Shown in pieces: positions 1-64,000 of a stretch of DNA of 64,000 bases (within the stretch, counting starts at the first letter, position 1; the number at the start of each line of letters is the position of its first letter). The DNA lies in the NCBI GenBank assembly GCA_026770705.1, contig JANJGN010000323.1, positions 558,001 through 622,000 of the forward strand, read 5' to 3'. Both the position numbers and the translations under genes were made by a program. The notes under the pieces are model-generated. The model was not told the DNA's origin. It did not search any database and saw nothing but the letters and a program-made list of their open reading frames with translations. This stretch comes from Isurus oxyrinchus. Taxonomy: Eukaryota.

Positions 1-9
1 TCTCACACA

Positions 10-50
<41 letters not shown>

Positions 51-340
51 CCACACACATGCACTCATATAGACACATACATGCACATTTACACACACAA
101 ACCTACGCGTGCAAAAATATACAGAGAAACATACACACACTCAACTCACACACACACACTCACACATGCACACACATACACATACACATGTACACACATT
201 CACTCATGCACAGAAATATACACAAAGACACACTCACATATGCGCAAACACATACACACATGCACACACAGACACATGCATGCATACTCACACAAACATA
301 CTCACATATGTAGAAACACAAACACATACACATAAACAGG
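1..340. repeat. (CA)n microsatellite / CA-rich low-complexity tract
   Basis: Pure CA run at ~11-47 decaying into CA/TA-rich sequence; the His/Thr-rich ORFs are artefacts. Confidence 0.95.
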
Positions 341-772
341 CGTGAGGTCCCTCTTCTCTCTCAGGGCCGCACTGGAGTCTCGGTATCAGCTTCGATTCTG
401 TGTTGAAGGAAGGTAAACACCAGATCAACAAGACCCTGAATTGGATGAGCAACCTCCTGAACAGAGAATGGTAGATTTACCCCTCAGTGCTCCATCAGTC
501 AAATACAATTCAATGGCTTTCAATGCCTTGGGGGCATCTTGAGAGTGTTAAAGGATGTTTCTTTCATTCTAGATGGACAGCAACTCTACTGGTGGGAGAA
601 TGCAACTGCAGTGTGACAGTTTACATAGGAAATGCCCATTATAAATGTGACAGTCATTTTTCATGAGGGAAGGTACCTGGAAAGGCATTCCAATATCAGA
701 TACAGAGAGATGATGCATGAAGTCTTGCTGTGCACTATGCTTGCTCACATTAAAATCTTTATTTATTTTTAG

Positions 773-1054
773 ACGGACCACGGAATCTCTTAATTACTTC
801 TCTGGATATGATTAACGTTTCATCGATCAATATAATTGAGGGGAATTCTGCAGTGATAATCTGCTCTGTCGAGAGCTTCCCAGCTTCTAACCTGACGTGG
901 CAACATCTTAATGTCCCAATAAACAGAACAAGTTCCAACAATGAGCTGTGGTTGGTGATTCCTCACGTTACATCCAGGGACACTGGAGACTATCAGTGTG
1001 TGGCAGAGAATGAACATGGAGCAGTGGAGGGATTCATAACCATCACTGTGGAAT
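773..1054 (+). CDS. Gene 1 (inhibitory Siglec-like): C2-set Ig exon a
   Basis: tttttag acceptor, 282 nt, phase 1/1, GTGAGT donor at 1055; encodes GPRNL...IICSVESFPASNLTW...DTGDYQCVAENEHG...ITVE with the Ig C-W-C pattern. Confidence 0.92.
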
Positions 1055-1545
1055 GTGAGTGTACACAGAATGCAACATCTCTCTCAGATTTGAACACATA
1101 TACACAAATGCACACCCACACGCACACACAAGCACTCACTGCACTGGAGTCTCGGTATCAGCTCCAATTCTGGATGGAACGAAGGTAAACTACAGATCAA
1201 CAAGTCCCTGAATTGGATGAGCAACCTCCTGAACAGAGAATTCTATATTTACCCCTCAGTGCTCCATCGATCAAATACAATCATTGCCTGTCAAGCCCTT
1301 GGGGACATCCTGAGGATGTGAAAGCAAATTCCTTTCATTCTAGGTGGACAGCGCCTCTACTGGTGGGAGAATGTAACTGCAGTTTGACTGTTTACATAGG
1401 CAGTGCCCATTATAAATTTGACAGTGGAAGTTATATGGAGTGGAGGGACCTGGCTATGCATACAGACATCAGATACAGAGAGATAATGCATGGAGTCTTG
1501 CAGTAAACTGTGCTTGCTCACATTAAACACTTGATTTGTTCTTAG

Positions 1546-1827
1546 ATGCTCCACAGAATCTCTTATTTACTTCTCTTGATATGATTAACGCTTCATCGAT
1601 CAATATAATTGAGGGGAATTCTACAGTGATAATCTGCTCTGTCGAGAGCTTCCCAGCTTCTAACCTGACGTGGCGACATCTTAATGTCCCAATGAACAGA
1701 ACAAGTTCCAACAATGAGCTGTGGTTGGTGATTCCTCACGTTACATCCAGGGACACTGGAGACTATCAGTGTGTGGCAGAGAATGAACATGGAGCAGCGG
1801 AGGGATTCATAACCATCACTGTGGAAC
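1546..1827 (+). CDS. Gene 1: C2-set Ig exon b (tandem duplicate of exon a)
   Basis: ttcttag acceptor, 282 nt, phase 1/1, GTGAGT donor at 1828; YAPQNL...ITVE, nearly identical to exon a. Confidence 0.92.
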
Positions 1828-2637
1828 GTGAGTGTGGAGATACATTTGTTTGTTTGTTGTCTCCGTGGTCTCCGTGGAGCCATTGGGATCGTGTTGTTTT
1901 TAATCCAGTTTTCTTCAATCCTCGCTCAGTCCACGTTATCCACACATCCAATTTTTCCTCTCCCTTTCTGTTTTTGCTCTCAGTTTCTCCTTCAATGGTT
2001 GTGAGGACAAGGCTGTCAGGTCTTCGTTTGCAATCTCCATACTTGACGACCTTTCTCTCTCTAACTGTCCTGAACAACCCTTTTAATTGCTGAACTTCTC
2101 ATTCTTTAATTGATAAATATTATATATAAATGTTACATGTTGAAATGCAATACCTGTATTCATAAATTGCTTAGAAATTACTAAACATTCAACAGCCAAT
2201 GAAGCATTATCGAAGTGAGCACAAATTTGTAATGAAGGAAACACAGGTACTGATTTGTGCACAGCAAGATCCCACAAACCACCGTGTGATAATGACCTGA
2301 TAGTCGATTATTTCAGTGAGGCTGGTTGTTACATGTGTAGAGACTACATACCCTTTAGGGAGGGAAGCATGTCTCGATGTGGATGTGACTCCAGTCTCAG
2401 ACACCAACATGGTTAACTCACACCTGCCCTCTGAACTGGTCTCCCAGTTTGGGACAAACCAGTGGTTCAGGAGGAAGACCCCCCACCACCTTCTCAAGGG
2501 GAAACTAGGGATGGACAATAAATGTCAGCATTGCCCGAGAATGAGTATTTAAACACTGAGTGAGTGTATCGCTTCTCGAGATACATCGGAGCATCATTGT
2601 AAACCTGTAGTGCAGTAATTAATGGCTGTTTTTACAG

Positions 2638-2734
2638 GTAGAGACTCCAGTAAATGGACAGTAGGATTGTTCACGGCTGGGATCATGTTGAGTGTTTTCC
2701 TGGCTGGAATCTTCATCTTCATCTGTGTGAGAAA
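2638..2734 (+). CDS. Gene 1: transmembrane exon
   Basis: tttacag acceptor, GTAAGT donor at 2735, phase 1 to 2; RRDSSKWTVGLFTAGIMLSVFLAGIFIFICVRK, uncharged TM followed by a basic stop-transfer. Confidence 0.9.
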
Positions 2735-3249
2735 GTAAGTCTGGAGATTTAACTTGATTTTAATATAAACATTTGCTTCAATGCTCTTTCCTGAAGTCGG
2801 TGATTGTTTCCCTTGGGATCAGCACCAGGTCCCTCTCTGTAAGTGATCCCTGTGTCCACTCTGATCCGGAGAGAACCTTTCATTGTCCTGTATCCAGGTA
2901 AACGATCACGAGACCCAGAGATTCCTCACTCTGCACGATTACTCCTGGATTGATATTTGCTTCAATGTTCTTTCCTGAAGTCGGTGATTGTTTCCCTTGT
3001 GTTAAGCGCCAGATGCCTCTCCGTAACTGGTCTCTTTATCCGTTATGATCCAGAGAGTGTTTTTCATTGCCCGTTATCCAGATGAATAATAATCAGTTGC
3101 TGTGATCTGGAAGGCGCTGCCTGAAAGGGAGGTGGAAGCAGATTCAATAGGATCTTTCAAAAGGGGAATTGGATAAATACTTGAAGGGGGAACATTTGAA
3201 GGGCTATGGGGGGAAGAGCAGGGTTGGAGGGCGGGTCAAAGATATGGCG

Positions 3250-3505
3250 TGTCATTATAATGATATTATACCTTGGGCTTATTTACTGTACAAGAAAGAA
3301 AGCACCAATCGCTCACAGGGTTTGGGCGAGAATGTTGTCGGTTTGTTCATCAAGACTCGGCACGAGAACAGTTATACACACGGATAAAGATTGGAGGCAT
3401 CAGAGCTGTGAGTGTGTGCTCTGCTCAAAGCAAAAGTGAAACTAAGATTGGATCACATGACACACTTCCATTATAGTGATGTCACGCTGATACCCCTTAT
3501 TGGAA
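3250..3505. mobile_element. Solo LTR-like fragment related to the LTR at 49138-50626
   Basis: Shares 'aaagtgaaact...gatcacatgacacacttcc...gtgatgtca' with 49305-49325 and 50564-50600. Confidence 0.5.
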
Positions 3506-3611
3506 CTAGAGACAGTCCAGTCGTTGGTGTAAGGTTACAGTGGTCTCTGTGTCTGTGCTGCACTGACTCTCAGCTATATGATAACCACAGTGTGATATTG
3601 TGTTATTGCAG

Positions 3612-3693
3612 GAGAAAGACAGCGATGGAGGAGAGAGTTTCAGGGACCAGTGACATTGCATTGACCCCCAGGTCACTCTCTGTGAAGCACCAG
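3612..3693 (+). CDS. Gene 1: cytoplasmic exon 1
   Basis: ttgcag acceptor, CAG|GTACAG donor, phase 2 to 0, fits between the TM and terminal exons; (K)RKTAMEERVSGTSDIALTPRSLSVKHQ. Confidence 0.8.
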
Positions 3694-3905
3694 GTACAGG
3701 AACTGTTTACACTCACTCCAAAGCTTCAACCTCAGTCTGTAGACAACACGTATACCAGATTCTCAGCCGGGTTACACACAGATATCTCCTTGTGAAGTCA
3801 GCAATGGCTCACTGGTCAGCACTGTCTCTCGCTCCCAGCCTCCGTCTCCCTCCATCACTCGCTCTTTGACCAGAAACCTGAACACATTAATGACAAGGCA
3901 CCTGA

Positions 3906-6900
3906 TGTCAGAACTGAGGGAGTGCTGCACTGTCAGAGGGTCAGTACTGAGGGAGTGCTACACTGTCAGAGGGTCAGTACTGAGGGAGTGCTGCAATGTC
4001 AGAGTGTCAGTACTGAGGGAGTGCTGCACTGTCGGAGGGTCAGTACTGAGGGAGTGCTGCACTGTCAGAGTGTCAGTACTGAGGGAGTGCTGCACTGTCG
4101 GAGGGTCAGTACTGAGGGTGTGTTGCACTGTCAGAGGATCAGTACTGAGGGAGTGCTGCACTGTCGGAGGGTCAGTACTGAGGGAGTGTTGCACTGTCAG
4201 AGCGTCAGTACTGAGGGAGTGTTGCACTGTCGGAGGGTCAGCACTGAGGGAGTGCTGCACTGTCAGAGGGTCAGTACTGAGGGAGTGCGGGACTGTCAGA
4301 TGGTCATTACTGAGGGAGTGCTGCACTGTCAGAGGGTCAGTACTGAGGCAGTACTGCACTGTCGGAGGGTCAGTAGTGAGGGAGTGCTGCACTGTCGGAG
4401 GGTCAGTACTGAGGGAGTTGTGCACTGTCAGAGTGTCATTACTGAGGGAGTGCTGCACTGTCGGATGATCAGTACTGAGGAAGTGCTGCACTGTCAGCGG
4501 GTCAGTACTGAGGGAGTGCTGGACTGTCAGAGAGTCAGTACTGAGGGAGTGCTGCACTGTCGGAGGGTCAGTAGTGAGGGAGTGCTGCACTGTCAGAGGG
4601 TCAGTATTCCGAGAGTGCTGCACTGTCAGAGGGTCAGTACTGAGGGAGTGCTGCACTGTCAGAGGGTCAGTATTGAGGGAGTGCTGCACTGTCGGAGGGT
4701 CAGTACTGAGGGAGTGCTGGACTGTCAGAGAGTCAGTACTGAGGGAGTGCAGCACTGTCGGAGGGTCAGTAGTGAGGGAGTGCTGCACTGTCAGGGGGTC
4801 AGTACTGAGGGAGTGCTGCACTGTCGGAGGGTCAGTAGTGAGGGAGTGCTGCACTGTCAGAGGGTCAGTATTGAGGGAGTGCTGCACTGTCAGAGGGTCA
4901 GTACTGAGGGAGTGCTGCACTGTCAGAGGGTCAGTATTGAGGGAGTGCTGCACTGTCAGAGGGTCAGTACTGAGGGAGTGCTGCACTGTCAGAGGGTCAG
5001 TATTGAGGGAGGGCTGCACTGTCAGAGGGTCAGTATTGAGGGAGTGCTGCACTGTTGGAGGGTCACTAGTGAGGGAGTGCTGTACTGTCAGAGGGTCAGT
5101 ATTGAGGGAGTGCTGCACTGTCAGAGGGTCAGTATTGAGGGAGGGCTGCACTGTCAGAGGGTCAGTATTGAGGGAGTGCTGCAATGTTGGAGGGTCAGTA
5201 GTGAGGGAGTGCTGCACTGTCAGAGGGTCAGTATTGAGGGAGTGCTGCACTGTCAGAGGGTCAGTATTCCGGGAGTGCTGCACTGTCAGAGGGTCAGTAG
5301 TGAGGGTGTGCTGCACTGTCAGAGGGTCAGTATTGAGGGAGTGCTGCACTGTCAAAGGATCAGTATTGAGGGAGTGCTGCACAGTCAGAGGGTCAGTACT
5401 GAGGGAGTGCTGCACTGTCAGAGGGTCAGTATTGAGGGAGTGCTGCACTGTCAGAGGGTCAGTATTGAGGGAGGGCTGCACTGTTGGAGGGTCAGTAGTG
5501 AGGGAGTGCTGCACTGTCAGAGGGTCAGTATTGAGGGAGTGCTGCACTGTCAGAGGGTCAGTATTCCGGGAGTGCTGCACTGTCAGAGGGTCAGTAGTGA
5601 GGGAGTGCTGCACTGTCAGAGCGTCAGTACTGAGGGAGTGCTGCACTGTCAGAGGGTCAGTACTGATGGAGTGCTGCACTGTCAGAGGGTCAGTATTGAG
5701 GGAGTGCTGCACTGTCAGAGGGTCAGTATTGAGGGAGTGCTGCACTGTCAGAGGGTCAGTATTGAGGGAGTGCTGCACTGTCAGAGGGTCAGTACTGAGG
5801 GAGTGCTGCGCTGTCGGAGGGTCGGTACTGAGGGAGTGCTGCACTGTCAGAGGGTCAGAACTGAGGGAGTGCTGCACTGTCAGAGGGTCAGTAGTGAGGG
5901 AGTGCTACACTGTCAGAGGGTCAGTGCTGAGGGAGTGCTGCACTGTCAGAGGGTCAGTACTGAGGGAGTGCTGCACTGTCAGAGGGTCAGTAGTGAGGGA
6001 GTGCTGCACAGTCAGAGGGTCAGTGCTGAGGGAGTGCTGCACTGTCAGAGGGTCAGTACTGAGGGAGTGCTGCAATGTCAGAGTGTCAGTACTGAGGGAG
6101 TGCTGCACTGTCGGAGGGTCAGTACTGAGGGAGTGCTGCACTGTCAGAGTGTCAGTACTGAGGGTATGCTGCACTGTCGGAGGGTCAGAACTGAGGGTGT
6201 TTTGCACTGTCAGAGGATCAGTACTGAGTGAGTACTGCACTATCGGATGGTCAGTACTGAGGGAGTGTTGCACTGTCAGAGCGTCAGTACTGAGGGAGTG
6301 TTGCACTGTCGGAGGGTCAGCACTGAGGGAGTGCTGCACTGTCAGAGGGTCAGTACTGAGGGAGTGCGGGACTGTCAGATGGTCATTACTGAGGGAGTGC
6401 TGCACTGTCAGAGGGTCAGTACTGAGGGAGTACTGCACTGTCGGAGGGTCAGTAGTGAGGGAGTGCTGCACTTTTGGAGGGTCAGTACTGAGGGAGTAGT
6501 GCACTGTCAGAGTGTCATTACTGAGGGAGTGCTGCACTGTCGCAGGGTCAGTACTGAGGGAGTGCTGCACTGTCGGATGTTCAGTACTGAGGAAGTGCTG
6601 CACTGTCAGCGGGTCAGTACTGAGGGAGTGCTGGACTGTCAGAGAGTCAGTACTGAGGGAGTGCTGCACTGTCAGAGGGTCAGTACTGAGGGAGTGCTGC
6701 ACTGTCAGAGGGTCAGTACTGAGGGAGTGCTGCACTGTCGGAGGGTCAGTACTGAGGGAGTGCTGGACTGTCAGAGAGTCAGTACTGAGGGAGTGCAGCA
6801 CTGTCGGAGGGTCAGTAGTGAGGGAGTGCTGCACTGTCAGGGGGTCAGTACTGAGGGAGTGCTGCACTGTCGGAGGGTCAGTAGTGAGGGAGTGCTGCAC

Positions 6901-8622
6901 TGTCAGAGGGTCAGTAGTGAGGGAGTGCTGCACTGTCAGAGGGTCAGTATTGAGGGAGGGCTGCACTGTCAGAGGGTCAGTATTGAGGGAGTGCTACACT
7001 GTTGGAGGGTCAGTAGTGAGGGAGTGCTGCACTGTCAGAGGGTCAGTATTGAGGGAGTGCTGCACTGTCAGAGGGTCAGTATTCCGGGAGTGCTGCACTG
7101 TCAGAGGGTCAGTAGTGAGGGTGTGCTGCACTGTCAGAGGGTCAGTATTGAGGGAGTGCTGCACTGTCAGAGGGTCAGTATTCCGGGAGTGCTGCACTGT
7201 CAGAGGGTCAGTAGTGAGGGTGTGCTGCACTCTCAGAGGGTCAGTAATGAGGGAGTGCTGCATTGCCAGAGGGTCAGTATTGAGGGAGTGCTGCACTGTC
7301 AGAGGGTCAGTACTGAGGGAGTGCTGCACTGTCAGAGGGTCAGTACTGAGGGAGTGCTGCACTGTCAGAGGGTCAGTGCTGAGGGAGTGCTGCACTGTCA
7401 GACGGTCAGTATTGAGGGAGTGCTGCACTGTCAGAGGGTCAGTACTGAGGGAGTGCTGCACTGTCAGAGGGTCAGTAGTGAGGGAGTGCTGCACTGTCAG
7501 AGGGTCAGTACTGAGGGAGTGCTGCACTGTCAGAGGGTCAGTACTGAGGGAGTGCTGCACTGTCAGAGTGTCAGTACTGAGGGAGTGCTGCACTGTCAGA
7601 GGGTCAGTATTGAGGGAATGCTGCACTGTCAGAGAGTCAGTACTGAGGGAGTGCTGCACTGTCAGAGGGTCAGTACTGAGGGAGTGCTGCACTGTCAGAG
7701 GGTCAGTATTGAGGGAGTGCTGCACTGTCAGAGGGTCAGTATTGAGGGAGGGCTGCACTGTCAGAGGGTCAGTATTGAGGGAATGCTGCACTGTTGGAGG
7801 GTCAGTAGTGAGGGAGTGCTGCACTGTCAGAGGGTCAGTATTGAGGGAGTGCTGCACTGTCAGAGGGTCAGTATTCCGGGAGTGCTGCACTGTCAGAGGG
7901 TCAGTACTGAGGGAGTGCTGCACTGTCAGAGGTCAGTATTGAGGGAGTGTTGCACAGTCAGAGGGTCAGTATTGAGGGAGTGCTGCACTGTCAGATGGTC
8001 AGTACTGAGGGAGTGCTGCACTGTTGGAGGGTCAGTACTGAGGGAGTGCTGCACTGTCAGAGGGTCAGTACTGAGGGAGTGCTGCACTGTCAGAGGGTCA
8101 GTAGTGAGGGAGTGCTGCACTGTCAGAGGGTCAGTGCTGAGGGAGTGCTGCACTGTCAGAGAGTCAGTACTGAGGGAGTGCTGCACTGTCAGAGAGTCAG
8201 TACTGAGGGAGTGCTGCACTGTCAGAGAGTCAGTACTGAGGGAGTGCTGCACTGTCAGAGAGTCAGTACTGAGGGAGTGCTGCACTGTCAGAGAGTCAGT
8301 ACTGAGGGAGTGCTGCACTGTCAGAGGGTCAGTATTGAGGGAGTGCTGCAGTGTCAGAGGGTCAGTAGTGAGGGAGTGCTGCACTGTCGGAGGGTCAGTA
8401 CTGAGGGAGTGCTGCACTGTTGGAGGGTCATTAGTGAGGGAGTGCTGCACTGTCAGAGTGTCAGTATTGAGGGAGTGCTGCACTGTCAGAGGGTCAGTAC
8501 TGAGGGAGTGCCGCACTGTCAGAGGGTCAGTACTGAGGGAGTGCTGCACTGTCAGAGGGTGAGTACTGAGGGAGTGCTGCACTGTCAGAGGGTCAGTACT
8601 GAGGGAATGCTGCACTGTTGGA
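3906..8622 (+). repeat. 33-bp minisatellite (GTCAGTACTGAGGGAGTGCTGCACTGTCAGAGG), roughly 140 units, intronic
   Basis: Direct tandem repeat; gives 11-aa periodic ORFs in several frames on both strands. Confidence 0.97.
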
Positions 8623-8808
8623 GTGCGATAGAGATTAAATTATACAGAGAGAGAGAAAGCGAGAGAGAAAGAGAGACAGAGAAAGATATTGAAAAAAAGG
8701 GTTAAACCCACTGAGACACGACTGACACTAACGAGGCTGCACAATAATTTAACCCTATCAGTGCCAGTAAATGATGTGAGGATGTCTTCTGTTTCCATTT
8801 CTCTGTAG

Positions 8809-9057
8809 GGTAAACAGAACGTGCTGATTACTGAGCCCCGGAACACAACCAGAGACACAACTAGTGAGGGGGAGACCCCAGCTCCCCGGGGTCTCTCTGA
8901 AGGTCCAGTGGGAGGCGATGTTGGACATGGGAACCCCGACAATCCCGACGAGCTTCTCTACGCCAACATCAACTTTTCAAAGCTGCCCGGCGGTGACAGG
9001 ACTGTGCACAGGAGCGAGGACACGGAATACGCACAGATCAGGTTCCAGAAAAACTGA
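8809..9057 (+). CDS. Gene 1: terminal cytoplasmic exon with ITIM and ITSM-like motif
   Basis: ctctgtag acceptor, phase 0; GKQNVLITEP...DELLYANINF...EDTEYAQIRFQKN*. The LxYxxI plus TEYxxI pair is the classic Siglec inhibitory tail. Confidence 0.92.
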   Translation, partial: GKQNVLITEPRNTTRDTTSEGETPAPRGLSEGPVGGDVGHGNPDNPDELLYANINFSKLPGGDRTVHRSEDTEYAQIRFQKN

Positions 9058-9251
9058 GTGTGAAACAGGGAGCGGGGCTGTGGGGTGTGTGCAGCCAACA
9101 TGGCCAAATAGTAATGAACACAAATATGATGTTGCTGAACTTTTTTTTCAATCTGTTCTGAGTGAGCTTTCTGAATGCTGCACCCTTTTCCATGCTGTAA
9201 AAGATTGCGAGAAGCTTATGAATTATGTATAATTTTACATCTGTTAATACA

Positions 9252-9350
9252 AGGTGAGGTGAGAGTGACTGCCTTTGACATTAAGGCTGCATTTGACCGA
9301 GTGTGGCATCTAGGAGCCCGAGCAAAACTGGAGTCAATGGGAATCAGGGG
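9252..9350 (+). mobile_element. Non-LTR retrotransposon (CR1/L2-group LINE) RT fragment, 5' part
   Basis: Encodes GEVRVTAFDIKAAFDRVWH...KLESMGIRG (RT motif); continues at 10241. Confidence 0.85.
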
Positions 9351-10240
9351 TGGTACGAAAGTATAATAATTTGCTTAATATTTTCCTGGTTTGTTGTAAA
9401 CTAGGGTTATGGGTGTGAGTGTAGATGGGTCTGTCTGTGTAGTTTAATTACATCTGGAGTCAGGTAGACTGCAAGTTTGAGATTATCAAAAGAAGCTAGA
9501 TGTAGAAATGTACTTGAAATGCTAATGAGAACACATGGAGGCTGCCTTAGCATGTAAGGTGTGAAAGGGTTGTCTAGATTTCAAAGGGATGTTGGTCTGT
9601 TTAGGACAAGCCCAATAAGCAAAGCTAAGGAGTTTTTTTTTTAAATTTTACCCAAACTTCATTGACAATATTGGCAACATGAAAGTTTATATTATGGGAA
9701 AGGTACAGTTCCAAAGAATTTACACATCAAAGAGAGAGAAACATTTATAAAGGAGAATGAAAGGCTATGTTGGGGGCCATGTAAGATCTAACAGGAGTGT
9801 GTGAAACAGGCTTGAACAAGCCTCCAGGCATTTGTGCTTAAGTCTGTTATGTTCAGTAAATAAAGTTGGAGAAATCCATTTAGAATTCCAGTGTCAAGTG
9901 TGTGCTGTGTTAACTCGCTGGGTTTGTTTTTAATCTAAAATCTTATTTTGGACTGTTGCCTTAAACAGGCTCTGTAATTGGGAGTCAGGTTAATTAGGAA
10001 TTTGAGAATTTATATTAGTTGTAACTATCCGTGGTATTATGTATGTACTTGAAATCTTTTATTTTGTTAATAAATATCTTAATCCAATTTTTAAAATCTC
10101 TAAAGGTTGTGGTCATTTCATTACTCCTGAATTCAGTGCACGCTTCTTGTAATAAATACAAATTGCAAAACTATTGTGTTAGCATGACCAATTTTCCCTT
10201 GTGGATTTGGAGCACCAAGCACACATCATCTGCCATGTCA
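9351..10240 (+). mobile_element. Solo-LTR-like insertion splitting the LINE
   Basis: Interrupts the RT frame (GIRG|GKTL); its 3' part matches inverted copies at ~50631-51030 and ~60476-60850. Confidence 0.7.
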
Positions 10241-11315
10241 CCGGGAAAACTCTCCACTTGTTGGATTCATACCAAGTACAAAGGAAGGTGGTTGTGGTTG
10301 TTGGAGGTCAGTCATCTCAGTTCCAGGATATCACTGCAGGAGTTGCTCAGGGTAGTGTCCTAGGCCCAACCATCTTCAGCTGCTTCATCAATGACATTCA
10401 TTCTATCAGATGGTCAGAATTATGGATGGTCGCTGATGATTGCACAACGTTCAACATCATTCATGACTCATCAGATGCTGAAACAGTCCATGTCCAAATG
10501 CAGCAAGACCTTGACAATATCCAGGCTTGGCCTGACAAGTGGCAAGTAACATTCATGCCACACAAGTGCCAGGCAATGACCATCTCCAACCAGAGAGATT
10601 ATATCCATCTCCCCTTAATGTCCAATGGCATCACCATTGCTGAATCCCCCACTATCAACACGCTGGGGGTTACCAATGACTAGAAACTGAACTGCACTAG
10701 CCATATAAAAACTGTGACTATAAGAGCAGGCCAGAGGCTGGGAATCCTGTGGTGAGTAAATCACCTCCTGACTCCCCAAAGCCTGTCCACCAACCTCAAG
10801 GCACAGGTCAGGAGTGTGATGGAATACTCGCCACTTGCCTAGATGAGTCCAGCTCCAACAACACTCAAGAGGCTCGACACCGTCCAGGACAAAGCAGCCC
10901 CGCTTGATTTGCACCCCATCCACAAACATTCTCTCCCTCTACAACTGACGCACAGTGGCAGCAGTGTGTGTACCATCTACAAGATGCAATGCAGGGAGTC
11001 ACCAAGCCTCCTTAGACAGCACCTTCCAAACACATGATCACTACCATCTCGAAGGACAAGGGCAGCAGACACATGGGAACACCACCACCTGGAAGTTCCC
11101 CTCCAAGTCACTCACCATCCTGACTTGGAAATATATCACCGTTCCTTCACTGTCGCTGGGTCAGAATCCTGCAACACCCTCCCAAACAGTTCTGTGGGTG
11201 TACATACACCACAGGGACTGCAGCAGCTCAAGAAGACAGCTCACCCCCATATTCTCAAGGACAATTAGGGATGGGCAATAAATTCTGGCCTAGCCAGTGT
11301 CAGTGAATAAATACA
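10241..11315 (+). mobile_element. LINE RT 3' part and tail (degenerate)
   Basis: GVAQGSVLGPTIFSCFIND...VADD...QQDLDNIQAW; ends in attagggatgggcaataaat...gaataaa. Confidence 0.9.
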
Positions 11316-11429
11316 AAAAAGAAGCTATTAAAATGCTCTGACATTTCTGTACATTTTTATCAAAGTAAATACGTACTGTAGTGAATAATTCCTTATTTGA
11401 TGCCGTGCATGTGGGGTTGGAAGATTCTT

Positions 11430-11535
11430 TTTAAAACCACAGGCAGTTCACAGAAACCCACAGGAAACCCACAGAGAGACAGTCACTGAGAAAGTCACTC
11501 ACTCCTTGTGGTTTCACCTTTTAACCACATCCTGT
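11430..11535. promoter_or_regulatory. Putative RUNX/ETS enhancer-like motif cluster
   Basis: ACCACA at 11436 and 11524, TGTGGT at 11507, plus CAGGAA and CATCCTG, within ~100 bp. Confidence 0.35.
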
Positions 11536-11597
11536 CTGTGTGCCTTAAATGTTAAACACACCGGCCACACTCAGGGAGGTTTCACTCTGTGAAATGC

Positions 11598-11825
11598 TCT
11601 CTCTCTCACAAACACACACACAGACACACACACACACACACACACACATACACAAACACACATACACACGCTCATACACTTACAGACAGACACACACATA
11701 CACACATACTCACACACACATACACAAACACACATACACACGCTCACACACTTACAGACAGACACACACATACACACATACTTACACACACACACTCGCT
11801 CACACACAGGCAAACACGCACACAA
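11598..11825. repeat. CT/CA microsatellite
   Basis: Dinucleotide tract with an internal block repeat. Confidence 0.9.
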
Positions 11826-11859
11826 ATATCCTGACAGCAAACTGCGATTAAGTGCTTCC

Positions 11860-13996
11860 TACAACTTAACTAACAGACCAAAGACATATTGAACTGTCTG
11901 AAAGTGACCTGTTTTTCAAAGAAATACAAGATTGTACACAGATCAAAAATGGCTGACACAAGTCATCTGATTGCTGATACTGTGAAGTTGATCACTTCTC
12001 TGGAAAGGTTCAAATGAATTGCAATGCAGACCTTTTGCATGGAAGTTCATGCCTGGTGTGTGTCAGTGTTCACTTCAAACAGGGACACTCTTAAAAGGAA
12101 GGCATTAAAATGCAAAGTGCTGGACTTTGATCAGCTGTAGTTCTATCAAAACAGTAGGAACTGTTCACCAAGCGGATAATCATCAGCCATTCAAAACCCC
12201 CGGTAGAGGATACAATACCCCCATCTCCTGTTGATTTATATTTTGAAATGCATCAAATGTTGCAGAGATGCAAAGATAAAAAATGGGAATACTTGGTCTA
12301 TAACAATGAATGCAAAACATGCTGATTGAATCCCCTTCAGGAATATACAGACAGGAGTTAAACAAATGGTTCTGCCCAGCAGATATAAGAGAAAGGAGGA
12401 GGAAAAAGAAATAAGGCAGTCTTCCACAAACACTGCTGGAAAAGAGCAGAAATGATTTCTCCCTCCCTCTCTTTCTGTCCCTCTCTCTGTCTCCTCTCTC
12501 TCTCTCTCTCTCTCTGTCTGAAGCTAACAGAGAGTCGTCAACAACGTGCAAGTCTGAGCCAGATGAAATACAGGAATCTGCCGAAAACCAACTAATTTAA
12601 AACAGCTTCAAACTTCACAGCCGACGCTGCAGTTCAAGCAAATGACTCTTAATTTTTTATTGGACTCTATAATTATTTTACCTCTGATATCTGTGTGTGT
12701 GTTTATGTGTGTGTCTGTGTGTGTGTCTGTGTGTGTGTCTGTGTGTGTGTCTGTGTGCCTGTCTGTGTGTGTGTGTGTTGTGTCCGTGTGAGCGTGTCTG
12801 TGTGTGTGCATTTGTCTGTGTGTGCGTGTGAGCCTGTCTGTGTGTGTGTCTGTGCACCTGTCTGTGTGAGTGTGTGTATGTGTGTGTAATTAAAAAATTA
12901 AAATGTGTCCCATTTTTATTATTTTTTCTCCAGTTAGGTAACTAATAAACTGACTCTTTCTTTGACTCAACCAAACGTGGTTTAATTGGTTCATTCTTAA
13001 CAACCAAAGACACATGTTTTGGAAATTGCTTTTGGGGGAAGATATATTTTCAACCCTTTTTTTCAACCAACCATAATTACCTGTTAAACCTCTTAACCTC
13101 ATTACTACTGAATTCAAAGCCCACATCTCAAAACATACAAGTTGGAAATTGGTTGCGACAGTTGTTTCAAGTTTCCCTCCAGGATTTGAACAGCTCAGCA
13201 TTTACCATCTGTTATGTCATAATAGAGCTTCCTTCAACTTAACCAACGAGCCAAAAACGTATTGAACTGTTTAAAGGAGACCTGTTTTTTAAAAGTACAA
13301 GATTAGGCACTGATCAAAAATGGCTGTCACGAGTCACCTGATTGCTGATACTGCAAACTTGATCACTTCTCTGGAAAGCTTCAAATGAATTGCACTACAG
13401 ACATGTTGCATGAAAGTTCTCACTGAGGTGTGTCAGGGTCCACTTGAAACAGGGGCTCCCTAAAAAATGCAAAGCGCTGGACTCTGATCACTGTAGGTCT
13501 ATCAAGGTAATGGGAACTGCTCACCATGCACTAATTCATCAATCATTCAAAACCCCTTGTGGAGGATGAAATGTCTCCATCTCCTGTAGATTTATATCTT
13601 GAAAAGCACCAAATGTTTCAGAGATGCAAAGATCAAAAAAGGGATTACTTGGTCTGCGACAATGAATGCAAGACATGCTGATCGAATTCCCTTTGGGAAT
13701 ATACAGACAGGAGTTTAACAACAGGTTCTGTCAAGCAGATATAAGAGAAAGTAGGAGGAAAAAGAAAGATGGCAGTCACTCAAATACACTGCTGGAAAAG
13801 AGCAGAAATTCTCCCTCTCTCTCTCTTTCTGAAGCTAACAGAGCATCTTCAACAAAGTGCAAATCTGAATCAAATCACCACCAGGATGCCACAGGAAACC
13901 AATTAACCTTGAACAGCTGCAAACGTCAACAATCTATTTCTCAAAGACAAGCAAAGGTATTAATCATATATTCTTTTACATTTTTATTGGACTCTA
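11860..13996. repeat. Two diverged direct copies (~11860-12670 and ~13235-13996) of an unclassified ~0.75-kb repeat, separated by (TG)n and AT-rich DNA
   Basis: Collinear matches such as 'gatcaaaaatggctg...gtca(t/c)ctgattgctgatac' and 'ggaatatacagacaggagtt'. Confidence 0.75.
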
Positions 13997-14261
13997 NNNN
14001 NNNNNNNNNNNNNNNNNNNNNNNNNNNNNNNNNNNNNNNNNNNNNNNNNNNNNNNNNNNNNNNNNNNNNNNNNNNNNNNNNNNNNNNNNNNNNNNNNNNN
14101 NNNNNNNNNNNNNNNNNNNNNNNNNNNNNNNNNNNNNNNNNNNNNNNNNNNNNNNNNNNNNNNNNNNNNNNNNNNNNNNNNNNNNNNNNNNNNNNNNNNN
14201 NNNNNNNNNNNNNNNNNNNNNNNNNNNNNNNNNNNNNNNNNNNNNNNNNNNNNNNNNNNNN
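13997..14261. other. Assembly gap (265 N)
   Basis: Run of N. Confidence 1.
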
Positions 14262-14439
14262 CATCTTTATTATAAATGTTATTTAAAAATAGTGATCACA
14301 CAAGCCTGGTTTCTAAGGAACTGAAACTGCAAATAATTTACAGCATAGTGAAACGTACAGGAATAATCTATTTTGAGCTGATGATATATAATTATACATG
14401 AGGCATGTTGCTAATTTCAAACATCATCTGAAATATGGC

Positions 14440-15000
14440 AGGTCTGACAGAGCAGCATTCCCTCAGTGCCCACCCTCTGACAGTGCAGCACTCCCTCATC
14501 ACTGACCATCTGACAGTGCAGCACTCCCTCAGCGCTCAACCTCCGACAGTGCAGCATTCCCTCATCACTGACCCTCTGACAGTGCAGCACTCTCTCAGTG
14601 CTCACCCTCTGACAGTGCAGCACTCCCTCATCACTGACCCTCTGACAGTGCAGCATTCCCTCAGCGCTCACCCTCTGACAGTGCAGCATTCCCTCAGTGC
14701 TCACCTTCTGACAGTGCAGCATGCCCTTAGCACTGACCGTCTGACAGTGCAGCAATTCTTCAACGCTCACCCTCCAACAGTGCAGCACTCCCTCAGCACT
14801 GACCCTTTGACAGTGTGGCACTCCCTCAGCATTGACCCTCTGGGAGTGCAGCACTCCCTCAGTACTGACCCTCTGGGAGTGCAGCACTCCCTCAGTACCG
14901 ACCCACTGGGAGTGCAGCACTCCCTCAGTACTGACCCTCCGACAGTGCAGCACTCCCTCAGTACTGATCTTCCAACAGTGCAGTACTCCCTCAGCACTCC
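14440..15000 (-). repeat. 33-bp minisatellite array (inverted relative to 3.9-8.6 kb)
   Basis: CTGACAGTGCAGCACTCCCTCAGTACTGACCCT units. Confidence 0.95.
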
Positions 15001-15074
15001 CTCAATGGGGCGAGTCCATCCGCATTTTGAGCTGAAAACTTGAGATGGTCTCAAAACCCCAACCTTCCATCTCA

Positions 15075-15646
15075 GAGAGAGAGAGTGCGTTTATGTGAGA
15101 GAGAGAGACAATGTATGTGTGAGAGACTGAGAGTGTGCATGTGTGAGAGAGCAAAAGAGAGTTAGAGCGTGTGTGCATGAGAGAGGGGGGTAGCTTGTGT
15201 GTGTGAGAGAGAGAGTGTGTGTGAGAGAAAGAGAATGTCTATGAGAGTGAGAGAGAGTTTATCTGTGAGAGATAAAGATAATGAGAGAATGTATGTGTGA
15301 GATAGTGTGTTTGTGAAAGAGCGTGTGTGAGTGTGTTTGTGTATGTGAGAGTGTGTGTGTGAGATCGTGTGTGTGTGTGTGTGTGTGTGTTTGAGAGAGA
15401 GGGTGTGTGTTTGAGAGGGAGTGTGCGAGAGAGAGATGGTATGCGTGTTTGAGAGAAAGGGAGATTGTGCGTTTGAGAGAGGGAGTAAGAGAGAACATGT
15501 GTGTGAGAGAGAGAGTGTGTGTGTGTATGTGTGTGCGTGAAAGAGAAAGTGTTTGTGCAAAAGAGTGTGTGTTTGAGGGTATGTGTGCATGTGTGAGTGT
15601 GCATGTGTGTGTGTATGTGTGTATGTGTGTGTGTGTGTGTGTGTGC
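15075..15646. repeat. GA/GT low-complexity tract, part of a block duplicated at 34.8-35.3 kb
   Basis: Near-identical to 34818-35330. Confidence 0.9.
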
Positions 15647-16159
15647 ATTCTGACTGAGCCGAGTTCACAGTTTCACACGTTGCTAGGGACCATTTTTCCG
15701 CCTCTCTGTCAGACGGTGTGTATCTGACAGCAGGTCAGGCAGAAATAGTCCAGAATGCACTGTGGTTTTGTAGCATTGAAACAACGACATGAACTAAATG
15801 AGTGCTGCACCAAATAAAGACATGGAGTTACCACACCAAAAAACCACGTGACTTCCCCAGTTTCACATCTCCCTCAAACACAGAAAAACTGGGTTAACAC
15901 TGACCCTCCTCCCAGAGCCAGTTCACCTCGTGTCCGATGCAGTCAGGAGAGGAAGATCATCTCTCCTCCGATCCTGGTAAACTGAACATTTCCAGAATTA
16001 GATCAGCTCCCTGAAGTGTCTCCAGTTAGACATTCATCTGACAGGATTGACTCTACAACCCTGGGGACTCATTCTCCTGTAAGTAAAACACTTGCTGCTC
16101 CTGTCAAATCTCTTCTGTACAGCATGGTCTCTGGATGTCCCAGAACACTTTACAGTTGA

Positions 16160-16398
16160 GTACACCCTTTTTTCGAAGTGTGGTTACTGTTGTAATGTAG
16201 GAAACGCAGCAGCCAATTAGCGCACAGCAAGCTCCCACAAACAGCAATGTGATCATCTGTTTTTAGTGATGTTGGTTGAGGGATAAATATTGGTGCCAGG
16301 ACACCGGGGAGATCTCCCCCCTGCTCTTCCTCCAAATAGTGGCTGTGGGATCTTTCACACCCGCCCGAGAGGGCAGACGGGGTTTCGGTTTAGTGTCT
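16160..16398 (-). mobile_element. DeuSINE (SacSINE1/AmnSINE1-like) Deu-domain fragment
   Basis: Reverse strand reads ...gtgtcctggcaccaatatttatccctcaaccaacatcactaaaa...cacattgctgtttgtgggagcttgctgtgcgctaattggctgctgcgtttcctacattacaacag, matching the Deu core as I recall it. Confidence 0.8.
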
Positions 16399-17164
16399 AA
16401 TATTGGACTAATCTCCAGGCGAGGTTGGCTGGATGGATTATTGACAAGGTCCATTCACCCTGTAAAGAGTTTCTCTGGTTTGAAATACCCAATCAAACAT
16501 CGAGTTCTGTGTCTAAACCTTGTGTTGAAAAGACACCTTTCCAGCTCTTCACCTGCCATTAGCTTGTTGAGTCTTCACACGCTCCGTCTGTCCGTGACCA
16601 ACCCCTCTTAGCTCATCCTTTCCTTGTCGTACATCGAGCTGTTCATCCTGACGGGTTCCCTCCTTCCCAGTAACACTCCAACTCCGACATCAAACTAACT
16701 CCCAACACGTTGATGAATTGTATGGATTCCAGCGTCAGTTGGTTCTGTCTGAGGCTGTTTCTCTGATCGGGGACCGAGCTGTTCTGAACGGACATTGTGT
16801 TCAGCAGTTCTTATTGCAGATCAGGCTGTTCAACCAATGCTGCTGTTCACTGAGGTGACTCCGATTCTACATTCACACATTAATGATCTCATGTCCAGCA
16901 GCAAACATCTGAATGAAGCCAGGTTCAAGAAAAATCCCAGCTGCTTGATCCGACAGTTATCTGTTCAGGCATGGCCCCTTGTTCCAAATAACAAACATTA
17001 TTTAAAAATAGTCATCACATGAGCCTGGTTAACAAGGAAATGAAACCATGAACAATTTGCAGTGAAGTGAAACGTACAGGACTAATCTATTTATATTGAG
17101 CTGATGATTTAGAATGTTACACGAGGCATGTTGCTAATTTCAAACATCATGTGAATTACGGCAG

Positions 17165-17702
17165 TTCTGACAGTGCAGCACTCCCTCAGTACTGACCCTC
17201 TGACAGTGCAGCACTCCCTCAATGCTGACCCTCCGACAGTGCAGCACTCCCTCAGTACCGACCCTCTGACAGTGCAGCACTCCCTCAGTACTGACCCTCT
17301 GACAGTGCAGCACTCCCTCAGTACCGACCCTCTTGACAGTGCAGCACTCCCTCAGTACTGACCATACTACAGTGCAGCACTCCCTCAGTACTGACCCTCT
17401 GACAGTGCAGCACCCCCTCAGTACTGACCCTCTGACAGTGCAGCACTCCCTCAGTACTGACCCCCAAATAGTGCAGCACTCCCTAAGTACTGATACTCTG
17501 ACAGTGCAGCACTCCCTCAGTACTGACCGTACTACAGTGCAGCACCCCCTCAGTACTGCCCCTCTGACAGTGCAGCAGTCCCTCAGTACTGACCGTACGA
17601 CAGTGCAGCACTCTCTCAGTACTGACCCAAGACAGTGCAGCAACCCCTCTGTACTGATCCTCTGGCAGTGCAGCACTCCCCCAGTACTGACCCACTGACA
17701 GT
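17165..17702 (-). repeat. 33-bp minisatellite array, left flank of the large satellite
   Basis: Same unit; its upstream flank (17000-17160) duplicates 14280-14440. Confidence 0.95.
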
Positions 17703-20700
17703 GCCCATTCAGTCCCTTGAGCCTTTTACTCAGGAACAGCAGGTGGCCCATTCAGGCGCTCGATCCTGTTATGCAGGAAGAGGAGGATGCCAATTCATCT
17801 CCATGTACCTGTTACATAGGAACAGGAGGAGGACCATTCAGCCCCTCGAGCCTGTTACACAGGAACAGGAGGAGGACCATTCAGCCCCTCGAGCCTGTTA
17901 ACAGGAAAAGGAGGAGGCCCATTCAGCCCCTCGAGCCTGTTACACAGGAACAGGAGGCCCATTCAGCCCCTTGAGCCTGTTACACAGGAACAGGAGGAGG
18001 CCCATTCAGCCACACAAACCGGTTACACGAGAACTGGAGGAGGCCTAGTTAGCCTCATGAGCCTGTTACACAGGAACAGGAAGAGACACATTCAGCCCCT
18101 CAAGTCTCTTAGATAGGAACCGGTGGAGGCCCATTCAGCTCCCTCGATCCTTTTACACAGAAACAGGAGGAGGCCCATTTTGTTCACTTGGGCCTGTTAC
18201 ACAGGAACACGAAACCCATTCAGTCCCATCAAGCTTGTTTCAAGCAAAGAGGAGGAAGCCCACTCAGCCCCTCGAGGCTTTTACACAAGAACAAGTGGAG
18301 GCCCACTCAGCCCCTCAACCCTGTTACACAGGAACAGGAGAACCATTCATTCCCTCAAGCCTGTTATGCAGGAACAGGAGGAGGCCCTTTCAGTCCCAGG
18401 AGCCTGTTACACAGGAACAGGAGGAGGCCCATTCTGTTCACTAAAGCCGGTAACAGGAACACGAGACCCATTCAGCCCCTCAACCCTGTTACACAGGAAC
18501 AGGAGGAGGCCCACTCAGCCCCTCGAGACTTTTGCACAAGAACATGTGGAGGTCCACCCAGCCCTCAAACATGTTACACAGTAACAGGAGAACCATTCAT
18601 TCCCTCGAGCCTGTTACACAGGAACAGGAGGAGGCCCATTCAGTCCCTCAAGCCTGTTTCACAGGAACATGAGGAGGCCCATTCAGTCCCTCCAGCCTGT
18701 TACACACGAACAGGAGGAGGTCCGTTCAGTCCCTCAAGCCTGTTACACACGAACAGGAGGAGGCCCATTCCGCCCCTCGAGCCTGTTACACAGGAACAGG
18801 AGGAGGCCATTCAGCCCCTCAAGCATGTTAGATACGAACAGGTGGAGCTCCATTCAGCCCCCTTGAGCCTGTTACACAGGAACAGGAGGAGGCCCATTCA
18901 GCCCCCTTGAGCCTGTTACACAGGAACAGGAGGAGGCCCATTCAGCCCTCGAGCATGTTACACAGGAACAGGAGGAGGCCCATTCAGCCCCTCGAGCCTG
19001 TTACACAGGAACAGGAGGAGGCCCATTCAGCCCCTCGAGCCTGTTACACAGGAACAGTAAGACACCCATTCAGCCCCTGAAGCCTGTTATAGAGAAAAGC
19101 CGGAGGCCCATTCGGCCCCTCGAGCATGTTACACAGGAACAGGAGGAAGTCCATTCAGCCCTCTCGATCCTTTCACGCAGGAACAGGTGGAGGCCCATTC
19201 TGTTCTTTGGGGCCTGTTACACAGGAGCTTGAGACCCATTCAATCCCATCAAGCATGTTACACAGGAACTGGAGTAGGCCCCTTCAGCCCCTCAAGCTTG
19301 TTTCAAGAGAAGAGGAGGAGGCCCATTCAGCCCCTCGAGGCTTTTACACAAGAACAAGTGGAGGCCCACTCAGCCCCTCAACCCTGTTACACTGGAAAAG
19401 GAGGAGGTCCATTCAGCCACATGAGCCTGTTACTTGTGAACAGAAGCAGGCTCACCAAGATCCTCGAGCCAGTTTCACAGGAACAGGAGGAGGCCCATTC
19501 AGTCTCTTGAGCCTGTTACACAGGAACAAGACGAAGCCCATTCAGCCCCTCAAGCCTGTTACACAGGAACAGGAGGAGGCCCATTCATTCCCTCGAGCCT
19601 GTTACACAGGAACAGGAGGAGGCCCATTCAGTTCCTCAAGCTTGTTGTAATAGAAGAGGAGGAGGCCTACTCATCCAAACGAGGCTTTTACACAAGAACA
19701 AGTGGAGGTCCACTCAGTCCCTCAATCCTGTTACACAGTAACAGGACAACCATTCATTCCCTCAAGCCTGTTACACAGGAACAGGAGGAGGCCCCATTCA
19801 GCCCCCTCAAGCCTGTTACCCAGGAACAGGAGGAGGCCCATTCAGCCCCTCGAGCCTGTTACACAGGAACAGGAGGAGGCCCATTCAGCCCCGCAAGCCT
19901 GTTACACAGCAACAGGAGAAGGCCCATTCAGCCCCTCAAGCTTGTTTCAGGAGAAGAGGCGGAGTCCCACTCAGAGCCTCGAGGCCTTTACACAAGAACA
20001 ACTGGAGGAACACTCAGCCTCTCAATCCTGTTACACAGTAACAGGAGAACCATTCAGCCCCTCGAGCCTGTTTCAAAAGAACAGGAGGAGGCCCATTTGT
20101 CTCCATGAACCTGTTACTCAGGAAAAGGAGGAGGCCCATTTGCCTCATGAGCCTGTTACACAGGAACAAGTGGAGGTCCACTTAGCCCCTCAACCATGTT
20201 ACACAGTAACAGGAGAACCATTCATTTCCTCGAGACTGTTACACAAGAACAGGAGGAGGCCCATTCAGCCCCTCGAGCCTGTTACACAGGAACAGCACAA
20301 CCATTCATTCCCTCGAGACTGTTACACAGGAACAGGAGGAGGCCCATTCAGTCCCTCGAGTCTATTACACAGGAACAGGAAGAGGCCCATTCAGTCCCCT
20401 TGAACCTGTTACACAGGAACAGGAGGAGGCCATTCAGCCCCTCAAGCCTGTTACACAGGAACAGGAGGAGGCCCATTCAGCTCCTCAAGCTTGTTGTAAT
20501 AGAAGAGGAGGAGGCCTACTCATCCAAACGAGGCTTTTTCACAAGAACAAGTGGAGGTCCATTCAGCCTCTCAGCCCTGTTATACAATAACAGGAGAACC
20601 ATTCTTTCCCTCAAGCCTGATAAACAGGAACAGGAGGAGGCACATTCAGCCCCTCGAGCCTGTTACACAGGAACAGGACAACCATTCATTTCCTCGAGAC

Positions 20701-23700
20701 TGTTACACAGGAACAGGAGGAGGCCCATTCAGCCCGTCGAGCCTGTTACACAGGAACAGGACAACCATTCATTTCCTCGAGTCTGTTACACAGGAACAGG
20801 AGGAGACCCATTCAGCCCCTCGAGCCTGTTACACAGGAACAGGAGGAGGCCCATTCAGTCCCCTTGAACCTGTTACACAGGAACAGGAGGAGGCCCATTC
20901 AGCCCCTCAAGCCTGTTACACAGGAACAGAAGGAGGCCCATTCAGCCCCCTCGAGCCTGTTACACAGGAACAGGAAGAGGCCCATTCAGTCCCCTTGACC
21001 CTGTTACACAGGAAAAGGAGGAGGCCCATTCAGCCCCTCAAGCCTGTTACACAGGAACAGGAGGAGGCCCATTCAGCTCCTCTAGCCTGTTACACAGGAA
21101 CAGGAGGAGGCCCATTCAGCTCCTCAAGCTTGTTGTAATAGAAGAGGAGGAGGCGTACTCATCCAAATGAGGCTTTTACACAAGAACAAGTGGAGGACCA
21201 CTCAGCCCCTCAACCCTGTTACACAATAACAGGAGAACCATTCAATCCCTCAAGCCTGATACACAGGAACAGGAAGAGGCCCATTCAGCCCCTCAAGCCT
21301 GTTACACTGGACCATGAGGAGTCTCATTCATTCCCTCAAGCCTGTTACACAGTAACAGGAGAACCATTCATTCCCTCGAGCCTGTTACACAGGAACAGGA
21401 GGAGGCCCATTCAGCCCCCTCGAGTCTGTTACACAGGAACAGGAGGAGGCCCATTCAGCCCCTCAACCCTGTTACACAGGAACAGGAAGAGGCCCATTCA
21501 GCCCCCTCGAGCCTGTTACACAGGAACAGGATGAGGTCCATTCAGCCCCTCGAGCCTGTTTCAAAAGAACAGGAGGAGGCCCATTCGTCTCCATGAACCT
21601 GTTACTCAGGAACAGGAGGAGGCCCATTTGCCTCATGAGCCTGTTACACAGGAACAAGTGGAGGTCCACTTAGCACCTCAACCATGTTACACAGTAACAG
21701 GAGAACCATTCAGTCCCTCGAGTCTGTTACACAGGAACAGGAGGAGGCCCATTCAGTCCCCTTGACCCTGTTACACAGGAACAGGAGGAGGTCCATTCAG
21801 CCCCTCAAGCCTGTTACACAGGAACAGGAGGAGGCCCATTCAGCCCCTCAAGCCTGTTACACAGGAACAGGAGGAGGCCCATTCAGCTCCTCAAGCTTGT
21901 TGTAATAGAAGAGGAGGAGGCCTACTCATCCAAACGAGGCTTTTACACAAGAACAAGTGGAGGCCCACTCAGCCCCTCAACCCTGTTACACAGTAACAGG
22001 AGAACCATTCATTCCCTCAAGCCTGTTATACAGGAACAGGAGAACCATTCATCCCCTTGACCCTGTTACACAGGAACAGGAGGAGGCCCATTCAGCCCCT
22101 CGAGCCTGTTACACAGGAACAGGAGGAGGCCCATTCAACCCCCTCGACCCTGTTACACAGGAACAAGAAGAGGCCCATTCAGCCCCCTCGAGCCTGTTAC
22201 ACAGGAACAGGATGAGGTCCATTCAGCCCTTCGAGCCTGTTTCAAAAGAACAGGAGGAGGCCCATTCGTCTCCACGAACCTGTTGCTTAGGAACAGGAGG
22301 AGGCCCATTTGCCTCATGAGCCTGTTACACAGGAACAAGTGGAGGTCCACTTAGCCCCTCAACCATGTTACACAGTAACAGGAGAACCATTCATTTCCTC
22401 GAGACTGTTACACAGGAACAGGAGGAGGCCCATTCAGCCCCTCGAGCCTGTTACACAGGAACAGCACAAACATTCATTCCCTCGAGACTGTTACACAGGA
22501 ACAGGAGGAAGCCCATTCAGTACCTCGAGTCTGTTACACAGGAACAGGAAGAGGCCCATTCAGTCCCTCGAACCTGTTACACAGGAACATGAGACCCATT
22601 CAATCCCATCAAGCTTGTTACACAGGAACTGGAGGAGGCCCATTCAGCCCCTCAAGCTTGTTTCAGGAGAAGAGGCGGAGTCCCACTCAGCCCCTCGTGG
22701 CTTTTACACTGGAACAAGTGGAGGACCACTCAGCCCCTCAAACCTGTTACACAGGAACAGGAGAGCCATTCATTCCCGCGAGCCTGTTACACAGGAACAG
22801 GAGGAGGTCCATTCAGTCCCTCAAGCCTGTTACACAGAAACAGGAGGAGGCCCATTCAGCCCCCTCGAGCTTGTTACACAGGAACAGGAGGAGGTCCATT
22901 CAGCCCCCCTGAGACTGTTACACAGGAACAGGAGGAGGCCATTCAGCCCCTCAAGCCTGTTACACAGGAACAGGAGGAGGCCCATTCAGCTCCTCAAGCT
23001 TGTTGTAATAGAAGAGGAGGAGGCCTACTCATCCAAACGAGGCTTTTACACAAGAACAAGTGGAGGTCCATTCAGCCCCTCAGCCCTGTTACACAATAAC
23101 AGGAGAACCATTCTTTCCCTCAAGCCTGATACAGAGGAACAGGAGGAGGCCCATTCAGCCCCTCGAGCCTGTTACACAGGAACAGGACAACCATTCATTC
23201 CCTCGAGACTGTTACACAGGAACAGGAGGAGGCCCATTCAGCCCCTCAAGCCTGTTACACAGGAACAGGAGGAGGCCCGTTCAGTCCCTCGAGCCTGTTA
23301 CACAGGAACAGGAGGAGGCCCATTCAGCCCCCTTGAACCTGTTACACAGGAACAGGAAGAGGCCCATTCAGTCCCCTTGACCCTGTTACACAGGAACAGG
23401 AGGAGGCCCATTCAGCCCCTCAAGCCTGTTACACAGGAACAGGAGGAGCCCCATTGAACCCCTCGAGCCTGTTACACAGGAACAGGAGGAGGCCCATTCA
23501 GTCCCTCGAACCTGTTACACAGGAACATGAGACCCATTCAATCCCATTAAGCTTGTTACACAGGAACAGGAGGAGGCCCATTCAGCCCCCTCGAGCTTGT
23601 TACACAGGAACAGGAGGAGGCCCATTCAGCCCCCCTGAGACTGTTACACAGGAACAGGAGAACCATTCAGTCCCTCGAGACTGTTACACAGGAACAGGAG

Positions 23701-26700
23701 GAGGCCCATTCAGTCCCTCGACCCTGTTACACAGGAACTGGTGGAGGCCCATTCTGTTCGTTGGGGCCTGTTACTCAGGAACATGAGACCCATTAAGTCT
23801 CATCAAGCATGTTACACAGGAACTGGAGTAGGCCCCTTCAGCCCATCAAGCTTGTTTCAAGAGAAGAGGTGGAAGCCCACTCAGCCCCTCGAGGCTTTTA
23901 CACAAGAACAAGTGGAGGTCCACTCAGCCCCTCAACCCTGTTACACAGTAACAGGAGAACCATTTATTCCCTCAAGCCTGTTATGCAGGAACAGGAGGAG
24001 GTCCATTCAGCCCCCTCGAGCCTGTTACACTGGAACAGGAGGAGGCCCATTCAGCTCCCCTCGAGCCTGTTACACTGGAACATGAGGAGGCCCATTCAGC
24101 CCCCTCGAGCCTGTTACACAGGAACAGGAGGAGGTCCATTCAGCCCCTCAAGCCTGTTACACAGGAACAGGAGGAGGTCCATTCAGCCCCTCAAGCCTGT
24201 TACACAGAAACAGGAGGAGGCCCATTCAGCCCCTCAAGCCTGTTACACAGGAACAGGAGGAGGTCCATTCAGCCCCCTCGAGCTTGTTACACAGGAACAG
24301 GAGGAGGTCCATTCAGCCCCCCTGAGACTGTTACACAGGAACAGGAGGAGGCCATTCAGCCCCTCAAGCCTGTTACACAGGAACAGGAGGAGGCCCATTC
24401 AGCTCCTCAAGCTTGTTGTAATTGAAGAGGAGGAGGCTTACTCATCCAAACGAGGCTTTTACACAAGAACAAGTGGAGGTCCATTCAGCCCCTCAGCCCT
24501 GTTACACAATAACAGGAGAACCATTCTTTCCCTCAAGCCTGATACACAGGAACAGGAGGAGGCCCATTCAGCCCCTCGAGCCTGTTACACAGGAACAGGA
24601 CAACCATTCATTCCCTCGAGACTGTTACACAGGAACAGGAGGAGGCCCATTCAGCCCCTCGAGCCTGTTACACAGGAACAGGACAACCATTCATTCCCTC
24701 GAGACTGTTACACAGGAACAGGAGGAGGCCCATTCAGCCCCTCGAGCCTGTTACACAGGAACAGGAGGAGGCCCGTTCAGTCCCTCGAGCCTGTTACACA
24801 GGAACAGGAGGAGGCCCATTCAGCCCCCTTGAACCTGTTACACAGGAACAGGAAGAGGCCCATTCAGTCCCCTTGACCCTGTTACACAGGAACAGGAGGA
24901 GGTCCATTCAGCCCCTCAAGCCTGTTACACAGGAACAGGAGGAGGCCCATTCAGCCCCTCAAGCCTGTTACACAGGAACAGGAGGAGGCCCATTCAGCTC
25001 CTCAAGCTTGTTGTAATAGAAGAGGAGGAGGCCTACTCATCCAAACGAGGCTTTTACACAAGAACAAGTGGAGGCCCACTCAGCCCCTCAACCCTGTTAC
25101 ACAGTAACAGGAGAACCATTCATTCCCTCAAGCCTGTTATACAGGAACAGGAGAACCATTCATCCCCTTGACCCTGTTACACAGGAACAGGAGGAGGCCC
25201 ATTCAGCCCCTCGATCCTGTTACACAGGAACAGGAGGAGGCCCATTCAACCCCCTCGACCCTGTTACACAGGAACAAGAAGAGGCCCATTCAGCCCCCTC
25301 GAGCCTGTTACACAGGAACAGAATGAGGTCCATTCAGCCCCTCGAGCCTGTTTCAAAAGAACAGGAGGAGGCCCATTCGTCTCCACGAACCTGTTACTTA
25401 GGAACAGGAGGAGGCCCATTTGCCTCATGAGCCTGTTACACAGGAACAAGTGGAGGTCCACTTAGCCCCTCAACCATGTTACACAGTAACAGGAGAACCA
25501 TTCATTTCCTCGAGACTGTTACACAGGAACAGGAGGAGGCCCATTCAGCCGCTCGAGCCTGTTACACAGGAACAGCACAAACATTCATTCCCTCGAGACT
25601 GTTACACAGGAACAGGAAGAGGCCCATTCAGTCCCTCGAACCTGTTACACAGGAACATGAGACCCATTCAATCCCATCAAGCTTGTTACACAGGAACTGG
25701 AGGAGGCCCATTCAGCCCCTCAAGCTTGTTTCAGGAGAAGAGGCGGAGTCCCACTCAGCCCCTCGTGGCTTTTACACTGGAACAAGTGGAGGACCACTCA
25801 GCCCCTCAACCCTGTTACACAGGAACAGGAGAGCCATTCATTCCCGCGAGCCTGTTACACAGGAACAGGAGGAGGTCCATTCAGCCCCTCGAGCCTGTTA
25901 CACAGAAACAGGAGGAGGCCCATTCAGCCCTGTCGAGCTTGTTACACAGGAACAGGAGAGCCATTCATTCCCGCGAGCCTGTTACACAGGAACAGGAGAA
26001 GGTCCATTCAGCGCCTCTGAGACTGTTACACAGGAACAGGAGAACCATTCAGTCCCTTGAGACTGTTACACAGGAACAGGAGGAGGCCCATTCAGCCCCC
26101 CTGAGACTGTTACACAGGAACAGTAGAACCATTCTTTCCCTCAAGCCTGATACACCGGAACAGGAGGAGGCCCATTCAGCCCCTCGAGCCTGTTACACAG
26201 GAACAGGAGGAGGTCCATTCAGTCCCTCAAGCCTGTTACACAGAAACAGGAGGAGGCCCATTCAGCCCCCTCGAGCTTGTTACACAGGAACAGGAGGAGG
26301 CCCATTCAGCCCCCCTGAGACTGTTACACAGGAACAGGAGAACCATTCAGCCCCTCGAGCCTGTTACACAGGAACAGGAGGAGGCCCATTCAGTCCCTCG
26401 ACCCTGTTACACAGGAACTGGTGGAGGCCCATTCTGTTCGTTGGGGCCTGTTACTCAGGAACATGAGACCCATTAAGTCTCATCAAGCATGTTACACAGG
26501 AACTGGAGTAGGCCCCTTCAGCCCATCAAGCTTGTTTCAAGAGAAGAGGTGGAAGCCCACTCAGCCCCTCGAGGCTTTTACACAAGAACAAGTGGAGGTC
26601 CACTCAGCCCCTCAACCCTGTTACACAGTAACAGGAGAACCATTTATTCCCTCAAGCCTGTTATGCAGGAACAGGAGGAGGTCCATTCAGCCCCCTCGAG

Positions 26701-29700
26701 CCTGTTACACAGGAACAGGAGGAGGTCCATTCAGCCCCCTCAAGCCTGTTACACTGGAACAGGAGGAGGCCCATTCAGCCCCCTCGAGCTTGTTACACAG
26801 GAACCGGAGGAGGCCCATTCAGTCCCTCAAGCCTGTTACACAGAAACAGGAGGAGGCCCATTCAGCCCCCTCGAGCTTGTTACACAGGAACAGGAGGAGG
26901 TCCATTCAGCCCCCCTGAGACTGTTACACAGGAACAGGAGGAGGCCATTCAGCCCCTCAAGCCTGTTACACAGGAACAGGAGGAGGCCCATTCAGCTCCT
27001 CAAGCTTGTTGTAATAGAAGAGGAGGAGGCCTACTCATCCAAACGAGGCTTTTACACAAGAACAAGTGGAGGTCCATTCAGCCCCTCAGCCCTGTTACAC
27101 AATAACAGGAGAACCATTCTTTCCCTCAAGCCTGTTACACAGGAACAGGAGGAGGCCCATTCAGCCCCTCGAGCCTGTTACACAGGAACAGGACAACCAT
27201 TCATTCCCTCGAGACTGTTACACAGGAACAGGAGGAGGCCCATTCAGCCCCTCGAGCCTGTTACACAGGAACAGGAGGAGGCCCGTTCAGTCCCTCGAGC
27301 CTGTTACACAGGAACAGGAGGAGGCCCATTCAGCCCCCTTGAACCTGTTACACAGGAACAGGAAGAGGCCCATTCACTCCCCTTGAGCCTGTTACACAGG
27401 AACAGGAGGAGGCCCATTCAGCCGCTCAAGCCTGTTACACAGGAACAGTAGGAGGCCCATTCAGTCGCTCGAGCCTGTTACACAGGAACTGGAGGAGGCC
27501 CATTCAGCCCCTCAAGCTTGTTTCAGGAGAAGAGGCGGAGTCCCACTCAGCCCCTCGTGGCTTTTACACTGGAACAAGTGGAGGACCACTCAGCCCCTCA
27601 AACCTGTTACACAGGAACAGGAGTGCCATTCATTCCCGCGAGCCTGTTACACAGGAACAGGAGGAGGTCCATTCAGTCCCTCGAGCCTGTTACACAGGAA
27701 CAGGAGGAGGCCCATTCAGTCCCTCGAGTCTGTTACACAGGAACAGGAGGAAGCCCATTCAGCCCCCTCGAGCCTGTTACACAGGAACAGGAAGAGGCCC
27801 ATTCAGTCCCCTTGACCCTGTTACAAAGGAACAGGAGGAGGCCCATTCAGCCCCTCAAGCCTGTTACACAGGAACAGGAGGAGGCCCATTCAGCCCCTCA
27901 AGCCTGTTACACAGGAACAGGAGGAGGCCCATTCAGCCCCTCAAGCCTGTTACACAGGAAAAGGAGGAGGCCCATTCAGCCCCTCAAGCCTGTTACACAG
28001 GAACAGGAGGAGGCCCATTTGCCTCATGAGCCTGTTACACAGGAACAAGTGGAGGTCCACTTAGCCCCTCAACCATGTTACACAGTAACAGGAGAACCAT
28101 TCAGTCCCTCGAGTCTGTTACACAGGAACAGGAGGAGGCCCATTCAGCCCCTTGACCCTGTTACACAGGAACAGGAGGAGGCCCATTCAGTCCCCTTGAC
28201 CCTGTTACACAGGAACAGGAGGAGGTCCATTCAGCCCCTCAAGCCTGTTACACAGGAACAGGAGGAGGCCCATTCAGCTCCTCAAGCTTGTTGTAATAGA
28301 AGAGGAGGTGGCCTACTCATCCAAACGAGGCTTTTACACAAGAACAAGTGGAGGCCCACTCAGCCCCTCAGCCCTGTTACACAGTAACAGGAGAACCATT
28401 TATTCCCTCAAGCCTGTTATACAGGAACAGGAGAACCATTCAGCCCCTCGATCCTGTTACACAGGAACAGGAGGAGGCCCATTCAACCCCCTCGACCCTG
28501 TTACACAGGAACAAGAAGAGGCCCATTCAGCCCCCTCGAGCCTGTTACACAGGAACAGGATGAGGTCCATTCAGCCCCTCGAGCCTGTTTCAAAAGAACA
28601 GGAGGAGGCCCATTTGTCTCCACGAACCTGTTACTTAGGAACAGGAGGAGGCCCATTTGCCTCATGAGCCTGTTACACAGGAACAAGTGGAGGTCCACTT
28701 AGCCCCTCAACCATGTTACACAGTAACAGGAGAACCATTCATTTCCTCGAGACTGTTACACAGGAACAGGAGGAGGCCCATTCAGCCCCGCGAGCCTGTT
28801 ACACAGGAACAGCACAAACATTCATTCCCTCGAGACTGTTACACAGGAACAGGAGGAAGCCCATTCAGTACCTCGAGTCTGTTACACAGGAACAGGAAGA
28901 GGCCCATTCAGTCCCTCGAACCTGCTACACAGGAACATGAGACCCATTCAATCCCATCAAGCCTGTTACACAGCAACAGGAGGAGGCCCATTCAGCCCCT
29001 CAAGCTTGTTTCAGGAGAAGAGGCGGAGTCCCACTCAGCCCCTCGTGGCTTTTACACTGGAACAAGTGGAGGACCACTCAGCCCCTCAAACCTGTTACAC
29101 AGGAACAGGAGAGCCATTCATTCCCGCAAGCCTGTTACACAGGAACAGGAGGAGGTCCATTCAGTCCCTCAAGCCTGTTACACAGAAACAGGAGGAGGCC
29201 CATTCAGCCCCCTCGAGCTTGTTACACAGGAACAGGAGGAGGTCCATTCAGCCCCCCTGAGACTGTTACACAGGAACAGGAGGAGGCCATTCAGCCCCTC
29301 AAGCCTGTTACACAGGAACAGGAGGAGGCCCATTCAGCTCCTCAAGCTTGTTGTAATAGAAGAGGAGGAGGCCTACTCATCCAAACGAGGCTTTTACACA
29401 AGAACAAGTGGAGGTCCATTCAGCCCCTCAGCCCTGTTACACAATAACAGGAGAACCATTCTTTCCCTCAAGCCTGATACACAGGAACAGGAGGAGGCCC
29501 ATTCAGCCCCTCGAGCCTGTTACACAGGAACAGGACAACCATTCATTCCCTCGAGACTGTTACACAGGAACAGGAGGAGGCCCATTCAGCCCCTCGAGCC
29601 TGTTACACAGGAACAGGAGGAGGCCCGTTCAGTCCCTCAAGCCTGTTACACAGGAACAGGAGGAGGCCCATTCAGCCCCCTTGAACCTGTTACACAGGAA

Positions 29701-32243
29701 CAGGAAGAGGCCCATTCAGTCCCCTTGACCCTGTTACACAGGAACAGGAGGAGGCCCATTCAGCCCCTCAAGCCTGTTACACAGGAACAGGAGGAGGCCC
29801 ATTCAGCCCCTCGAGCCTGTTACACAGGAACAGGAGGAGGCCCATTCAGTCCCTTGAACCTGTTACACAGGAACATGAGACCCATTCAATCCCATCAAGC
29901 CTGTTACACAGGAACTGGAGGAGGCCCATTCAGCCCCTCAAGCTTGTTTCAGGAGAAGAGGCGGAGTCCCACTCAGCCCCTCGTGGCTTTTACACTGGAA
30001 CAAGTGGAGGACCACTCAGCCCCTCAACCCTGTTACACAGGAACAGGAGAACCATTCTTTCCCTCAAGCCTGATACACAGGAACAGGAGGAGGCCCATTC
30101 AGCCCCTCGAGCCTGTTACACAGGAACAGGAGGAGGTCCATTCAGTCCCTCAAGCCTGTTACACAGAAACAGGAGGAGGCCCATTCAGCCCCCTCGAGCC
30201 TGTTACACAGGAACAGGAGGAGGCCCATTCAGCCCCCCTGAGACTGTTACACAGGAACAGGAGAACCATTCAGTCCCTCGAGACTGTTACACAGGAACAG
30301 GAGGAGGCCCATTCAGTCCCTCGACCCTGTTACACAGGAACTGGTGGAGGCCCATTCTGTTCGTTGGGGCCTGTTACTCAGGAACATGAGACCCATTAAG
30401 TCTCATCAAGCATGTTACACAGGAACTGGAGTAGGCCCCTTCAGCCCATCAAGCTTGTTTCAAGCAAAGAGGAGGAAGCCCACTCAGCCCCTCGAGGCTT
30501 TTACACAAGAACAAGTGGAGGTCCACTCAGCCCCTCAACCCTGTTACACAGTAACAGGAGAACCATTCATTCCCTCAAGCCTGTTATGCAGGAACAGGAG
30601 GAGGTCCATTCAGCCCCCTCGAGCCTGTTACACAGGAACAGGAGGAGGTCCATTCAGCCCCCTCAAGCCTGTTACACTGGAACAGGAGGAGGCCCATTCA
30701 GCCCCCCTCGAGCCTGTTACACTGGAACCGGAGGAGGCCCATTCAGTCCCTCGAGCCTGTTACACAGGAACAGGAGGAGGCCCATTCAGTCCCTCGAGCC
30801 TGTTACACAGAAACAGGAGGAGGTCCATTCAGTCCCTCAAGCCTGTTACACAGAAACAGGAGGAGGCCCATTCAGCCCCCTCGAGCTTGTTACACAGGAA
30901 CAGGAGGAGGTCCATTCAGCCCCCCTGAGACTGTTACACAGGAACAGGAGGAGGCCATTCAGCCCCTCAAGCCTGTTACACAGGAACAGGAGGAGGCCCA
31001 TTCAGCTCCTCAAGCTTGTTGTAATAGAAGAGGAGGAGGCCTACTCATCCAAACGAGGCTTTTACACAAGAACAAGTGGAGGTCCATTCAGCCCCTCAGC
31101 CCTGTTACACAATAACAGGAGAACCATTCTTTCCCTCAAGCCTGATACACAGGAACAGGAGGAGGCCCATTCAGCCCCTCGAGCCTGTTACACAGGAACA
31201 GGACAACCATTCATTCCCTCGAGACTGTTACACAGGAACAGGAGGAGGCCCATTCAGCCCCTCGAGCCTGTTACACAGGAACAGGAGGAGGCCCATTCAG
31301 CCCCTCGAGACTGTTACACAGGAACAGGAGGAGGCCCATTCAGCCCCTCGAGCCTGTTACACAGGAACAGGTGGAGGCCCGTTCAGTCCCTCGAGCCTGT
31401 TACACAGGAACAGGAGGAGGCCCATTCAGCCCCCTTGAACCTGTTACACAGGAACAGGAAGAGGCCCATTCACTCCCCTTGACCCTGTTACAGAGGAACA
31501 GGAGGAGGCCCATTCAGCCCCTCAAGCCTGTTACACAGGAACAGGAGGAGGCCCATTCAGTCGCTCGAGCCTGTTACACAGGAACTGGTGGAGACCCATT
31601 CAGCCCCTCAAGCTTGTTTCAGGTGAAGAGGCGGAGTCCCACTCAGCCCCTCGTGGCTTTTACACTGGAACAAGTGGAGGACCACTCAGCCCCTCAACCC
31701 TGTTACACAGGAACAGGAGAGCCATTCATTCCCGCAATGCTGTTACACAGGAACAGGAGCAGGTCCATTCAGCCCCCTCGAGCTTGTTACACAGGAACAG
31801 GAGGAGGCCCATTCAGTCCCTCGAGCCTGTTACACAGGAACAGGAGGAGGCCCGTTCAGCCCCCTTGAGCCTGTTACACAGGAACAGCAGGAGGTCCATT
31901 CAGCCCCTCAACCCTGTTACACAGGAACAGGAGGAGGTCCATTCAGTCCCTCAAGCCTGTTACACAGAAACAGGAGGAGGCCCATTCAGCCCCCTCGAGC
32001 TGGTTACACAGTAACAGGAGGAGGTCCATTTAGTCCCAGGAGCCTGTTATACGGGAACAAGAGGAGGCCCATTCAGCCCCCTCGAGCCTGTTGCACAGGA
32101 ACAGGAGGAGGCCCATTCATCTCCCTGAACATGTTACACAGGAACAGGAGGCCCATTCAGCCCCTTGCCCCTCTGACACAGGAACAGGAGGCCCATTCAG
32201 CCCCTTGCCCCTCTGACACAGGAACAGGAGGAGGCCCATTCAG
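17703..32243. repeat. ~14.5-kb satellite of a ~43-bp unit (CCTGTTACACAGGAACAGGAGGAGGCCCATTCAGCCCCTCGAG) with higher-order structure
   Basis: Several hundred tandem 40-44-bp units; variant blocks recur at kb spacing. Confidence 0.97.
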
Positions 32244-32790
32244 CAGTCCCTCAGAACTGACACTCTGACAGTGCGGCACTCCCTCAGTACTGACAATCTG
32301 ACAGTGCAGCACTCCCTCAGTACTGACCTTCCGACAGTGCAGCACTCCCTCAGTACTGACCCTCTGACAGTGCAGCACTCCCTCAGTACTGACCTTCCGA
32401 CAGTGCAGCACTCCCTCAGTACTGACCGTCTGACAGTGCAGCACTCCCTCAGTACTGAACCTCTGACCGTGCAGCGCTTCCTCAGTACTGACCCTATGAC
32501 AGTGCAGCACTCACTCAGTACTGACCTTCTGACAGTGCAGCACTCCCTCAGTACTGACCCTCTGACAGTGCAGCACTCCCTCAGTACTGACCCTCTGACA
32601 GTGCAGCCCTCTCTCAGTACTGACACTCTGACAGTACAGCCCTCTCTCAGTATTGACCATACGACAGTGCAGCATTCCCTCAGTACTGACCCTCTGACAG
32701 TGCAGCACTGCCTCAGCACTGACCCTCTGACAGTGCAGCACTGCCTCAGTACTGACCCTCTGACAATGCAGCACTCCCTCAGCACTCCCT
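32244..32790 (-). repeat. 33-bp minisatellite array, right flank of the large satellite
   Basis: Same unit and orientation as 17165-17702. Confidence 0.95.
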
Positions 32791-32854
32791 TACTGGGGAG
32801 AATCTGCCTGAGTTTTGAGCTGAAATCATGAGCAGGTCTTAAATCCTTCCGTAT

Positions 32855-34040
32855 CAGAGAGAGAGAGAGTGTCTGAGAGAGAGAGAGAGTGAGAGACAGA
32901 GAGACTGTGTGAGAGAGAAAAAGAAATAGAGAGAGTGTGTGCGTGTATGAGGGAGAGTGTGTGTGCGTGAGAGAGAATGTGTGTGTGTGAGGGAGAGAGT
33001 GTGGGTGAGAGAGAGTGTGTGTGTGAGAGAGTGTGTGTGAGAGAGAATGTGTGTGTGAGAGAGAGAGAGATAGAGCAGAAGAGTGTGATAGAGAGAGATT
33101 GTGAGTGTTAGAGAGAGAATGTGTGTGTGTGAGAGAGAGAGAGAGCAGAAGAGTGCGATAGAGAGAGGTTGTGAGTGTTAGAGAGAGAATGTGTGTGTGT
33201 GAGAGAGAGAGAGAGCAGAAGAGTGTGATCGAGAGAGATTGAGTGTTAGAGAGAGAATGTGTGTGTGTGTGAGAGAGAGAGAGATAGAGCAGAAGAGTGT
33301 GATAGAGAGAGATTGTGAGTGTTAGAGAGAGAATGTGTGTGTGTGAGAGAGAGATAGAGCAGAAGAGTGTGATAGAGAGAGATTGTGAGTGTTAGAGAGA
33401 GAATGTGTGTGTGTGAGAGAGAGAGAGATAGAGCAGAAGAGTGTGATCGAGAGAGATTGAGTGTTAGAGAGAGAATGTGTGTGTGTGTGATAGAGAGAGA
33501 GATAGAGCAGAAGAGTGTGATAGAGAGAGATTGTGAGTGTTAGAGAGAGAATGTGTGTGTGTGAGAGAGAGAGAGAGATAGAGCAGAAGAGTGTGATAGA
33601 GAGAGATTGTGAGTGTTAGAGAGAAGGTGTGTGTGTGAGACAGAGAGATAGAGCAGAAGAGTGCGATAGAGAGAGATTGTGAGTGTTAGAGAGAGAATGT
33701 GTGTGTGAGAGAGAGAGATAGAGCAGAAGAGTGTGATAGAGAGAGATTGTGAGTGTTAGAGAGAGAATGTGTGTGTGTGTGAGAGAGAGAGATAGAGCAG
33801 AAGAGAGCGATAGAGAGAGATTGTGAGTGTTAGAGAGAGAATGTGTGTGTGTGAGAGAGAGAGAGATAGAGCAGGAGAGTGTGATAGAGAGAGATTGTGA
33901 GTGTTAGAGAGAGAATGTGTGTGTGAGAGAGAGAGATAGAGCAGAAGAGTGTGATAGAGAGAGATTGTGAGTGTTAGAGAGAGAATGTGTGTGTGTGTGA
34001 GAGAGATAGAGCAGAAGAGTGCGATAGATAGAGATTGTGA
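32855..34040. repeat. Compound GA/GT minisatellite (~60-70-bp unit with gagcagaagagtgtgatagagagagattgtgagtgttag)
   Basis: About 15 tandem units with variable dinucleotide tracts. Confidence 0.92.
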
Positions 34041-34308
34041 GGACTAAACTCACTGAGAGAAAAAGCTGGACACCGAGCACAGAGAGTGAGGGAACAATGA
34101 ATTTTTGCCGTGTTTGGTGAATCGATTTGCGATGTCCATTCTGAATCTCTCCTTCCTTGTCTTGACATTACTTTATTCCCAGGGGCTGTTTAACTCACTG
34201 AAAGGTGCCATTTAAACACAAGTTGTTGTTGTTTGAGGAAGAAACACTGGGGACAATTTCTGAAAAAGTCTCTGTCTTTATCATTTCCATTTAGATGAGG
34301 AACTGAAG

Positions 34309-34354
34309 ATGGGAGAGGTCGGTCTGATATTGATCTTCATCAGCTTGCTGCAAG
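34309..34354 (+). CDS. Gene 2: signal-peptide exon
   Basis: Acceptor at 34294; ATG in good context (AAGATGG); MGEVGLILIFISLLQ+G|GTACAA, phase 1. A short uORF (ATGAGGAACTGA) lies at 34295-34306. Confidence 0.75.
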
Positions 34355-34529
34355 GTACAAATTCATTACTGATCGGAACTCAGGGAATTGGATTCTTTCC
34401 TGGAGTGAGGAAGTGAGGATGTTTCAGAGATAGGGAAGGTTGTAGGGAGGGTTGTAGGAGATGGAGGAGGTTACAGAGTTAGGGAGTGTTGCAGGGGCTG
34501 GAGGAGGTTACAGAGAGAGGGAGGGGAGC

Positions 34530-34745
34530 ACTGCCTCAGTACTGATACTCCGAACGTCCAGCACACCATCAGTACTGACCATCAGACAGTGCAGCACTCC
34601 CTCATTACTGACCCACCGACAGTCCAGCACTCCCTCAGTACTGACCCTCTGACATTGCAGCACTCCCTCAGTACTGACCCTCCGACAGTGCAGCACTCCC
34701 TCAGTACTGATCTTCCAACAGTGCAGCACTCCCTCAGCACTCCCT
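34530..34745 (-). repeat. Short 33-bp minisatellite array
   Basis: Same unit; starts the block duplicated from ~14.8-15.8 kb. Confidence 0.9.
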
Positions 34746-35494
34746 CACTGGGGCGAGTCCATCCGCATTTTGAGCTGAAACCTTGAGATGGTCTCAAAAC
34801 CCCAACCTTCCATCTCGGAGAGAGAGAGTGCGTTTGTGTGAGAGAGAGAGACAATGTATGTGTGAGAGACTGAGAGTGTGTATGTGTGAGAGAGCAAAAG
34901 AGAGTTAGAGTGTGTGTGCATGAGAGAGGGAGGTAGCTTGTGTGTGTAAGAGAGAGAGCGTGTGTGAGAGAAAGAGAATGTCTATGTGAGAGTGAGAGTG
35001 AGTTTATCTGTGAGAGATAAAGGTAATGAGAGAATGTGTGTGTGAGATAGTGTGTTTGTGAAAGAGCGTGTGTGTGATAGTGTGTTTGTGTATGTGAGAG
35101 TGTGTGTGTGAGATCGTGTGTGTGTGTGTTTGAGAGAGGGTGTGTGTGTTTGAGAGAGAGGGTGATTGTGCGTTTGAGAGAGGGAGTGAGAGAGAACATG
35201 TGTGTGAGAGAGAGTGTGCGTGTGTATGTGTGTGCGTGAAAGAGAAAGTGTTTGTGCAAAAGAGTGTGTGTTTGAGAGTATGTGTGCATGTGTGAGTGTG
35301 CATCTGTGTGTGTGTGTGTGTGTGTGTGCATTCTGACTGAGCCGAGTTCACAGTTTCACACGTTGCTAGGGACCACTTTTCCACCTCTCTGTCAGACTGT
35401 GTGTATCTGACAGCAGGTCAGGCAGAAATAGTCCAGAATGCGCTGTGGTTTTGTAGCATTGAAACAACAACATGAACTAAATGAGTGCTGCACC

Positions 35495-35553
35495 ACTATC
35501 AGTGTGTGGCAGAGAATGAGCGTTGGAGGGATTTATAACCATCTCTGTAGAAC
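35495..35553 (+). pseudogene. Gene 2: 3' remnant of a C2-set exon
   Basis: actatcagtgtgtggcagagaatga...atttataaccatctctgtagaac|gtgagt matches the end of the C2 exons (YQCVAENE...FITISVE); no acceptor, internal deletion. Confidence 0.8.
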
Positions 35554-35594
35554 GTGAGTTACACAGAATTGAACATTCTCTCGTTGTTAGCTCA

Positions 35595-36625
35595 TGGGAT
35601 GTGGGCATTGTTGACAAGGCCAGAAATTATTGCCCATCTGTAACTGCCCCTTGAGAAGGTGGTGGTGTGTTGCCTTCTTTAAGCACTGCAGTCCATGTGT
35701 GTAGGTACACCCACAGTGCTGTTAGGGTGGGAGTTCCAGGATTTTGACCCAGCGACGGTGAAGGAACAGCCGATATATTTCCAAGTCCCAGGGCAGACCA
35801 CCACCTCATGTTCACCTCCAAATCACACACCATACTGACTTGGAACTGTCTTGGTGGAAGAGGTTAAGGGTTTGGAAGGTGCTGTCGAAGGAGCCTTGGT
35901 GAGTTGTTGCAGCGCATCTTGTAGATGGTGCACACTGCTGCCATTGTGTGCCAGTGGTGGAGGGTATGAATGTTTATGCTGGTGGATGGGCTGTCGATCA
36001 AACAAGCAGCTCCTGGATGGTGTCGAGCTTCTTGAGTGTTGTTGGAGCTGCACTTATCCAGCCAAGTGGAGATTATTCCATCACACTCCTGACTTGTGCC
36101 TTGTCAATGGTGGACAGGCTTTGGGGGGTCAGGAGGTGAGTTACTCACCGCAGAGTTCCCAGCCTCTTACCCGCTCTTGTAGCCACATTATTTCCTGTTG
36201 CCGGGTTGTTGCCAGGGCCAATAGCCTTTGCTGTATCCAGTATCATCAGCTGATTCCTGATGTCACGTGGAGTCAATCGAATTGTCTGAAAGCTGACATC
36301 TGTGATGCTGGGACCCTCTGGAGGAGGCCGAGATGGAGCATCCACTCAGCACTTCTGGCTGAACCTGGTTGCCAATGCTTCAGCCTTGTCGTTTGCACTG
36401 ATGTGCTGAGCTCCCCCATCATTAAGGATGGGGATATTTGTGGAGCATCCTCCTCCTGTTAGATCTTTAATTGTCCATCACCATTCATGACTGGATGTGG
36501 CAGGACTGCAGAGCTTAGATCTGACCCGTTGGTTGTGGGATCGCTTTGCTCTGTCTATAGCATGTTGTTTCCGCTGTTTGGTGTGTATGTAGTCCTGTGT
36601 GTCACCTCAGCAGCTTGGCACCTCT
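35595..36625 (-). mobile_element. Degenerate LINE fragments, same family as 10241-11315
   Basis: Reverse complement matches the tail (gatgggcaataatttctggcct) and ORF2 C-terminal segments. Confidence 0.85.
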
Positions 36626-36816
36626 GTTATATGTGAATCCTCCTTATAGAAACCTGCATGTACATGGATATTATCAATAAATATTACATAGATAAATGTT
36701 ATTTGTATAGACCTTTCATGCATAGACAATATCACTTCACAAGTTCAGAATTACTACATGTACACAGGGAACCATTCTCAAACTGTACCGGAGTCATTCA
36801 TTGGCTGATTTTACAG

Positions 36817-36913
36817 GGCGAGATTCCAATGAATGGAAAGCAGGATTGCTTGGAGCTGGAATCTGTTTGAGTGTTGGACTGAGTGGATTCTTCATCTTCA
36901 AGTGTGTGAGAAA
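36817..36913 (+). CDS. Gene 2: transmembrane exon
   Basis: tttacag acceptor, GTAAGT donor, 97 nt like the gene 1 TM exon; RDSNEWKAGLLGAGICLSVGLSGFFIFKCVRK. Confidence 0.85.
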
Positions 36914-37224
36914 GTAAGTGTGAAGCTTTAATTGGTTGTTTTTGAAAATGTTTTCTTCAACCTTCTCTCCTTATAGAAAGAATTTGCATTTCTATAGCAC
37001 CTTTCACAACCCAAAACCCTTCACAGCCCCTGAAGAGCTTTGATGTTCAACCACTATTGAACATCTCATCCTACACTCCCTGTTTGACAACGCAGTCCTG
37101 TAACTGGCAGTGTTGACCCGGACCATAAAATACCCTGTGACCCCTTGAGGATGTGAAAGGTGCTATATAAATGAAAACCTTTCTTTCGTTAGTGCATGCA
37201 ATCTCATTCCATTTTCCATGTTTC

Positions 37225-37380
37225 ATTCACTCTCTCTTATCTCCACTAATGCTCTCCTCTCATTCTCTCTCTCATTCACTCTCTCTCTAATCTCCAATAA
37301 TGCTCTCCTTCTCATTCTCTCTCTCATTCACTCTCTCTCAAATCTCCACTAATGCTCTCCTTCTCATTCTCTCTCTCGTC
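37225..37380. repeat. Short CT-rich tandem repeat (~43-45 bp, 3-4 copies)
   Basis: cattcactctctct...atctccactaatgctctcc repeated. Confidence 0.75.
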
Positions 37381-37669
37381 CTCTTACACATTGTTCAGTA
37401 TCTCACATTTTTAAGGAGCGCTGAGCAACATCTGCTCCTTCAGAAGATCCACCTCAACATCTGGACTGAGCAGTGAATTGAAACTCGCTCAACGACTGTT
37501 CAGCTTTACACAGGAATCACGTCACAGAGTCAGGACACAAAGGGTTAACAGATAGTTTACAACACAACACTAAGGCCCTACGTTTCAATGAAAGGGTTTT
37601 CACAATTGTTCCCCAATTCCTGATTTTGTCTCACAGAGACACATCAACCCTTTCTCATTAAATACACAG

Positions 37670-37754
37670 AGGCAGCAGCACAGGAAGAGGTCATTCAGCC
37701 CAAGCAGAGCGTGTGGGCAGTTCCTCCCCAGGCGAGCAGTCGGACAGGTCCTGG
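37670..37754 (+). CDS. Gene 2: putative cytoplasmic exon 1 (85-nt shared exon)
   Basis: tacacag acceptor, TGG|GTAAGT donor; 1+84 nt gives the phase 2 to 0 bridge the gene needs; (K)GSSTGRGHSAQAERVGSSSPGEQSDRSW. Confidence 0.6.
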
Positions 37755-37954
37755 GTAAGTAACGGAACGATTGGAATTCACTTCCACCACCAACACCGTC
37801 CTTTGTTGATGTTGTGACTTTATAAAGACAGATTCCAATGATTGATGCCTTTGAAAGGTTTCTACTGATTATTGAGATCTGGGTGTGAGGCTCAAGTCTG
37901 TTGTACAGAACATCTTTCTGGTTAAATTATGCAGACAGGTTACACACAGTCTAC

Positions 37955-38197
37955 GATTATATTCCCTCGGGTCTAGAAGATTAAGGAGTGATCTAACTGA
38001 GGGGTTCAAAATGATTAAACACTCGATAGGGTCGATAGAGAGAAGCTATTCCCTCGGGTGGGGGTGGGTGGTGGGGGTCGGGTGAAGTCCAGAACAAGGG
38101 GGCTGGAACTTCAGATTGGAGCCAGGCCGTTCAGGGGTGATGTCAGGAAGCACTTCTTCACACAAAGGGGAGTGGAAATCTGGAACTCTCTCCCCAG
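37955..38197 (+). mobile_element. CR1 LINE 3' fragment
   Basis: LYSLGSRRLRSDL...; TRGLELQIGARPFRGDVRKHFFTQRGVEIWNSLP. Confidence 0.85.
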
Positions 38198-38265
38198 TGA
38201 TCAAACCCAACACCGAATACACATCATGTTGATTGTCACTCTGTCCATTTCCATCTCTATTACAG

Positions 38266-38370
38266 AAGAGAGGCGAGGGGAAAGCAGGAATCAAATCGAA
38301 CCACCGTGTTGATGAATATCGAGGTCCTGTTTATGAAAACTGTGAGCGTGGTTGGGCTTTGAGGAATCAG
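38266..38370 (+). CDS. Gene 2: cytoplasmic exon 2 (YENC)
   Basis: Pyrimidine tract + tacag acceptor, CAG|GTGAGT donor, phase 0/0; KRGEGKAGIKSNHRVDEYRGPVYENCERGWALRNQ. Confidence 0.75.
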
Positions 38371-38501
38371 GTGAGTCACACACCACAGGATCCCCAGCCT
38401 CTCAGCTGCTCCAGTAGCCTGGTTATTGATATGGCTGCTCCAGTCCTGTATCTGCAATTTTTTATACAGTCACTCCCAAACCCAACCAAACTCACACCCA
38501 A

Positions 38502-39625
38502 CACCGTTCAGAATCAATAATCAAACCCCGATCAGAATCAATAATCAAACCCCGTTCAGTATCAATAATCAAACCCCGTTCAGTATCAATAATCAAACCC
38601 CGTTCAGTATCAATAATCAAACCCCGTTCAGAATCAATAATCAAACCCCGTTCAGAATCAATAATCACACCCCGTTCAGTATCAATAATCAAACACCGTT
38701 CAGAATCAACAATCAAACCCCATTCAGTATCAATAATCAAACCCTGTTCAGTATCAATAATCAAACCCCGTTCAGTATCAATAATCAAACCCCGTTCAGT
38801 ATCAATAATCAAACCCCATTCACTATCAATAATCAAACCCCGTTCAGTATCAATAATCAAACCCCGTTCAGAATCAATAATCAAACCCCATTCAGAATCA
38901 GTAATCAAACCCCGTTCAGTATCAATAATCAAACCCCGTTCAGAATCAATATTCAAACCCCGTTCAGAATCAATATTCAAACCCCATTCAGTATCAATAT
39001 TCAAACCCCGTTCAGTATCAATAATCAAACCCCGTTCAGAATCAATAATCAAACCCCGTTCAGAATTAATAATCAAACCTCGTTCAGTATCAATAATCAA
39101 ACCCCTTTCAGAATCAATAATCAAACCCCGTTCAGAATCAATAATCAAACCCCGTTCAGTACCAATAATCAAACCCCGTTCAGTATCAATAATCAAACCC
39201 TCTTCAGAATCAATTATCAAACCCCGTTCAGTATCAATAATCAAACCCCATTCACAATCAATAATCAAACCCCGTTCAGTATCAATAATCAAACCCTGTT
39301 CAGAATCAATAATCAAACCCCGTTCAGAATCAATAATCAAACCCCATTCACAATCAATAATCAAACCCCGTTCAGTATCAATAATCAAACCCTGTTCAGA
39401 ATCAATAATCAAACCCCATTCAGAATCAATAATCAAACCCCATTCAGTATCAATAATCAAACCCCATTCAGAATCAATAATCAAACCCCGTTCAGAATCA
39501 ATAATCAAACCCTATTCACAATCAATAATCAAACCCCTTTCAGAATCAATAATCAAACCCCATTCACAATCAATAATCAAACCCCGTTCAGTATCAATAA
39601 TCAAACCCTGTTCAGTGTCAATAAT
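38502..39625. repeat. 24-bp minisatellite (ATCAATAATCAAACCCCGTTCAGW), ~47 units, intronic
   Basis: Direct tandem repeat; the INNQTPFS ORF is an artefact. Confidence 0.97.
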
Positions 39626-39723
39626 TAATGTATGTATTGTGGGTGGAATTTTCGATTTGGATCAATAATACTAAACACTGATCACTCTGATTGTCACTCT
39701 GATCATTTCTGTTTCTATTACAG

Positions 39724-39840
39724 AAGAAAGATGAGAAGGATCTGGAAATGAAATCTAACCGCGGAGTCAATCCTGATACAGATGATGATCTTTACGCAAA
39801 CTGTGAATTTGCCAAGGATTCTGTTTATGGGAATTTATAA
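39724..39840 (+). CDS. Gene 2: terminal cytoplasmic exon (YANC, SVYGNL*)
   Basis: ctattacag acceptor, phase 0; KKDEKDLEMKSNRGVNPDTDDDLYANCEFAKDSVYGNL*, with acidic residues before the tyrosines as in kinase substrate sites. Confidence 0.82.
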   Translation, partial: KKDEKDLEMKSNRGVNPDTDDDLYANCEFAKDSVYGNL

Positions 39841-40959
39841 ACTGAGCAAGAATGAGACACACACAGTGTGGGGAGAATACAGAATGGGAGAATCATTCAA
39901 AACTCCAATTTACCTTCCTAATATCCACAGGAACTCACTCCCAGGAAATAGATTTAAACCTCTTGTTACAATCTGATGGAATTTCTTCGGAATGATCTAT
40001 CCAGGATGATTGTCTGTGGGTTTCAATTTGAACATGATCCTTCAGAATTGTCCCTCACTGTTGGAAACATCCTTCTCTCCATTCTGATTGTAAATGTCTT
40101 TAGATATCGTTCGATGATGTACCAGGACAGAACGGACAAATTCAATCCCGTGTCCGTGATTATGAGTTAATTTTCATTCTGTTATTCACCTTCCTGTCTG
40201 TCAGTGTTTACAGAATATTCATCAGCCAGTGCAGACTTCAGGAAATGCAGGATCGGTGGATAATTGGAGCAGAGGAGATTGGCAAAATTTACTCAGCATT
40301 TTGTAATCAAATGTATTTTCAGAAATATATTTGGATTTTACACTTCATCGTTAAACCGCAAAACTAACAGCAATCCCAGAAACATGGAAACAATTTGTTT
40401 GGAGATTTGAGAAATTCTCTGCAGCTCAGAGGATAACAGATGTGCTACAGTGCCACCACTGGTGGGAGGACATCATTTCAGCGTGACATGTTTACATTGA
40501 TGTTGCCAATGAACATTGGAAATTATGATGTGAAAAATTGGTTGCAGGCTTACCTTCTTCAATATGTCATAGATGGATGAGACAGCTTTGATAACAGAAT
40601 GAGATATAGCTGCAATAAACCACCATTTTAGTCTTTCACACTTGGAGAGTACAATTAGCATCCATTCTGAAGGCTGAGTGGATGGGTGGACTGTGCGATG
40701 TGTTACAGATTACAGAGACCAACATCCTTGATCCTGGTTCTGCTCTATGTCTGATGACATTCTTGGATAAAAGATTGGGAAAATAAATAATCCTCCTGCA
40801 TTGATCTGTAACTGGTCTCTCCATCTGTCAATGTCCTGAGGACAGAATTGGGTTTGAGGTCCAAAATCAGATGCATACTTTGACTGCCCATTGAGTAGGA
40901 ACAGGAAGAGGCCATTCAGCCCCCTCGAACCTGCTACACAGGAACAAGAGGGCACCTGA

Positions 40960-41172
40960 TACAAAAACAGAAAATGCTGGAGAAACTGAGTAGGTCTGGC
41001 AGCATCTGTGCAGAGATAAACAGAATTAACATTTCGAGTCCGTATGACCCTTCTTCAGAGTCTATAAGCAAAAACTCTGTTTCTCTCTCCACAGCTGCTG
41101 CCAGACCTGCTGAGTTAAGGCAGCATTTTCCATTTTTATTGAAGATTTACAACATCTGCAGTATTTATTTTT
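40960..41172. mobile_element. Fold-back (Penelope-like) element with inverted arms
   Basis: 40971-41027 is an imperfect inverted repeat of 41073-41129. Confidence 0.7.
41024..41060 (-). ncRNA. Putative minimal, probably decayed hammerhead ribozyme motif
   Basis: Minus strand: CUGAAGA-A-GGGUC-AUACG-GACUC-GAAA-UGUUA (CUGANGA box, stem II, GAAA box). Confidence 0.45.
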
Positions 41173-41174
41173 AA

Positions 41175-42142
41175 TGAGAGGAGGACATTCAGCCCCTCGA
41201 CCCTGTTACACAGGAACAGGAGGAGGCCATTCAGCCCCCTCGAGCCTGTTACACAGGAACAGGAGGAGGCCATTCAGCCCCCTCGAGCCTGTTACACAGG
41301 AACAGGAGGAGGCCATTCAGCCCCATGAGCCTGTTATACAGGAAAAGGAGGAGGCCATTCAGCCCCTCAAGCCTGTTACACAGGAACAGGAGGAAGCCCA
41401 TTCAGCCCCCTCGAGTCTGTTACACAGGAACAGGAGGAGGCCATTCAGCCCCTCGAGCCTGTTACACAGGAACAGGAGGAAGCCCATTCAGCCCCTCGAG
41501 CCTGTTACACAGGAACAGGAGGAGGCCCATTCAGCCCCTCGAGCCTGTTACACAGGAACAGGAGGAAGCCCATTCAGCCCCTCGAGCCTGTTACACAGGA
41601 ACAGGAGGAGGCCCATTCAGCCCCTCGAGCCTGTTACACAGGAACAGGAGGAGGCCCATTCAGCCCCTCGAGCCTGTTACACAGGAACAGGAGGAGGCCC
41701 ATTCAGACCTTCAAGCCTCTAACACCAGAACGGAAGGAGGTCATTTCAGCCCCATGAGCTTGATGAACAGGAACAGGAGGAGGTCCATTAAGCCCCTCAA
41801 GTCAGTTACATAGGAACAGGAGAAGTCTCATTCAGCCACACGAGCATCTTATGTAAGAACATGAGGGGGCCCAAACAGCCCCTCAAGGCTGTTACACAAG
41901 AAACGGAGGAGGAGGTTCATTCAGTCCCTCGAGGCGGTAACACAGGAACAGGAGGAGGCCCATTCAGCCACACAAGCCTCTTACACAAGAACAGGAGGAG
42001 GTCCATTCAGCCCCTCAAGCCTGTTACACAGGAACAGGAGGAGGTCCATTCAGCCCCTCAAGCCTGTTACACAGGAACAGGAGGAGGCCCGTTCAACACC
42101 CTCGAGCTTGTTGCATGTGAACAGTCTATGGCCCTTCAGCCA
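41175..42142. repeat. Second array of the 43-bp satellite
   Basis: Same unit as 17.7-32.2 kb, with a homogeneous core at 41.4-41.7 kb. Confidence 0.95.
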
Positions 42143-42215
42143 CATTCTTGGCACGCAAAGGGTTAACAGTTTTCTAACTGTGCGAGGCAAAGTGTTGCTT
42201 TCTAACTTGGTACTA

Positions 42216-42231
42216 ACCACTTCCTCATTTT
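42216..42231 (-). promoter_or_regulatory. PU.1/ETS-type site at putative promoter A (also ~44428, ~57663, ~63110)
   Basis: ccacttcctcatttt = AAAATGAGGAAGTGG just upstream of the shared exon; degenerate (aattcctgatttt) in the gene 2 copy. Confidence 0.5.
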
Positions 42232-42273
42232 GTCTCACAGTGACACATCAACCCTTTCTAATTAAACACACAG

Positions 42274-42358
42274 AGGGAGCAGCACAGGAAGAGGTCATTC
42301 AGCCCAAGCAGAGCGTGTGGGCAGTTCCTCCCCAGGCGAGCAGTCGGACAGGTCCTGG
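42274..42358 (+). other. Module A: putative 5' non-coding exon (85-nt shared exon; 5' boundary uncertain)
   Basis: Near-identical to 37670-37754, GTAAGT donor, upstream of a leader exon. Confidence 0.6.
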
Positions 42359-42801
42359 GTAAGTAACGGAACGATTGGAATTCACTTCCACCACCAACAC
42401 CATCCTTTGTTGATGTTGTGACTTTATAAAGACAGATTCCAATAACTGATGCCTTTGAAAGATTTCTACTGATTATTGAGATCTGGGTGTGAGGCTCAAG
42501 TCTGTTGTACAGAACATCTTTCTAGCTCAAGGGATGAGGGAAGAGCAGGGACATGAGCTTTGGGGTGTCCTGAGCAGGTGAAAGGCGATATAGAAATGCA
42601 AGTCCTTCATTGTTTTACTTTCTTAAAGCCTTGTAACTCTCTGCAGAGCACATATCATCCCACAGAGAATGAAATTAGTCTGTGAAGACATTGTCTAAAA
42701 GCAGTTCTGATCTCTCGAGAGGTGTCGGACAAGAGGTGAGGTCTCATTAACTCATTTCTCTTTCACAGCTTGAGAACCAATGAAATACCTGGGAGTGGAC
42801 A

Positions 42802-42841
42802 ATGATCAGGAAATCTTACTTCCTCCTGTCACTTCTCCAAG
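42802..42841 (+). CDS. Module A: signal-peptide exon (alternative or orphan leader)
   Basis: Acceptor at 42768; MIRKSYFLLSLLQ+G|GTAATA, phase 1; out-of-frame upstream ATG at 42780. Confidence 0.65.
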
Positions 42842-43625
42842 GTAATATCATTGTCAGCTCAGATAGATTTATGACTAATCATCTTTGTAAAACATAATTC
42901 TTATTGAGCTGTGATTGGGAACAGATTCAGCAGTGAGCCAGTGTACAATCTCACACCAAGTCCCATTCACCCATCACCCCCGTGCTCACTGATATACACT
43001 GACTCCCTGTCTGACAGCAGAATTGGAGGACAGCAGAGGACTTTGAGGTTTGCATGGTTGGAGGAGAAAGTGATTGGAGAAGAGGAATGGAGGGAATGGA
43101 AATTGAGGATGAGAGTCTTAAACTCGAGGCTCTGCTGGACTGGGAGCCAGTGCAGGTCAGCGAGTGGCAGAGGGTGTGAGGTGTTGAGTCGAGAAACAGT
43201 GATAAATACTGGGGATGACGTCTATCCTGATGCTTGGACTCCGATAGCAAAGGAATGAAATTTGTGTCTTTTGCTGATTCTGTCAGAATTTCCCATGAAG
43301 ACAACACAGCAGCTCCTAGAATAGACAGGCTGTTCAGTGTCACACTTCCTGTCCATTCTCACCTTGCTAGATACTTCAATAAGGGAGCAAGATAACTGAA
43401 AGAGAGAAGGAAGGTAAAGCTGTCCGTGTGTAAAGGTGTCAATATTCAGTTTGCATATTTGTCTTTCTCTCGACACATGCAGAACTCAGGCTAGAGGCGC
43501 TTTGTTAGTGTGTTTCACAGTGTCTGCTGGAGTAGGGTCAGTGCTGAGCTTGGGGACAAGTCAGTCTACAATGCTGCATCGGAATCAACAATACAACAAT
43601 ATGGGGTTTGGATCAGAAATAATCC

Positions 43626-43830
43626 CTTAGACAATGAGGATCCAAAGAGATTCCTTAGACAATGAGGATCCAAATAGATTCCTTAGACAATGAAGATCCA
43701 AAGAGATTCCTTAGACAATGAGGATCCAAAGAGATTCCTTAGACAATGAGGATCCAAAGAGATTCCTCAGACAATGAGGATCCAAAGAGATTACTTAGAC
43801 AATGAGGATCCAAAGAGATTCCTTAGACAA
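43626..43830. repeat. 28-bp tandem repeat (CTTAGACAATGAGGATCCAAAGAGATTC) x7
   Basis: Direct repeats. Confidence 0.95.
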
Positions 43831-43984
43831 TCAACATACAAAGTGCACCAATCAGATTGAATCAGATTAGCCAATCAGCTGTGTTGAAGAGCAGACAGGA
43901 ATGTTAGGCTAATTAGTGATTCATGACGGTGATAATGGGGGGAGATCTGAGGGCTCCTAATCCATTGTCCTGTCTTGTAAATCA

Positions 43985-44200
43985 GCACCTTAATACTGAC
44001 CCTCCAACAGTGCAGCACTCCCTCAGTACTGATCCTCCAACATTGCAGCACTCCCTGATTAATGTCCCTCTGACAGTGCAGCACTCCCTCAGTACTGACC
44101 CTCAAACAGTGGAGATCTCCCTCAGTACTGACCTTACAATAGTGCAACACTCGCTCAGTAATGACCATCCGACAGTGCAGCACTCCCTCAGTACTGACAC
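43985..44200 (-). repeat. Degenerate 33-bp minisatellite
   Basis: Same unit; precedes module B as 62276-62872 precedes module D. Confidence 0.9.
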
Positions 44201-44483
44201 TGGGGAGTTTCAGTCTACTCTGTGGGGCAGACGTCCCCTGAATGGGGTCTTGAACCCCACAACGTTCTGACCCCCTGAATTTGGCTGTGAAACCCACTGA
44301 CCCACAGGAGAAATTCCTGGTCAATGACTGTCCACCTGTGAGCAGAAATATCACCACAGGGTCAGGACACAAAGGGTTAACAGTTTACCAAGATCTCAAA
44401 ACATGAGCTGCTCTGTCACTTTGATCCAACTTCCTCATTTTGTCTCAAAGTGACACATCAACCCTTTCTAATTAAACACACAG

Positions 44484-44568
44484 AGGGAGCAGCACAGGAA
44501 GAGGTCATTCAGCCCAAGCAGAGCGTGTGAGCAGTTTCTCCCCAGGCGAGCAGTCGGACAGGTCCTGG
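44484..44568 (+). other. Gene 3 / module B: putative 5' non-coding exon
   Basis: Copy of the 85-nt exon, GTAAGT donor. Confidence 0.6.
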
Positions 44569-45018
44569 GTAAGTAACGGAACGATTGGAATTCACTTCCA
44601 CCACCAACACCGTCCTTTGTTGATGCTGTGACTTTATAAAGACAGATTCCAATGATTGATGCCTTTGAAAGATTTCTACTGATTATTGAGATCTGGGTGT
44701 GAGGCTCAAGTCTGTTGTACAGAACATCTTTCTAGCTCAAGGGATGAGGGAAGTGCAGAGACATGAGCTTTGGGATATCCTGAGCAGGTGAAAGGTGCTA
44801 TAGAAATGCAAGTCCTTCATTGATTTATTTTTTTAAAGGTTTTTAACTCTCTGCAGAGCACCTATCATCCCACAGAGAACCAAATTAGTCTGTGAAGACA
44901 TTGTCTAAAAGCAGTTCTGATCTCTCGAGAGCTGTCGGACAAGAGGTGAGGTCTCATTAACTCCTTTCTCTTTCAGAGTTTGAGAGTCAGAAGCTAAAGG
45001 AATATCTGGGAGAGGACA

Positions 45019-45058
45019 ATGATCGGGAAATCTTACTTCCTCCTGTCACTTATCCAAG
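45019..45058 (+). CDS. Gene 3 (activating Siglec-like): signal-peptide exon
   Basis: MIGKSYFLLSLIQ+G|GTAATA; joins the V exon in frame (…LIQVGLSQEW). Confidence 0.75.
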
Positions 45059-45759
45059 GTAATATCATCGTCAGCTTGGACAGACTTATGGCTAATAGAA
45101 TTTGTAAAAGAACATTCTTATTGAGCTGTGAAAGGGAACCGATTCAGCAGTGAGCCAGTGTACAAACTCACACCAAGTCCCATTCACCCATCACCCCTGT
45201 GCTCACTGATATACACTGACTCCCTGTCTGACAGCAGAACTGCAGGACAGCAGAGACCTCAAAGGTTTTCAGGGCTGGAGGAGGTGACAGTGATAGGGAT
45301 TAGAGAGGGAGGATGGAGGGTAAGGAATCAATGAAGAGATTTTGAAAATTGAGGCTTTGCTGGACTGGGAGCCAGTGTAGGTCAGCGAGTGACAGGGGAG
45401 CGATCGGCTGAATAGAGAAGCAGGGATAAAAACTGGGGAATGAAGTCTATCCTGATGCAAGCACTCCGATATCAATGCCCTGAAATTTTTCTCTCTTGCT
45501 GATTTTCATCAGAATTTCCCATGAAGACAACACAGAAGCTCCTAGAATAGACAGGCTGTTCAGCGTCACACTTCCTGTCCATTCTCACCATGCTAGAAAA
45601 TTCGATAAGATAGCAAGATAACTGATAGAGAGAAGGGAGGCAAAGCTGTCTGTATGTAAAACTGTCAAATATTCTGAGTTATCATGATTGTTTCTGATCT
45701 GCTGCAGAGTTTATATTTCATTGAAACTTATCACTTTGCAGCTCAGAGAGAGACCATTG

Positions 45760-45960
45760 ACTCACTGCCTGAAAGGCCGGTGGAAGCAGATTCAACAGGA
45801 ACTTTCGGAAGGGGAACTGGATAAATACTTGAAGGGGAAATTTTGCAGGGTTGTGGGGGAGAGAGCAGAGGTGAGAGTGGGAATAATTGGACAGATCTTT
45901 CAAAGGCCCAGCACAGGCTCGATGGGCCAAATGGCTTCCTTCAGTTCTGGATCATTCTAC
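45760..45960 (+). mobile_element. CR1 3'-end fragment
   Basis: ELDKYLKG... followed by cacaggctcgatgggccaaatggcttcct, the CR1 terminal motif; similar fragment at ~3095-3230. Confidence 0.75.
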
Positions 45961-46039
45961 AATCCGATAAATTAAATCTCTTATCAGTAACTCTTCAGGC
46001 TCCCGCTGCAGGAATGGATCTTTGAGAAGGACAGGGAAC

Positions 46040-49000
46040 AAGCGGTTTCTCATATCATGTTCATATTTATTGACAATTACATAAGTGCATGGAACTGTTG
46101 AATATTTGACTCTCTAAAGTGTGGATTTAACCTTCTGGTCCACCCAGATCTTGTGCTGGTTACCTTGTCTGGAGGTGTCTTTAACTGCTCACAGTGATCT
46201 GTGGGATTGTCACCCTTGGATGTTGTTCCTGATTTCATGTGGGATCTTCTCCTCGATGGAATAGGAGCAGGAATGGATCTGATTTATCCTCGGTTCCACC
46301 TCACCGCTGTGCCCTTGTGTGTTTGACTCCATAGGCCCTTGGTTCTGAACAAATCCTTGTCACCTCGGCTGGTGGTCATGAACCTTCTGTGGGAACCTGG
46401 ATGTGAACTTGTCCCAACTGTAAACTTGGCAACTCTGCACCTCCATTTTTATCATGAACATTCCTTATCTTCTCTTGTAGTTTTAAAAGTTGCCCTCTGG
46501 TTTCTGAGAGAGTAGAATGGGTAAGAATAGCGAAATTGGTCACTACTGGCCCACCAAACATGCTCTCTGTCAGTGATGGAATAAGGTGAGGTGATGGTGT
46601 AGTGGTATTGTTGCTAGATGAGTAATTCAGACACCCAGGGTAATGTCCTGAGAATATGGGTTCAAATCCGACCATAATAGATGATGGAATTTGAATTTAA
46701 TAAAAAGATGAAATTCAAAGTTTAGTGATGACCACAAAACCATTGTTGGAAATCCCACCTGGTTCACCAGTGCCATTTAGGGAACAAAATTGTCTGGCCG
46801 ACATGTGACTCCAGACTCCACGTCAATGTGGTTCACTCTTACATTAGGGATGGGTAATAAATCCTGGCCTGACCAGTGACTCCCACATCCCATGAATGAA
46901 TTTAACAAAGTTGCAGTTGTAGGTGTCGATCTCAGATGTAACATTGCAATGTGTGGATCTTGCTTGGTCTGTCTACATTTGAGAATTAGGGATTTCACTG
47001 TGTGAATCATTCATTCAGCTAGGCTGTTAGATCAGGGGTAATGAGGAGAAGAAGTAGTGTGATTGATATTCCAGATTATCTGTAATCATGTCCCTAGGTT
47101 CACCACATAAACTGAAAATAGTGCTTAGAGTGTGTGCACCAGTTGTGCTCGGTGTGTTGTGCTATTTTTGAATAATGGGATATCTGGTAAAGCTGTCGAC
47201 GATGACGATGAAGTCAGTGACATGGACATGAAAGGATTCAGATGTGATTTTGGACTAAGAATAGGCAGGAATTTCCTGTGGAATCAGTGTTTCTTTATGT
47301 TGACTTGGCTCATCCTCTTGACAAGCCTCGTACTTCCCTACAACAACTTCAAGGTCATTGTTCATACCTGGCCAGGGACTGTATCTCTTGTGAGTCTCCT
47401 TGTGTGATCTGTGCCATGTGTGAGGGATGAAGTTGTTGAAGAATATAGGATCACAAAAGTGCCGGTATGATGCCCTGCCTGCCATTAAAAATGACTCCCT
47501 GGGAGATGCCTCGCTTATCTCGATGAGGTCAAGTTGAATCAGGCCACCCTTTCAATGATATTTCCACAGTTCCTGCAGAATTTTTCACTGTTCCCTCTTG
47601 TAGCTGCTGGCATTTCTGTTGTGCTAAATGTACTGGATCAATTGACAGACTTGCATTCTCCTGCAGGTGTAATGTAGCAGCTCCCTTGAAACTGACAATA
47701 CTGTTGAAACTTTCTGCATATTTCAATGTTATGTCCATGAACTGAGTTGATGGGGTAGTTTCTGCGTTTGACCCATGTGAAGTCTGACAGATTCCATGCA
47801 TTGTCACTAGTGTGAGGTCACCGCATGCCGGTAGACTTGCAATTGCTCAGCCTTTAGTCTCCACGATGTAGAACATCTGTGACACCCAGGAGGATTGATT
47901 GTATTTGCACCCCAGGACTATGGATTCTGCACATGGATTTGAAGTGTTGTACACAGCAGTAGGTTTCCCCATGGCCTCCCATGTCCTTGGATACATGTCT
48001 TTGAAAATTTGCTGGGGTGGGCTGTGGGAGGGGAATGTTGGCACTTGCCCCTGTGTCAATCTTGGTCAATAAAGGAGAGGTTGCAACTTTCTCAGGGCAG
48101 AAAATTGGAATCTTGGCCAATAGTGCAGGTGATGTGACAGCATCTGTTCTCCGTGAGATTGATGGTGTAAAAGGTTTGAAATTGTTCAACAATTGTACAA
48201 TACGTTGAGCACAACTGTTGCACAAACTCTAGGTTGGGGTTTTCCGGCACAGTCATGATGGGACCTGCCGTGGGAGATTGGACAAACATTGGCTTTCGGC
48301 TGGACCGGACAATCCTGGCAGTGGGTGGGGCCAGAAAATCCCACCCCTATGGGACATTTTCAGTTTATTTGATGTGCCCAGAGAGATCTTTAAAGACAAC
48401 AATCCACAATTTATTGGCAAGCCACGCCAGGATATGTGTGAGAGGTGGAATATCGATCAGCGCTCCTCGTCTCACCGTGTACATCATCACCATTTCCTGG
48501 TTTGTCAGTCACCACATGTATATGTTCCTGATGGAATAGCGGATGGTCATTCTTATTGCTTGAAGGTTCCCCGTTGTGTAGGGTCTGTTTGGATCAGTGC
48601 ACAGCTCTTTGTAGCTGCATCAGCCTTTGCTCTCGTGCCCTGCCGCTGTCAATGGCCCTTTCTGCAACAAGCCTTGCAGGATTGGTGGAAAGCTGGGCAT
48701 TTCCTTGGTGCCTGCAGAAGGCCACACCTTCCACATGTCTCACTAGGTTTGGATGTTCTAGTGAGTGTGTCAACAATTGATGTTGTACTGAGGACCTGTA
48801 AGCTTCGTTGACCTGCGAGGATCACTTCGTATTTATGTCGATCCTTGAGTAGCTCTTCAATGCTATAGGTTTTGGTCTTATCTAGCAGATCTCACCACGA
48901 GGGATCCGTCTGCTCCCCAGCTCTTTACTTGAGCTCTTTCCCGTCACTGTGTCTTCAAAGGTTTCCTGAGCAGTCAGTACACTGCGATTTCAACCCTCTC

Positions 49001-49137
49001 TGATGCTGTGTCTCTGTTATGGTCTGACCAAAGCGTTGAGGGTCGTCTCATGTCATGTAGCTCGATCTCAGGCTGTTCACCACGTCATACCTGTACTGAA
49101 TCTTGCTGCCAGAATGTTTGGCCACTGCTGATCACCA
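46040..49137 (-). mobile_element. Degenerate Ty3/Gypsy LTR retrotransposon internal region
   Basis: Protease KIDTGASAN (~48050), integrase Zn-finger remnant WPGMNNDL...ACQ (~47340), integrase core IFSLCGEPRDMITDN/TTSSPHYP (~47070); PBS-like TGGTGATCAGCAGTGG at 49137-49122 next to LTR end ...ACAACA. Confidence 0.85.
46590..46905 (+). mobile_element. tRNA-derived SINE inserted in the Gypsy element
   Basis: A-box-like TGGTGTAGTGG (46595), B-box GGTTCAAATCC (~46659), tail attagggatgggtaataaatcctggcct shared with the LINE tail at ~11265. Confidence 0.75.
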
Positions 49138-50626
49138 TGTTGTGTTTTTATAATGATATAAAGGCACCAGCCACTGATACGGAATTAGGTAAATACATTG
49201 TGGATTCATTTATTTAGAATAGTGACATGAGAACAGATATACAAGGATAGAAAGCTGGGAGACACCTGCAGCCAAACTGTGTGAGCTGTGTTCTGCTCAC
49301 AGGCCAAAGTGAAACTTGGACTGGATGGTGTTATCATCCCAGCTGATGTTACTACTGGGCAAGTCAGATCCCAGGGTGGAGCTCAGCTTGATAGGTCCTA
49401 ACTTTTATTTTTTATTTAGGAATGTGGAGTGCGGCTACTGAACAGAGTCACAGGAGTCATCTGATGAACTTCTAACAAAAGAATAAAACATTTATTAAAC
49501 TAGGAAAGACAAACTATATTACATTACTCCATCACCCAGACCTATACATTTACAGATATATACAGATTCATAAAGATAACGCAAGTTACAATAGCTATCT
49601 TATACTCTCATGTTCAAACTAAGTACACAGTCCATGTAAACCAATAGACGACCTGTGGTCAGGGACACCACATTCTGAAAGAAACTGACAGAACCCACTT
49701 GAAACAAATGCTATGTCTCCCTCCTCATCTGTCCCCAGACGCTTGTTACACTGTGAGCCAACCAGTCTCACTGAACTGAGATATCCATATGAGGGTTTCC
49801 AATCTCCACTCTCCAAGAACTCTCTTTGGAATCTTCTCCAACATGACACTTTCACTCAGACACCTTTCACAAGGGTCCACTTTCACTATTTCAAACTCTC
49901 CTTCCCATGTTCCTGCCCCCTGGATCGCCACGTGCATTCAGCCTTCCTTCCACTCCCTGTCTCTCCAATGCTCAGCCGTGTCAATGGAACACCATGGCTT
50001 CCCATGGCCGTAGTAATGAGTCACCAACCTGTGGTGTCTCCTAGGATCTTCTGGCTTCTCGCAAGCCTATTTTGCATTAGGCCTGTGTCCTGCTGCTTTC
50101 TCCCTTTATGCTTGAAGCCTTCTTCTGCTCCTCACTCTTAACTTCACTTAACAGGGCCTTTTCCAGATTTGACTAGAAGGTTTTCTTGGGCCCTTTCTCC
50201 TGTTCCACTCGATGGTTTTGGCTTCTTCTTTACTTTGGGACTGACTATCTGTCCCGCTCCTTTGCTGCTTCTCCTGGCACCTCCTTTCAACAGAACTGAA
50301 AGCACATTTCTGTTTTTCTCGGTCTCTGTGGTTCCCTCCCTCTGGATCACTGTTGCTGGGCAACAGCATAGTTTTTTACACCTTGTGTTTGTTTTGACAG
50401 TCAGAAAACCTCAAAGGAATGCTGGCTTCTTTTAAAGTCAAATTCTATCTTTTCAAAACACCTAAACACAAAAATACAAACTAAACTTGAACTTAAAGAT
50501 AGACCTTATGCCTAACACACAAATAGACACATAGAACTGACTTAAGCCAACCGCCGTTCCTATAGATCACATGACACACTTCCCCTCGAGTGATGTCATG
50601 CTGCTGTCCCTGAAAGGCATATTACA
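49138..50626 (-). mobile_element. Gypsy 5' LTR interrupted by a nested ~1.2-kb insertion (~49330-50560)
   Basis: The two LTR parts are contiguous in the related copy at 3380-3500 (…gtgaaact…ggatcacatgacacacttcc). Confidence 0.55.
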
Positions 50627-50630
50627 AAAG

Positions 50631-51030
50631 TGTTATCACTTGGCAGGTGATGTGTGCCAGGCAGACAAAGTCGATGAGAGAAAGGTGGTCACATGATCAT
50701 AATGATTTTGCAATTTGTATTTATTATGAGATGTGTGCACTGAATTCAGAAGCAATAAGTCCACCAAGAAATTTAGAGAATTAAAAAAATAAATTAAAAT
50801 ATTTGTCATCAAAATAAAAGATTTCAAGCACATACATAAGACTACAATGACAGCTATAATAACTCCTAAAATTCCTAATTAACCTGACTCCCAGTTACAC
50901 TCCCATTAAGGCAACAGTCCAAAAATAGATGTTAGATTTAAAACAAACTCAGCAAGTTAACCCAATGCCCTGGACAGTGGAATTCCAAATGGATTTTCCC
51001 CAACTTCAGTTCTGTTGGATAGCAGGCTTG
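50631..51030 (-). mobile_element. LTR-like fragment, same family as 9351-10240
   Basis: Reverse-complement similarity, also visible in the pseudo-ORFs 50636..50833 and 10031..10363. Confidence 0.7.
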
Positions 51031-51254
51031 TGCACAAACAGGGTCCTGAGGACCATCAGCCAATGTAGAATGATCTTGTCAACTCCTGTGTCCAGGATTC
51101 TCTTCTAACCATTGTGATACCTTGTGGAGTTCCTTGTGTGTCCTGTAGATGGTCCACACTGCAGCCGCTGTGCCCCAGTGATGGAGGGGGTGGATATCGA
51201 GTCTAGTGGATCTACAAATTATCAAGATTTAAATATTGATATTTCTCTCCCCAG

Positions 51255-51623
51255 TTGGACTGTCACAAGAATGGGAAAGTAACACTCCACGAGAGGTGAC
51301 AGCGCAGAAAGGTTCATGTGTACAGATTCCATGTCATTACAATTACCCATCACATTTGTTAGAGAAAACACATGTCGGAATCTGGAATATGAGGAGGGAC
51401 AAATGGAATACATTGTCTATAGCCTTTCACTCCAAGGATCACAGTCACGAGTTATCACGGTTCCACCATCGGACCCGGCTGTCTGGAGACCTGAAAGATG
51501 GCGACTGTTCCCTGATTATAAACAACATCAGACGGGAAGATGCAGGATTTTTTTTTTTCAGAATAGAATTTGACAATGGTCGGAGCCATAACTATTACCC
51601 TGAAACCCTGCTTCAGGTTTCTG
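51255..51623 (+). CDS. Gene 3: Siglec V-set exon
   Basis: ccccag acceptor, GTAAGT donor, 369 nt, phase 1/1; GSCVQIPC (two Cys), GDCSL (E-strand Cys) and EDAGFFFFRIE (Arg in the F strand, no canonical Cys) are Siglec hallmarks. Confidence 0.95.
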
Positions 51624-52029
51624 GTAAGTGCTGTGTTATAATTACTCAACAATTCACATCCAACACTCAATGGGAAATAATAGTGTTTGATTTGCTTGTT
51701 TTTTGGCCGTGTTAACCAGTGTCACTATTTTTAATGATTTGTCTATTTCTGCTCCCAGATCCATGAGCTTATTGTGTGTGATTGAATCCACATCATAGCT
51801 GTAACGTAAACCGAGCTGAGGGGTGATGACACCTCCCCCCTGAGTGACGTGTCTCCTCCCCACTACACCTTCCACCCCTCACACCGTCAGGACTGACCTG
51901 GTGACAGTGCGGAGCTAATCACCAACTCACACCTTGGCTTGACCCCCACCCCCACCTCCTCTGGCACTTTCTCCTCCTTTGAATATCTCAACGTGTTCCA
52001 CCCCTCTCATCTCTCCTTCTAAATTCTCG

Positions 52030-52680
52030 TTCTCTATCGCTGATCACTCCAGGAATGATAAACATCTTCGCCCCAGGATATCTTCACTGCTTTCCTCCCT
52101 CAGTCTCTGCACCGACTGAATTCCCATCCTCGGAGATCTCAATCTCCATCTCATCTCATCCCGCTCGATTATTCCAACTCACTCCTGGCTGGTCTCACAC
52201 ATTCTACCCTCTGTAAACTTGGGGTCATCTAAAACTCAGCTGCCCCTGTCTTAAAGAACAGTAACTCCCGTTCCCTTATCCCCCCCTGTACTCTCTGACC
52301 TTGAATGGCTCCTGGACAAGCAATGTCTTGATTTTAAAATGCTTGTCCTTGCTTCCTCCCTATCTCTGTAATCTCCTCCTGTGCTACAGCCTTCCCAGAT
52401 TTCTGCACTCCTCTACCTCTGGACTATTCAGCATCCCTGATTTCCATCGCTCCAGCATGGACGGCCAAGCCTTCAGTAGCCTGGGTCCTGAGACTTAAAT
52501 CCTTTCATCTTTCTATCTCCTCCTTTAAGGTGCTCCTTTAAACCCACCTCTTCAACCAAAGTTCCGATTATCTGACCTAATATCTCCTTATATGGCGTGG
52601 GACCATACTTTCTATTATAATGCTCCTGTGGAGCACCTTGGCATGTTATATTACAATATAGGCACTATATAAATATAATC
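52030..52680 (+). mobile_element. L2-like LINE fragments
   Basis: SRLDYSNSLLAGL...NSAA; 3' segment ccttcag...gagcaccttgg...ggcactatataaat. Confidence 0.75.
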
Positions 52681-52899
52681 CATTGTTCTATGCTCCTCTA
52701 GACCATTTAGATTCTTAATTTCGAGTTAACATGCAACCTGGTAACCTGGTGATAGCTTCCAGTTCAGTCCGAAAGCAACCTCTAATACTCACTTTAATAT
52801 CAATGATTAAATATATTGACTGTGTCCATCAATGTTATCAGGTTATCCACTCCCATCGATCTCTCTAATCCTGTCTCGAAGTCTGACATATCGTTAGAA

Positions 52900-53070
52900 T
52901 AAAGATTCACATTTATGTAGCACCTTTCACAACCTCAGCACGGACCAAATCACTTCACAGCCAATGCGCTGATTCCTGAATTGTAGTTACTGTTGTAATG
53001 TGGGAAACACAACAACCAATTTGCGCACAGCAAACTCCCACAAATTGACAAGTAACAAATGACCTAGATC
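52900..53070 (-). mobile_element. DeuSINE 3' fragment
   Basis: Matches 16170-16250; another fragment lies at ~2205-2330. Confidence 0.7.
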
Positions 53071-53345
53071 GCTGAGGGACTGATGGGGTAGTGCACTCCA
53101 AACTCTGGTCTGCTCCTCCACCCTCACCCACTATTATCAGTTCAAGTGTCTCAGAGTGAACGTATATTAAGCTGAGAGACAGAAACACCAAAGTCTCAAA
53201 GCAGGAAATGCTCTCCTGATCATTGTAACATCTCAGATCTGCTATCATCCTTGTAAAAGTGCTTTCTCTTGTGGGACTGTGGTTTCTATTTGAACTGATG
53301 CTTCACGTTATATTTCTCTAAAAGGATCCATTCTCTGTGTGTCAG

Positions 53346-53642
53346 ATTTCACAGATAAACCCACGATATTCCCTGCTGAAATTATTGCAGGAAAGCGTGT
53401 GGATGTAAGCTGCACCTTCAACACAACGTGCAATGGAACAGCAGCACCTGTCTTAACCTGGGACACTCCCACTGACGTACCTGGATCAGTCTCAAACACT
53501 GTAACTCAGCATGGTGTCACTCTGACCTATACTTCTGTTCTGACCCTGATCCCATCACTCAAACACCACGGACACACTCTCAGCTGCAGAGTGAGATATC
53601 CATCTGTTTCATCGGAGCGGACCCTCGTACTAACTGTGCAAG
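53346..53642 (+). CDS. Gene 3: second Ig (C2-set) exon
   Basis: 297 nt, phase 1/1; DFTDKPTI...VSCTFNTTC...LTW...SVLTLIP...HGHTLSCRV; the extra Cys fits the Siglec D1-D2 inter-domain disulfide. Confidence 0.93.
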
Positions 53643-53965
53643 GTAAGTATGGACACCCTTCATTCTACATCAGAATTCCCTCAGCGCTGACCCTCTGACA
53701 GTGCAGCCCGTTCTCAGTGTCCATATTCTCAGGCCACTCAAAGTACTTCACAGTCGATAGAAGTTAACTGATCTTTATTTGATTGTTGCTGAATGAAGTG
53801 ACAAGCTGTCTAAACTTTACAGCTTGCACACGTTATTTTCCATGGCAACACCTCCTCTAATCAGAGACCACTTGCCAACCAATCAGCACTCTCTTCCCTT
53901 TAAATATAAATTGTTGTACATTTTCTGTTGGTAAACCTGCGAGCTGTCATGTTGAGTCCTGCCCT

Positions 53966-54118
53966 GACATCTCAATGTCACAATGAACAGAACAAGTTCC
54001 AACAATGAGCTGTGGTTGGTGATTCCTCACGTTACATCCAGGGACACTGGAGACTATCAGTGTGTGGCAGAGAATGAACATGGAGCAGTGGAGGTGTCCA
54101 TAACCATCACTGTGGAAC
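53966..54118 (+). pseudogene. Gene 3: 5'-truncated third Ig exon (half domain)
   Basis: Nearly identical to the 3' half of the gene 1 C2 exons, donor intact, but first Cys/Trp and acceptor are missing. Confidence 0.8.
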
Positions 54119-55237
54119 GTGAGTGTGCACAGACTTCAACATCACTCTCAGGTTCAAACACTACACAAATACACACAAATATACAGACCTAAGCAGACAC
54201 CTGCAGACACACAATCCCAAATGTATGAGCACACACAAAGACACACTCACAAACAAACACCCTATCACATACTGCCCTGTGGGTTACCTGACCTCCCTCA
54301 GTGCTGCACCAGAGTATTGACCTAGATTCTGGGTTTTGTGTTCCCTTTCATATTTATGGAAGAATATGGAAATTGCAAGGTCTATTACAGACACTCAGAT
54401 GCACAGGGATACTCACAGATACACTCTGCCTCTCCAACTCACTATCCTCCTTTAAGAAGTTTCCTGAAACCTAATCCTTTGACCAGTCACCTGTCCCAAC
54501 TCCTCTTACGTGATTTTGTGTGAAATTTTGTTTGAGTATCTGAGAGTAAGAGAGAGGTGGAGAGGTTTAGGAAGGGAATTCCTGTTGGTGAAAAGCTTAC
54601 ATCATGTTCTCAGCTTTCCAGTGCCCATTTTTCACATGATGTCCAATGTCCATGTTCATAATGGGGATTGCCTATGTAAACGTCACGCTGTAGTTACACT
54701 CTGCCACCAGTGGTGGCACGGTAGCACTTAACCCTTGCATCTCCCAGCTTTTCAAGCAATTTCCCTTCCTAATTTGCTACTATTCACCTCAACCACTCCC
54801 TGTGGGAACGAGTTCCACATTCTCCCCTCTCTCTGGGTAAAGATTGGAATTGTTTATTAAGCGGGGTTGTAAGTCCGTGAGGGAGTCCATCTCGATCCTG
54901 CCCGATTCGCACACGCATCCGAGATGGATTTCCACCCTGCACTAAACGTTTCCAGAATTTTCTACAGCACAATCCTGTACACAGCGATGGAGAGAAACAT
55001 TGGACAGGGAGTCCAACAGCACAATGATCCATTCTCACCAATGTTCCACGCTAAGGGGAAAGTTCCGATTGTCCACTCTTAGAGTGTTTACAATGAAAAC
55101 ATTCATTCCACATTGAATCCCAGTGGATGGGTCAATATTACAGCAAATGTTGCAGTGATATGAAGCTTGATTGTTCAGCCAGAGTGAGAGATTGAAAGCG
55201 GAGAGTCAGTGATGATTTCTTTCTGTGTGTTCTCTAG

Positions 55238-55377
55238 ACAGTGGAGGAGAGATTCTGCACGTGATCCTGATCCTGGGAATACGAGCTGTGATATTCCTTG
55301 TGGCTGTGGTTATCACTATCGCTGGAGTCTGTGTCTGGGAGAGACAAACAGTGACAGGAAGTCGACAGACTGTTTGA
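55238..55377 (+). CDS. Gene 3: TM plus short tail exon with intramembrane Arg
   Basis: tctctag acceptor, phase 1; DSGGEILHVILILGIRAVIFLVAVVITIAGVCVWERQTVTGSRQTV*. Confidence 0.88.
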
Positions 55378-55507
55378 AGCTTTGTACAGCAACAATCTGG
55401 TCAGTCAGTGCGGACAAATAACGTGTGATGTTGGGTTAAATAGTAAAGAAACTGGTCAGTGTCCTGGTTAGAATCACCTTCGTATCAGAGAGGCATTCCA
55501 GCACAGT

Positions 55508-56100
55508 GGGAGCCCATTCAGCCCATTGAGTCCATGCTGCCTCTCTGTAGAGCAATCCAGTCAGTCCCATTTCCCCGCTCTATCCCCATATCTCTGCAAG
55601 TTTATTTCCCCTCAAGTATCCATCCAATTTCCATTTGATATCGTTCATCGTCTCAACTTCCACCATCCTCGTAGGCAGCGAGTTCCAGCTCATTACCACT
55701 CGCTGTGTAAAAAAGTTCCTCCTCACATCCCCCTCTGCCCAAAACCTTCAATCTGTGTCCCCCAGTCCTTGTACCATCAGCTAATGGCAACAGCTTCTCT
55801 TTGTCTACCGTATCTAAACCCATCATCATCTTGTACACCTCGATCAGATCCCCCCTCAATCTCCTTTGCTCCAAGGAGAACAACCCCAGCTTCTCCAACC
55901 CAACCCTGTAGCTAAAATCCCTCATCCCTGGACCCATTCTGCTCAATCTCCTCCCCACCCTCTCAAGGACCATCACTTCCTTCCCAAAGTGAGGAGACCA
56001 GAACTGGACACAATACTCTAGTTGTGACCTAACCAGAGCTTTATACATGTTCAGCATAACCTCCCTGTGTTTGTACTCAGTCCCTCGATTTATGAAAAGC
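55508..56100 (-). mobile_element. CR1 LINE 3' fragment in the gene 3 3'UTR region
   Basis: YKALVRSQLEYCVQFWSP...LGLFSLEQRRLRGDLIEVYK; ends in gggctgaatgggctcc. Confidence 0.92.
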
Positions 56101-56453
56101 TTATTCTTTCCATCAGCACAAACAGCAATTTCCAAGCGGACTCCCATCAGCAGACAGAGTGCAATGAAACATCGGCATGCCTGCTTCTTAATGTACGGAG
56201 AGAAACCTGGAACGAGAGATTCTCCTTCTTCTCCTCAGCAAGCTGAAACTTTTCCTTATACCTGGTGCTCCCCAGTCCTGCTGTGTGGACACATCATAAC
56301 CACGGCATTGTCTGGCTGTGTGCAGCCAACATGGTCGAATAGGAATGAACAGAAATGTGACGTTGCTAAACTCTGTTCTTTGATTGGAATGTGCTTTCTG
56401 AATGCTGCACCTTTTTCATGCTGCGATCGATTGTAAGAAGCATTTGGGTTATG

Positions 56454-56459
56454 AATAAA
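56454..56459 (+). promoter_or_regulatory. Candidate poly(A) signal for gene 3
   Basis: AATAAA at the end of the block homologous to the gene 1 3'UTR. Confidence 0.45.
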
Positions 56460-56801
56460 ATTACATTGATTAACACAAGTGATTAAAATGCTCAGCCTGT
56501 TCTGTAGATACTTATGGATGACAATTCTTATTTTGCTTCCAGATTCTTGGCTCAAAGACATTACTTCATGTTGTCACTTTTTCCAGTCAGATGAATTCCT
56601 GTGCCCATCTTTATAATGGAAATTTTCAATGTAAACACGTCACATTGCAGCTGCACACAATTGCCAGTGGGTGGTGTGATATCAAAGCTGCCTTGCTGCT
56701 CAGAAAGAGAGAGAAATATTCCTGACAAATGCATGAACTTCATGTGTGCATCAGACACTGACATCAGATGCAATTTTGTGCAATTTGTGCAATGTATTTT
56801 A

Positions 56802-57500
56802 GACAGTGCAGCACTCCCTCTGTTCAGACCCTCCAACAGTGCAGCACTCCCTCTGTTCAGACCCTCCTACAGTGCAGCACTCCCTCAGTTCAGACCCTCC
56901 AACAGTGCAGCACTCCCTCAGTTCAGACCCTCCAGCAGTGCAGCACTCCCTCAGTTCAGACCCTCCGACAGTGCAGCACTCCGTCAGTTTAGACCCTCCT
57001 ACAGTGCAGCAATCCCTCAGTTTATACCTTCCAACAGTGCAGCACTCCCTCAGATCAGACCCTCCAACAGTGCAGCACTCCCTCAGTTCAGACCCTCCAG
57101 CAGTGCAGCACTCCCTCAGTTCAGACCCTCCGACAGTGCAGCACTCCGTCAGTTCAGACCCTCCTACAGTGCAGCAATCCCTCAGTTTATACCTTCCAAC
57201 AGTGCAGCACTCCCTCAGTTCAGACCCTCCAACACTGCAGCACTCCCTCAGTTCTGACCGGCCGACAGTGCAGCACTCCCTCAGTGCCAACACTCTGACA
57301 GTGCAGAACTCCCTCTCAGCTGTCCCTCAAACAGAGCAGCACTCCCTCGCTGCTTATCCTCCATCAGTGCAGCATACCTCAATACTGACGCGCCAACAGT
57401 GCAGCACTGCCTCAGTACTGACCCTCTAACAGGGTAGCACTCCAACAATACTGACCCTCCGACAGTGCAGAACATGCTTAGTATTTATCCTCCAACAGCA
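56802..57500 (-). repeat. 33-bp minisatellite, variant unit (…CAGTTCAGACCCTCC…)
   Basis: Locally homogenised variant of the 33-mer. Confidence 0.95.
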
Positions 57501-58137
57501 TTTTTAAATATAAACCCTCAGAGCCATGGTAGAAATTTGAAGTTAACAAACAGCAAACAGAAAGATCACAGAGTCATGATGAATTGCCAACAGTTTGATT
57601 CTGTTGTAACGCATTGTGAAATTACGCACTCATTCCTACTGCCTGTTTACTCACTCCTTTACTACTTCCCCATTTTGTCTCACAGAGACACATCAACCCT
57701 TTCTCATTAAACACACAGAGGGGCCAGCACAGGAAGAGGTCATTCAGCCCAAGCAGAGCGTGTGGGCAGTTCCTCCCCAGGCGAGCAGTCGGACAGGTCC
57801 TGGGTAAGTAACGGAACGATTGGAATTCACTTCCACGACCAACACCGTCCTTTGTTGATGTTGTGACTTTATAAAGACAGATTCCAATGATTGATGCCTT
57901 TGAAAGATTTCTACTGATTATTGAGATCTGGGTGTGAGGCTCAAGTGTGTTGTACAGAACATCTTTCTAGCTCAAGGGATGAGGGAAGTGCAGAGACATG
58001 AGATTTGGGGGCGTCCTGAGGTGGTGAAAGGTGCTATAGAAATGCAAGTCTTTCATTGTTTTTCTTTTTCAAGCCTTGTAACTCTCTGCAGAGCACCTAT
58101 CATCCCACAGAGAATCAAATTAGTCTGTGAAGACATT

Positions 58138-58775
58138 GGGCTGAATTTCCAGCCTGTCGAGCGGGTGGGCCTGACCCAATCTCCAGCGGGCGGGGAGCCA
58201 ATCCCCACCGGAGAAGCGGGCCCCGCCGCCATTTTAAGTGGGCGTGCCAATTAAGGCCCACCCAGCGTGATGTCCAGCGGGAAGCGCTATGCCCTTCCTG
58301 TGTGGGCCGGGGGTGGGGGGTGGGTGGTGGGGACATTCCCCAAATGCGAGAGTGCGCTCTGTCACACATGCGCATGAAAATGCCCACATCACCCTGAGGC
58401 TTGGTGCTGCCTCAGGGAGATCGCTGAAAGGTTTTCAAACAATCAAAATAGAAAAATAAAAAAATCCTCAACATGTCCCCCTCACGTGACAGTGTCACTC
58501 GAGATGGGACATGTTAATAAACTGCACCAAAACTTTAATAAACTCTTTTAAAACCGACATGAATCCTCGTCCCGCCGGTGGATGAGGTTTCATGTTTTCT
58601 CTAGTTGTCGCTGGAGCTCCTGCCCTGCCCACCAGCCTTAAGGTTGGACCGGCAGGTCGGTTCATTGTTTAAATGTTCCTGTCAATGGCTTCAATTGGCC
58701 ATTGACAGGTCGGCGGGCCCTCAGCTGAATTCACTGCACCCCTGCCCCCTGCTCACCGACAGCGAAACTCTGCCC
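58138..58775. mobile_element. Non-autonomous DNA transposon (MITE, PIF/Harbinger-like)
   Basis: TIRs GGGCTGAATTT / AAACTCTGCCC, 3-bp ATT duplication; the empty site gaagacattgtctaaaa is present in three paralogous modules. Confidence 0.85.
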
Positions 58776-59109
58776 ATTGTCTAAAAGCAGTTCTGATCTC
58801 TGGAGAGCTGTCGGACAAGAGGTGAGGTCTCATTAACTCCTTTCTCTTTCACAGCTTGAGAGTGAGAAGCTGATGAAATATCTGGGAATGGACAATGATC
58901 TTACTTCCTCCTGTCAGTTCTCCAAGCTAATATCATCGTCAGCTCGGACAGATTTATGGTTAATAGTCTTTGTAAAAGATCATTCTTATTGAGCTGTGAT
59001 TGGGAACCGATTCAGCAGTGAGCCAGTGTACAAACTCACACCAAGTCCCATTCACCCATCACCCCTGTGATCACTGATATTCACTGACTCCCTGTCTGAC
59101 AGCAACAGA

Positions 59110-59570
59110 AAATTAAAATCCAGGTCATCCTGTAGAAATCCCTCCAAAATTTTGCAACTCTCCCTATCCATGTTACCTCCTCCAGCCCATACCAACCTCC
59201 CTATCTCTGTAACATCTTCCAGCACATATATTACTCCCTACCTCTGTAACCTTGCCCTGATCCTACAATCCTCCCTATCTCAGTAACCTCCTCCAGCCCC
59301 TACCACTCTCCCTAACTCTTTAACCAACTCCAGCCCCTATATCCTTCGCTATCTCTGTTAATTTCTCCAGCCCCTACAAACCTCCCTTTCTCTGTAACCT
59401 CGTCCACCATTACAACCCTCCCTATTTCTGTAATCTCCTCCAGTACCTACAACCCTCCGAGATCTCTGCACTCCTCCAATTCCAGCATCTTGACCATCCC
59501 CCGATTCCCATCATTCCATTATTGGCGGCCGTGCCTTCAGCTGCCTGGGCCCCGAGCTCTGGAATTCAAA
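59110..59570 (+). mobile_element. L2-like LINE fragment with an internally amplified ~35-bp unit
   Basis: ctccctatctctgtaacctcctccagcccctacaa repeated ~8x, then ggcggccgtgccttcagctgcctgggccc. Confidence 0.7.
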
Positions 59571-60475
59571 ATCAAAATTCAGGGATGAATTAACTCCAAT
59601 AGTCCATTCCCTGAGAGGCCATGATTACATCACAGCAGCATTCAGAATAGACAGAGGGTCCAGCCCTCACACTTCTTGCACAGTTTCACCATAACGAAAT
59701 GAATTAACTGAAAGGTAAACCGTCAGTGTAGAGAGATGAGATATTTACACAGTTTCCCTGTGTATCTTGTAGACACTGTGTTGGGTGGAAGACTGGCTTC
59801 ACTAAACAGGGTCCTGAGGACTATGAGCCAATGTAGAATGAACTTGTCCACTCCTGTGTCCAGGATTCTCTTCTATCCATTGTGATACATTGGGGAGATC
59901 CCTGTGTGTCCTGTAGATGGTCCACACTGCAGCCACTGTGCCCCAGTGATGGAGGGGGTGGATATCGAGTCTAGTGGATCTACAAACCATCCAGAGTTAA
60001 ATATTGATATTTCTCTCCCCAGTTGGACTGTCACAAGAGTGGAAAGGTGACACTCCATGAGAGGTGACAGCGCAGGAATATTCGTGTGTACAGATTCCAT
60101 GTCATTACAGTTATCCATCGTGTCTGGAAAACCAACCACAAATTGGAATCTGGTTTAATGACAAAGTCCTGATAAGATTCTTTATAGCCTTTCACTCCAA
60201 GGATCACAGTCACGAGTTACCACAGTTCCGGCATCGGACCCGGCTGTCTGGAGACCTGAAAGATGGTGACTGTTCACTGATTATAAACAACATCAGATGG
60301 GAAGATGCAGGACCTTATTTTTTCAGAATAGAATTTGACAATGGTCCGAGCCATAACTATTACCCTGTAACCCAGCTTCACGTTTCTGGTAAGTGCTATG
60401 TTATAATTACTCAACAATTCACATTCAACACTCAATGGGAATGAACACAAACTCTGACGTTTACATAATAAGACT

Positions 60476-61545
60476 GTTATGACATGGCAGGTGATGTGTG
60501 CCAGGTGGAGAGAATCCACAAAGGGAACTTGGACAAGCTACCACAATGGTTTTGCCATTTACATTTGTTGAGAGAAGGCTTATGATGTGAATGCATAAGA
60601 ATTGAGTCCACTAACACCTTTAGATATTTTAAAATTATATTAAGAAATGTATTAACAAAAGAAGAAACATTCAAACACATACAGAAGATTACAGTTACTT
60701 GATATTAGAACAAATTCCAAAATTTCTCATTAACCTAATTTCCAACTACACACCCCCTTGAAGGCAACAATCCCAATAAATCTTAAATGGAAATGGGAAT
60801 CCGGCAAGGTTACTGCAGCACCCACTTGACAGTGTAATTCCAAAGTCTTTTAACACACCTATAAGCACTGGAGCAGCAAAAGTGAACAGAAACGTTTTAC
60901 CTAAAAGGACCCATTCCCTGTCTGTTAGATTTCACAGATCAACCCACGATATTCCCTGCTGAAATTATTGCAGGCAAGCGTGTAGATGTAAGCTGCACCT
61001 TCAACACAACGTGCAATGGAACAGCAGCACCTGTCTTCACCTACTGTACCTTTCAAGAAATTCATGTCCCCCTCCCACATAACATTCCATCCTTCTTTAT
61101 GTTGGTTTCTCTCTCTCCAATGTATAAAATCCCACTGTTGCACCTGTCTTGGGAAATACACTTTTCTCATAGTATAAAAATCTTTCATGTTGTCAATATG
61201 GCCCATTCCTTTTGGGAAGAATACACATAATAACCTTGCCCTGGTTATCTTGTTAATTATAAACACCCAACTACCCTTTGACAATCAAACATTCTCTTTA
61301 CTGATCTAAAATTTCATTTACAGCTTTTCTGTGGAACCCTCATCCTAGCTTGTCCATCCCCATTTCAGAAGTCTGCTTTGCACCAAACTCTATTGATAAT
61401 TTTAACCTCACAGTTGATCTGACTCGAATTCAATTAAATCAGACCCACAGACGGAACCATCAAGATTCATTCCCATAAGCCGACAATATTATTCTGAAAA
61501 ACATCACAGTTTCATCACAACATAAAACACAGTTTAGTATAACGC
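60476..61545 (-). mobile_element. LTR-like insertion in the gene 4 V-C2 intron, containing a partial C2 exon copy (60929-61042)
   Basis: Starts tgttatgacatggcaggtgatgtgtgcc, related to 10225-10240 and 50631; absent from the gene 3 intron; right boundary uncertain. Confidence 0.6.
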
Positions 61546-62275
61546 AGAGTCTGATTCTCAATAACCTGGTGATAGCTTCCATTCAGTCCTAAAGCAACCT
61601 CTAATACTCACTTTAATATCAATGATTAAATGTATTGACTGTGTCCATCAATGTTATCAGGTCATCCACTCCCATCTATCTCTAATCTTAGGGCTGTGAT
61701 TTCTGTTTGAACTGATGCTTCACGTTATATTTCTCTAAAAGGATCCATTCTCTGTCTGTTAGATTTCACAGATAAAACCACGATATTCCCTGCTGAAATT
61801 ATTGCAGGAAAGCGTGTGGATGTAAGCTGCACCTTCAACACAACGTGCAATGGAACAGCAGCACCTGTCTTAACCTGGGACACTCCCACTGACGTACCTG
61901 GATCAGTCTCAAACACTGTAACTCAGCATGGTGTCACTCTGTCCTATACTTCTGTTCTGACCCTGATCTCATCACTCAAACACCACGGACACATTCTCAT
62001 CTGCAGAGTGAGATATCCATCTGTTTCATCGGAGCGGACCCTCGTACTAACTGTACAAGGTAAGAACGGACACCCTTCATTATGCATTCGCTGGAACAGT
62101 CTAGATTACGCACAGCAGGATCCCATAGAAAGGTATTCTGATGACAATCAGATAATCTGTTTTTTAAATAAAATGGTGACCAGAATACAATTAATAACCG
62201 TTTCTGAACATTAACACAGGGGCTTTTATGTCCAGCCAAGGGGCTGATAGAGCAGAGCAGGAATCGCAATGTACT

Positions 62276-62872
62276 CACCCCCTGACAGTGCAGCACTCCC
62301 TCAGTACTGACCCTCTGACAGTGCAGCACTCCCTCAGTACTGACCCCCTGACAGTGTAGCACTCCCTCAGTACTGACCCTCTGACAGTGCAGCACGCCCT
62401 CAGTACTGTCCCTCTGACAGTGTAGCACTCCCTCAGTACTGACCCCCCAACAGTGCAACAATTCCTCAGTACTGTCCCTCTGACAGTGCAACACTCCCTC
62501 AAATCTGTCTCTCCGACAGATTAGCACTCCCTCAATACTGTCCCTCTGACAGTGCAGCACTCTCAGTACTGACCCTCCGAGAGCACAGCACCCCTTCAGT
62601 ACTGACCCTCCGACAGTGCAGCACTCCCTCAATACTGTCCCTTTGACAGTGTAGAACTCCCTCAGCACTGACCCTCCGACAATGCAGCACTCCCTCAGTA
62701 CTGTCCCTCTGACAGTGTAGCACTCCCTCAGTACTGACCCTCCAACAGTGCAGCACTCCCTCAGTACTGCCCCTCTGACAGTATAGCACTCCCTCAGTAC
62801 TGAACCTCTGACTGTGCAGCACTCGTTCAGTCCTGACCCTCTGACAGTGCAGCACTCCCTCAGTACTGACAC
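62276..62872 (-). repeat. 33-bp minisatellite array
   Basis: Same unit. Confidence 0.95.
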
Positions 62873-63165
62873 TGGGGAATTTCAGTCTGCACTGTGGGGC
62901 AGGCATCTGCTGAATGGGGTCTTGAACCCCACAAAATTCTACAACATACTGACTCCCTGAGTTCGGGTGTGAAAACCACTTACCCACAGGAGAAACTCCT
63001 GGTTAATGAGTGTCCATCAGTGAGCAGAAATATCACCACAGGGTCAGGATACAACGGGTTAACAGTTCACCAGCATCTCAAAACATGAGCTGCTCTGTTA
63101 CTTTGATCCAACTTCCTCATTTTGTCTCACAGTGACACATCAACCCTTTCTAATTAAACACACAG

Positions 63166-63250
63166 AGGGAGCAGCACAGGAAGAGGTCATTCAGCCCAAG
63201 CAGAGCGTGTGGGCAGTTCCTCCCCAGGCGAGCAGTCGGACAGGTCCTGG
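63166..63250 (+). other. Gene 5 / module D: putative 5' non-coding exon
   Basis: Fifth copy of the 85-nt exon. Confidence 0.6.
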
Positions 63251-63694
63251 GTAAGTAACGGAACGATTGGAATTCACTTCCACCACCAACACCGTCCTTT
63301 GTTGATGTTGTGACTTTATAAAGACAGATTCCAATGATTGATGCCTTTGAAGGATTTCGACTGATTATTGAGATCTGGGTGTGAGGCTCAAGTCTGTTGT
63401 ACAGAACATCTTTCTAGCTCAAGGGATGAGGGAACTGTAGATACTTTGGGGTGTCCCGATGTGGTGAAAGGTGCTATAGAAATGCAAGTCCTTTGTTGTT
63501 TTTCATTCTTAAAGCCTTGGAACTCTCTGCAGAACACCTATCATCCCACAGAGAATCAAATTATTCTGTGAAGACATTGTCTAAAAGCAGTTCTGATCTC
63601 TCGAGAGCTGTTGGACAAGAGGTGAGGTCTCATTAACTCCTTTCGCTTTCAGAGTTTCAGAGTGAGAAGCTGATGAAATATCTGGGAGTGGATA

Positions 63695-63734
63695 ATGATT
63701 GGAAAATCTTACTTCCTCATGTCACTTCTCCAAG
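63695..63734 (+). CDS. Gene 5: signal-peptide exon (gene continues past the window)
   Basis: MIGKSYFLMSLLQ+G|GTAATA, intact. Confidence 0.72.
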
Positions 63735-64000
63735 GTAATATCATCGTCAGCTCGGTCAGATTTATGGTTAATAACCTTTGTAAAAGGTCATTCTTATTGA
63801 ACTGTGATTGGGAACCGATTCAGCAGTGAGCCAGTTTACACACTCACACCAAGTCCCATTCACCCATCACCCCTAAACTATCTGACTCCTGGTCCTACAA
63901 CATCTCAAACTTAAAATTCACATCTCTTTGTTCAAATGCATCCATTGCCTCACACTGCGTCCTTATCTCTGTAATCTCCTGCAACTCTCCCAACCAACGT

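Follow-up and report, generated by a model that had tools for sequence, protein, structure and literature searches.

Tandem Siglec-type receptor genes and gene remains with three kinds of end in a shark genomic window

Overview of the cluster

The stretch of DNA analysed here (64,000 nucleotides, hereafter the window) contains four tandem Siglec-type receptor genes or gene remains of a shark, with all exons on the + strand. As a whole, it is best explained, with a probability of about 0.75, as a piece of a large tandemly duplicated family resembling the CD33-related Siglecs and assembled from an exon kit with three ends. The kit would consist of a leader, at least one Siglec V domain, a C2 domain and I-set domains, joined to one of these ends. 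End (a) combines a neutral membrane span with an ITIM/ITSM tail that, once phosphorylated, would recruit SHP-type phosphatases and damp the cell. End (b) has an Arg buried in the membrane span and almost no tail; it is predicted to associate with an ITAM adaptor that carries an Asp (DAP12 or FcR-gamma type) and so to activate the cell. End (c) is a neutral span followed by a YxN tyrosine tail, most likely a docking site for a Grb2-type adaptor, and its tail seems to descend in part from the ITIM tail. Gene 1 would be an (a) gene of which the window contains the 3' half, intact; gene 3 would be a (b) gene, complete with two domains, whose truncated exon is skipped; and gene 2 would be the tail-only remains of a (c) gene. 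Gene 4 is dead. Only two of the four units in the window look usable.

A tblastn search with 13 family proteins matched only the exons described below, all on the + strand, and AG/GT borders with compatible phases were found at every exon. Non-Siglec flanking genes were not found within the window. All close relatives of the window proteins are elasmobranch, those of lamniform sharks being the closest, in agreement with the cartilaginous-fish host proposed in the initial annotation; these sequence matches support a host related closely to great white and basking sharks.

Siglec-type binding domains

The V exons of genes 3 and 4 score 31.8 and 33.2 bits, respectively, against the Pfam Ig_CD22 profile (cut-off 27). 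The gene 3 V-set exon (51255-51623) also matches the Pfam V-set profile, and its best PDB sequence matches are sialoadhesin (1.5e-11), MAG, Siglec-5, Siglec-8 and CD33, with the Trp, three Cys and the Arg all aligned. Its AF2 model (pLDDT 90.3) retrieved MAG, sialoadhesin, Siglec-7 and CD33 as top Foldseek matches (TM 0.80-0.89). The R of FFFFRIE in gene 3 and of YFFRIE in gene 4 aligns with the Arg in sialoadhesin YNFRFE. This strand-F sialic-acid Arg is present in most, not all, family members, which are putative sialic-acid binders. GSCVQIPC and DCSLII align with the V-domain cysteines of sialoadhesin, and SCTFNTTC aligns, in the C2 domain of the close homologue P0009, with CD33 LTCSVSWAC. 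The Siglec cysteine pattern, i.e. a B-E intrasheet pair, an extra V Cys and an extra C2 Cys, thereby appears to be present. Pfam, the solved structures and the fold comparison all point to Siglecs, and the assignment to Siglec-type receptors made from the bare sequence is upheld. The gene 3 V exon also contains an odd run of 11 T.

The inhibitory-type end of gene 1

Gene 1 lies in the window as its 3' part only. The five exons present are all open and encode two I-set domains, a neutral span and an intact cytoplasmic tail. The two I-set/C2 exons, C2a (773-1054) and C2b (1546-1827), each have 282 nt, phase 1-1 and AG/GT borders, and are 90% identical to each other. C2a is recognised as Pfam Ig_3/I-set (E 1e-12) with 84-92% protein identity to shark Siglec models; C2b is likewise supported by Pfam and by shark Siglec models. 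The transmembrane exon (2638-2734; WTVGLFTAGIMLSVFLAGIFIFICV) has no charged residue and shows 97% protein identity to the great white shark model P0165. It is followed by a first cytoplasmic exon (3612-3693; RKTAMEERVSGTSDIALTPRSLSVKHQ), whose stretch recurs in P0003, P0026 and P0194, and by a last intron filled with 143 copies of a 33-bp minisatellite (3907-8618). The last exon (8809-9057; 83-89% identical in protein to models from basking shark and great white shark) carries the ITIM LLYANI, the ITSM-like TEYAQI 23 residues after it, as in tails of the CD33-related Siglec subgroup, and a stop. The neutral span with ITIM and ITSM-like motifs that had been read from the sequence is thus confirmed. 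The V exon of gene 1 is absent from the window. Gene 1 is 92% identical to the great white shark model P0194 in the shared exons, and its presumed Siglec nature rests on that model, the V exon being outside the window.

AATAAA signals occur 0.8-1.1 kb downstream of the gene 1 stop (at about 9.9-10.2 kb). An unfilled intergenic assembly gap (13997-14261) sits 4.9 kb past this stop and 21 kb ahead of the first gene 2 relic. Its surroundings are non-coding repeats with stops in the adjoining frames, and family exons touching the gap were not found.

The arginine end of gene 3 and its splicing

Gene 3 is an intact gene of 281 codons coding for a leader, a Siglec V domain, a C2 domain, an Arg-bearing membrane span and a 12-residue tail without Tyr. 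Its frame is open across the leader, V, C2 and TM exons, and the splice sites are canonical. The coding part of the leader exon (45019-45058; MIGKSYFLLSLIQ) ends in a phase-1 GT donor, and the same leader is found in P0003, P0005 and P0009. The V exon is followed by a first C2-set exon (53346-53642; SCTFNTTC..., Pfam C2-set_2), which RNA contigs match with 0 mismatches. Downstream lies a 5'-truncated I-set half-exon (about 53966-54127, also bounded 53968-54118) that is directly preceded by an in-frame stop and lacks an acceptor in frame. Its nucleotide identity with the gene 1 exons amounts to 96.3% for C2b (162 nt) and 91.5% for C2a (213 nt), which bears out the near-identity to the gene 1 C2 exons reported earlier. 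The transmembrane exon (55238-55377; 78% protein identity to the end of P0006) codes for the span ILHVILILGIRAVIFLVAVVITIAGVCVW, with Arg in ILILGIRAVIF, followed by the tail ERQTVTGSRQTV and a stop. The Arg span and tyrosine-free tail, the features of an activating member, are therefore where the initial annotation had placed them.

In RNA contigs from two studies, the C2 exon is joined directly to the Arg exon through a GT..AG joint (53642 to 55238) that skips the half-exon. This joint is present in X1 and X2 from one study and in X6 from another; in one X5 contig, the half-exon is spliced to the TM exon. Exons are covered 10-100 times more deeply than introns. The X2 contigs have 0 mismatches to the gene 3 C2 exon and to the intron preceding the TM exon. 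Every covering contig differs from the window at 51548-51549, within the T run, where X1 and X6, the two runs reaching there, read CC, and at 55355. The evidence consists of assembled contigs for which the acceptance limit was 95% identity; near-copies are numerous in the family, and the sides of the joint-spanning contigs are only 27-30 letters long. Because of this cut-off, the differences and the short sides, the transcripts may stem from a near-identical copy instead of gene 3 itself. The Arg-type splice joint agrees with transcription of gene 3, such a copy being another possible source. An ITIM type and an Arg-anchored type do coexist in one cluster, as had been proposed, the latter being spliced in RNA contigs.

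The YxN end of gene 2

What is left of gene 2 encodes a neutral membrane span and, on three open tail exons, the motifs YEN, YAN and YGN; its Ig part is a broken relic. The search with the 13 family proteins found no leader, V or C2 exon of gene 2 in the preceding 21 kb. Gene 2 was ruled out as a carrier of a usable Ig exon, since only a decayed, frame-broken 88-bp relic of an I-set exon 3' end (35495-35582; 82% identical to gene 1 C2) precedes its span. The transmembrane exon (36817-36913; WKAGLLGAGICLSVGLSGFFIF) has no charged residue and shows 97% protein identity to P0016 and 74% nucleotide identity to the gene 1 TM exon. The tail is encoded by a cytoplasmic exon of 85 nt (37670-37754), coding in P0016 and P0176, and by two tyrosine exons, of which the first (38266-38370; DEYRGPVYENC) matches the tail of the basking shark model P0176 and the second (39724-39840; DDLYANCEFAKDSVYGNL, stop) is locally similar to the gene 1 ITIM region (10/17 residues, E 1e-4). 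The neutral span with three YxN motifs was correctly described, and all three tail types announced for the cluster, ITIM/ITSM in gene 1, TM Arg in gene 3 and YxN in gene 2, were found. That related Ig exons sit on the three tails holds for the tails; for the Ig part it rests here on relics and on homologues from other species, gene 2 having no usable Ig exon.

Alternative readings

A headless gene 2 could also mean that genes 1 and 2 are one transcription unit, in which the gene 1 ectodomain would be spliced either to its own ITIM end or, 35 kb further on, to the YxN end, the output being switched by the choice of 3' exons. The two TM exons are homologous, share their starting phase and come after I-set exons; the four tail exons of gene 2 are open with good splice sites, despite the missing head; and basking shark isoforms exist with read-through splicing between neighbouring genes. 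However, the last exon of gene 1 has its own stop with AATAAA downstream, a 14.5 kb satellite, other satellites and a gap occupy the interval, and the decayed I-set relic directly before the gene 2 TM exon fits a gene that lost its head. The YxN-type models of great white and basking shark also have V and C2 exons of their own. On balance, a single unit is highly improbable. Another concern is the meaning of the YxN tail, which might be a second inhibitory tail, SVYGNL being an ITIM and the tail a derivative of the ITIM tail, so that there would be two outputs and no distinct third pathway. SVYGNL, the last gene 2 motif, fits the ITIM consensus [S/I/V/L]xYxx[I/V/L], as do its counterparts SIYENV, AVYGNI and SIYANV in other species, and for this reason end (c) may likewise be inhibitory; the similarity to the gene 1 ITIM region extends around YAN. 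Against this, every species retains an Asn at +2 of two or three of the tyrosines, and this residue is needed by a Grb2-type SH2 site, not by an ITIM. The middle motif moreover no longer fits the ITIM consensus at either position (D at -2, C at +3), and the ITSM-like TEYxxI is absent from the YxN tail. A reduction to two outputs is considered unlikely.

The window could finally be mostly a graveyard, no working receptor arising from its four units and the RNA signal being due to intact copies at other places in the genome. In favour of this are the dead gene 4, the headless gene 2, and the truncated exon and T run of gene 3; the covering contigs disagree with the window at two letters of that run (X1 and X6) and at 55355. 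The open frame and canonical splice sites of gene 3, the X2 contigs without mismatches to its C2 exon and to the intron before the TM exon, and the five open exons of gene 1 nevertheless make this decidedly unlikely. A partly decayed piece of a Siglec family with three ends is the reading retained below.

Pairs in other sharks and rays

The same three tails occur in more than 100 RefSeq models from about 20 sharks and rays, and family members have one to six V domains. Near-identical binding domains with opposite ends were found in bamboo shark and in catsharks: the Arg-anchored and ITIM-tailed bamboo shark proteins P0019/P0205 align nearly identically up to residue 428. The V-domain tree places Arg-type proteins next to ITIM-type ones from their own species or genus (supports 100/96 and 99/95), and the Arg exon, a module of the whole family, occurs on at least two V lineages. 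RefSeq models can fuse exons of neighbouring genes, by which tail swapping in this tree may be overstated. A near-identical pair of binding domains was not seen inside the window, where the V exon of gene 1 is missing and protein identity between the gene 3 and gene 4 V domains is 73%.

Relation to known Siglecs

Siglec-5/Siglec-14 and Siglec-11/Siglec-16 are pairs of neighbouring genes in which the tail of one member has an ITIM plus an ITSM-like motif distal to the membrane, whereas its partner has a basic TM residue and a short tail (PMC4042635; review PMC13358205). The window resembles human Siglec-5/14 in having both designs on neighbouring Siglec genes, and the bamboo shark pair resembles it in a near-identity that extends from the leader across the V, C2 and two I-set domains. 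In the window, unlike Siglec-5/14, the two types have no near-identical V domain in common, the resemblance being limited to an I-set half-exon (96%). The shark family further differs in its third (YxN) end, its Arg exon on at least two V lineages and its variable number of V domains.

CD33 (Siglec-3) is the best PDB match of the combined V and C2 domains of P0009 (CD33 1e-27, Siglec-5 6e-27, MAG 1e-19, CD22 2e-9, Siglec-15 1e-7), with the cysteine pattern and the Arg in common, although the window V exon alone ranks sialoadhesin and MAG first, slightly above CD33. Conserved in fish, Siglec-15 is an activating receptor of the Siglec family whose membrane span contains a basic residue (PMC7226832). 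The shark proteins share the basic residue but have Arg where Siglec-15 has Lys, and their V match to it is much weaker (E 5e-6 for the V exon, 1e-7 for V and C2 of P0009). Siglec-15 is moreover a single conserved gene, in contrast with the expanding shark cluster. The tail of CD22 (Siglec-2) has a Grb2-binding YxN tyrosine beside its ITIMs. End (c) is likewise a Siglec tail with YxN but has YxN-type tyrosines only and no ITSM, and CD22 matches the shark domains weakly (E 1e-3 to 2e-9). PILR-alpha and PILR-beta are paired sialic-acid-dependent V-set receptors, one with an ITIM and one coupled to DAP12 (PMC13358205); single-domain and devoid of the Siglec cysteine pattern, they are among the weaker PDB matches (E 8e-5 or worse).

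The initial annotation took the system to be either very old or of independent origin. Great age is suggested for the inhibitory tail, whose ITIM and ITSM layout recurs in frog, turtle and mammal relatives: ELLYANINFSK...TEYAQI of gene 1 resembles ELHYAS...TEYSEI of elephant-shrew, turtle and frog relatives. This resemblance favours an old over an independent origin and covers the inhibitory tail only. Fish are said to lack the CD33-related subgroup, a statement about bony fish (PMC7226832). A tentative scenario, which we hold to be possible but somewhat doubtful, is that CD33-related-type Siglecs with ITIM and ITSM were present in the jawed-vertebrate ancestor and were lost in teleosts, elasmobranchs independently turning them into the three-way kit (brake, Arg anchor, Grb2-type tail) and reshuffling it among heads since before the shark/ray split.

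Reviews treat paired Siglecs as a recent mammalian, mostly primate, answer to sialic-acid-mimicking pathogens; for the shark family, such an arms race would be an extrapolation. The paired-tail design is written up only for mammals, and our literature search found no paper on shark Siglecs. A shark and ray family with a brake tail, an Arg partner and a YxN tail would place this receptor logic in early jawed vertebrates or imply that it arose twice, and offers a natural system for studying tail exchange among binding heads. The window itself is of limited value, the family being already predicted in gene databases and two usable-looking units being present out of four.

Gene turnover within the window

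The window gives no clear sign of gene conversion as the means by which similarity would be kept. The body of the half-exon follows C2b and its 3' flank C2a, only 5 informative sites separating C2a from C2b inside it, and 96% identity fits a plain recent duplication. When gene 3 is compared with gene 4, identity amounts to 87.5% for the V exon, 91.7% and 96.3% for the introns flanking it, and 96% for the C2 exon.

Birth-and-death evolution, also suggested at the outset, fits the window, which contains a pseudogene, a relic with nothing but a tail, a truncated exon and head modules that have been duplicated. The pseudogene is gene 4 (59.8-62.1 kb). Its broken leader exon (approximately 58880-58925) has an 8-bp deletion and a donor changed from GT to CT, and its V-set exon (60023-60388; Pfam) has CGA changed to TGA at 60058-60060. 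A partial extra copy of a C2-set exon (60901-61042) precedes the C2-set exon (61735-62080, approximate ends; Pfam and homology), downstream of which no TM exon was found inside the window. As for the duplicated modules, an intact second copy of the gene 3 leader lies at about 42.8 kb, and the 85-nt exon of gene 2 has four further copies upstream of leader exons, at about 42.28, 44.49, 57.72 and 63.17 kb.

Organization of the cluster

Exons of the Siglec family were located by tblastn, for which 13 related proteins of sharks and rays served as queries. All lie on the + strand, and this search found no further family exon on either strand of the whole window. Exact exon borders are AG...GT in all cases, and the window exons were used as queries singly rather than as a joined spliced model. 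The three tail types described in the initial annotation are real according to this exon map.

Gene 1 carries the ITIM/ITSM end and is represented by its 3' part alone, its own V exon lying off the window. Two I-set exons (773-1054 and 1546-1827, +), 90% identical to one another and giving a generic rather than Siglec-specific Ig match, are followed on the same strand by a neutral TM exon (2638-2734), a cytoplasmic exon (3612-3693), a last intron filled by 4.7 kb of 33-mer minisatellite (3907-8618) and a tail exon (8809-9057) that reads ...NPDELLYANINFSKLPGGDRTVHRSEDTEYAQIRFQKN and then stops. The phases (1-1, 1-1, 1-2, 2-0, 0) give a single open frame. In the tail, LLYANI conforms to the consensus of an ITIM and TEYAQI to that of an ITSM. 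Among annotated proteins, the nearest relative is the predicted great white shark protein P0194, whose shared exons are 92% identical and whose order is leader, Siglec V with YYFRIE, C2, two I-set domains, TM and tail.

Gene 2 carries the YxN end. What is left of its Ig part is a frame-broken I-set relic of 88 bp (35495-35582, +), and no leader, V or C2 exon was found by tblastn in the preceding 21 kb, which is mostly satellite. The neutral TM exon (36817-36913, +) and the open cytoplasmic exons (37670-37754, 85 nt; 38266-38370; 39724-39840; all +) are preserved, the latter carrying DEY, VYENC, LYANC and SVYGNL before the stop. The two tyrosine exons are duplicates, because their first 43 nt, including the acceptor, are 86% identical; the intron that separates them is occupied by a 24-bp satellite (38500-39625, 47 copies). 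The second shows local similarity to the gene 1 ITIM region (NPDNPDELLYANINFSK versus NPDTDDDL-YANCEFAK, E 1e-4). Judged by this resemblance, the third tail may be a diverged inhibitory (brake) tail.

Gene 3 carries the Arg end. Its leader exon (ATG at 45019, donor after 45058, +) encodes MIGKSYFLLSLIQ, and a second intact copy of this exon lies near 42.8 kb. The V exon (51255-51623), the C2 exon (53346-53642) and the TM exon (55238-55377, encoding DSGGEILHVILILGIRAVIFLVAVVITIAGVCVWERQTVTGSRQTV and then a stop) follow on the + strand. Between the C2 and TM exons lies the half-exon, a 5'-truncated I-set exon (53968-54118, +). It was ruled out as a working exon of gene 3: a TGA stands in frame immediately 5' of the start of homology and there is no in-frame acceptor. 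Without it, gene 3 has 281 codons.

Gene 4 is a pseudogene. The leader exon carries a deletion of 8 bp and its donor has changed from GT to CT, a CGA in the V exon has become TGA (60058-60060), an additional, incomplete C2 exon copy lies at 60901-61042, and no TM exon was found in the window before the head module of the next gene at 63.1 kb.

Siglec identity of the V domains

The V exons of genes 3 and 4 match Pfam Ig_CD22 with 31.8 and 33.2 bits (cut-off 27), as well as V-set, and the exon after the V exon matches Pfam C2-set_2. When compared by sequence with all solved structures, the gene 3 V exon has its best matches in sialoadhesin (1.5e-11), MAG, Siglec-5, Siglec-8, CD33, Siglec-10 and Siglec-7. 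In the alignment with sialoadhesin, the N-terminal Trp, GSCxxIPC, the strand-E Cys and the sialic-acid Arg (FFFFRIE versus YNFRFE) are aligned. The AlphaFold model of this domain (pLDDT 90.3) has MAG, sialoadhesin, Siglec-7, CD33, Siglec-10 and Siglec-5 as its top folds, with TM scores of 0.80-0.89.

The C2 exon of the window alone is weakly specific for Siglecs. A two-domain homologue, the predicted protein P0009, matches the solved structures of CD33 (1e-27) and Siglec-5 (6e-27), then MAG (1e-19), CD22 (2e-9) and Siglec-15 (1e-7), and the extra C2 cysteines align in this comparison. A search with the predicted protein P0013 returned elasmobranch proteins alone, and no named mammalian Siglec was present among the 150 best representative matches to the V domain.

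Transcription of an Arg-type gene

RNA support was drawn from assembled contigs of public runs, placed on the window at 95% identity. In these contigs, depth on the V, C2 and TM exons of gene 3 is 10-100 times that of the introns. Runs X1 and X2 (one sample) and X6 (a second study) contain contigs in which a GT..AG splice (53642 to 55238) connects the C2 exon to the Arg exon and skips the half-exon; the flanks of this joint in the contigs are short, 27-30 letters. It follows that an Arg-type Siglec with this splice is transcribed, from gene 3 or from a near-identical copy. The X2 contigs have 0 mismatches to the C2 exon and to the intron preceding the TM exon, and all contigs read A at 55355. 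In one contig of X5 (a third study), 54118 is spliced to 55238 and the contig begins within the intron preceding the half-exon; its product would be without a leader.

The V exon of gene 3 contains a run of 11 T (51546-51556), translated as FFFF; relatives have GPYFF at this place. All contigs covering 51548-51549 read CC, giving GPFFFR as in the family. Either an assembly error in a homopolymer or a private allele may account for the run.

Distribution among sharks and rays

The V exon, used as the query of a full HMMER scan, retrieved 1054 proteins with E up to 1e-3. The close relatives are RefSeq models from catsharks, smooth-hound, basking, great white, bamboo, epaulette, zebra and whale sharks, sawshark, horn and sevengill sharks, sawfish, stingrays, mantas and skates, annotated as Siglec-5, -6, -8, -10, -11, -12, -13 or -14, CD33-like, MAG-like or CD22-like. 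Some predicted proteins of other species (P0155, P0002, P0001) have up to six tandem Siglec V domains.

The ITIM/ITSM end is frequent among these relatives. The YxN end, ...[DN][ILV]Y[AE]NC...[SAP][IV]Y[GA]N[VIL] at the C-terminus, occurs in at least 17 shark and ray models, and the basking shark models that have it deploy both tyrosine exons exactly as gene 2 does. The Arg end (ILILGIRA) was found in cloudy catshark (P0006, P0155) and bamboo shark (P0019). A search with residues 598-647 of P0006, a query too short for the size of the database, matched two catshark proteins and nothing else.

In a V-domain tree of 79 rows, the Arg-type P0019 is sister to P0205, an ITIM protein of the same species (support 100/96), and the catshark Arg proteins form one clade with catshark ITIM proteins (99/95). 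From the leader to residue 428, P0019 is nearly identical to P0205, and the two diverge beyond it, an arrangement that reproduces the Siglec-5/14 pattern. On the starred branches of the same tree, the Arg, ITIM and YxN labels must have arisen at least 2, 8 and 7 times, respectively; predicted models can merge adjacent genes, which would make tail swapping in the tree look inflated. The proposal that related Ig exons sit on all three tails depends, in the window, on the half-exon and the decayed gene 2 relic, and finds its fuller support in these other species.

Possible sequence exchange between copies

The half-exon had been described as almost identical to the gene 1 C2 exons, which is fair: it shares 96.3% identity over 162 nt with the second I-set exon and 91.5% over 213 nt with the first. 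Five sites within it separate the two gene 1 exons, and at 4 of the 5 it sides with the second; its 3' flank sides with the intron that follows the first. Genes 3 and 4 share 87.5% identity in the V exon, 91.7% and 96.3% in the introns that flank it and 96% in the C2 exon region, and the in-frame indels of the V exon are concentrated at 51350-51420. Diversification of the V loops, patchy conversion or the decay of gene 4 could each explain this mosaic.

Age of the inhibitory tail

The gene 1 tail, ELLYANINFSKL...TEYAQIRF, is laid out like that of a frog relative (ELEYASLDFSKL...VEYSEIK), a turtle relative (DLHYASVDFSK...TEYSEIR) and an elephant shrew relative (ELHYASFIF...TEYSEIK). These proteins were reached via the V domain and the resemblance of their tails was judged by eye; local phmmer gave no significant tail homology to tetrapod relatives. 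The likeness in layout favours an old inhibitory Siglec lineage over independent invention. The Arg partner was seen in sharks alone.

Paired Siglecs have been described in mammals (PMC4042635; PMC13358205). According to a study of fish Siglecs, fish regularly carry Siglec-1, CD22, MAG and Siglec-15 alone, CD33-related Siglecs being missing from fish genomes (PMC7226832). Our literature search yielded no publication on Siglecs of sharks or rays and nothing specific on DAP12 or FcR-gamma in cartilaginous fish; the whale shark genome paper does no more than list Siglecs among expanded Ig families.

Repeats, head modules and the assembly gap

The assembly gap (N run, 13997-14261) lies 4.9 kb past the gene 1 stop and 21 kb ahead of the first gene 2 relic. 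Its left flank is a copy of 11851-12477 at 81% identity, its right flank is similar to 16998-17143, beside a 33-mer array, and stop codons occur in most of the adjoining reading frames. No Siglec family exon is cut by it.

The 33-bp minisatellite occurs in both orientations, within and between the Siglec genes (3907-8618, 14443-14998, 17166-17704, 32241-32786, 56803-57470 and 62271-62870), and its arrays could be candidate sites for unequal crossing-over. A 43-bp satellite fills 14.5 kb (17703-32244; 341 copies, 79% matches), with a second array of 0.9 kb at 41178-42112. Open frames at 10201-10683 (+) and 55653-56147 (-) have a reverse-transcriptase look (e.g. MVADDCTTF) and are probably LINE fragments between genes.

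The 85-nt exon (37670-37754), coding in the gene 2 tail and in great white and basking shark models, has copies near 42278-42358, 44488-44568, 57723-57803 and 63170-63250. It recurs about 570 bp upstream of every leader exon, within a 0.8-kb head module. Two such modules, each with an 85-nt exon and an intact leader exon, stand in tandem upstream of the gene 3 V exon (42216-43019 and 44429-45236), followed by a 5.4-kb insertion (45.6-51.0 kb) that gene 4 does not have. In the basking shark isoforms P0179 and P0193, the 85-nt exon is joined out of frame to a leader exon and then to a V exon; some transcripts therefore contain a splice between the 85-nt and leader exons.

What the first reader, a model, noticed from the sequence alone, without database searches (positions are those of the whole stretch)
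34309..39840. 'Headless' Siglec: Ig exons lost, leaving an intact 149-aa transmembrane adaptor-like ORF
Seen: the leader exon (ends phase 1) can splice straight to the TM exon (starts phase 1). The five exons (46+97+85+105+117 = 450 nt) give MGEVGLILIFISLLQG-RDSNEWK-AGLLGAGICLSVGLSGFFIF-KCVRK-...VYENC...LYANC...SVYGNL* with no stop and canonical splice sites. Only a ~59-nt scrap of an Ig exon remains between them. Established: a tiny ectodomain, a juxtamembrane Cys and several YxN (Grb2 SH2) motifs describe transmembrane adaptors such as LAT, NTAL, SIT and TRIM. Inference: a receptor may be turning into an adaptor or ligand-independent modulator. Caveats: the leader lacks the cleavage region normally supplied by the V exon, and a recent pseudogene or misassembly would look the same.
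Basis: partly seen in the sequence, partly recalled or inferred. Interest (0 to 1): 0.85.

Follow-up and report, generated by a model that had tools for sequence, protein, structure and literature searches.

The report
Shark Siglec gene copy without Ig exons
One copy in a shark Siglec immune-receptor gene cluster has lost all its antibody-like exons but keeps an unbroken leader, membrane anchor and tyrosine tail; it is most likely a leftover of a deletion, not a newly evolved signalling adaptor.

Summary
Five GT-AG-bounded exons (34309-34354, 36817-36913, 37670-37754, 38266-38370, 39724-39840) join into 149 codons plus a stop. The only Ig sequence between leader and TM exon is the last 59 nt of a C2 exon (35495-35553), which carries a 7-nt deletion.

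The features read as "adaptor-like" are not special to this copy. The TM exon, the 85-nt exon and the tyrosine exons form the standard membrane/tail module of an annotated shark Siglec subfamily. The TM is 31/31 identical to a great-white-shark protein that still has Ig domains. Mustelus and Scyliorhinus proteins have homologous TM and tail segments.

All Ig exons here are phase 1-1, so any deletion of them keeps the frame. Neighbouring copies in the window are visibly decaying.

The protein collection holds no Ig-less protein of 145-460 aa with this TM.

Best reading (0.62): an Ig-less relic of a YxN-tail Siglec gene made by a deletion, possibly still transcribed. A working adaptor or decoy is unsupported but not excluded (about 0.15).

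The scan's first readers noted similar Ig-less models on other pieces of this genome (s1-871718, also 149 aa; s1-870005). Neither was checked.

The parts
34295..34354 (+). Leader exon. AG acceptor at 34293-34294, a short uORF ATG at 34295, the main ATG at 34309 (A at -3, G at +4), 15 codons + 1 nt, donor GTACAA.
   Evidence: The hydrophobic core VGLILIFISLL has a Kyte-Doolittle mean of 3.1. Such ORFs are rare in the window. It ends SLLQ|G like the family leader MIGKSYFLLSLLQ but is otherwise unlike it.
34527..35494 (.). Repeat block filling the place of the lost Ig exons: a 33-mer satellite (34527-34741), a GA/GT-rich tract and about 150 bp of unique sequence. It is a paralogous copy of 14784-15812 (87.6% identity). 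Its 3' end is the deletion breakpoint.
35495..35559 (+). Relic of the last C2-set Ig exon (59 nt, 35495-35553) with its donor GTGAGT (35554-35559). It has no acceptor, a 7-nt deletion and 6/59 mismatches.
35617..36600 (-). Fragment of a dispersed repeat. It looks LINE-like to me from memory, but Pfam gave no hit. It lies in the intron before the TM exon. Other copies are at 10707-11291 and under the 3' end of exon 4.
36817..36913 (+). Stalk/TM exon (97 nt, phase 1 to 2), ending in the juxtamembrane FKCVRK.
   Evidence: It is 31/31 aa identical to P0003 (Carcharodon carcharias), 97% to P0013, 94% to Cetorhinus, 79-84% to Scyliorhinus and Mustelus, and 64.5% to gene A's TM exon.
37613..37919 (+). 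A 307-bp segment present five times in the window at about 97%. It holds the 85-nt exon 37670-37754 (phase 2 to 0).
   Evidence: The exon's peptide is a coding tail segment in annotated full-length proteins of five shark species: 96% to P0003 and P0012, 68-81% to the others.
38266..38370 (+). Tyrosine exon 4 (105 nt, VYENC). It is an old partial duplicate of exon 5. Its last 16 nt and its donor come from the dispersed repeat.
   Evidence: It is 43% identical to the terminal segment of Mustelus P0015, which carries EYQGPTYENC. The annotated C. carcharias full-length protein P0013 has no such segment.
38500..39625 (.). 24-mer tandem array (47 copies) in the last intron.
39724..39840 (+). Last coding exon (LYANC, SVYGNL, stop TAA at 39838-39840).
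   Evidence: It is 62% identical to Mustelus P0016 (YANC...SVYGNI*), 55% to C. carcharias P0013 and 51% to S. torazame P0002.
40614..40787 (+). Two AATAAA hexamers (40614, 40782), candidate polyadenylation signals.
   Evidence: Sequence only; not tested.

Best explanation
Gene B is a deletion derivative of a full-length Siglec-type receptor of the shark 'YxN-tail' subfamily. A rearrangement removed the V exon and all C2 exons. Its 3' breakpoint lies inside the last C2 exon at 35494/35495, and its 5' side lies in the repeat block after a leader exon. The leader may come from a different Siglec gene, because it is unlike the subfamily's usual leader. Every Ig exon is phase 1-1, so the leader can still be spliced in frame to the stalk/TM exon, and the standard tail exons follow. 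The intact 149-codon frame is therefore what a young deletion leaves behind, not evidence of a selected adaptor. The locus is probably a non-functional or weakly transcribed relic in a birth-and-death cluster. Shown: the exon anatomy, the relic, the homology of the TM and tail to full-length proteins, and the decay of the neighbours. Inferred: the deletion mechanism, the young age and the lack of function.
For: (1) The 59-nt C2 relic keeps its own donor and lies a normal intron's distance upstream of the TM exon once the repeat insertion is discounted, as in gene A. It carries a 7-nt deletion and 6/59 mismatches, whereas intact copies differ by 2-4/66.
(2) The TM, the 85-nt exon and the tyrosine exons match annotated full-length shark Siglec-like proteins with V and C2 domains: P0013, P0012, P0014, P0015 and P0016. 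The Cys, the YxN motifs and the terminal SVYGN[LI] are family traits.
(3) The V exon (369 nt) and the C2 exons (282 nt) are phase 1-1, so frame retention is automatic.
(4) The exon that restores the frame after the TM exon (85 nt) is open in all three frames. Without it the tail ends after 32 residues with no tyrosine.
(5) Neighbouring copies are decaying. Gene D has a TGA in its V exon, and its leader copy has an 8-nt deletion and a GT-to-CT donor change. Gene C has a 5'-truncated C2 relic.
(6) The leader is bounded upstream by about 17 kb of satellite, leaving 267 bp of unique sequence.
(7) A search with the identical TM and 85-nt segment over proteins of 145-460 aa returned only Ig-bearing proteins and no Ig-less one.
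Against: The remaining 450 nt carry no stop or frameshift, and all eight splice sites are canonical. The TM exon is 31/31 and the 85-nt exon 27/28 identical at protein level to a great-white-shark relative, while the 59-nt relic has picked up about 4-5 private substitutions and an indel. Under equal neutral decay, exons 2-3 should show about ten amino-acid changes. Either selection or gene conversion from working paralogues must explain this. The 307-bp segment is 96-100% identical among five copies including its intron flanks, which favours conversion, but I could not test the TM exon at nucleotide level. An unchecked first-reader note (s1-871718) reports a 149-aa ectodomain-less model on another piece of the genome, which could mean a second intact copy.
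Confidence: 0.62

Rival explanations
1. A working Ig-less membrane protein. The leader is cleaved or acts as a signal anchor. That leaves an ectodomain of about 8 residues, one TM helix and a 106-residue cytoplasmic tail. When phosphorylated, its YxN motifs and its terminal ITIM-like SVYGNL recruit Grb2-type or SHP-type SH2 proteins without any ligand. It would act as an adaptor or as a decoy that competes with full-length Siglecs.
For: The frame and splice sites are intact. All motif positions shared with the Mustelus, Carcharodon and Scyliorhinus tails are retained. The TM exon is identical to that of a full-length relative although the Ig relic has decayed. The start codon has a strong context. 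Either topology puts the tail in the cytosol (sequence reasoning). Human CD33m, which lacks the V domain, is reported as a gain-of-function isoform (PMC7992807), so head-truncated Siglecs can be active.
Against: There is no transcript or protein evidence. None of the 'adaptor' features is new to this copy. The junction SLLQG|RDS lacks the c-region that the V exon normally supplies (VGLS in relatives). The tyrosine-bearing frame depends on inclusion of the 85-nt exon. No Ig-less protein of 145-460 aa with this TM is in the collection. The cluster is full of dead copies.
Confidence: 0.15
2. The TM and tail exons of B are used as an alternative 3' module by a neighbouring full-length gene through read-through splicing. 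The Ig-less leader-to-TM form would then be irrelevant.
For: Annotated models in relatives join exons of successive genes. Cetorhinus P0012 runs TM, 85-nt exon, next 85-nt exon, next leader exon, then a V exon out of frame. C. carcharias P0003 runs TM, 85-nt exon, next leader exon.
Against: The nearest upstream Ig exons (gene A, 773-1827) have their own TM and ITIM tail and lie 35 kb away across a 14.5-kb satellite. No read data are available.
Confidence: 0.08
3. An assembly artefact, or a deletion carried by one haplotype only. The real or alternative locus would still hold V and C2 exons between the leader and the TM exon.
For: The region is packed with satellites. A paralogous block lies at 14784-15812 next to an assembly gap (13997-14261). 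A C. carcharias protein (P0003) has the identical TM exon directly preceded by intact C2 exons.
Against: There are no Ns in 34-40 kb. The relic carries its own deletion and private substitutions, which a mis-join would not create. P0003's 85-nt segment differs by one residue and is followed by a leader exon, so it is a different locus.
Confidence: 0.08

Closest known systems
Annotated shark 'CD33-like' / 'Siglec-13-like' proteins with a YxN tail (P0013 Carcharodon carcharias 332 aa; P0016 and P0015 Mustelus asterias; P0014 Scyliorhinus canicula; P0012 Cetorhinus maximus)
   Same: They have the same stalk/TM sequence (79-100% identity), the same segment encoded by the 85-nt exon (68-96%) and the same last exon pattern ...Y[AE]NC...VYGN[LI]-stop (55-62%).
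   Different: All of them carry a V-set and one to three C2 domains, and most have the leader MIGKSYFLLSLLQ. Gene B has no Ig exon and a different leader.
Human CD33m (exon-2-skipped CD33, lacking the V-set domain)
   Same: It is a Siglec whose ligand-binding head is missing while the TM and signalling tail stay in frame. It is reported to retain or gain activity (PMC7992807, PMC6712934).
   Different: It arises by alternative splicing of an intact gene and keeps the C2 domain. Here the exons are deleted from the DNA and no Ig domain remains.
Transmembrane adaptor proteins (SIT, LAT, NTAL/LAB, TRIM) and DAP10. Stated from general knowledge, not tested here.
   Same: On the model: a very short ectodomain, a single TM, a membrane-proximal Cys and several YxN motifs. 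SIT also carries YGNL and YANL motifs.
   Different: There is no sequence homology (Pfam gave no hit for the tail exons). The motifs are inherited from a receptor tail. Expression, palmitoylation, dimerisation and phosphorylation are all untested.
Truncated and pseudogenised members of mammalian Siglec clusters, shaped by birth-and-death evolution and gene conversion (for example SIGLEC16P and SIGLEC11, PMC5701461)
   Same: A tandem cluster of paired inhibitory and activating copies, with patches homogenised by conversion and many disabled copies.
   Different: The disabling lesion here is a clean loss of all Ig exons that leaves an open frame, not a point mutation or a small deletion.

Membership tests
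Siglec family (sialic-acid-binding Ig-like lectins) | N-terminal V-set domain with the conserved ligand-binding arginine | tested here: not met
   There is no V-like sequence between 34355 and 36816 (tblastn). Neighbouring gene C's V exon does match sialoadhesin, MAG, Siglec-5/-8 and CD33, with the FRIE arginine aligned.
Siglec family (sialic-acid-binding Ig-like lectins) | One or more C2-set Ig domains | tested here: not met
   Only a 59-nt frameshifted relic remains, at 35495-35553.
Shark YxN-tail Siglec subfamily (annotated as CD33-like / Siglec-13-like) | Stalk/TM exon of the type ..WKAGLLGAGI....GFFIFKCVRK | tested here: met
   31/31 identical to P0003, and 79-97% identical to five other proteins.
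Shark YxN-tail Siglec subfamily (annotated as CD33-like / Siglec-13-like) | Cytoplasmic segment encoded by the 85-nt exon, followed by a last exon with Y-x-N-C and a terminal V-Y-x-N-[LIV] | tested here: met
   Exon 3 is 68-96% identical and exon 5 is 51-62% identical, with the motifs in register.
Shark YxN-tail Siglec subfamily (annotated as CD33-like / Siglec-13-like) | Leader MI[GR]KSYFLLSLLQ | tested here: not met
   B's leader MGEVGLILIFISLLQ shares only the last four residues. The DNA is not alignable.
Transmembrane adaptor proteins (functional class: LAT, NTAL, SIT, TRIM) | No ligand-binding ectodomain (fewer than about 20 extracellular residues) | tested here: inconclusive
   This is true of the conceptual product only. 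Splicing, signal cleavage and the protein itself were not observed.
Transmembrane adaptor proteins (functional class: LAT, NTAL, SIT, TRIM) | Membrane-proximal Cys used for palmitoylation or dimerisation, and several phosphorylatable tyrosine motifs that recruit SH2 proteins | not testable with these tools
   The residues are present (KCVRK; VYENC, LYANC, SVYGNL), but the Ig-bearing relatives have them too.
Pseudogene (disabled duplicate) | A lesion that removes the ancestral function | tested here: met
   All Ig exons are lost.
Pseudogene (disabled duplicate) | Stops or frameshifts in the remaining exons, or lack of transcription | tested here: not met
   There is no stop or frameshift in the 450 nt. 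Transcription could not be tested.

The most novel reading that the evidence does not exclude
The Ig-less copy is transcribed and translated into a membrane protein of about 130-149 aa. It presents a Siglec YxN/ITIM-like tail without any lectin head. It would be a ligand-independent adaptor or a decoy for Grb2/SHP-type partners, kept intact by selection and possibly present in more than one copy in the genome. That would be a natural example of a receptor becoming an adaptor.
Probability: 0.12. Interest if true: 0.6.

Novelty: new member of a known kind. Interest (0 to 1): 0.3.

Why it matters
If it is only a relic, it is one more by-product of birth-and-death evolution in a shark Siglec cluster. 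Its main use is then a caution for annotation: phase 1-1 Ig exons make in-frame 'headless' models easy to draw. If the product were made, it would show how a signalling adaptor can arise from a receptor by loss of the ectodomain. It would also add a ligand-independent player to a paired-receptor system that is still undescribed in the papers I could search.

Tried and rejected
(1) Read evidence. The look-up of sequencing runs listed 24 runs. So I have no junction, depth or long-read evidence. Those places were sent to no search tool afterwards. Local scripts still used the whole window file as a BLAST subject.

No nucleotide-level comparison or gene-conversion test of the TM exon was possible.

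(3) phmmer of exon 5 against 1.84 billion representatives gave two hits. One is an unrelated repeat protein. The other is S. torazame GCB77003.1 (158 aa): a TM and tail behind an N-terminus that looks repeat-derived to me, probably a partial gene model. A search with it found only itself.

(4) Pfam gave nothing for the TM and tail exons or for the dispersed repeat.

(5) Rejected idea: that exons 3-5 are a wreck assembled from a 5'-UTR unit and a repeat. The annotated full-length proteins show that the 85-nt exon and both tyrosine exon types are standard coding exons across shark orders.

(6) Rejected idea: that gene A's 82-nt cytoplasmic exon has a homologue in B. None was found.

(7) dN/dS of the TM exon against gene A is 0.9. 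This is uninformative because the paralogues are old.

(8) The search of earlier findings by sequence was blank.

(9) Paper searches found nothing on shark Siglec clusters.

(10) The joined five-exon model was translated only in local scripts. So there was no exact look-up of the 149-aa product, no structure prediction and no signal-peptide predictor.
Full report
**What is there**

The window is a repeat-rich stretch of a shark Siglec cluster. The neighbouring V exon (51255-51623) matches sialoadhesin, MAG, Siglec-5/-8 and CD33 best among solved structures, with the ligand-binding arginine aligned. It also matches Pfam V-set and Ig_CD22. The closest annotated proteins come from Carcharodon carcharias and Cetorhinus maximus, then Scyliorhinus and Mustelus. 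The source is therefore probably a lamniform shark. Paralogy prevents a firmer statement.

**The observation**

All have AG acceptors and GT donors. Their phases are 0-1, 1-2, 2-0, 0-0 and 0-0. Joined, they give 149 codons and a TAA.

The leader exon has its own acceptor at 34294, a strong start context and an 11-residue hydrophobic core. Outside (TG)n runs, only about three ORFs of this kind exist on both strands of the 64 kb. This one ends SLLQ|G + gta like the family leader. I accept it as a real leader exon.

Between it and the TM exon, tblastn with the window's V and C2 exons finds a single Ig trace. It is the last 59 nt of a C2 exon (35495-35553) followed by its GTGAGT donor. It has a 7-nt deletion and 6/59 mismatches, whereas intact copies differ from each other by 2-4 of 66.

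The rest of that interval consists of:
- a 33-mer satellite;
- a GA/GT-rich tract and a short unique piece, which together with the satellite form a block also present at 14784-15812 (87.6% identity; the homology ends exactly at the relic);
- a roughly 1-kb fragment of a dispersed repeat.

**What the TM and tail exons are**

I first suspected that exons 3-5 were debris, for three reasons:
- The 85-nt exon lies in a 307-bp segment present five times in the window at about 97%.
- In four of those copies the segment sits about 0.5 kb upstream of a leader exon (MI[RG]KSYFLLSL[LI]Q), that is, at the 5' end of genes.
- Exon 4 is an old partial duplicate of exon 5, and its donor comes from the dispersed repeat.

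Protein searches overturned that view. Using a C. carcharias hit (P0003) as a stepping stone, I found annotated full-length shark Siglec-like proteins that carry V and C2 domains followed by the same module:
- The TM exon is 31/31 identical to P0003, 97% to P0013, 94% to Cetorhinus and 79-84% to Scyliorhinus and Mustelus.
- The 85-nt exon's peptide is 96% identical to P0003 and P0012, and 68-81% to the others.
- Exon 5 is 62% identical to Mustelus P0016 (...YANC...SVYGNI-stop) and 55% to C. carcharias P0013.
- Exon 4 is 43% identical to the terminal segment of Mustelus P0015 (EYQGPTYENC).

So the juxtamembrane Cys, the YxN motifs and the terminal ITIM-like SVYGNL are inherited family traits, conserved across shark orders. 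This agrees with earlier follow-up notes of the scan on other windows (s1-863554, s1-868573). Here I tested it independently.

The same hits show read-through gene models in relatives. These splice the 85-nt exon to the next gene's 85-nt exon or leader exon (P0012, P0003).

**Is the intact frame meaningful?**

Mostly it is not:
- The V exon (369 nt) and the C2 exons (282 nt) are all phase 1-1. Deleting any set of them leaves leader and TM in frame.
- The 85-nt exon is open in all three frames. Only its length matters.
- If the 85-nt exon is skipped, the product ends 32 residues after the TM with no tyrosine. An earlier follow-up reported such skipping for a paralogue; I did not check that here.
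- If exon 4 is skipped, as in the annotated P0013 architecture, the frame stays open (114 aa).

One point goes the other way. The relic has clearly decayed, yet exons 2-3 differ by at most one residue from a full-length great-white-shark protein. Equal neutral decay would predict about ten amino-acid changes. Gene conversion is a ready explanation. The 307-bp segment is 96-100% identical among five copies including 220 bp of non-coding flank, more than the surrounding unit sequence at 85-95%.

**Context**

The cluster is decaying around gene B:
- Gene D's V exon has a TGA where gene C has CGA (60058-60060).
- Gene D's leader copy (58895-58926) has an 8-nt deletion and a GT-to-CT donor change.
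- Gene C carries a 5'-truncated C2 relic between its C2 exon and its Arg-containing TM exon.
- Gene B's leader has only 267 bp of unique sequence between it and about 17 kb of satellite.
- The junction SLLQG|RDS lacks the c-region (VGLS) that the V exon supplies in relatives. Cleavage after Gly16 or use as a signal anchor are both conceivable, and either puts the tail in the cytosol. This is reasoning from the sequence only.

**What could not be done**

There is therefore no evidence for or against the 34354>36817 junction or the assembly. Those places were sent to no search tool afterwards.

It was translated only in local scripts.

A search with the identical TM and 85-nt segment over proteins of 145-460 aa found only Ig-bearing proteins. 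This is weak negative evidence, because I do not know whether this genome's own annotation is in the collection.

**Verdict**

The structure is real and correctly described. The best explanation (0.62) is a deletion-derived, Ig-less relic of a YxN-tail Siglec gene, possibly chimeric in its leader. It is kept looking 'intact' by youth, by conversion or by both. The rivals are:
- a working adaptor or decoy, about 0.15;
- use of the tail exons by read-through from other genes, about 0.08;
- an artefact or a haplotype-specific deletion, about 0.08.

First readers of the scan noted similar Ig-less models on other pieces of this genome (s1-871718, also 149 aa; s1-870005). If those are independent intact copies, the functional reading would gain weight. 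I could not check them.

Noticed in passing
window 60023-60387 and 58895-58928: Gene D looks dead. Its V exon has an in-frame TGA at 60058-60060 where gene C has CGA. The leader copy upstream has an 8-nt deletion and its donor GT is changed to CT.
   Followed up: partly
window 51255-55377: Gene C consists of a V exon (51255-51623), a C2 exon (about 53350-53642), a 5'-truncated relic of a second C2 exon (53968-54132) and a TM exon (55238-55377) with an intramembrane Arg and a stop after a 12-residue tail. The relic's donor could disturb splicing of this 'activating' copy.
   Followed up: partly
window 42153-43462, 44367-45691, 57661-59104, 63111-63873: Four copies of a 5' unit made of the 85-nt exon and, about 0.5 kb downstream, a leader exon MI[RG]KSYFLLSL[LI]Q. 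Two stand in tandem before gene C. The 307 bp around the 85-nt exon are 96-100% identical among all copies. The rest of the unit is only 85-95% identical, which points to conversion or a regulatory role.
   Followed up: partly
proteins P0012 (Cetorhinus maximus) and P0003 (Carcharodon carcharias): Annotated models in relatives are read-through chimeras. They run TM exon, 85-nt exon, the next gene's 85-nt exon or leader exon, and in P0012 the next V exon out of frame. Either real intergenic splicing occurs in this cluster or these are annotation artefacts.
   Followed up: no
window 773-9057: Gene A is partial at the window start and is a classical inhibitory copy. It has C2 exons at 773-1054 and 1546-1827, a TM exon at 2638-2734, an 82-nt cytoplasmic exon at 3612-3693 and a last exon at 8809-9057 with LLYANI and TEYAQI. 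A 4.7-kb 33-mer satellite (3907-8618) sits inside its last intron.
   Followed up: partly
window 13997-15812: A copy of the repeat block that replaced B's Ig exons lies at 14784-15812. The 265-N assembly gap (13997-14261) lies roughly where a leader exon would be expected upstream of that copy. Nothing was filled in or looked up.
   Followed up: no
window 17703-32244 and 38500-39625: A 14.5-kb 43-mer satellite lies directly upstream of gene B's leader region. A 24-mer array of 47 copies lies inside B's last intron.
   Followed up: no
protein P0002 (Scyliorhinus torazame GCB77003.1, 158 aa): This is a database model that also looks 'headless': a TM and YxN tail (LYENC, ALYANI-stop) behind an N-terminus that looks repeat-derived to me. 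It is probably a partial gene model from a fragmented assembly. Its 47-residue segment between the TM and the last exon is unrelated to the 85-nt exon.
   Followed up: partly

Follow-up and report, generated by a model that had tools for sequence, protein, structure and literature searches.

The closest described counterpart of the exon reported here is the hybrid first-internal exon, in which one exon sequence takes both first and internal roles (Mick et al. 2024, PMC11797052). According to the accessible text of that report, transcription starts near the 3′ splice site, the gain of a transcription factor site or of a splice site switches the role, and most human hybrid first exons derive from internal exons. 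The hybrid exons described there are single genomic exons used in different transcripts, whereas in the shark each role mostly has a copy of its own, and the two copies, one non-coding and the other coding, often share a gene, across hundreds of genes. A second counterpart is the SIGLEC11/SIGLEC16 pair of primates (PMC5701461, in the sections available), which likewise belongs to a Siglec cluster, undergoes conversion that recurs per lineage and shows relaxed constraint on the converted exons. There, however, conversion joins like parts (the ligand-binding region), whereas in the shark a 5′ exon is paired with a cytoplasmic coding exon. Our literature search, which took in few subscription papers, turned up no account of this exon or of how shark Siglec genes are built, and no paper on this family or its expansion in sharks; a whale shark paper names Siglecs once (PMC8455134).

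In a cluster of shark Siglec genes we directly observe two splice patterns of an 85-nt exon, two classes of copy, a tract of near-identity that joins them, and fused loci; the dual use of the exon is real and family-wide. In the reading that we consider likely, this exon and its flanks would occupy two places: ahead of the leader exon in nearly every gene, as a putative PU.1-driven first exon whose start site and PU.1 binding are both predicted, and in one subfamily as the coding linker between the transmembrane (TM) exon and the tail. Repeated gene conversion would have kept both kinds of copy alike since early in shark history, before the main shark lineages split. The arrangement is a clean case of a single sequence under two unrelated jobs in the same genes, apparently homogenised for a very long time.

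An 85-nt exon in two splice contexts

The window, by which we mean the whole 64,000-nucleotide stretch analysed (C323:558001-622000, in a genome of 4.98 Gb), lies within a head-to-tail array of intact and broken Siglec genes, as seen in a map of the region. The Siglec-type V-set exon at 51255-51623 (all features are on the + strand unless stated) matches shark Siglec-like proteins in a protein search, the nearest being those of Cetorhinus and Carcharodon at 80-81%. It exceeds the cut-off for both Pfam V-set and Ig_CD22, and its top PDB matches are sialoadhesin, MAG, Siglec-5, Siglec-8 and CD33. In this one V exon an arginine aligns with the arginine of the F-strand FR motif of sialoadhesin, which we take to be the sialic acid contact residue, so that a binding role is predicted only. 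Genes of the cluster also encode C2-set domains, one membrane segment and a tail with tyrosine motifs; by domain make-up they belong to the Siglec family, with predicted sialic acid binding. Leader-type units number at least 413, on contigs such as C52, C71, C121, C150, C189 and C323, which suggests that Siglecs have expanded here to several hundred genes and fragments.

Annotated CD33-related, CD22 and MAG-like Siglecs of sharks share with the cluster genes a V-set domain, C2-set domains, a membrane segment, a short bridge exon and a tyrosine-motif tail. The tail-type subfamily differs from these in using the 85-nt exon as its bridge and in its YxN-rich tail exons; the YxN and C-terminal ITIM-like motifs, taken in their usual meanings, are carried by the tyrosine exons. 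On the same contig as the window, a gene of the sister (TM1) subfamily (G000:C323:633668-644500, loci L078 and L079) has four tandem pairs of bridge and ITIM tail exons, resembling the repeated tails in Carcharodon models.

The coding copy of the exon belongs to the second gene of the window, which is headless: between the last exon of the first gene and the TM exon it has no V-set or C2-set exon of its own, bar a 62-base scrap from the 3′ part of an Ig exon (35495-35556) that marks its 5′ break point. Intact paralogues exist, with whole genes at 6 of 15 loci carrying the TM exon of this tail-type subfamily (TM2), and the module defined below is present twice in each. The TM2 exon at 36817-36913, identified from proteins and splice joints, is followed by the 85-nt bridge exon (37670-37754, phase 2 to 0), which by its joints and an orthologous peptide encodes a 28-residue juxtamembrane linker, lacking tyrosine in the window copy. 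Tail exon A (38266-38370, phase 0-0, supported by joints and sequence) carries a YEN motif and duplicates the start of tail exon B; the latter, at 39724-39840, is the last coding exon, with YAN and C-terminal SVYGNL motifs, placed from its sequence and from a contig loose end behind 38370.

A preliminary description of this DNA had singled out the 85-nt exon as the bridge between the TM and tail exons. When 36914-38265 was scanned for open phase 2 to 0 exons that start after CAG or TAG and end at GT(A/G)AG, four candidates emerged, all ending at the 37754 donor, and the 85-nt form had the best pyrimidine tract among them. Both junctions that the description had predicted are present in transcript contigs. 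These come from 4 of 21 listed runs (X1, X5, X6 and X7, with two organism labels and from four studies), consist of contigs that we guess to be RNA, and pool paralogues, so that the joints prove splice patterns at the level of the family, with paralogues indistinguishable. The joint 36913>37670, of the GT..AG type, occurs in X5 and X7 (two of the four runs). The joint 37754>38266 is present in X5 and is matched by loose ends in X1, and joints from the exon to a leader exon occur in X5 and X6. Thus the proposal of one exon in two splice contexts holds, as a coding bridge (joints and annotated proteins) and as an exon spliced to a leader (joints). In run X1 the TM exon is also joined directly to tail A (36913>38266), with the 85-nt exon left out; judging by the sequence, the resulting frameshift ends the tail ahead of any tyrosine.

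The phase 2 to 0 bridge exon of the TM1 subfamily (3612-3693) served as a comparator and has no DNA likeness to the 85-nt exon; a common origin of the two is unsupported, as 102 of 1000 shuffles score as high. At window position 37750, 8 of 14 tail copies carry C>A versus 1 of 42 5′ copies, a change that creates a tyrosine close to the linker end; the same variant is found in Carcharodon P0102.

Near-identity of the two kinds of copy

The five copies of the exon that the preliminary description placed at 37670, 42274, 44484, 57719 and 63166 are all correctly positioned, each 85 nt long with a GTAAGT donor at its end. The exon sits within a larger shared module, which in its tail-type form (37613-37919) comprises a degenerate ETS site, two acceptors, the exon, its donor and 165 intron bases, and which is 96-97% identical to the 5′ copies: over about 305 aligned bases, identity to 42217-42523, 57666-57968 and 63108-63415 is 96.7-97.1%. 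The unit around 44484 aligns with the tail copy from 37489 onward, at 86.8%. The shared tract has a sharp 3′ edge at 37919/37920. Farther upstream, 37480-37560 retains an older homology to the upstream flanks of the 44484 and 63166 copies (local alignment scores of 80 and 62, against shuffle maxima of 34 and 36), including a GGGTTAAC box at 37542 that is found in four of the five window copies. This weaker homology reaching up to 37480 would be the trace of an older, longer duplication. Elsewhere in the window, 15880-16100 holds a GGGTTAAC box and a possible small exon, with a second occurrence at C323:423045, behind another TM1-type gene.

The two classes extend across the genome. Of 813 first-look candidates from a DNA search, 40 were scored; 30 loci were retrieved, and every one has the order TM2, module, tail A. 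A sample of 1,047,723 bases on four contigs, picked around known tail copies, contains 63 modules: 42 of 5′ type, 14 of tail type, one TM-to-leader fusion and six others. The module lies ahead of 44 of the 46 leaders in this sample and behind all 15 TM2 exons, versus none of 17 TM1 exons. The tail and 5′ roles are divided between different genomic copies, not combined in one exon serving both. Exact two-anchor patterns matched genome-wide at 413 leader-type, 60 tail-type and 11 tail-to-leader loci and at one tail copy bearing a PU.1 site (controls: 0), counts that are lower bounds, may include uncollapsed haplotypes and do not represent independent events.

Within the exon, tail and 5′ copies are at a distance of 0.027, and within the intron part at 0.024, not above the distance within the 5′ copies; the 5′ copies differ among themselves by 0.093 in the downstream flank and by 0.365 just upstream of the tract, where distances span 0.37-0.49. 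Over 37626-37919, both classes are polymorphic at 14 alignment columns and no column is a fixed difference, with class differentiation returning at the PU.1 site and at 37920. The tract is thus more alike than its flanks and has shared polymorphisms, the pattern of concerted evolution. A tree of the copies has five label changes between roles, and a single tail clade is not rejected (AU p 0.155). Stop and frameshift counts (4 of 42 5′ copies vs 0 of 14 tail copies, Fisher p 0.56) and the ratio of nonsynonymous to synonymous distinct variants (4:1 in tail copies, 22:6 in 5′ copies) give no signal of selection on the tail frame. The exon presumably tolerates conversion in either direction because it is mostly devoid of ATG and encodes a loosely constrained spacer.

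The exon peptide is the juxtamembrane tail segment of annotated Siglecs in six shark orders, following the TM segment in Cetorhinus, Carcharodon, Scyliorhinus, Mustelus, Chiloscyllium, Hemiscyllium, Rhincodon, Stegostoma, Heterodontus, Pristiophorus and Heptranchias. A profile of 12 shark peptides run over 127 proteins found it in none of the 16 ray proteins, whose tails mostly have a bridge resembling, by eye, the sister TM1 exon; two Mobula proteins have a tail-B-like end segment with a different bridge. The 5′ role is also seen outside the window species. In Carcharodon P0033 the exon is joined to a leader, annotated read-through isoforms of Cetorhinus include a 5′ copy whose peptide is identical in one frame to that of the window 5′ copy, and Heptranchias P0084 contains the exon at both ends, its N-terminal copy being frame-shifted and ahead of the V domain. 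A search with the out-of-frame 5′ peptide of P0038 returned lamniform proteins only, and the tail part of the Heptranchias protein, compared against 50% representatives, gave two matches, both from sharks; a metagenome scan for leader exons from other shark species found none.

The Heptranchias 5′ copy differs by one base change from its own tail copy and by three to six from five lamniform tails; lamniform 5′ copies differ from the Heptranchias tail by four or five changes and the window 5′ copy from the window tail by none, with shuffles at 17 or more. We note that the evidence for a 5′ copy outside the lamniform sharks, and with it this comparison, comes from one predicted protein, which may be mis-joined, and that the fewest-change counts, derived from peptides, are lower bounds. 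Hexanchiform and lamniform sharks stand on opposite sides of the deepest split among living sharks, at least about 250 million years ago. The shared polymorphisms, the lack of fixed differences and the Heptranchias pattern together argue for an old two-role arrangement homogenised by gene conversion, although slow shark evolution accounts for part of the likeness, as the identical Cetorhinus 5′ peptide shows. One might instead suppose that a recent duplication in the lineage of the window produced the likeness without long-term conversion, as an identity of 97% that extends through the intron and the unrejected tail clade would allow; we regard this as very unlikely given that both roles occur in Cetorhinus and Carcharodon models and apparently in Heptranchias, that tail and 5′ copies share polymorphisms, and that an older, more diverged homology lies upstream of the tract. 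Gene conversion within an old duplication is the better reading of the near-identity, in preference to any recent event.

The 5′ copies as putative PU.1-driven first exons

A PU.1-like site, ACTTCC(T/C)C, precedes 40 of 42 5′ copies and none of the 14 tail copies. The preliminary description held that the fifth copy, at 37670, had lost the PU.1 core. Its PU.1 flanks do differ, but the ETS core (TTCC/GGAA) is retained, as in all 14 tail copies: at 37615-37622 on the - strand the site reads AATTCCTG on the + strand, only two base changes from ACTTCCTC. Among the four 5′ copies of the window, the consensus is exact in three, at 42219-42226 for the exon at 42274-42358, at 44429-44436 for the exon at 44484-44568, and at 63111 for the exon at 63166-63250; the copy at 57719-57803 has ACTTCCCC at 57664, short of the full consensus. 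The same description had these four lying behind such a site and ahead of a leader exon. Their positions stand, but two of the four units are broken or orphaned. The leader behind 57719 (58855-58926) has an 8-base deletion and a dead donor, and that behind 42274 (42769-42841) is intact and is followed by the next module, into which it splices, with no V exon in between. The leader exons at 44977-45058 (ATG at 45019; supported by a joint of the 42358>44977 type) and 63653-63734 (intact) complete the set.

As far as the available portions of the two sources go, the PU.1 consensus is centred on GAGGAAGT (bioRxiv 10.1101/288795) and TATA-less, purine-rich promoters are typical of myeloid genes (PMC3561417); the shark 5′ exons have a GAGGAAGT consensus close by, as a PU.1-type myeloid promoter does. 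The exon copies have no ATG in 51 of 56 cases. We think it likely that the 5′ copies are the non-coding first exon of most genes, with PU.1 as the predicted driver, a role that we infer because contigs cannot show start sites. Contig depth (in X5, 178 for exon>leader vs 48.9 for TM>exon) and the missing cover just upstream of the exon in X5 and X6 were set aside as signs of a start site, as neither can rank parts.

The acceptor is intact in 41 of 42 5′ copies, and in X1 and X7 leader exons are joined to the module at both acceptors, one of which is the upstream alternative CAG at 37634-37636 that would introduce a stop in the tail frame. Some 5′ copies are thus entered by splicing and do not always come first. 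Taken on their own, the 5′ copies, which receive splices from upstream exons, may qualify as true hybrid exons. Since these copies retain working acceptors, read-through transcripts can splice a gene to the next, and the read-through chimeras between neighbours that had been suggested earlier are indeed found, both as leader>module joints and as annotated Cetorhinus isoforms. The module thereby explains chimeric gene models within shark annotations.

Such joints, together with the Cetorhinus isoforms that reach the 5′ copy from upstream exons and the high divergence among 5′ copies of the flanks upstream of 37613 (distance 0.365), could also mean that the 5′ copies are internal 5′UTR exons, or relics of whole-unit duplication, with the promoter further upstream and a non-functional PU.1 match. 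We find this distinctly unlikely: the consensus is kept in 40 of 42 5′ copies right at the edge of the converted tract, it differs from the site in all 14 tail copies though neighbouring bases mix freely, and the cluster map has no common upstream exon.

One tail-type copy, L160 (G000:C1130:118029), has a PU.1 consensus after a short upstream deletion or conversion and is the leading candidate for an internal promoter in front of the tail exons. A search for tail-only genes arising by a deletion that joins promoter, module and tail gave a single match to the exact pattern, which was this TM2 tail copy with its PU.1 site.

Fusion loci and the direction of the first duplication

All 11 tail-to-leader fusion loci matched genome-wide by the exact pattern read TM2, module, leader. 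Locus C323:440261 shares the tail context as far as the tract end and, from the tract start onward, the context of the 42274 copy, the arrangement that we would expect from a crossover between a tail copy and a 5′ copy. The fusions may have come from as few as two events, because 10 of the 11 share one leader type. Splicing into the leader exon, read from the sequence, brings a stop within five codons, and the product of a fusion is predicted to be a receptor without tyrosine exons. Neighbouring genes are likely fused by crossing over at these copies, with unequal crossover between tail and 5′ copies giving rise to the fused loci. This gives a concrete account of how genes may be born, fused and truncated in a shark Siglec cluster that numbers hundreds.

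The SIGLEC14/SIGLEC5 fusion allele reportedly arises in a similar manner, when near-identical tracts cross over and neighbouring Siglec genes fuse. There, 5′ tract is said to pair with 5′ tract in a working swap, whereas the shark fusions pair a tail with a 5′ tract, lose the tyrosine exons and join the membrane exon to the next leader. One may go further and propose that the module is a selected, family-wide joint at which ectodomains and tails were shuffled by crossover and read-through splicing throughout shark history, possibly seeded by a LINE 3′ end. We judge this rather unlikely; were it true, direct repeats, one at the first exon and one in the tail, would bracket tail-type receptors and live acceptors would front every gene while several hundred Siglecs diversify.

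As to which role came first, we lean slightly towards a first duplication from the 5′ end to the tail, in which promoter and first exon would have been copied into the intron behind the TM exon, replacing an older bridge exon. We do so because homology to the promoter flank lies within the tail intron, because the 5′ role is universal and the tail role confined to one subfamily, because the module exon bears no relation to the bridge of the sister subfamily, and because the module peptide is absent from the 16 ray proteins, whose bridges resemble the sister exon by eye. Conversion blurs both direction signals. The opposite course, in which the 5′ copy derives from an ancient coding exon of the tail (duplicated once early on or independently in several lineages), the upstream intron of that exon gained a PU.1 site and an old first exon was replaced, is a possibility to be taken seriously, if a doubtful one. 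It would account for the acceptors kept in 41 of 42 5′ copies, for an open frame of exact phase 2 to 0, and for a coding role in six shark orders; it needs only the two changes from AATTCCTG to ACTTCCTC, and internal-to-first is the commoner path in mammals according to the accessible text of PMC11797052. However, it also requires spread to TM1-type genes (44 of 46 leaders have the module), and it must contend with an exon unrelated to the sister bridge and missing from those ray proteins.

Several repeats touch the module. Within the exon, 25 of 27 bases at 37676-37702 match a dispersed motif with 331 exact copies, the match stopping at 27 bases. At several loci this motif lies at the antisense end of a LINE-like ORF, presumably CR1, and it resembles the unit of a 43-base satellite; the exon may thus hold an old retroelement scrap. 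The LINE-like ORF in the window, at 55653-56234, was not named by Pfam. In four of the six modules of the sample outside the 5′, tail and fusion types (C71:1112601, C189:382931, C52:1012617 and C52:820977), the 43-base satellite runs directly into the exon at a shared CATTCAGCCC stretch, which removes the PU.1 site and the acceptors. The window itself contains a 14.5 kb array of this satellite at 17703-32244, flanked by a duplicated segment (14279-15812 vs 16998-17164 and 34738-35495) and by the break point of the headless gene.

Follow-up and report, generated by a model that had tools for sequence, protein, structure and literature searches.

Does a shark carry an activating Siglec, and, if so, is the gene a relative of Siglec-15 or part of a separate lineage? 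These questions are raised by a gene within a window of 64,000 nucleotides of Isurus oxyrinchus DNA, the whole stretch that was analysed. A sequence-only reading had described it as an intact two-domain receptor with an intramembrane arginine of the kind that pairs with ITAM adaptors. The exons of the gene, together with a dead exon that this reading had omitted, are as follows.

44484..44568, + strand: probable untranslated first exon, bounded by AG and GT; 96% identical to the first tail exon in the third (neutral-TM) receptor class
44977..45058, + strand: leader exon; ATG at 45019, 40 coding nt (45019-45058)
51255..51623, + strand: Siglec-type V-set exon, 369 nt; Trp20, Cys35, Cys40, Cys98, Arg116 (51560-51562) and His125
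53346..53642, + strand: C2-set exon, 297 nt; Cys159 and Cys217, an extra Cys165, N-glycan sequons N162 and N166
53966..54118, + strand: 3' half of a dead third-Ig exon, in intron 3, skipped
55238..55377, + strand: transmembrane (TM)/tail exon, 140 nt, ending in TGA; Arg251 at 55282-55284; 13-residue tail without Tyr

The four coding exons (40+369+297+140 nt) sum to 846 nt, that is 281 amino acids and a stop, in the order leader-V-C2-TM(Arg251)-tail. Every intron is GT-AG and in phase 1, and the four-exon model proposed earlier is borne out. The same holds for the TM motif given at the time, for the short Tyr-free tail, and for the remark that the TM exon escapes an ORF track, which would miss it because its open frame is only 53 aa long. 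Among candidate acceptors between the C2 donor and the next leader, position 55238 is the best one into the hydrophobic phase-1 frame. Its pyrimidine fraction is 0.85, compared to 0.45-0.5 at the four other candidates, three of which fall inside the same TM exon. Intact exons, Arg251 and the lack of a signalling tail thus support an intact two-domain, Siglec-type gene with activating anatomy.

The leader is also present in the RefSeq relatives P0046, P0078 and P0013, and a second, equally open copy of it lies at 42802-42841. Upstream of the leader, 44484..44568 probably serves as an untranslated first exon, to judge from related copies: a piece of this type is found 300-800 nt upstream of 38 of the 42 leaders sampled, and in the RefSeq model P0034 it is spliced to the leader. 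The first tail exon of the third-class paralogue (37560-38100) is 96-97% identical to 42217-42523, 44426-44733, 57666-57968 and 63108-63415, and was apparently reused as the untranslated first exon of the family.

Is the Arg-containing TM exon the one that follows the C2 exon in transcripts? The C2-to-TM junction (53642 to 55238, GT..AG) occurs in contigs of runs X1-X4, X6 and X8, from studies P1, P3 and P5; the X8 contig crosses it with 296 + 164 letters. The V-to-C2 junction was found in a contig of run X4. The runs used are RNA by guess only, and junctions were looked for in contigs of 8 of the 22 runs, 16 of the 22 having small word shares. Neither X5 nor X17 is among the runs listed with the C2-to-TM junction. 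X17, with 61% read, resembles DNA and shows no V-to-C2 junction either, and an X5 contig joins a remnant-type exon to the TM exon, with a deletion of 1 nt. Because the contigs carry letters of paralogues, the splice evidence applies to the family and not to this copy. At that level C2 joins the Arg TM exon in six runs of three studies.

The remnant at 53966-54118 is 93-96% identical to intact Ig exons at window positions 773-1054 and about 1545-1827. Acceptors that take in more than 66 nt of it all lead to a stop or a frameshift, and we rejected its in-frame use, pieces of 30-66 nt with poor acceptors being the exception. Among 80 sampled loci with an Arg anchor (defined below), the remnant is found in 70, an intact third Ig exon in 8 and neither in 2. 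The remnant is an old lesion, common to most activating copies.

To which proteins is the ectodomain related? Pfam assigns the V domain to V-set (43.7 bits) and Ig_CD22 (32.4 bits), both above cut-off. In a sequence search of the PDB, the V domain matches sialoadhesin (47.8 bits), MAG (44.5) and Siglec-5 (43.7) best, followed by Siglec-8, CD33, Siglec-10 and Siglec-7 (down to 35.8 bits), with Siglec-15 at 30.8 and CD22 at 23. As in Siglecs, a V-set domain precedes C2-set sequence in a type I membrane protein, and Arg116 aligns to the essential F-strand Arg of sialoadhesin, MAG and Siglec-5. The A-strand aromatic residue is kept, since Trp20 aligns to Trp2 of sialoadhesin. Cys35, Cys40, Cys98 and Cys165 are all present and align to the B-E strand and V-C2 inter-domain cysteines of Siglecs, which we take to form the corresponding bonds here. 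As a stand-in for the window protein, we used the AlphaFold model (pLDDT 87.8) of P0046, a catshark relative of identical architecture. Its best structural matches are MAG, CD33, Siglec-10, CD22 and Siglec-5, and Siglec-15 is not among the matches listed. The receptor is of the Siglec type, and its V domain is predicted to bind sialylated glycans.

Could the gene nevertheless be a shark Siglec-15, or a close derivative of it? Both have two Ig domains and a basic TM residue, and the V-C2-TM(basic) outline is identical. The similarity ends there. Excerpts of PMC10264397 describe for Siglec-15 a C64-C142 bond next to Arg143, plus a C95-C104 bond. In the window V domain, Phe precedes Arg116; no Cys adjoins the essential Arg and there is no C'-C'' pair, and the cysteines C35, C40 and C98 follow the B/E-strand plus inter-domain pattern of the CD33/MAG type. 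The TM residue is Arg251 and not the Lys that, according to section 3.3.2 of PMC7226832, is conserved in Siglec-15 from fish to mammals. Unlike the single, conserved Siglec-15 gene, the window gene belongs to a multigene, paired family, nested among ITIM-bearing shark paralogues in trees that hold no Siglec-15 sequence. Together with the low PDB rank (30.8 bits against 35.8-47.8 for the other Siglecs), this makes a Siglec-15 identity highly improbable. The resemblance to Siglec-15 noted before is therefore superficial only, and the separate lineage suggested at the same time is supported by cysteine pattern, TM Arg and rank.

A different doubt concerns the ligand: the receptor may activate, yet recognize a microbial protein or another glycan in place of sialic acid. 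The G-strand aromatic position, Tyr in MAG and Siglec-5, is occupied by His125, and binding of sialic acid may be weak or altered in consequence. Across 94 intact V exons of the family, 67 have His at this position and 26 have Tyr. Nine of the 94 carry Thr, Ser, Met, Lys or Gly in place of the essential Arg (loci L071, L094, L097, L139, L147, L161, L173 and L184). Variation is greatest in the BC and CC' loops, which also contain indels. Siglec-5/14 likewise bind non-sialylated microbial proteins, and in bamboo sharks the TM anchor ends receptors that have no Siglec V domain. In contrast, Arg116 and Trp20 are kept in the window gene, and the Arg is kept in 85 of the 94 intact V exons. We regard a ligand other than sialic acid as a minority possibility of real weight.

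How would such a receptor signal? Basic TM residue, short motif-free tail and an ITIM partner with a similar ectodomain constitute the anatomy of an activating paired receptor, and excerpts of three papers (PMC13358205, PMC13233462, PMC6288428) describe signalling via ITAM adaptors for short-tailed receptors that have a basic residue in the TM. The Arg anchor with its short Tyr-free tail is found in named proteins of Carcharodon, Scyliorhinus and Chiloscyllium, that is in three shark orders; the ray and squalomorph proteins that we retrieved show no such anchor, an absence of little weight. With the bamboo-shark anchor as a query, 5 of 44 candidates matched, at 83-91% identity. In P0243-P0246 (Chiloscyllium, Hemiscyllium), the anchor is attached to three C2-type proteins without a Siglec V domain and to one with different V domains. 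If the bamboo-shark gene models are right, the Arg anchor exon would be a portable module; all its carriers there are still Ig-chain receptors.

Which adaptor is the likely partner? Arg251 lies in the outer part of the helix and is followed by 18 uncharged residues. In the excerpts of PMC13107469, an Arg near the N-terminal TM end binds FcR-gamma or zeta in the manner of CD89 (also TCR-alpha), whereas DAP12-type assemblies have a central TM Lys. The genome contains an FcR-gamma TM exon with its Asp (L062/L063; 41.7 bits for FcR-gamma compared to 35.2 for zeta). L062 and L063 lie on two small contigs, C1723 and C1648, and differ by one silent base in the exon. A CD3-zeta-like TM exon with Asp (L061) is located on C18. 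Outer register of the Arg, the uncharged stretch behind it and the FcR-gamma/zeta exons of the genome lead us to favour an FcR-gamma-type adaptor over DAP12 or DAP10, and by this analogy FcR-gamma is the likelier partner. When the TM exon was modelled together with two TM chains of FcR-gamma, the predicted complex scored 0.09 against a mark of 0.34; this prediction was run without controls and counts neither way.

Like CD89, activating LILRs, NKp46, chicken CHIRs and the Xenopus FCRL/SLAM-like proteins, all Arg-TM receptors coupled to FcR-gamma, the window receptor has an outer Arg, an acidic residue right after the helix and a short tail, and one TM exon is reused through a large, expanding family. 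Excerpts of PMC6557307 put the Xenopus FCRL/SLAM-like families at 70-75 genes each and describe an NxxR motif in FcR-gamma-coupled LRC receptors. Unlike these receptors, the window protein has a Siglec-type ectodomain and no NxxR, with Leu in place of Asn three residues before the Arg.

Siglec-14 couples to DAP12, reportedly through an Arg. An activating role through DAP12 or DAP10, as in the mammalian Siglec-14, -15 and -16, would agree with the missing NxxR motif, and all characterised activating Siglecs are described as DAP12-coupled in the excerpts of PMC13358205, PMC13233462 and PMC6288428. The Arg, however, sits in the FcR-gamma/zeta register of the helix, and a Pfam search of the genome for DAP10 gave only a single match at E=0.4, with a stop codon (a weak test). 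DAP12 was not found, in a weak test that had no DAP12 query, and a Pfam search of the genome for ITAMs gave no match, its control being likewise silent. We consider DAP12 or DAP10 coupling quite unlikely.

The reading that we favour, and consider likely though well short of certain, is that the intact 281-residue receptor is an activating member of a shark paired system, probably signalling through an FcR-gamma-type adaptor at Arg251. Arg251 would pair with the two Asp residues of the adaptor dimer, sialylated glycans would be the ligands of the V domain, and clustering by ligand would lead to ITAM-Syk signalling. Activating copies might then act as counter-traps against microbes that take advantage of inhibitory ones, to which they would be matched by V exon exchange while being renewed by birth and death. 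The weights given to this reading and to its rivals overlap and do not sum to one.

What evidence is there for a paired system? The gene has related neighbours within the window.

773..9057, + strand: 3' part of an inhibitory-type paralogue; two Ig exons, uncharged TM at 2639-2734, tail exons whose end (8809-9057) has ITIM and ITSM-like motifs
36818..39840, + strand: third-class paralogue, represented by its TM exon and three tail exons; the TM is uncharged and the tail has three YxN motifs
58897..62060, + strand: pseudogene copy downstream of the gene; its leader is broken, its V exon has an in-frame stop, and its C2 exons occur in truncated and in full form

The ectodomain exons of the third-class paralogue are missing within the window, save for a fragment near 35.5 kb. 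Its YxN motifs are presumably of the Grb2 type; the last of the three also fits the ITIM consensus.

We counted exon patterns throughout the genome, allowing up to 2 mismatches; controls with reversed patterns gave 0. The assembly contains 227 Arg-anchor exons and 809 V exons, as well as 225 uncharged anchors of the ITIM class, 255 last exons with ITIM/ITSM-like motifs and 110 uncharged anchors of the third class. The matches listed lie mostly on some fifteen contigs filled by the cluster, with a few copies on the large contigs C34 and C25. These totals may be inflated by alleles assembled twice: contig C189 carries a twin of the window gene, 99.0-99.8% identical over 18 kb and 95-96% further upstream, and the FcR-gamma exon was found twice as well. 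A floor free of allelic inflation is provided by the single contig C52 (4.17 Mb), with 63 + 56 + 32, that is at least 151, exact anchor matches, a figure that repeat mis-assembly could still inflate.

On C52, the positions of V exons in G000:C52:1403100-1527817 recur in 2439406-2564199 at an offset of about 1.036 Mb, which suggests a segmental duplication of more than 120 kb inside one contig. Two outliers of the family are found on large contigs, a diverged third-class gene with a second V exon at C34:15129540-15172604 and a V fragment at C25:36073437 (both G000); they may be anchors for synteny.

We examined stretches upstream of the anchors of each class. For the Arg class, these were 7.4 kb long and came from 80 of the 227 copies, namely the leading 80 in the list of exact matches (63 from C52, 17 from C71). 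For the ITIM class (40 anchors) and the third class (20 anchors), they were 9.7 kb long. Forty-seven of the 80 activating loci are broken; the other 33 have no defect in the stretch examined, and one of these, L077, has a late frameshift in its TM exon that the script did not count. Of the 33, 17 contain a pair of V exons and 6 at least three; another 8 combine a single V exon with an intact third Ig, and only 2 show the single-V two-domain form. At activating loci, 29 of 93 full-length V exons are broken, compared to 1 of 31 at neutral-TM loci (Fisher p=0.0012, with copies that are not independent and one of the 29 being merely a GC donor). The broken activating V exons of the shark are alike in this to SIGLEC14/16, for which excerpts of PMC6288428 report frequent null alleles. 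The activating genes are short, whereas some inhibitory genes (L155, L159, L165, L166, L168, L177 and L182) contain at least 8 tandem copies of one Ig exon and have very long stalks.

Is the window copy itself, in a family that functions, a silent or drifting passenger whose frame happens still to be open? The broken majority of sampled activating loci would fit, since single-V copies in particular are mostly broken. The leader lies 6.2 kb from the V exon, compared to 0.7-3.5 kb in sampled paralogues, and in the runs examined no RNA-type contig carries the V letters of this gene. That absence is uninformative because contigs collapse rare variants; moreover, all four exons and their splice sites are intact, and the C189 twin keeps V and TM exons identical to those of the window gene. 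A passenger is thus unlikely in our view, and we return to the favoured reading, an activating member of a paired system. Taken singly, the 281-aa gene is a real and intact, but ordinary, member of its cluster.

How similar are the V exons of the two arms? Three pairs of an activating and an inhibitory V exon reach 99.2-99.4% identity. On average, V identity is 0.878 between classes, compared to 0.885 and 0.875 within classes. The V subtype of the window gene shares 97% nt identity with V exons that precede ITIM-type anchors and tails at C52:4102808 and C323:471704, and 98% identity with the V exon of a third-class gene at C71:1981631. Four-gamete incompatibility climbs with distance from 0.28 to 0.46 (p=0.0005, 69 sites), as gene conversion would give. 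Activating and inhibitory genes share V subtypes and recombine.

Has selection shaped these exons? Variation in V is concentrated in the BC and CC' loops, and pS is 0.16 in V, 0.027 in C2 and 0.007 in the TM anchor. The near-invariance of the anchor within the genome is not evidence of selection, because silent divergence is near zero as well; the Arg-anchor pattern count, furthermore, itself selects for the Arg codon. The near-uniformity of C2 and TM exons suggests homogenisation and not selection on the anchor, whose age across three shark orders is better evidence of function than its uniformity within one genome. Positive selection on V is unsupported by the pooled pairwise pN/pS of 0.63 (0.65 in the CC' loop), a blunt method that is confounded by recombination.

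How old is the family? The nearest named proteins are those of the lamniform sharks Cetorhinus and Carcharodon, with V identities of at most 81%; those of other sharks and of rays come next. Ninety-nine of 137 candidates are RefSeq-type relatives, spread over many species, compared to hundreds of copies within the one genome here. The RefSeq shark models labelled 'Siglec-12/13/14-like', 'CD33-like' and 'MAG-like' belong to the same family, under automatic names given without analysis, and P0038, P0046 and P0078 share the V-C2-TM(Arg) architecture of the window gene. In a V-only tree (72 rows), the shark-and-ray family forms one clade (100/96) and the tetrapod CD33-related proteins a distinct one (100/100), with other shark proteins intervening. 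A V+C2 tree (30 rows) places the shark-and-ray clade as sister to tetrapod CD33-related Siglecs (93/87). The sister relationship has moderate support but is neither established nor rejected by these trees, which lack true MAG, Siglec-15 and mammalian CD22, have rows picked from search hits and contain several long branches.

In three species, proteins of the family and CD22-like or MAG-like proteins occur on equal-sized contigs (P0020/P0105/P0227; P0033/P0056/P0190/P0230; P0085/P0088/P0138/P0155), which suggests one ancestral Siglec region. A genome search with P0230 matches almost nothing but exons of the cluster.

Paired Siglecs such as Siglec-5/14 are a better comparison for the window gene than Siglec-15. 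Like the CD33-related Siglecs, the shark genes are clustered and fast-duplicating, with ITIM and ITIM-like tails and V exchange. Shared with the pairs Siglec-5/14 and Siglec-11/16 are the V-C2 ectodomain with its essential Arg, the presence, next to ITIM-bearing members, of an activating one that has a short tail and a basic residue in the TM, the exchange of V exons and the frequent broken activating copies. Unlike these pairs, the shark family comprises hundreds of loci, compared to about 15 human Siglecs, in a separate shark-and-ray clade; V domains in tandem (V-V and V-V-V) are common in it, it includes a third class whose tail is rich in YxN, and it would probably couple to FcR-gamma in place of DAP12.

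This unusually large shark variant of the paired-Siglec system is a larger finding than the single gene. In its full form, the proposal is that the CD33-related Siglecs have a shark counterpart: a paired system with activating and inhibitory arms, several hundred loci in size and spread across more than 10 Mb. By far the largest Siglec repertoire that we found described, it would combine shuffled V exons, three signalling ends, a portable Arg anchor kept in three orders, and coupling to FcR-gamma. All parts taken together, we hold this tentatively, as slightly less than an even call. If true, paired Siglec signalling dates to early jawed vertebrates or arose twice. According to excerpts of PMC7226832, on teleosts, the Siglecs regularly found in fish are limited to Siglec-1, CD22, MAG and Siglec-15, and fish genomes have no inhibitory CD33-related Siglecs. 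Hundreds of ITIM-type and Arg-anchor shark genes, probably sister to the tetrapod CD33-related clade, would shift the origin of paired sialic-acid recognition back toward the earliest jawed vertebrates. The cluster would also offer a large natural series in which to test activating Siglecs as pathogen counter-traps. Already known are the paired Siglecs of mammals and the database labels of shark proteins as Siglec-like. We found no published description of the shark cluster in a search that most subscription papers lie outside, so that absence from print is not established; the excerpts of the shark genome paper PMC8455134 mention Siglecs once.

The remainder of the window is rich in repeats. 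Long satellite arrays occupy 3800-8600, 17600-32200 and 38500-39600 and contain many spurious long ORFs. Intron 1 of the receptor gene contains a decayed element on the minus strand (about 46100-48900), with what we take to be integrase- and protease-like motifs; long RNA-type contigs from related copies cover it. Pfam gave no match for four reading frames from intron 1 and just behind the gene. At 10183-10680, a reverse-transcriptase fragment (Pfam RVT_1, 37.2 bits) is probably the remnant of a LINE.
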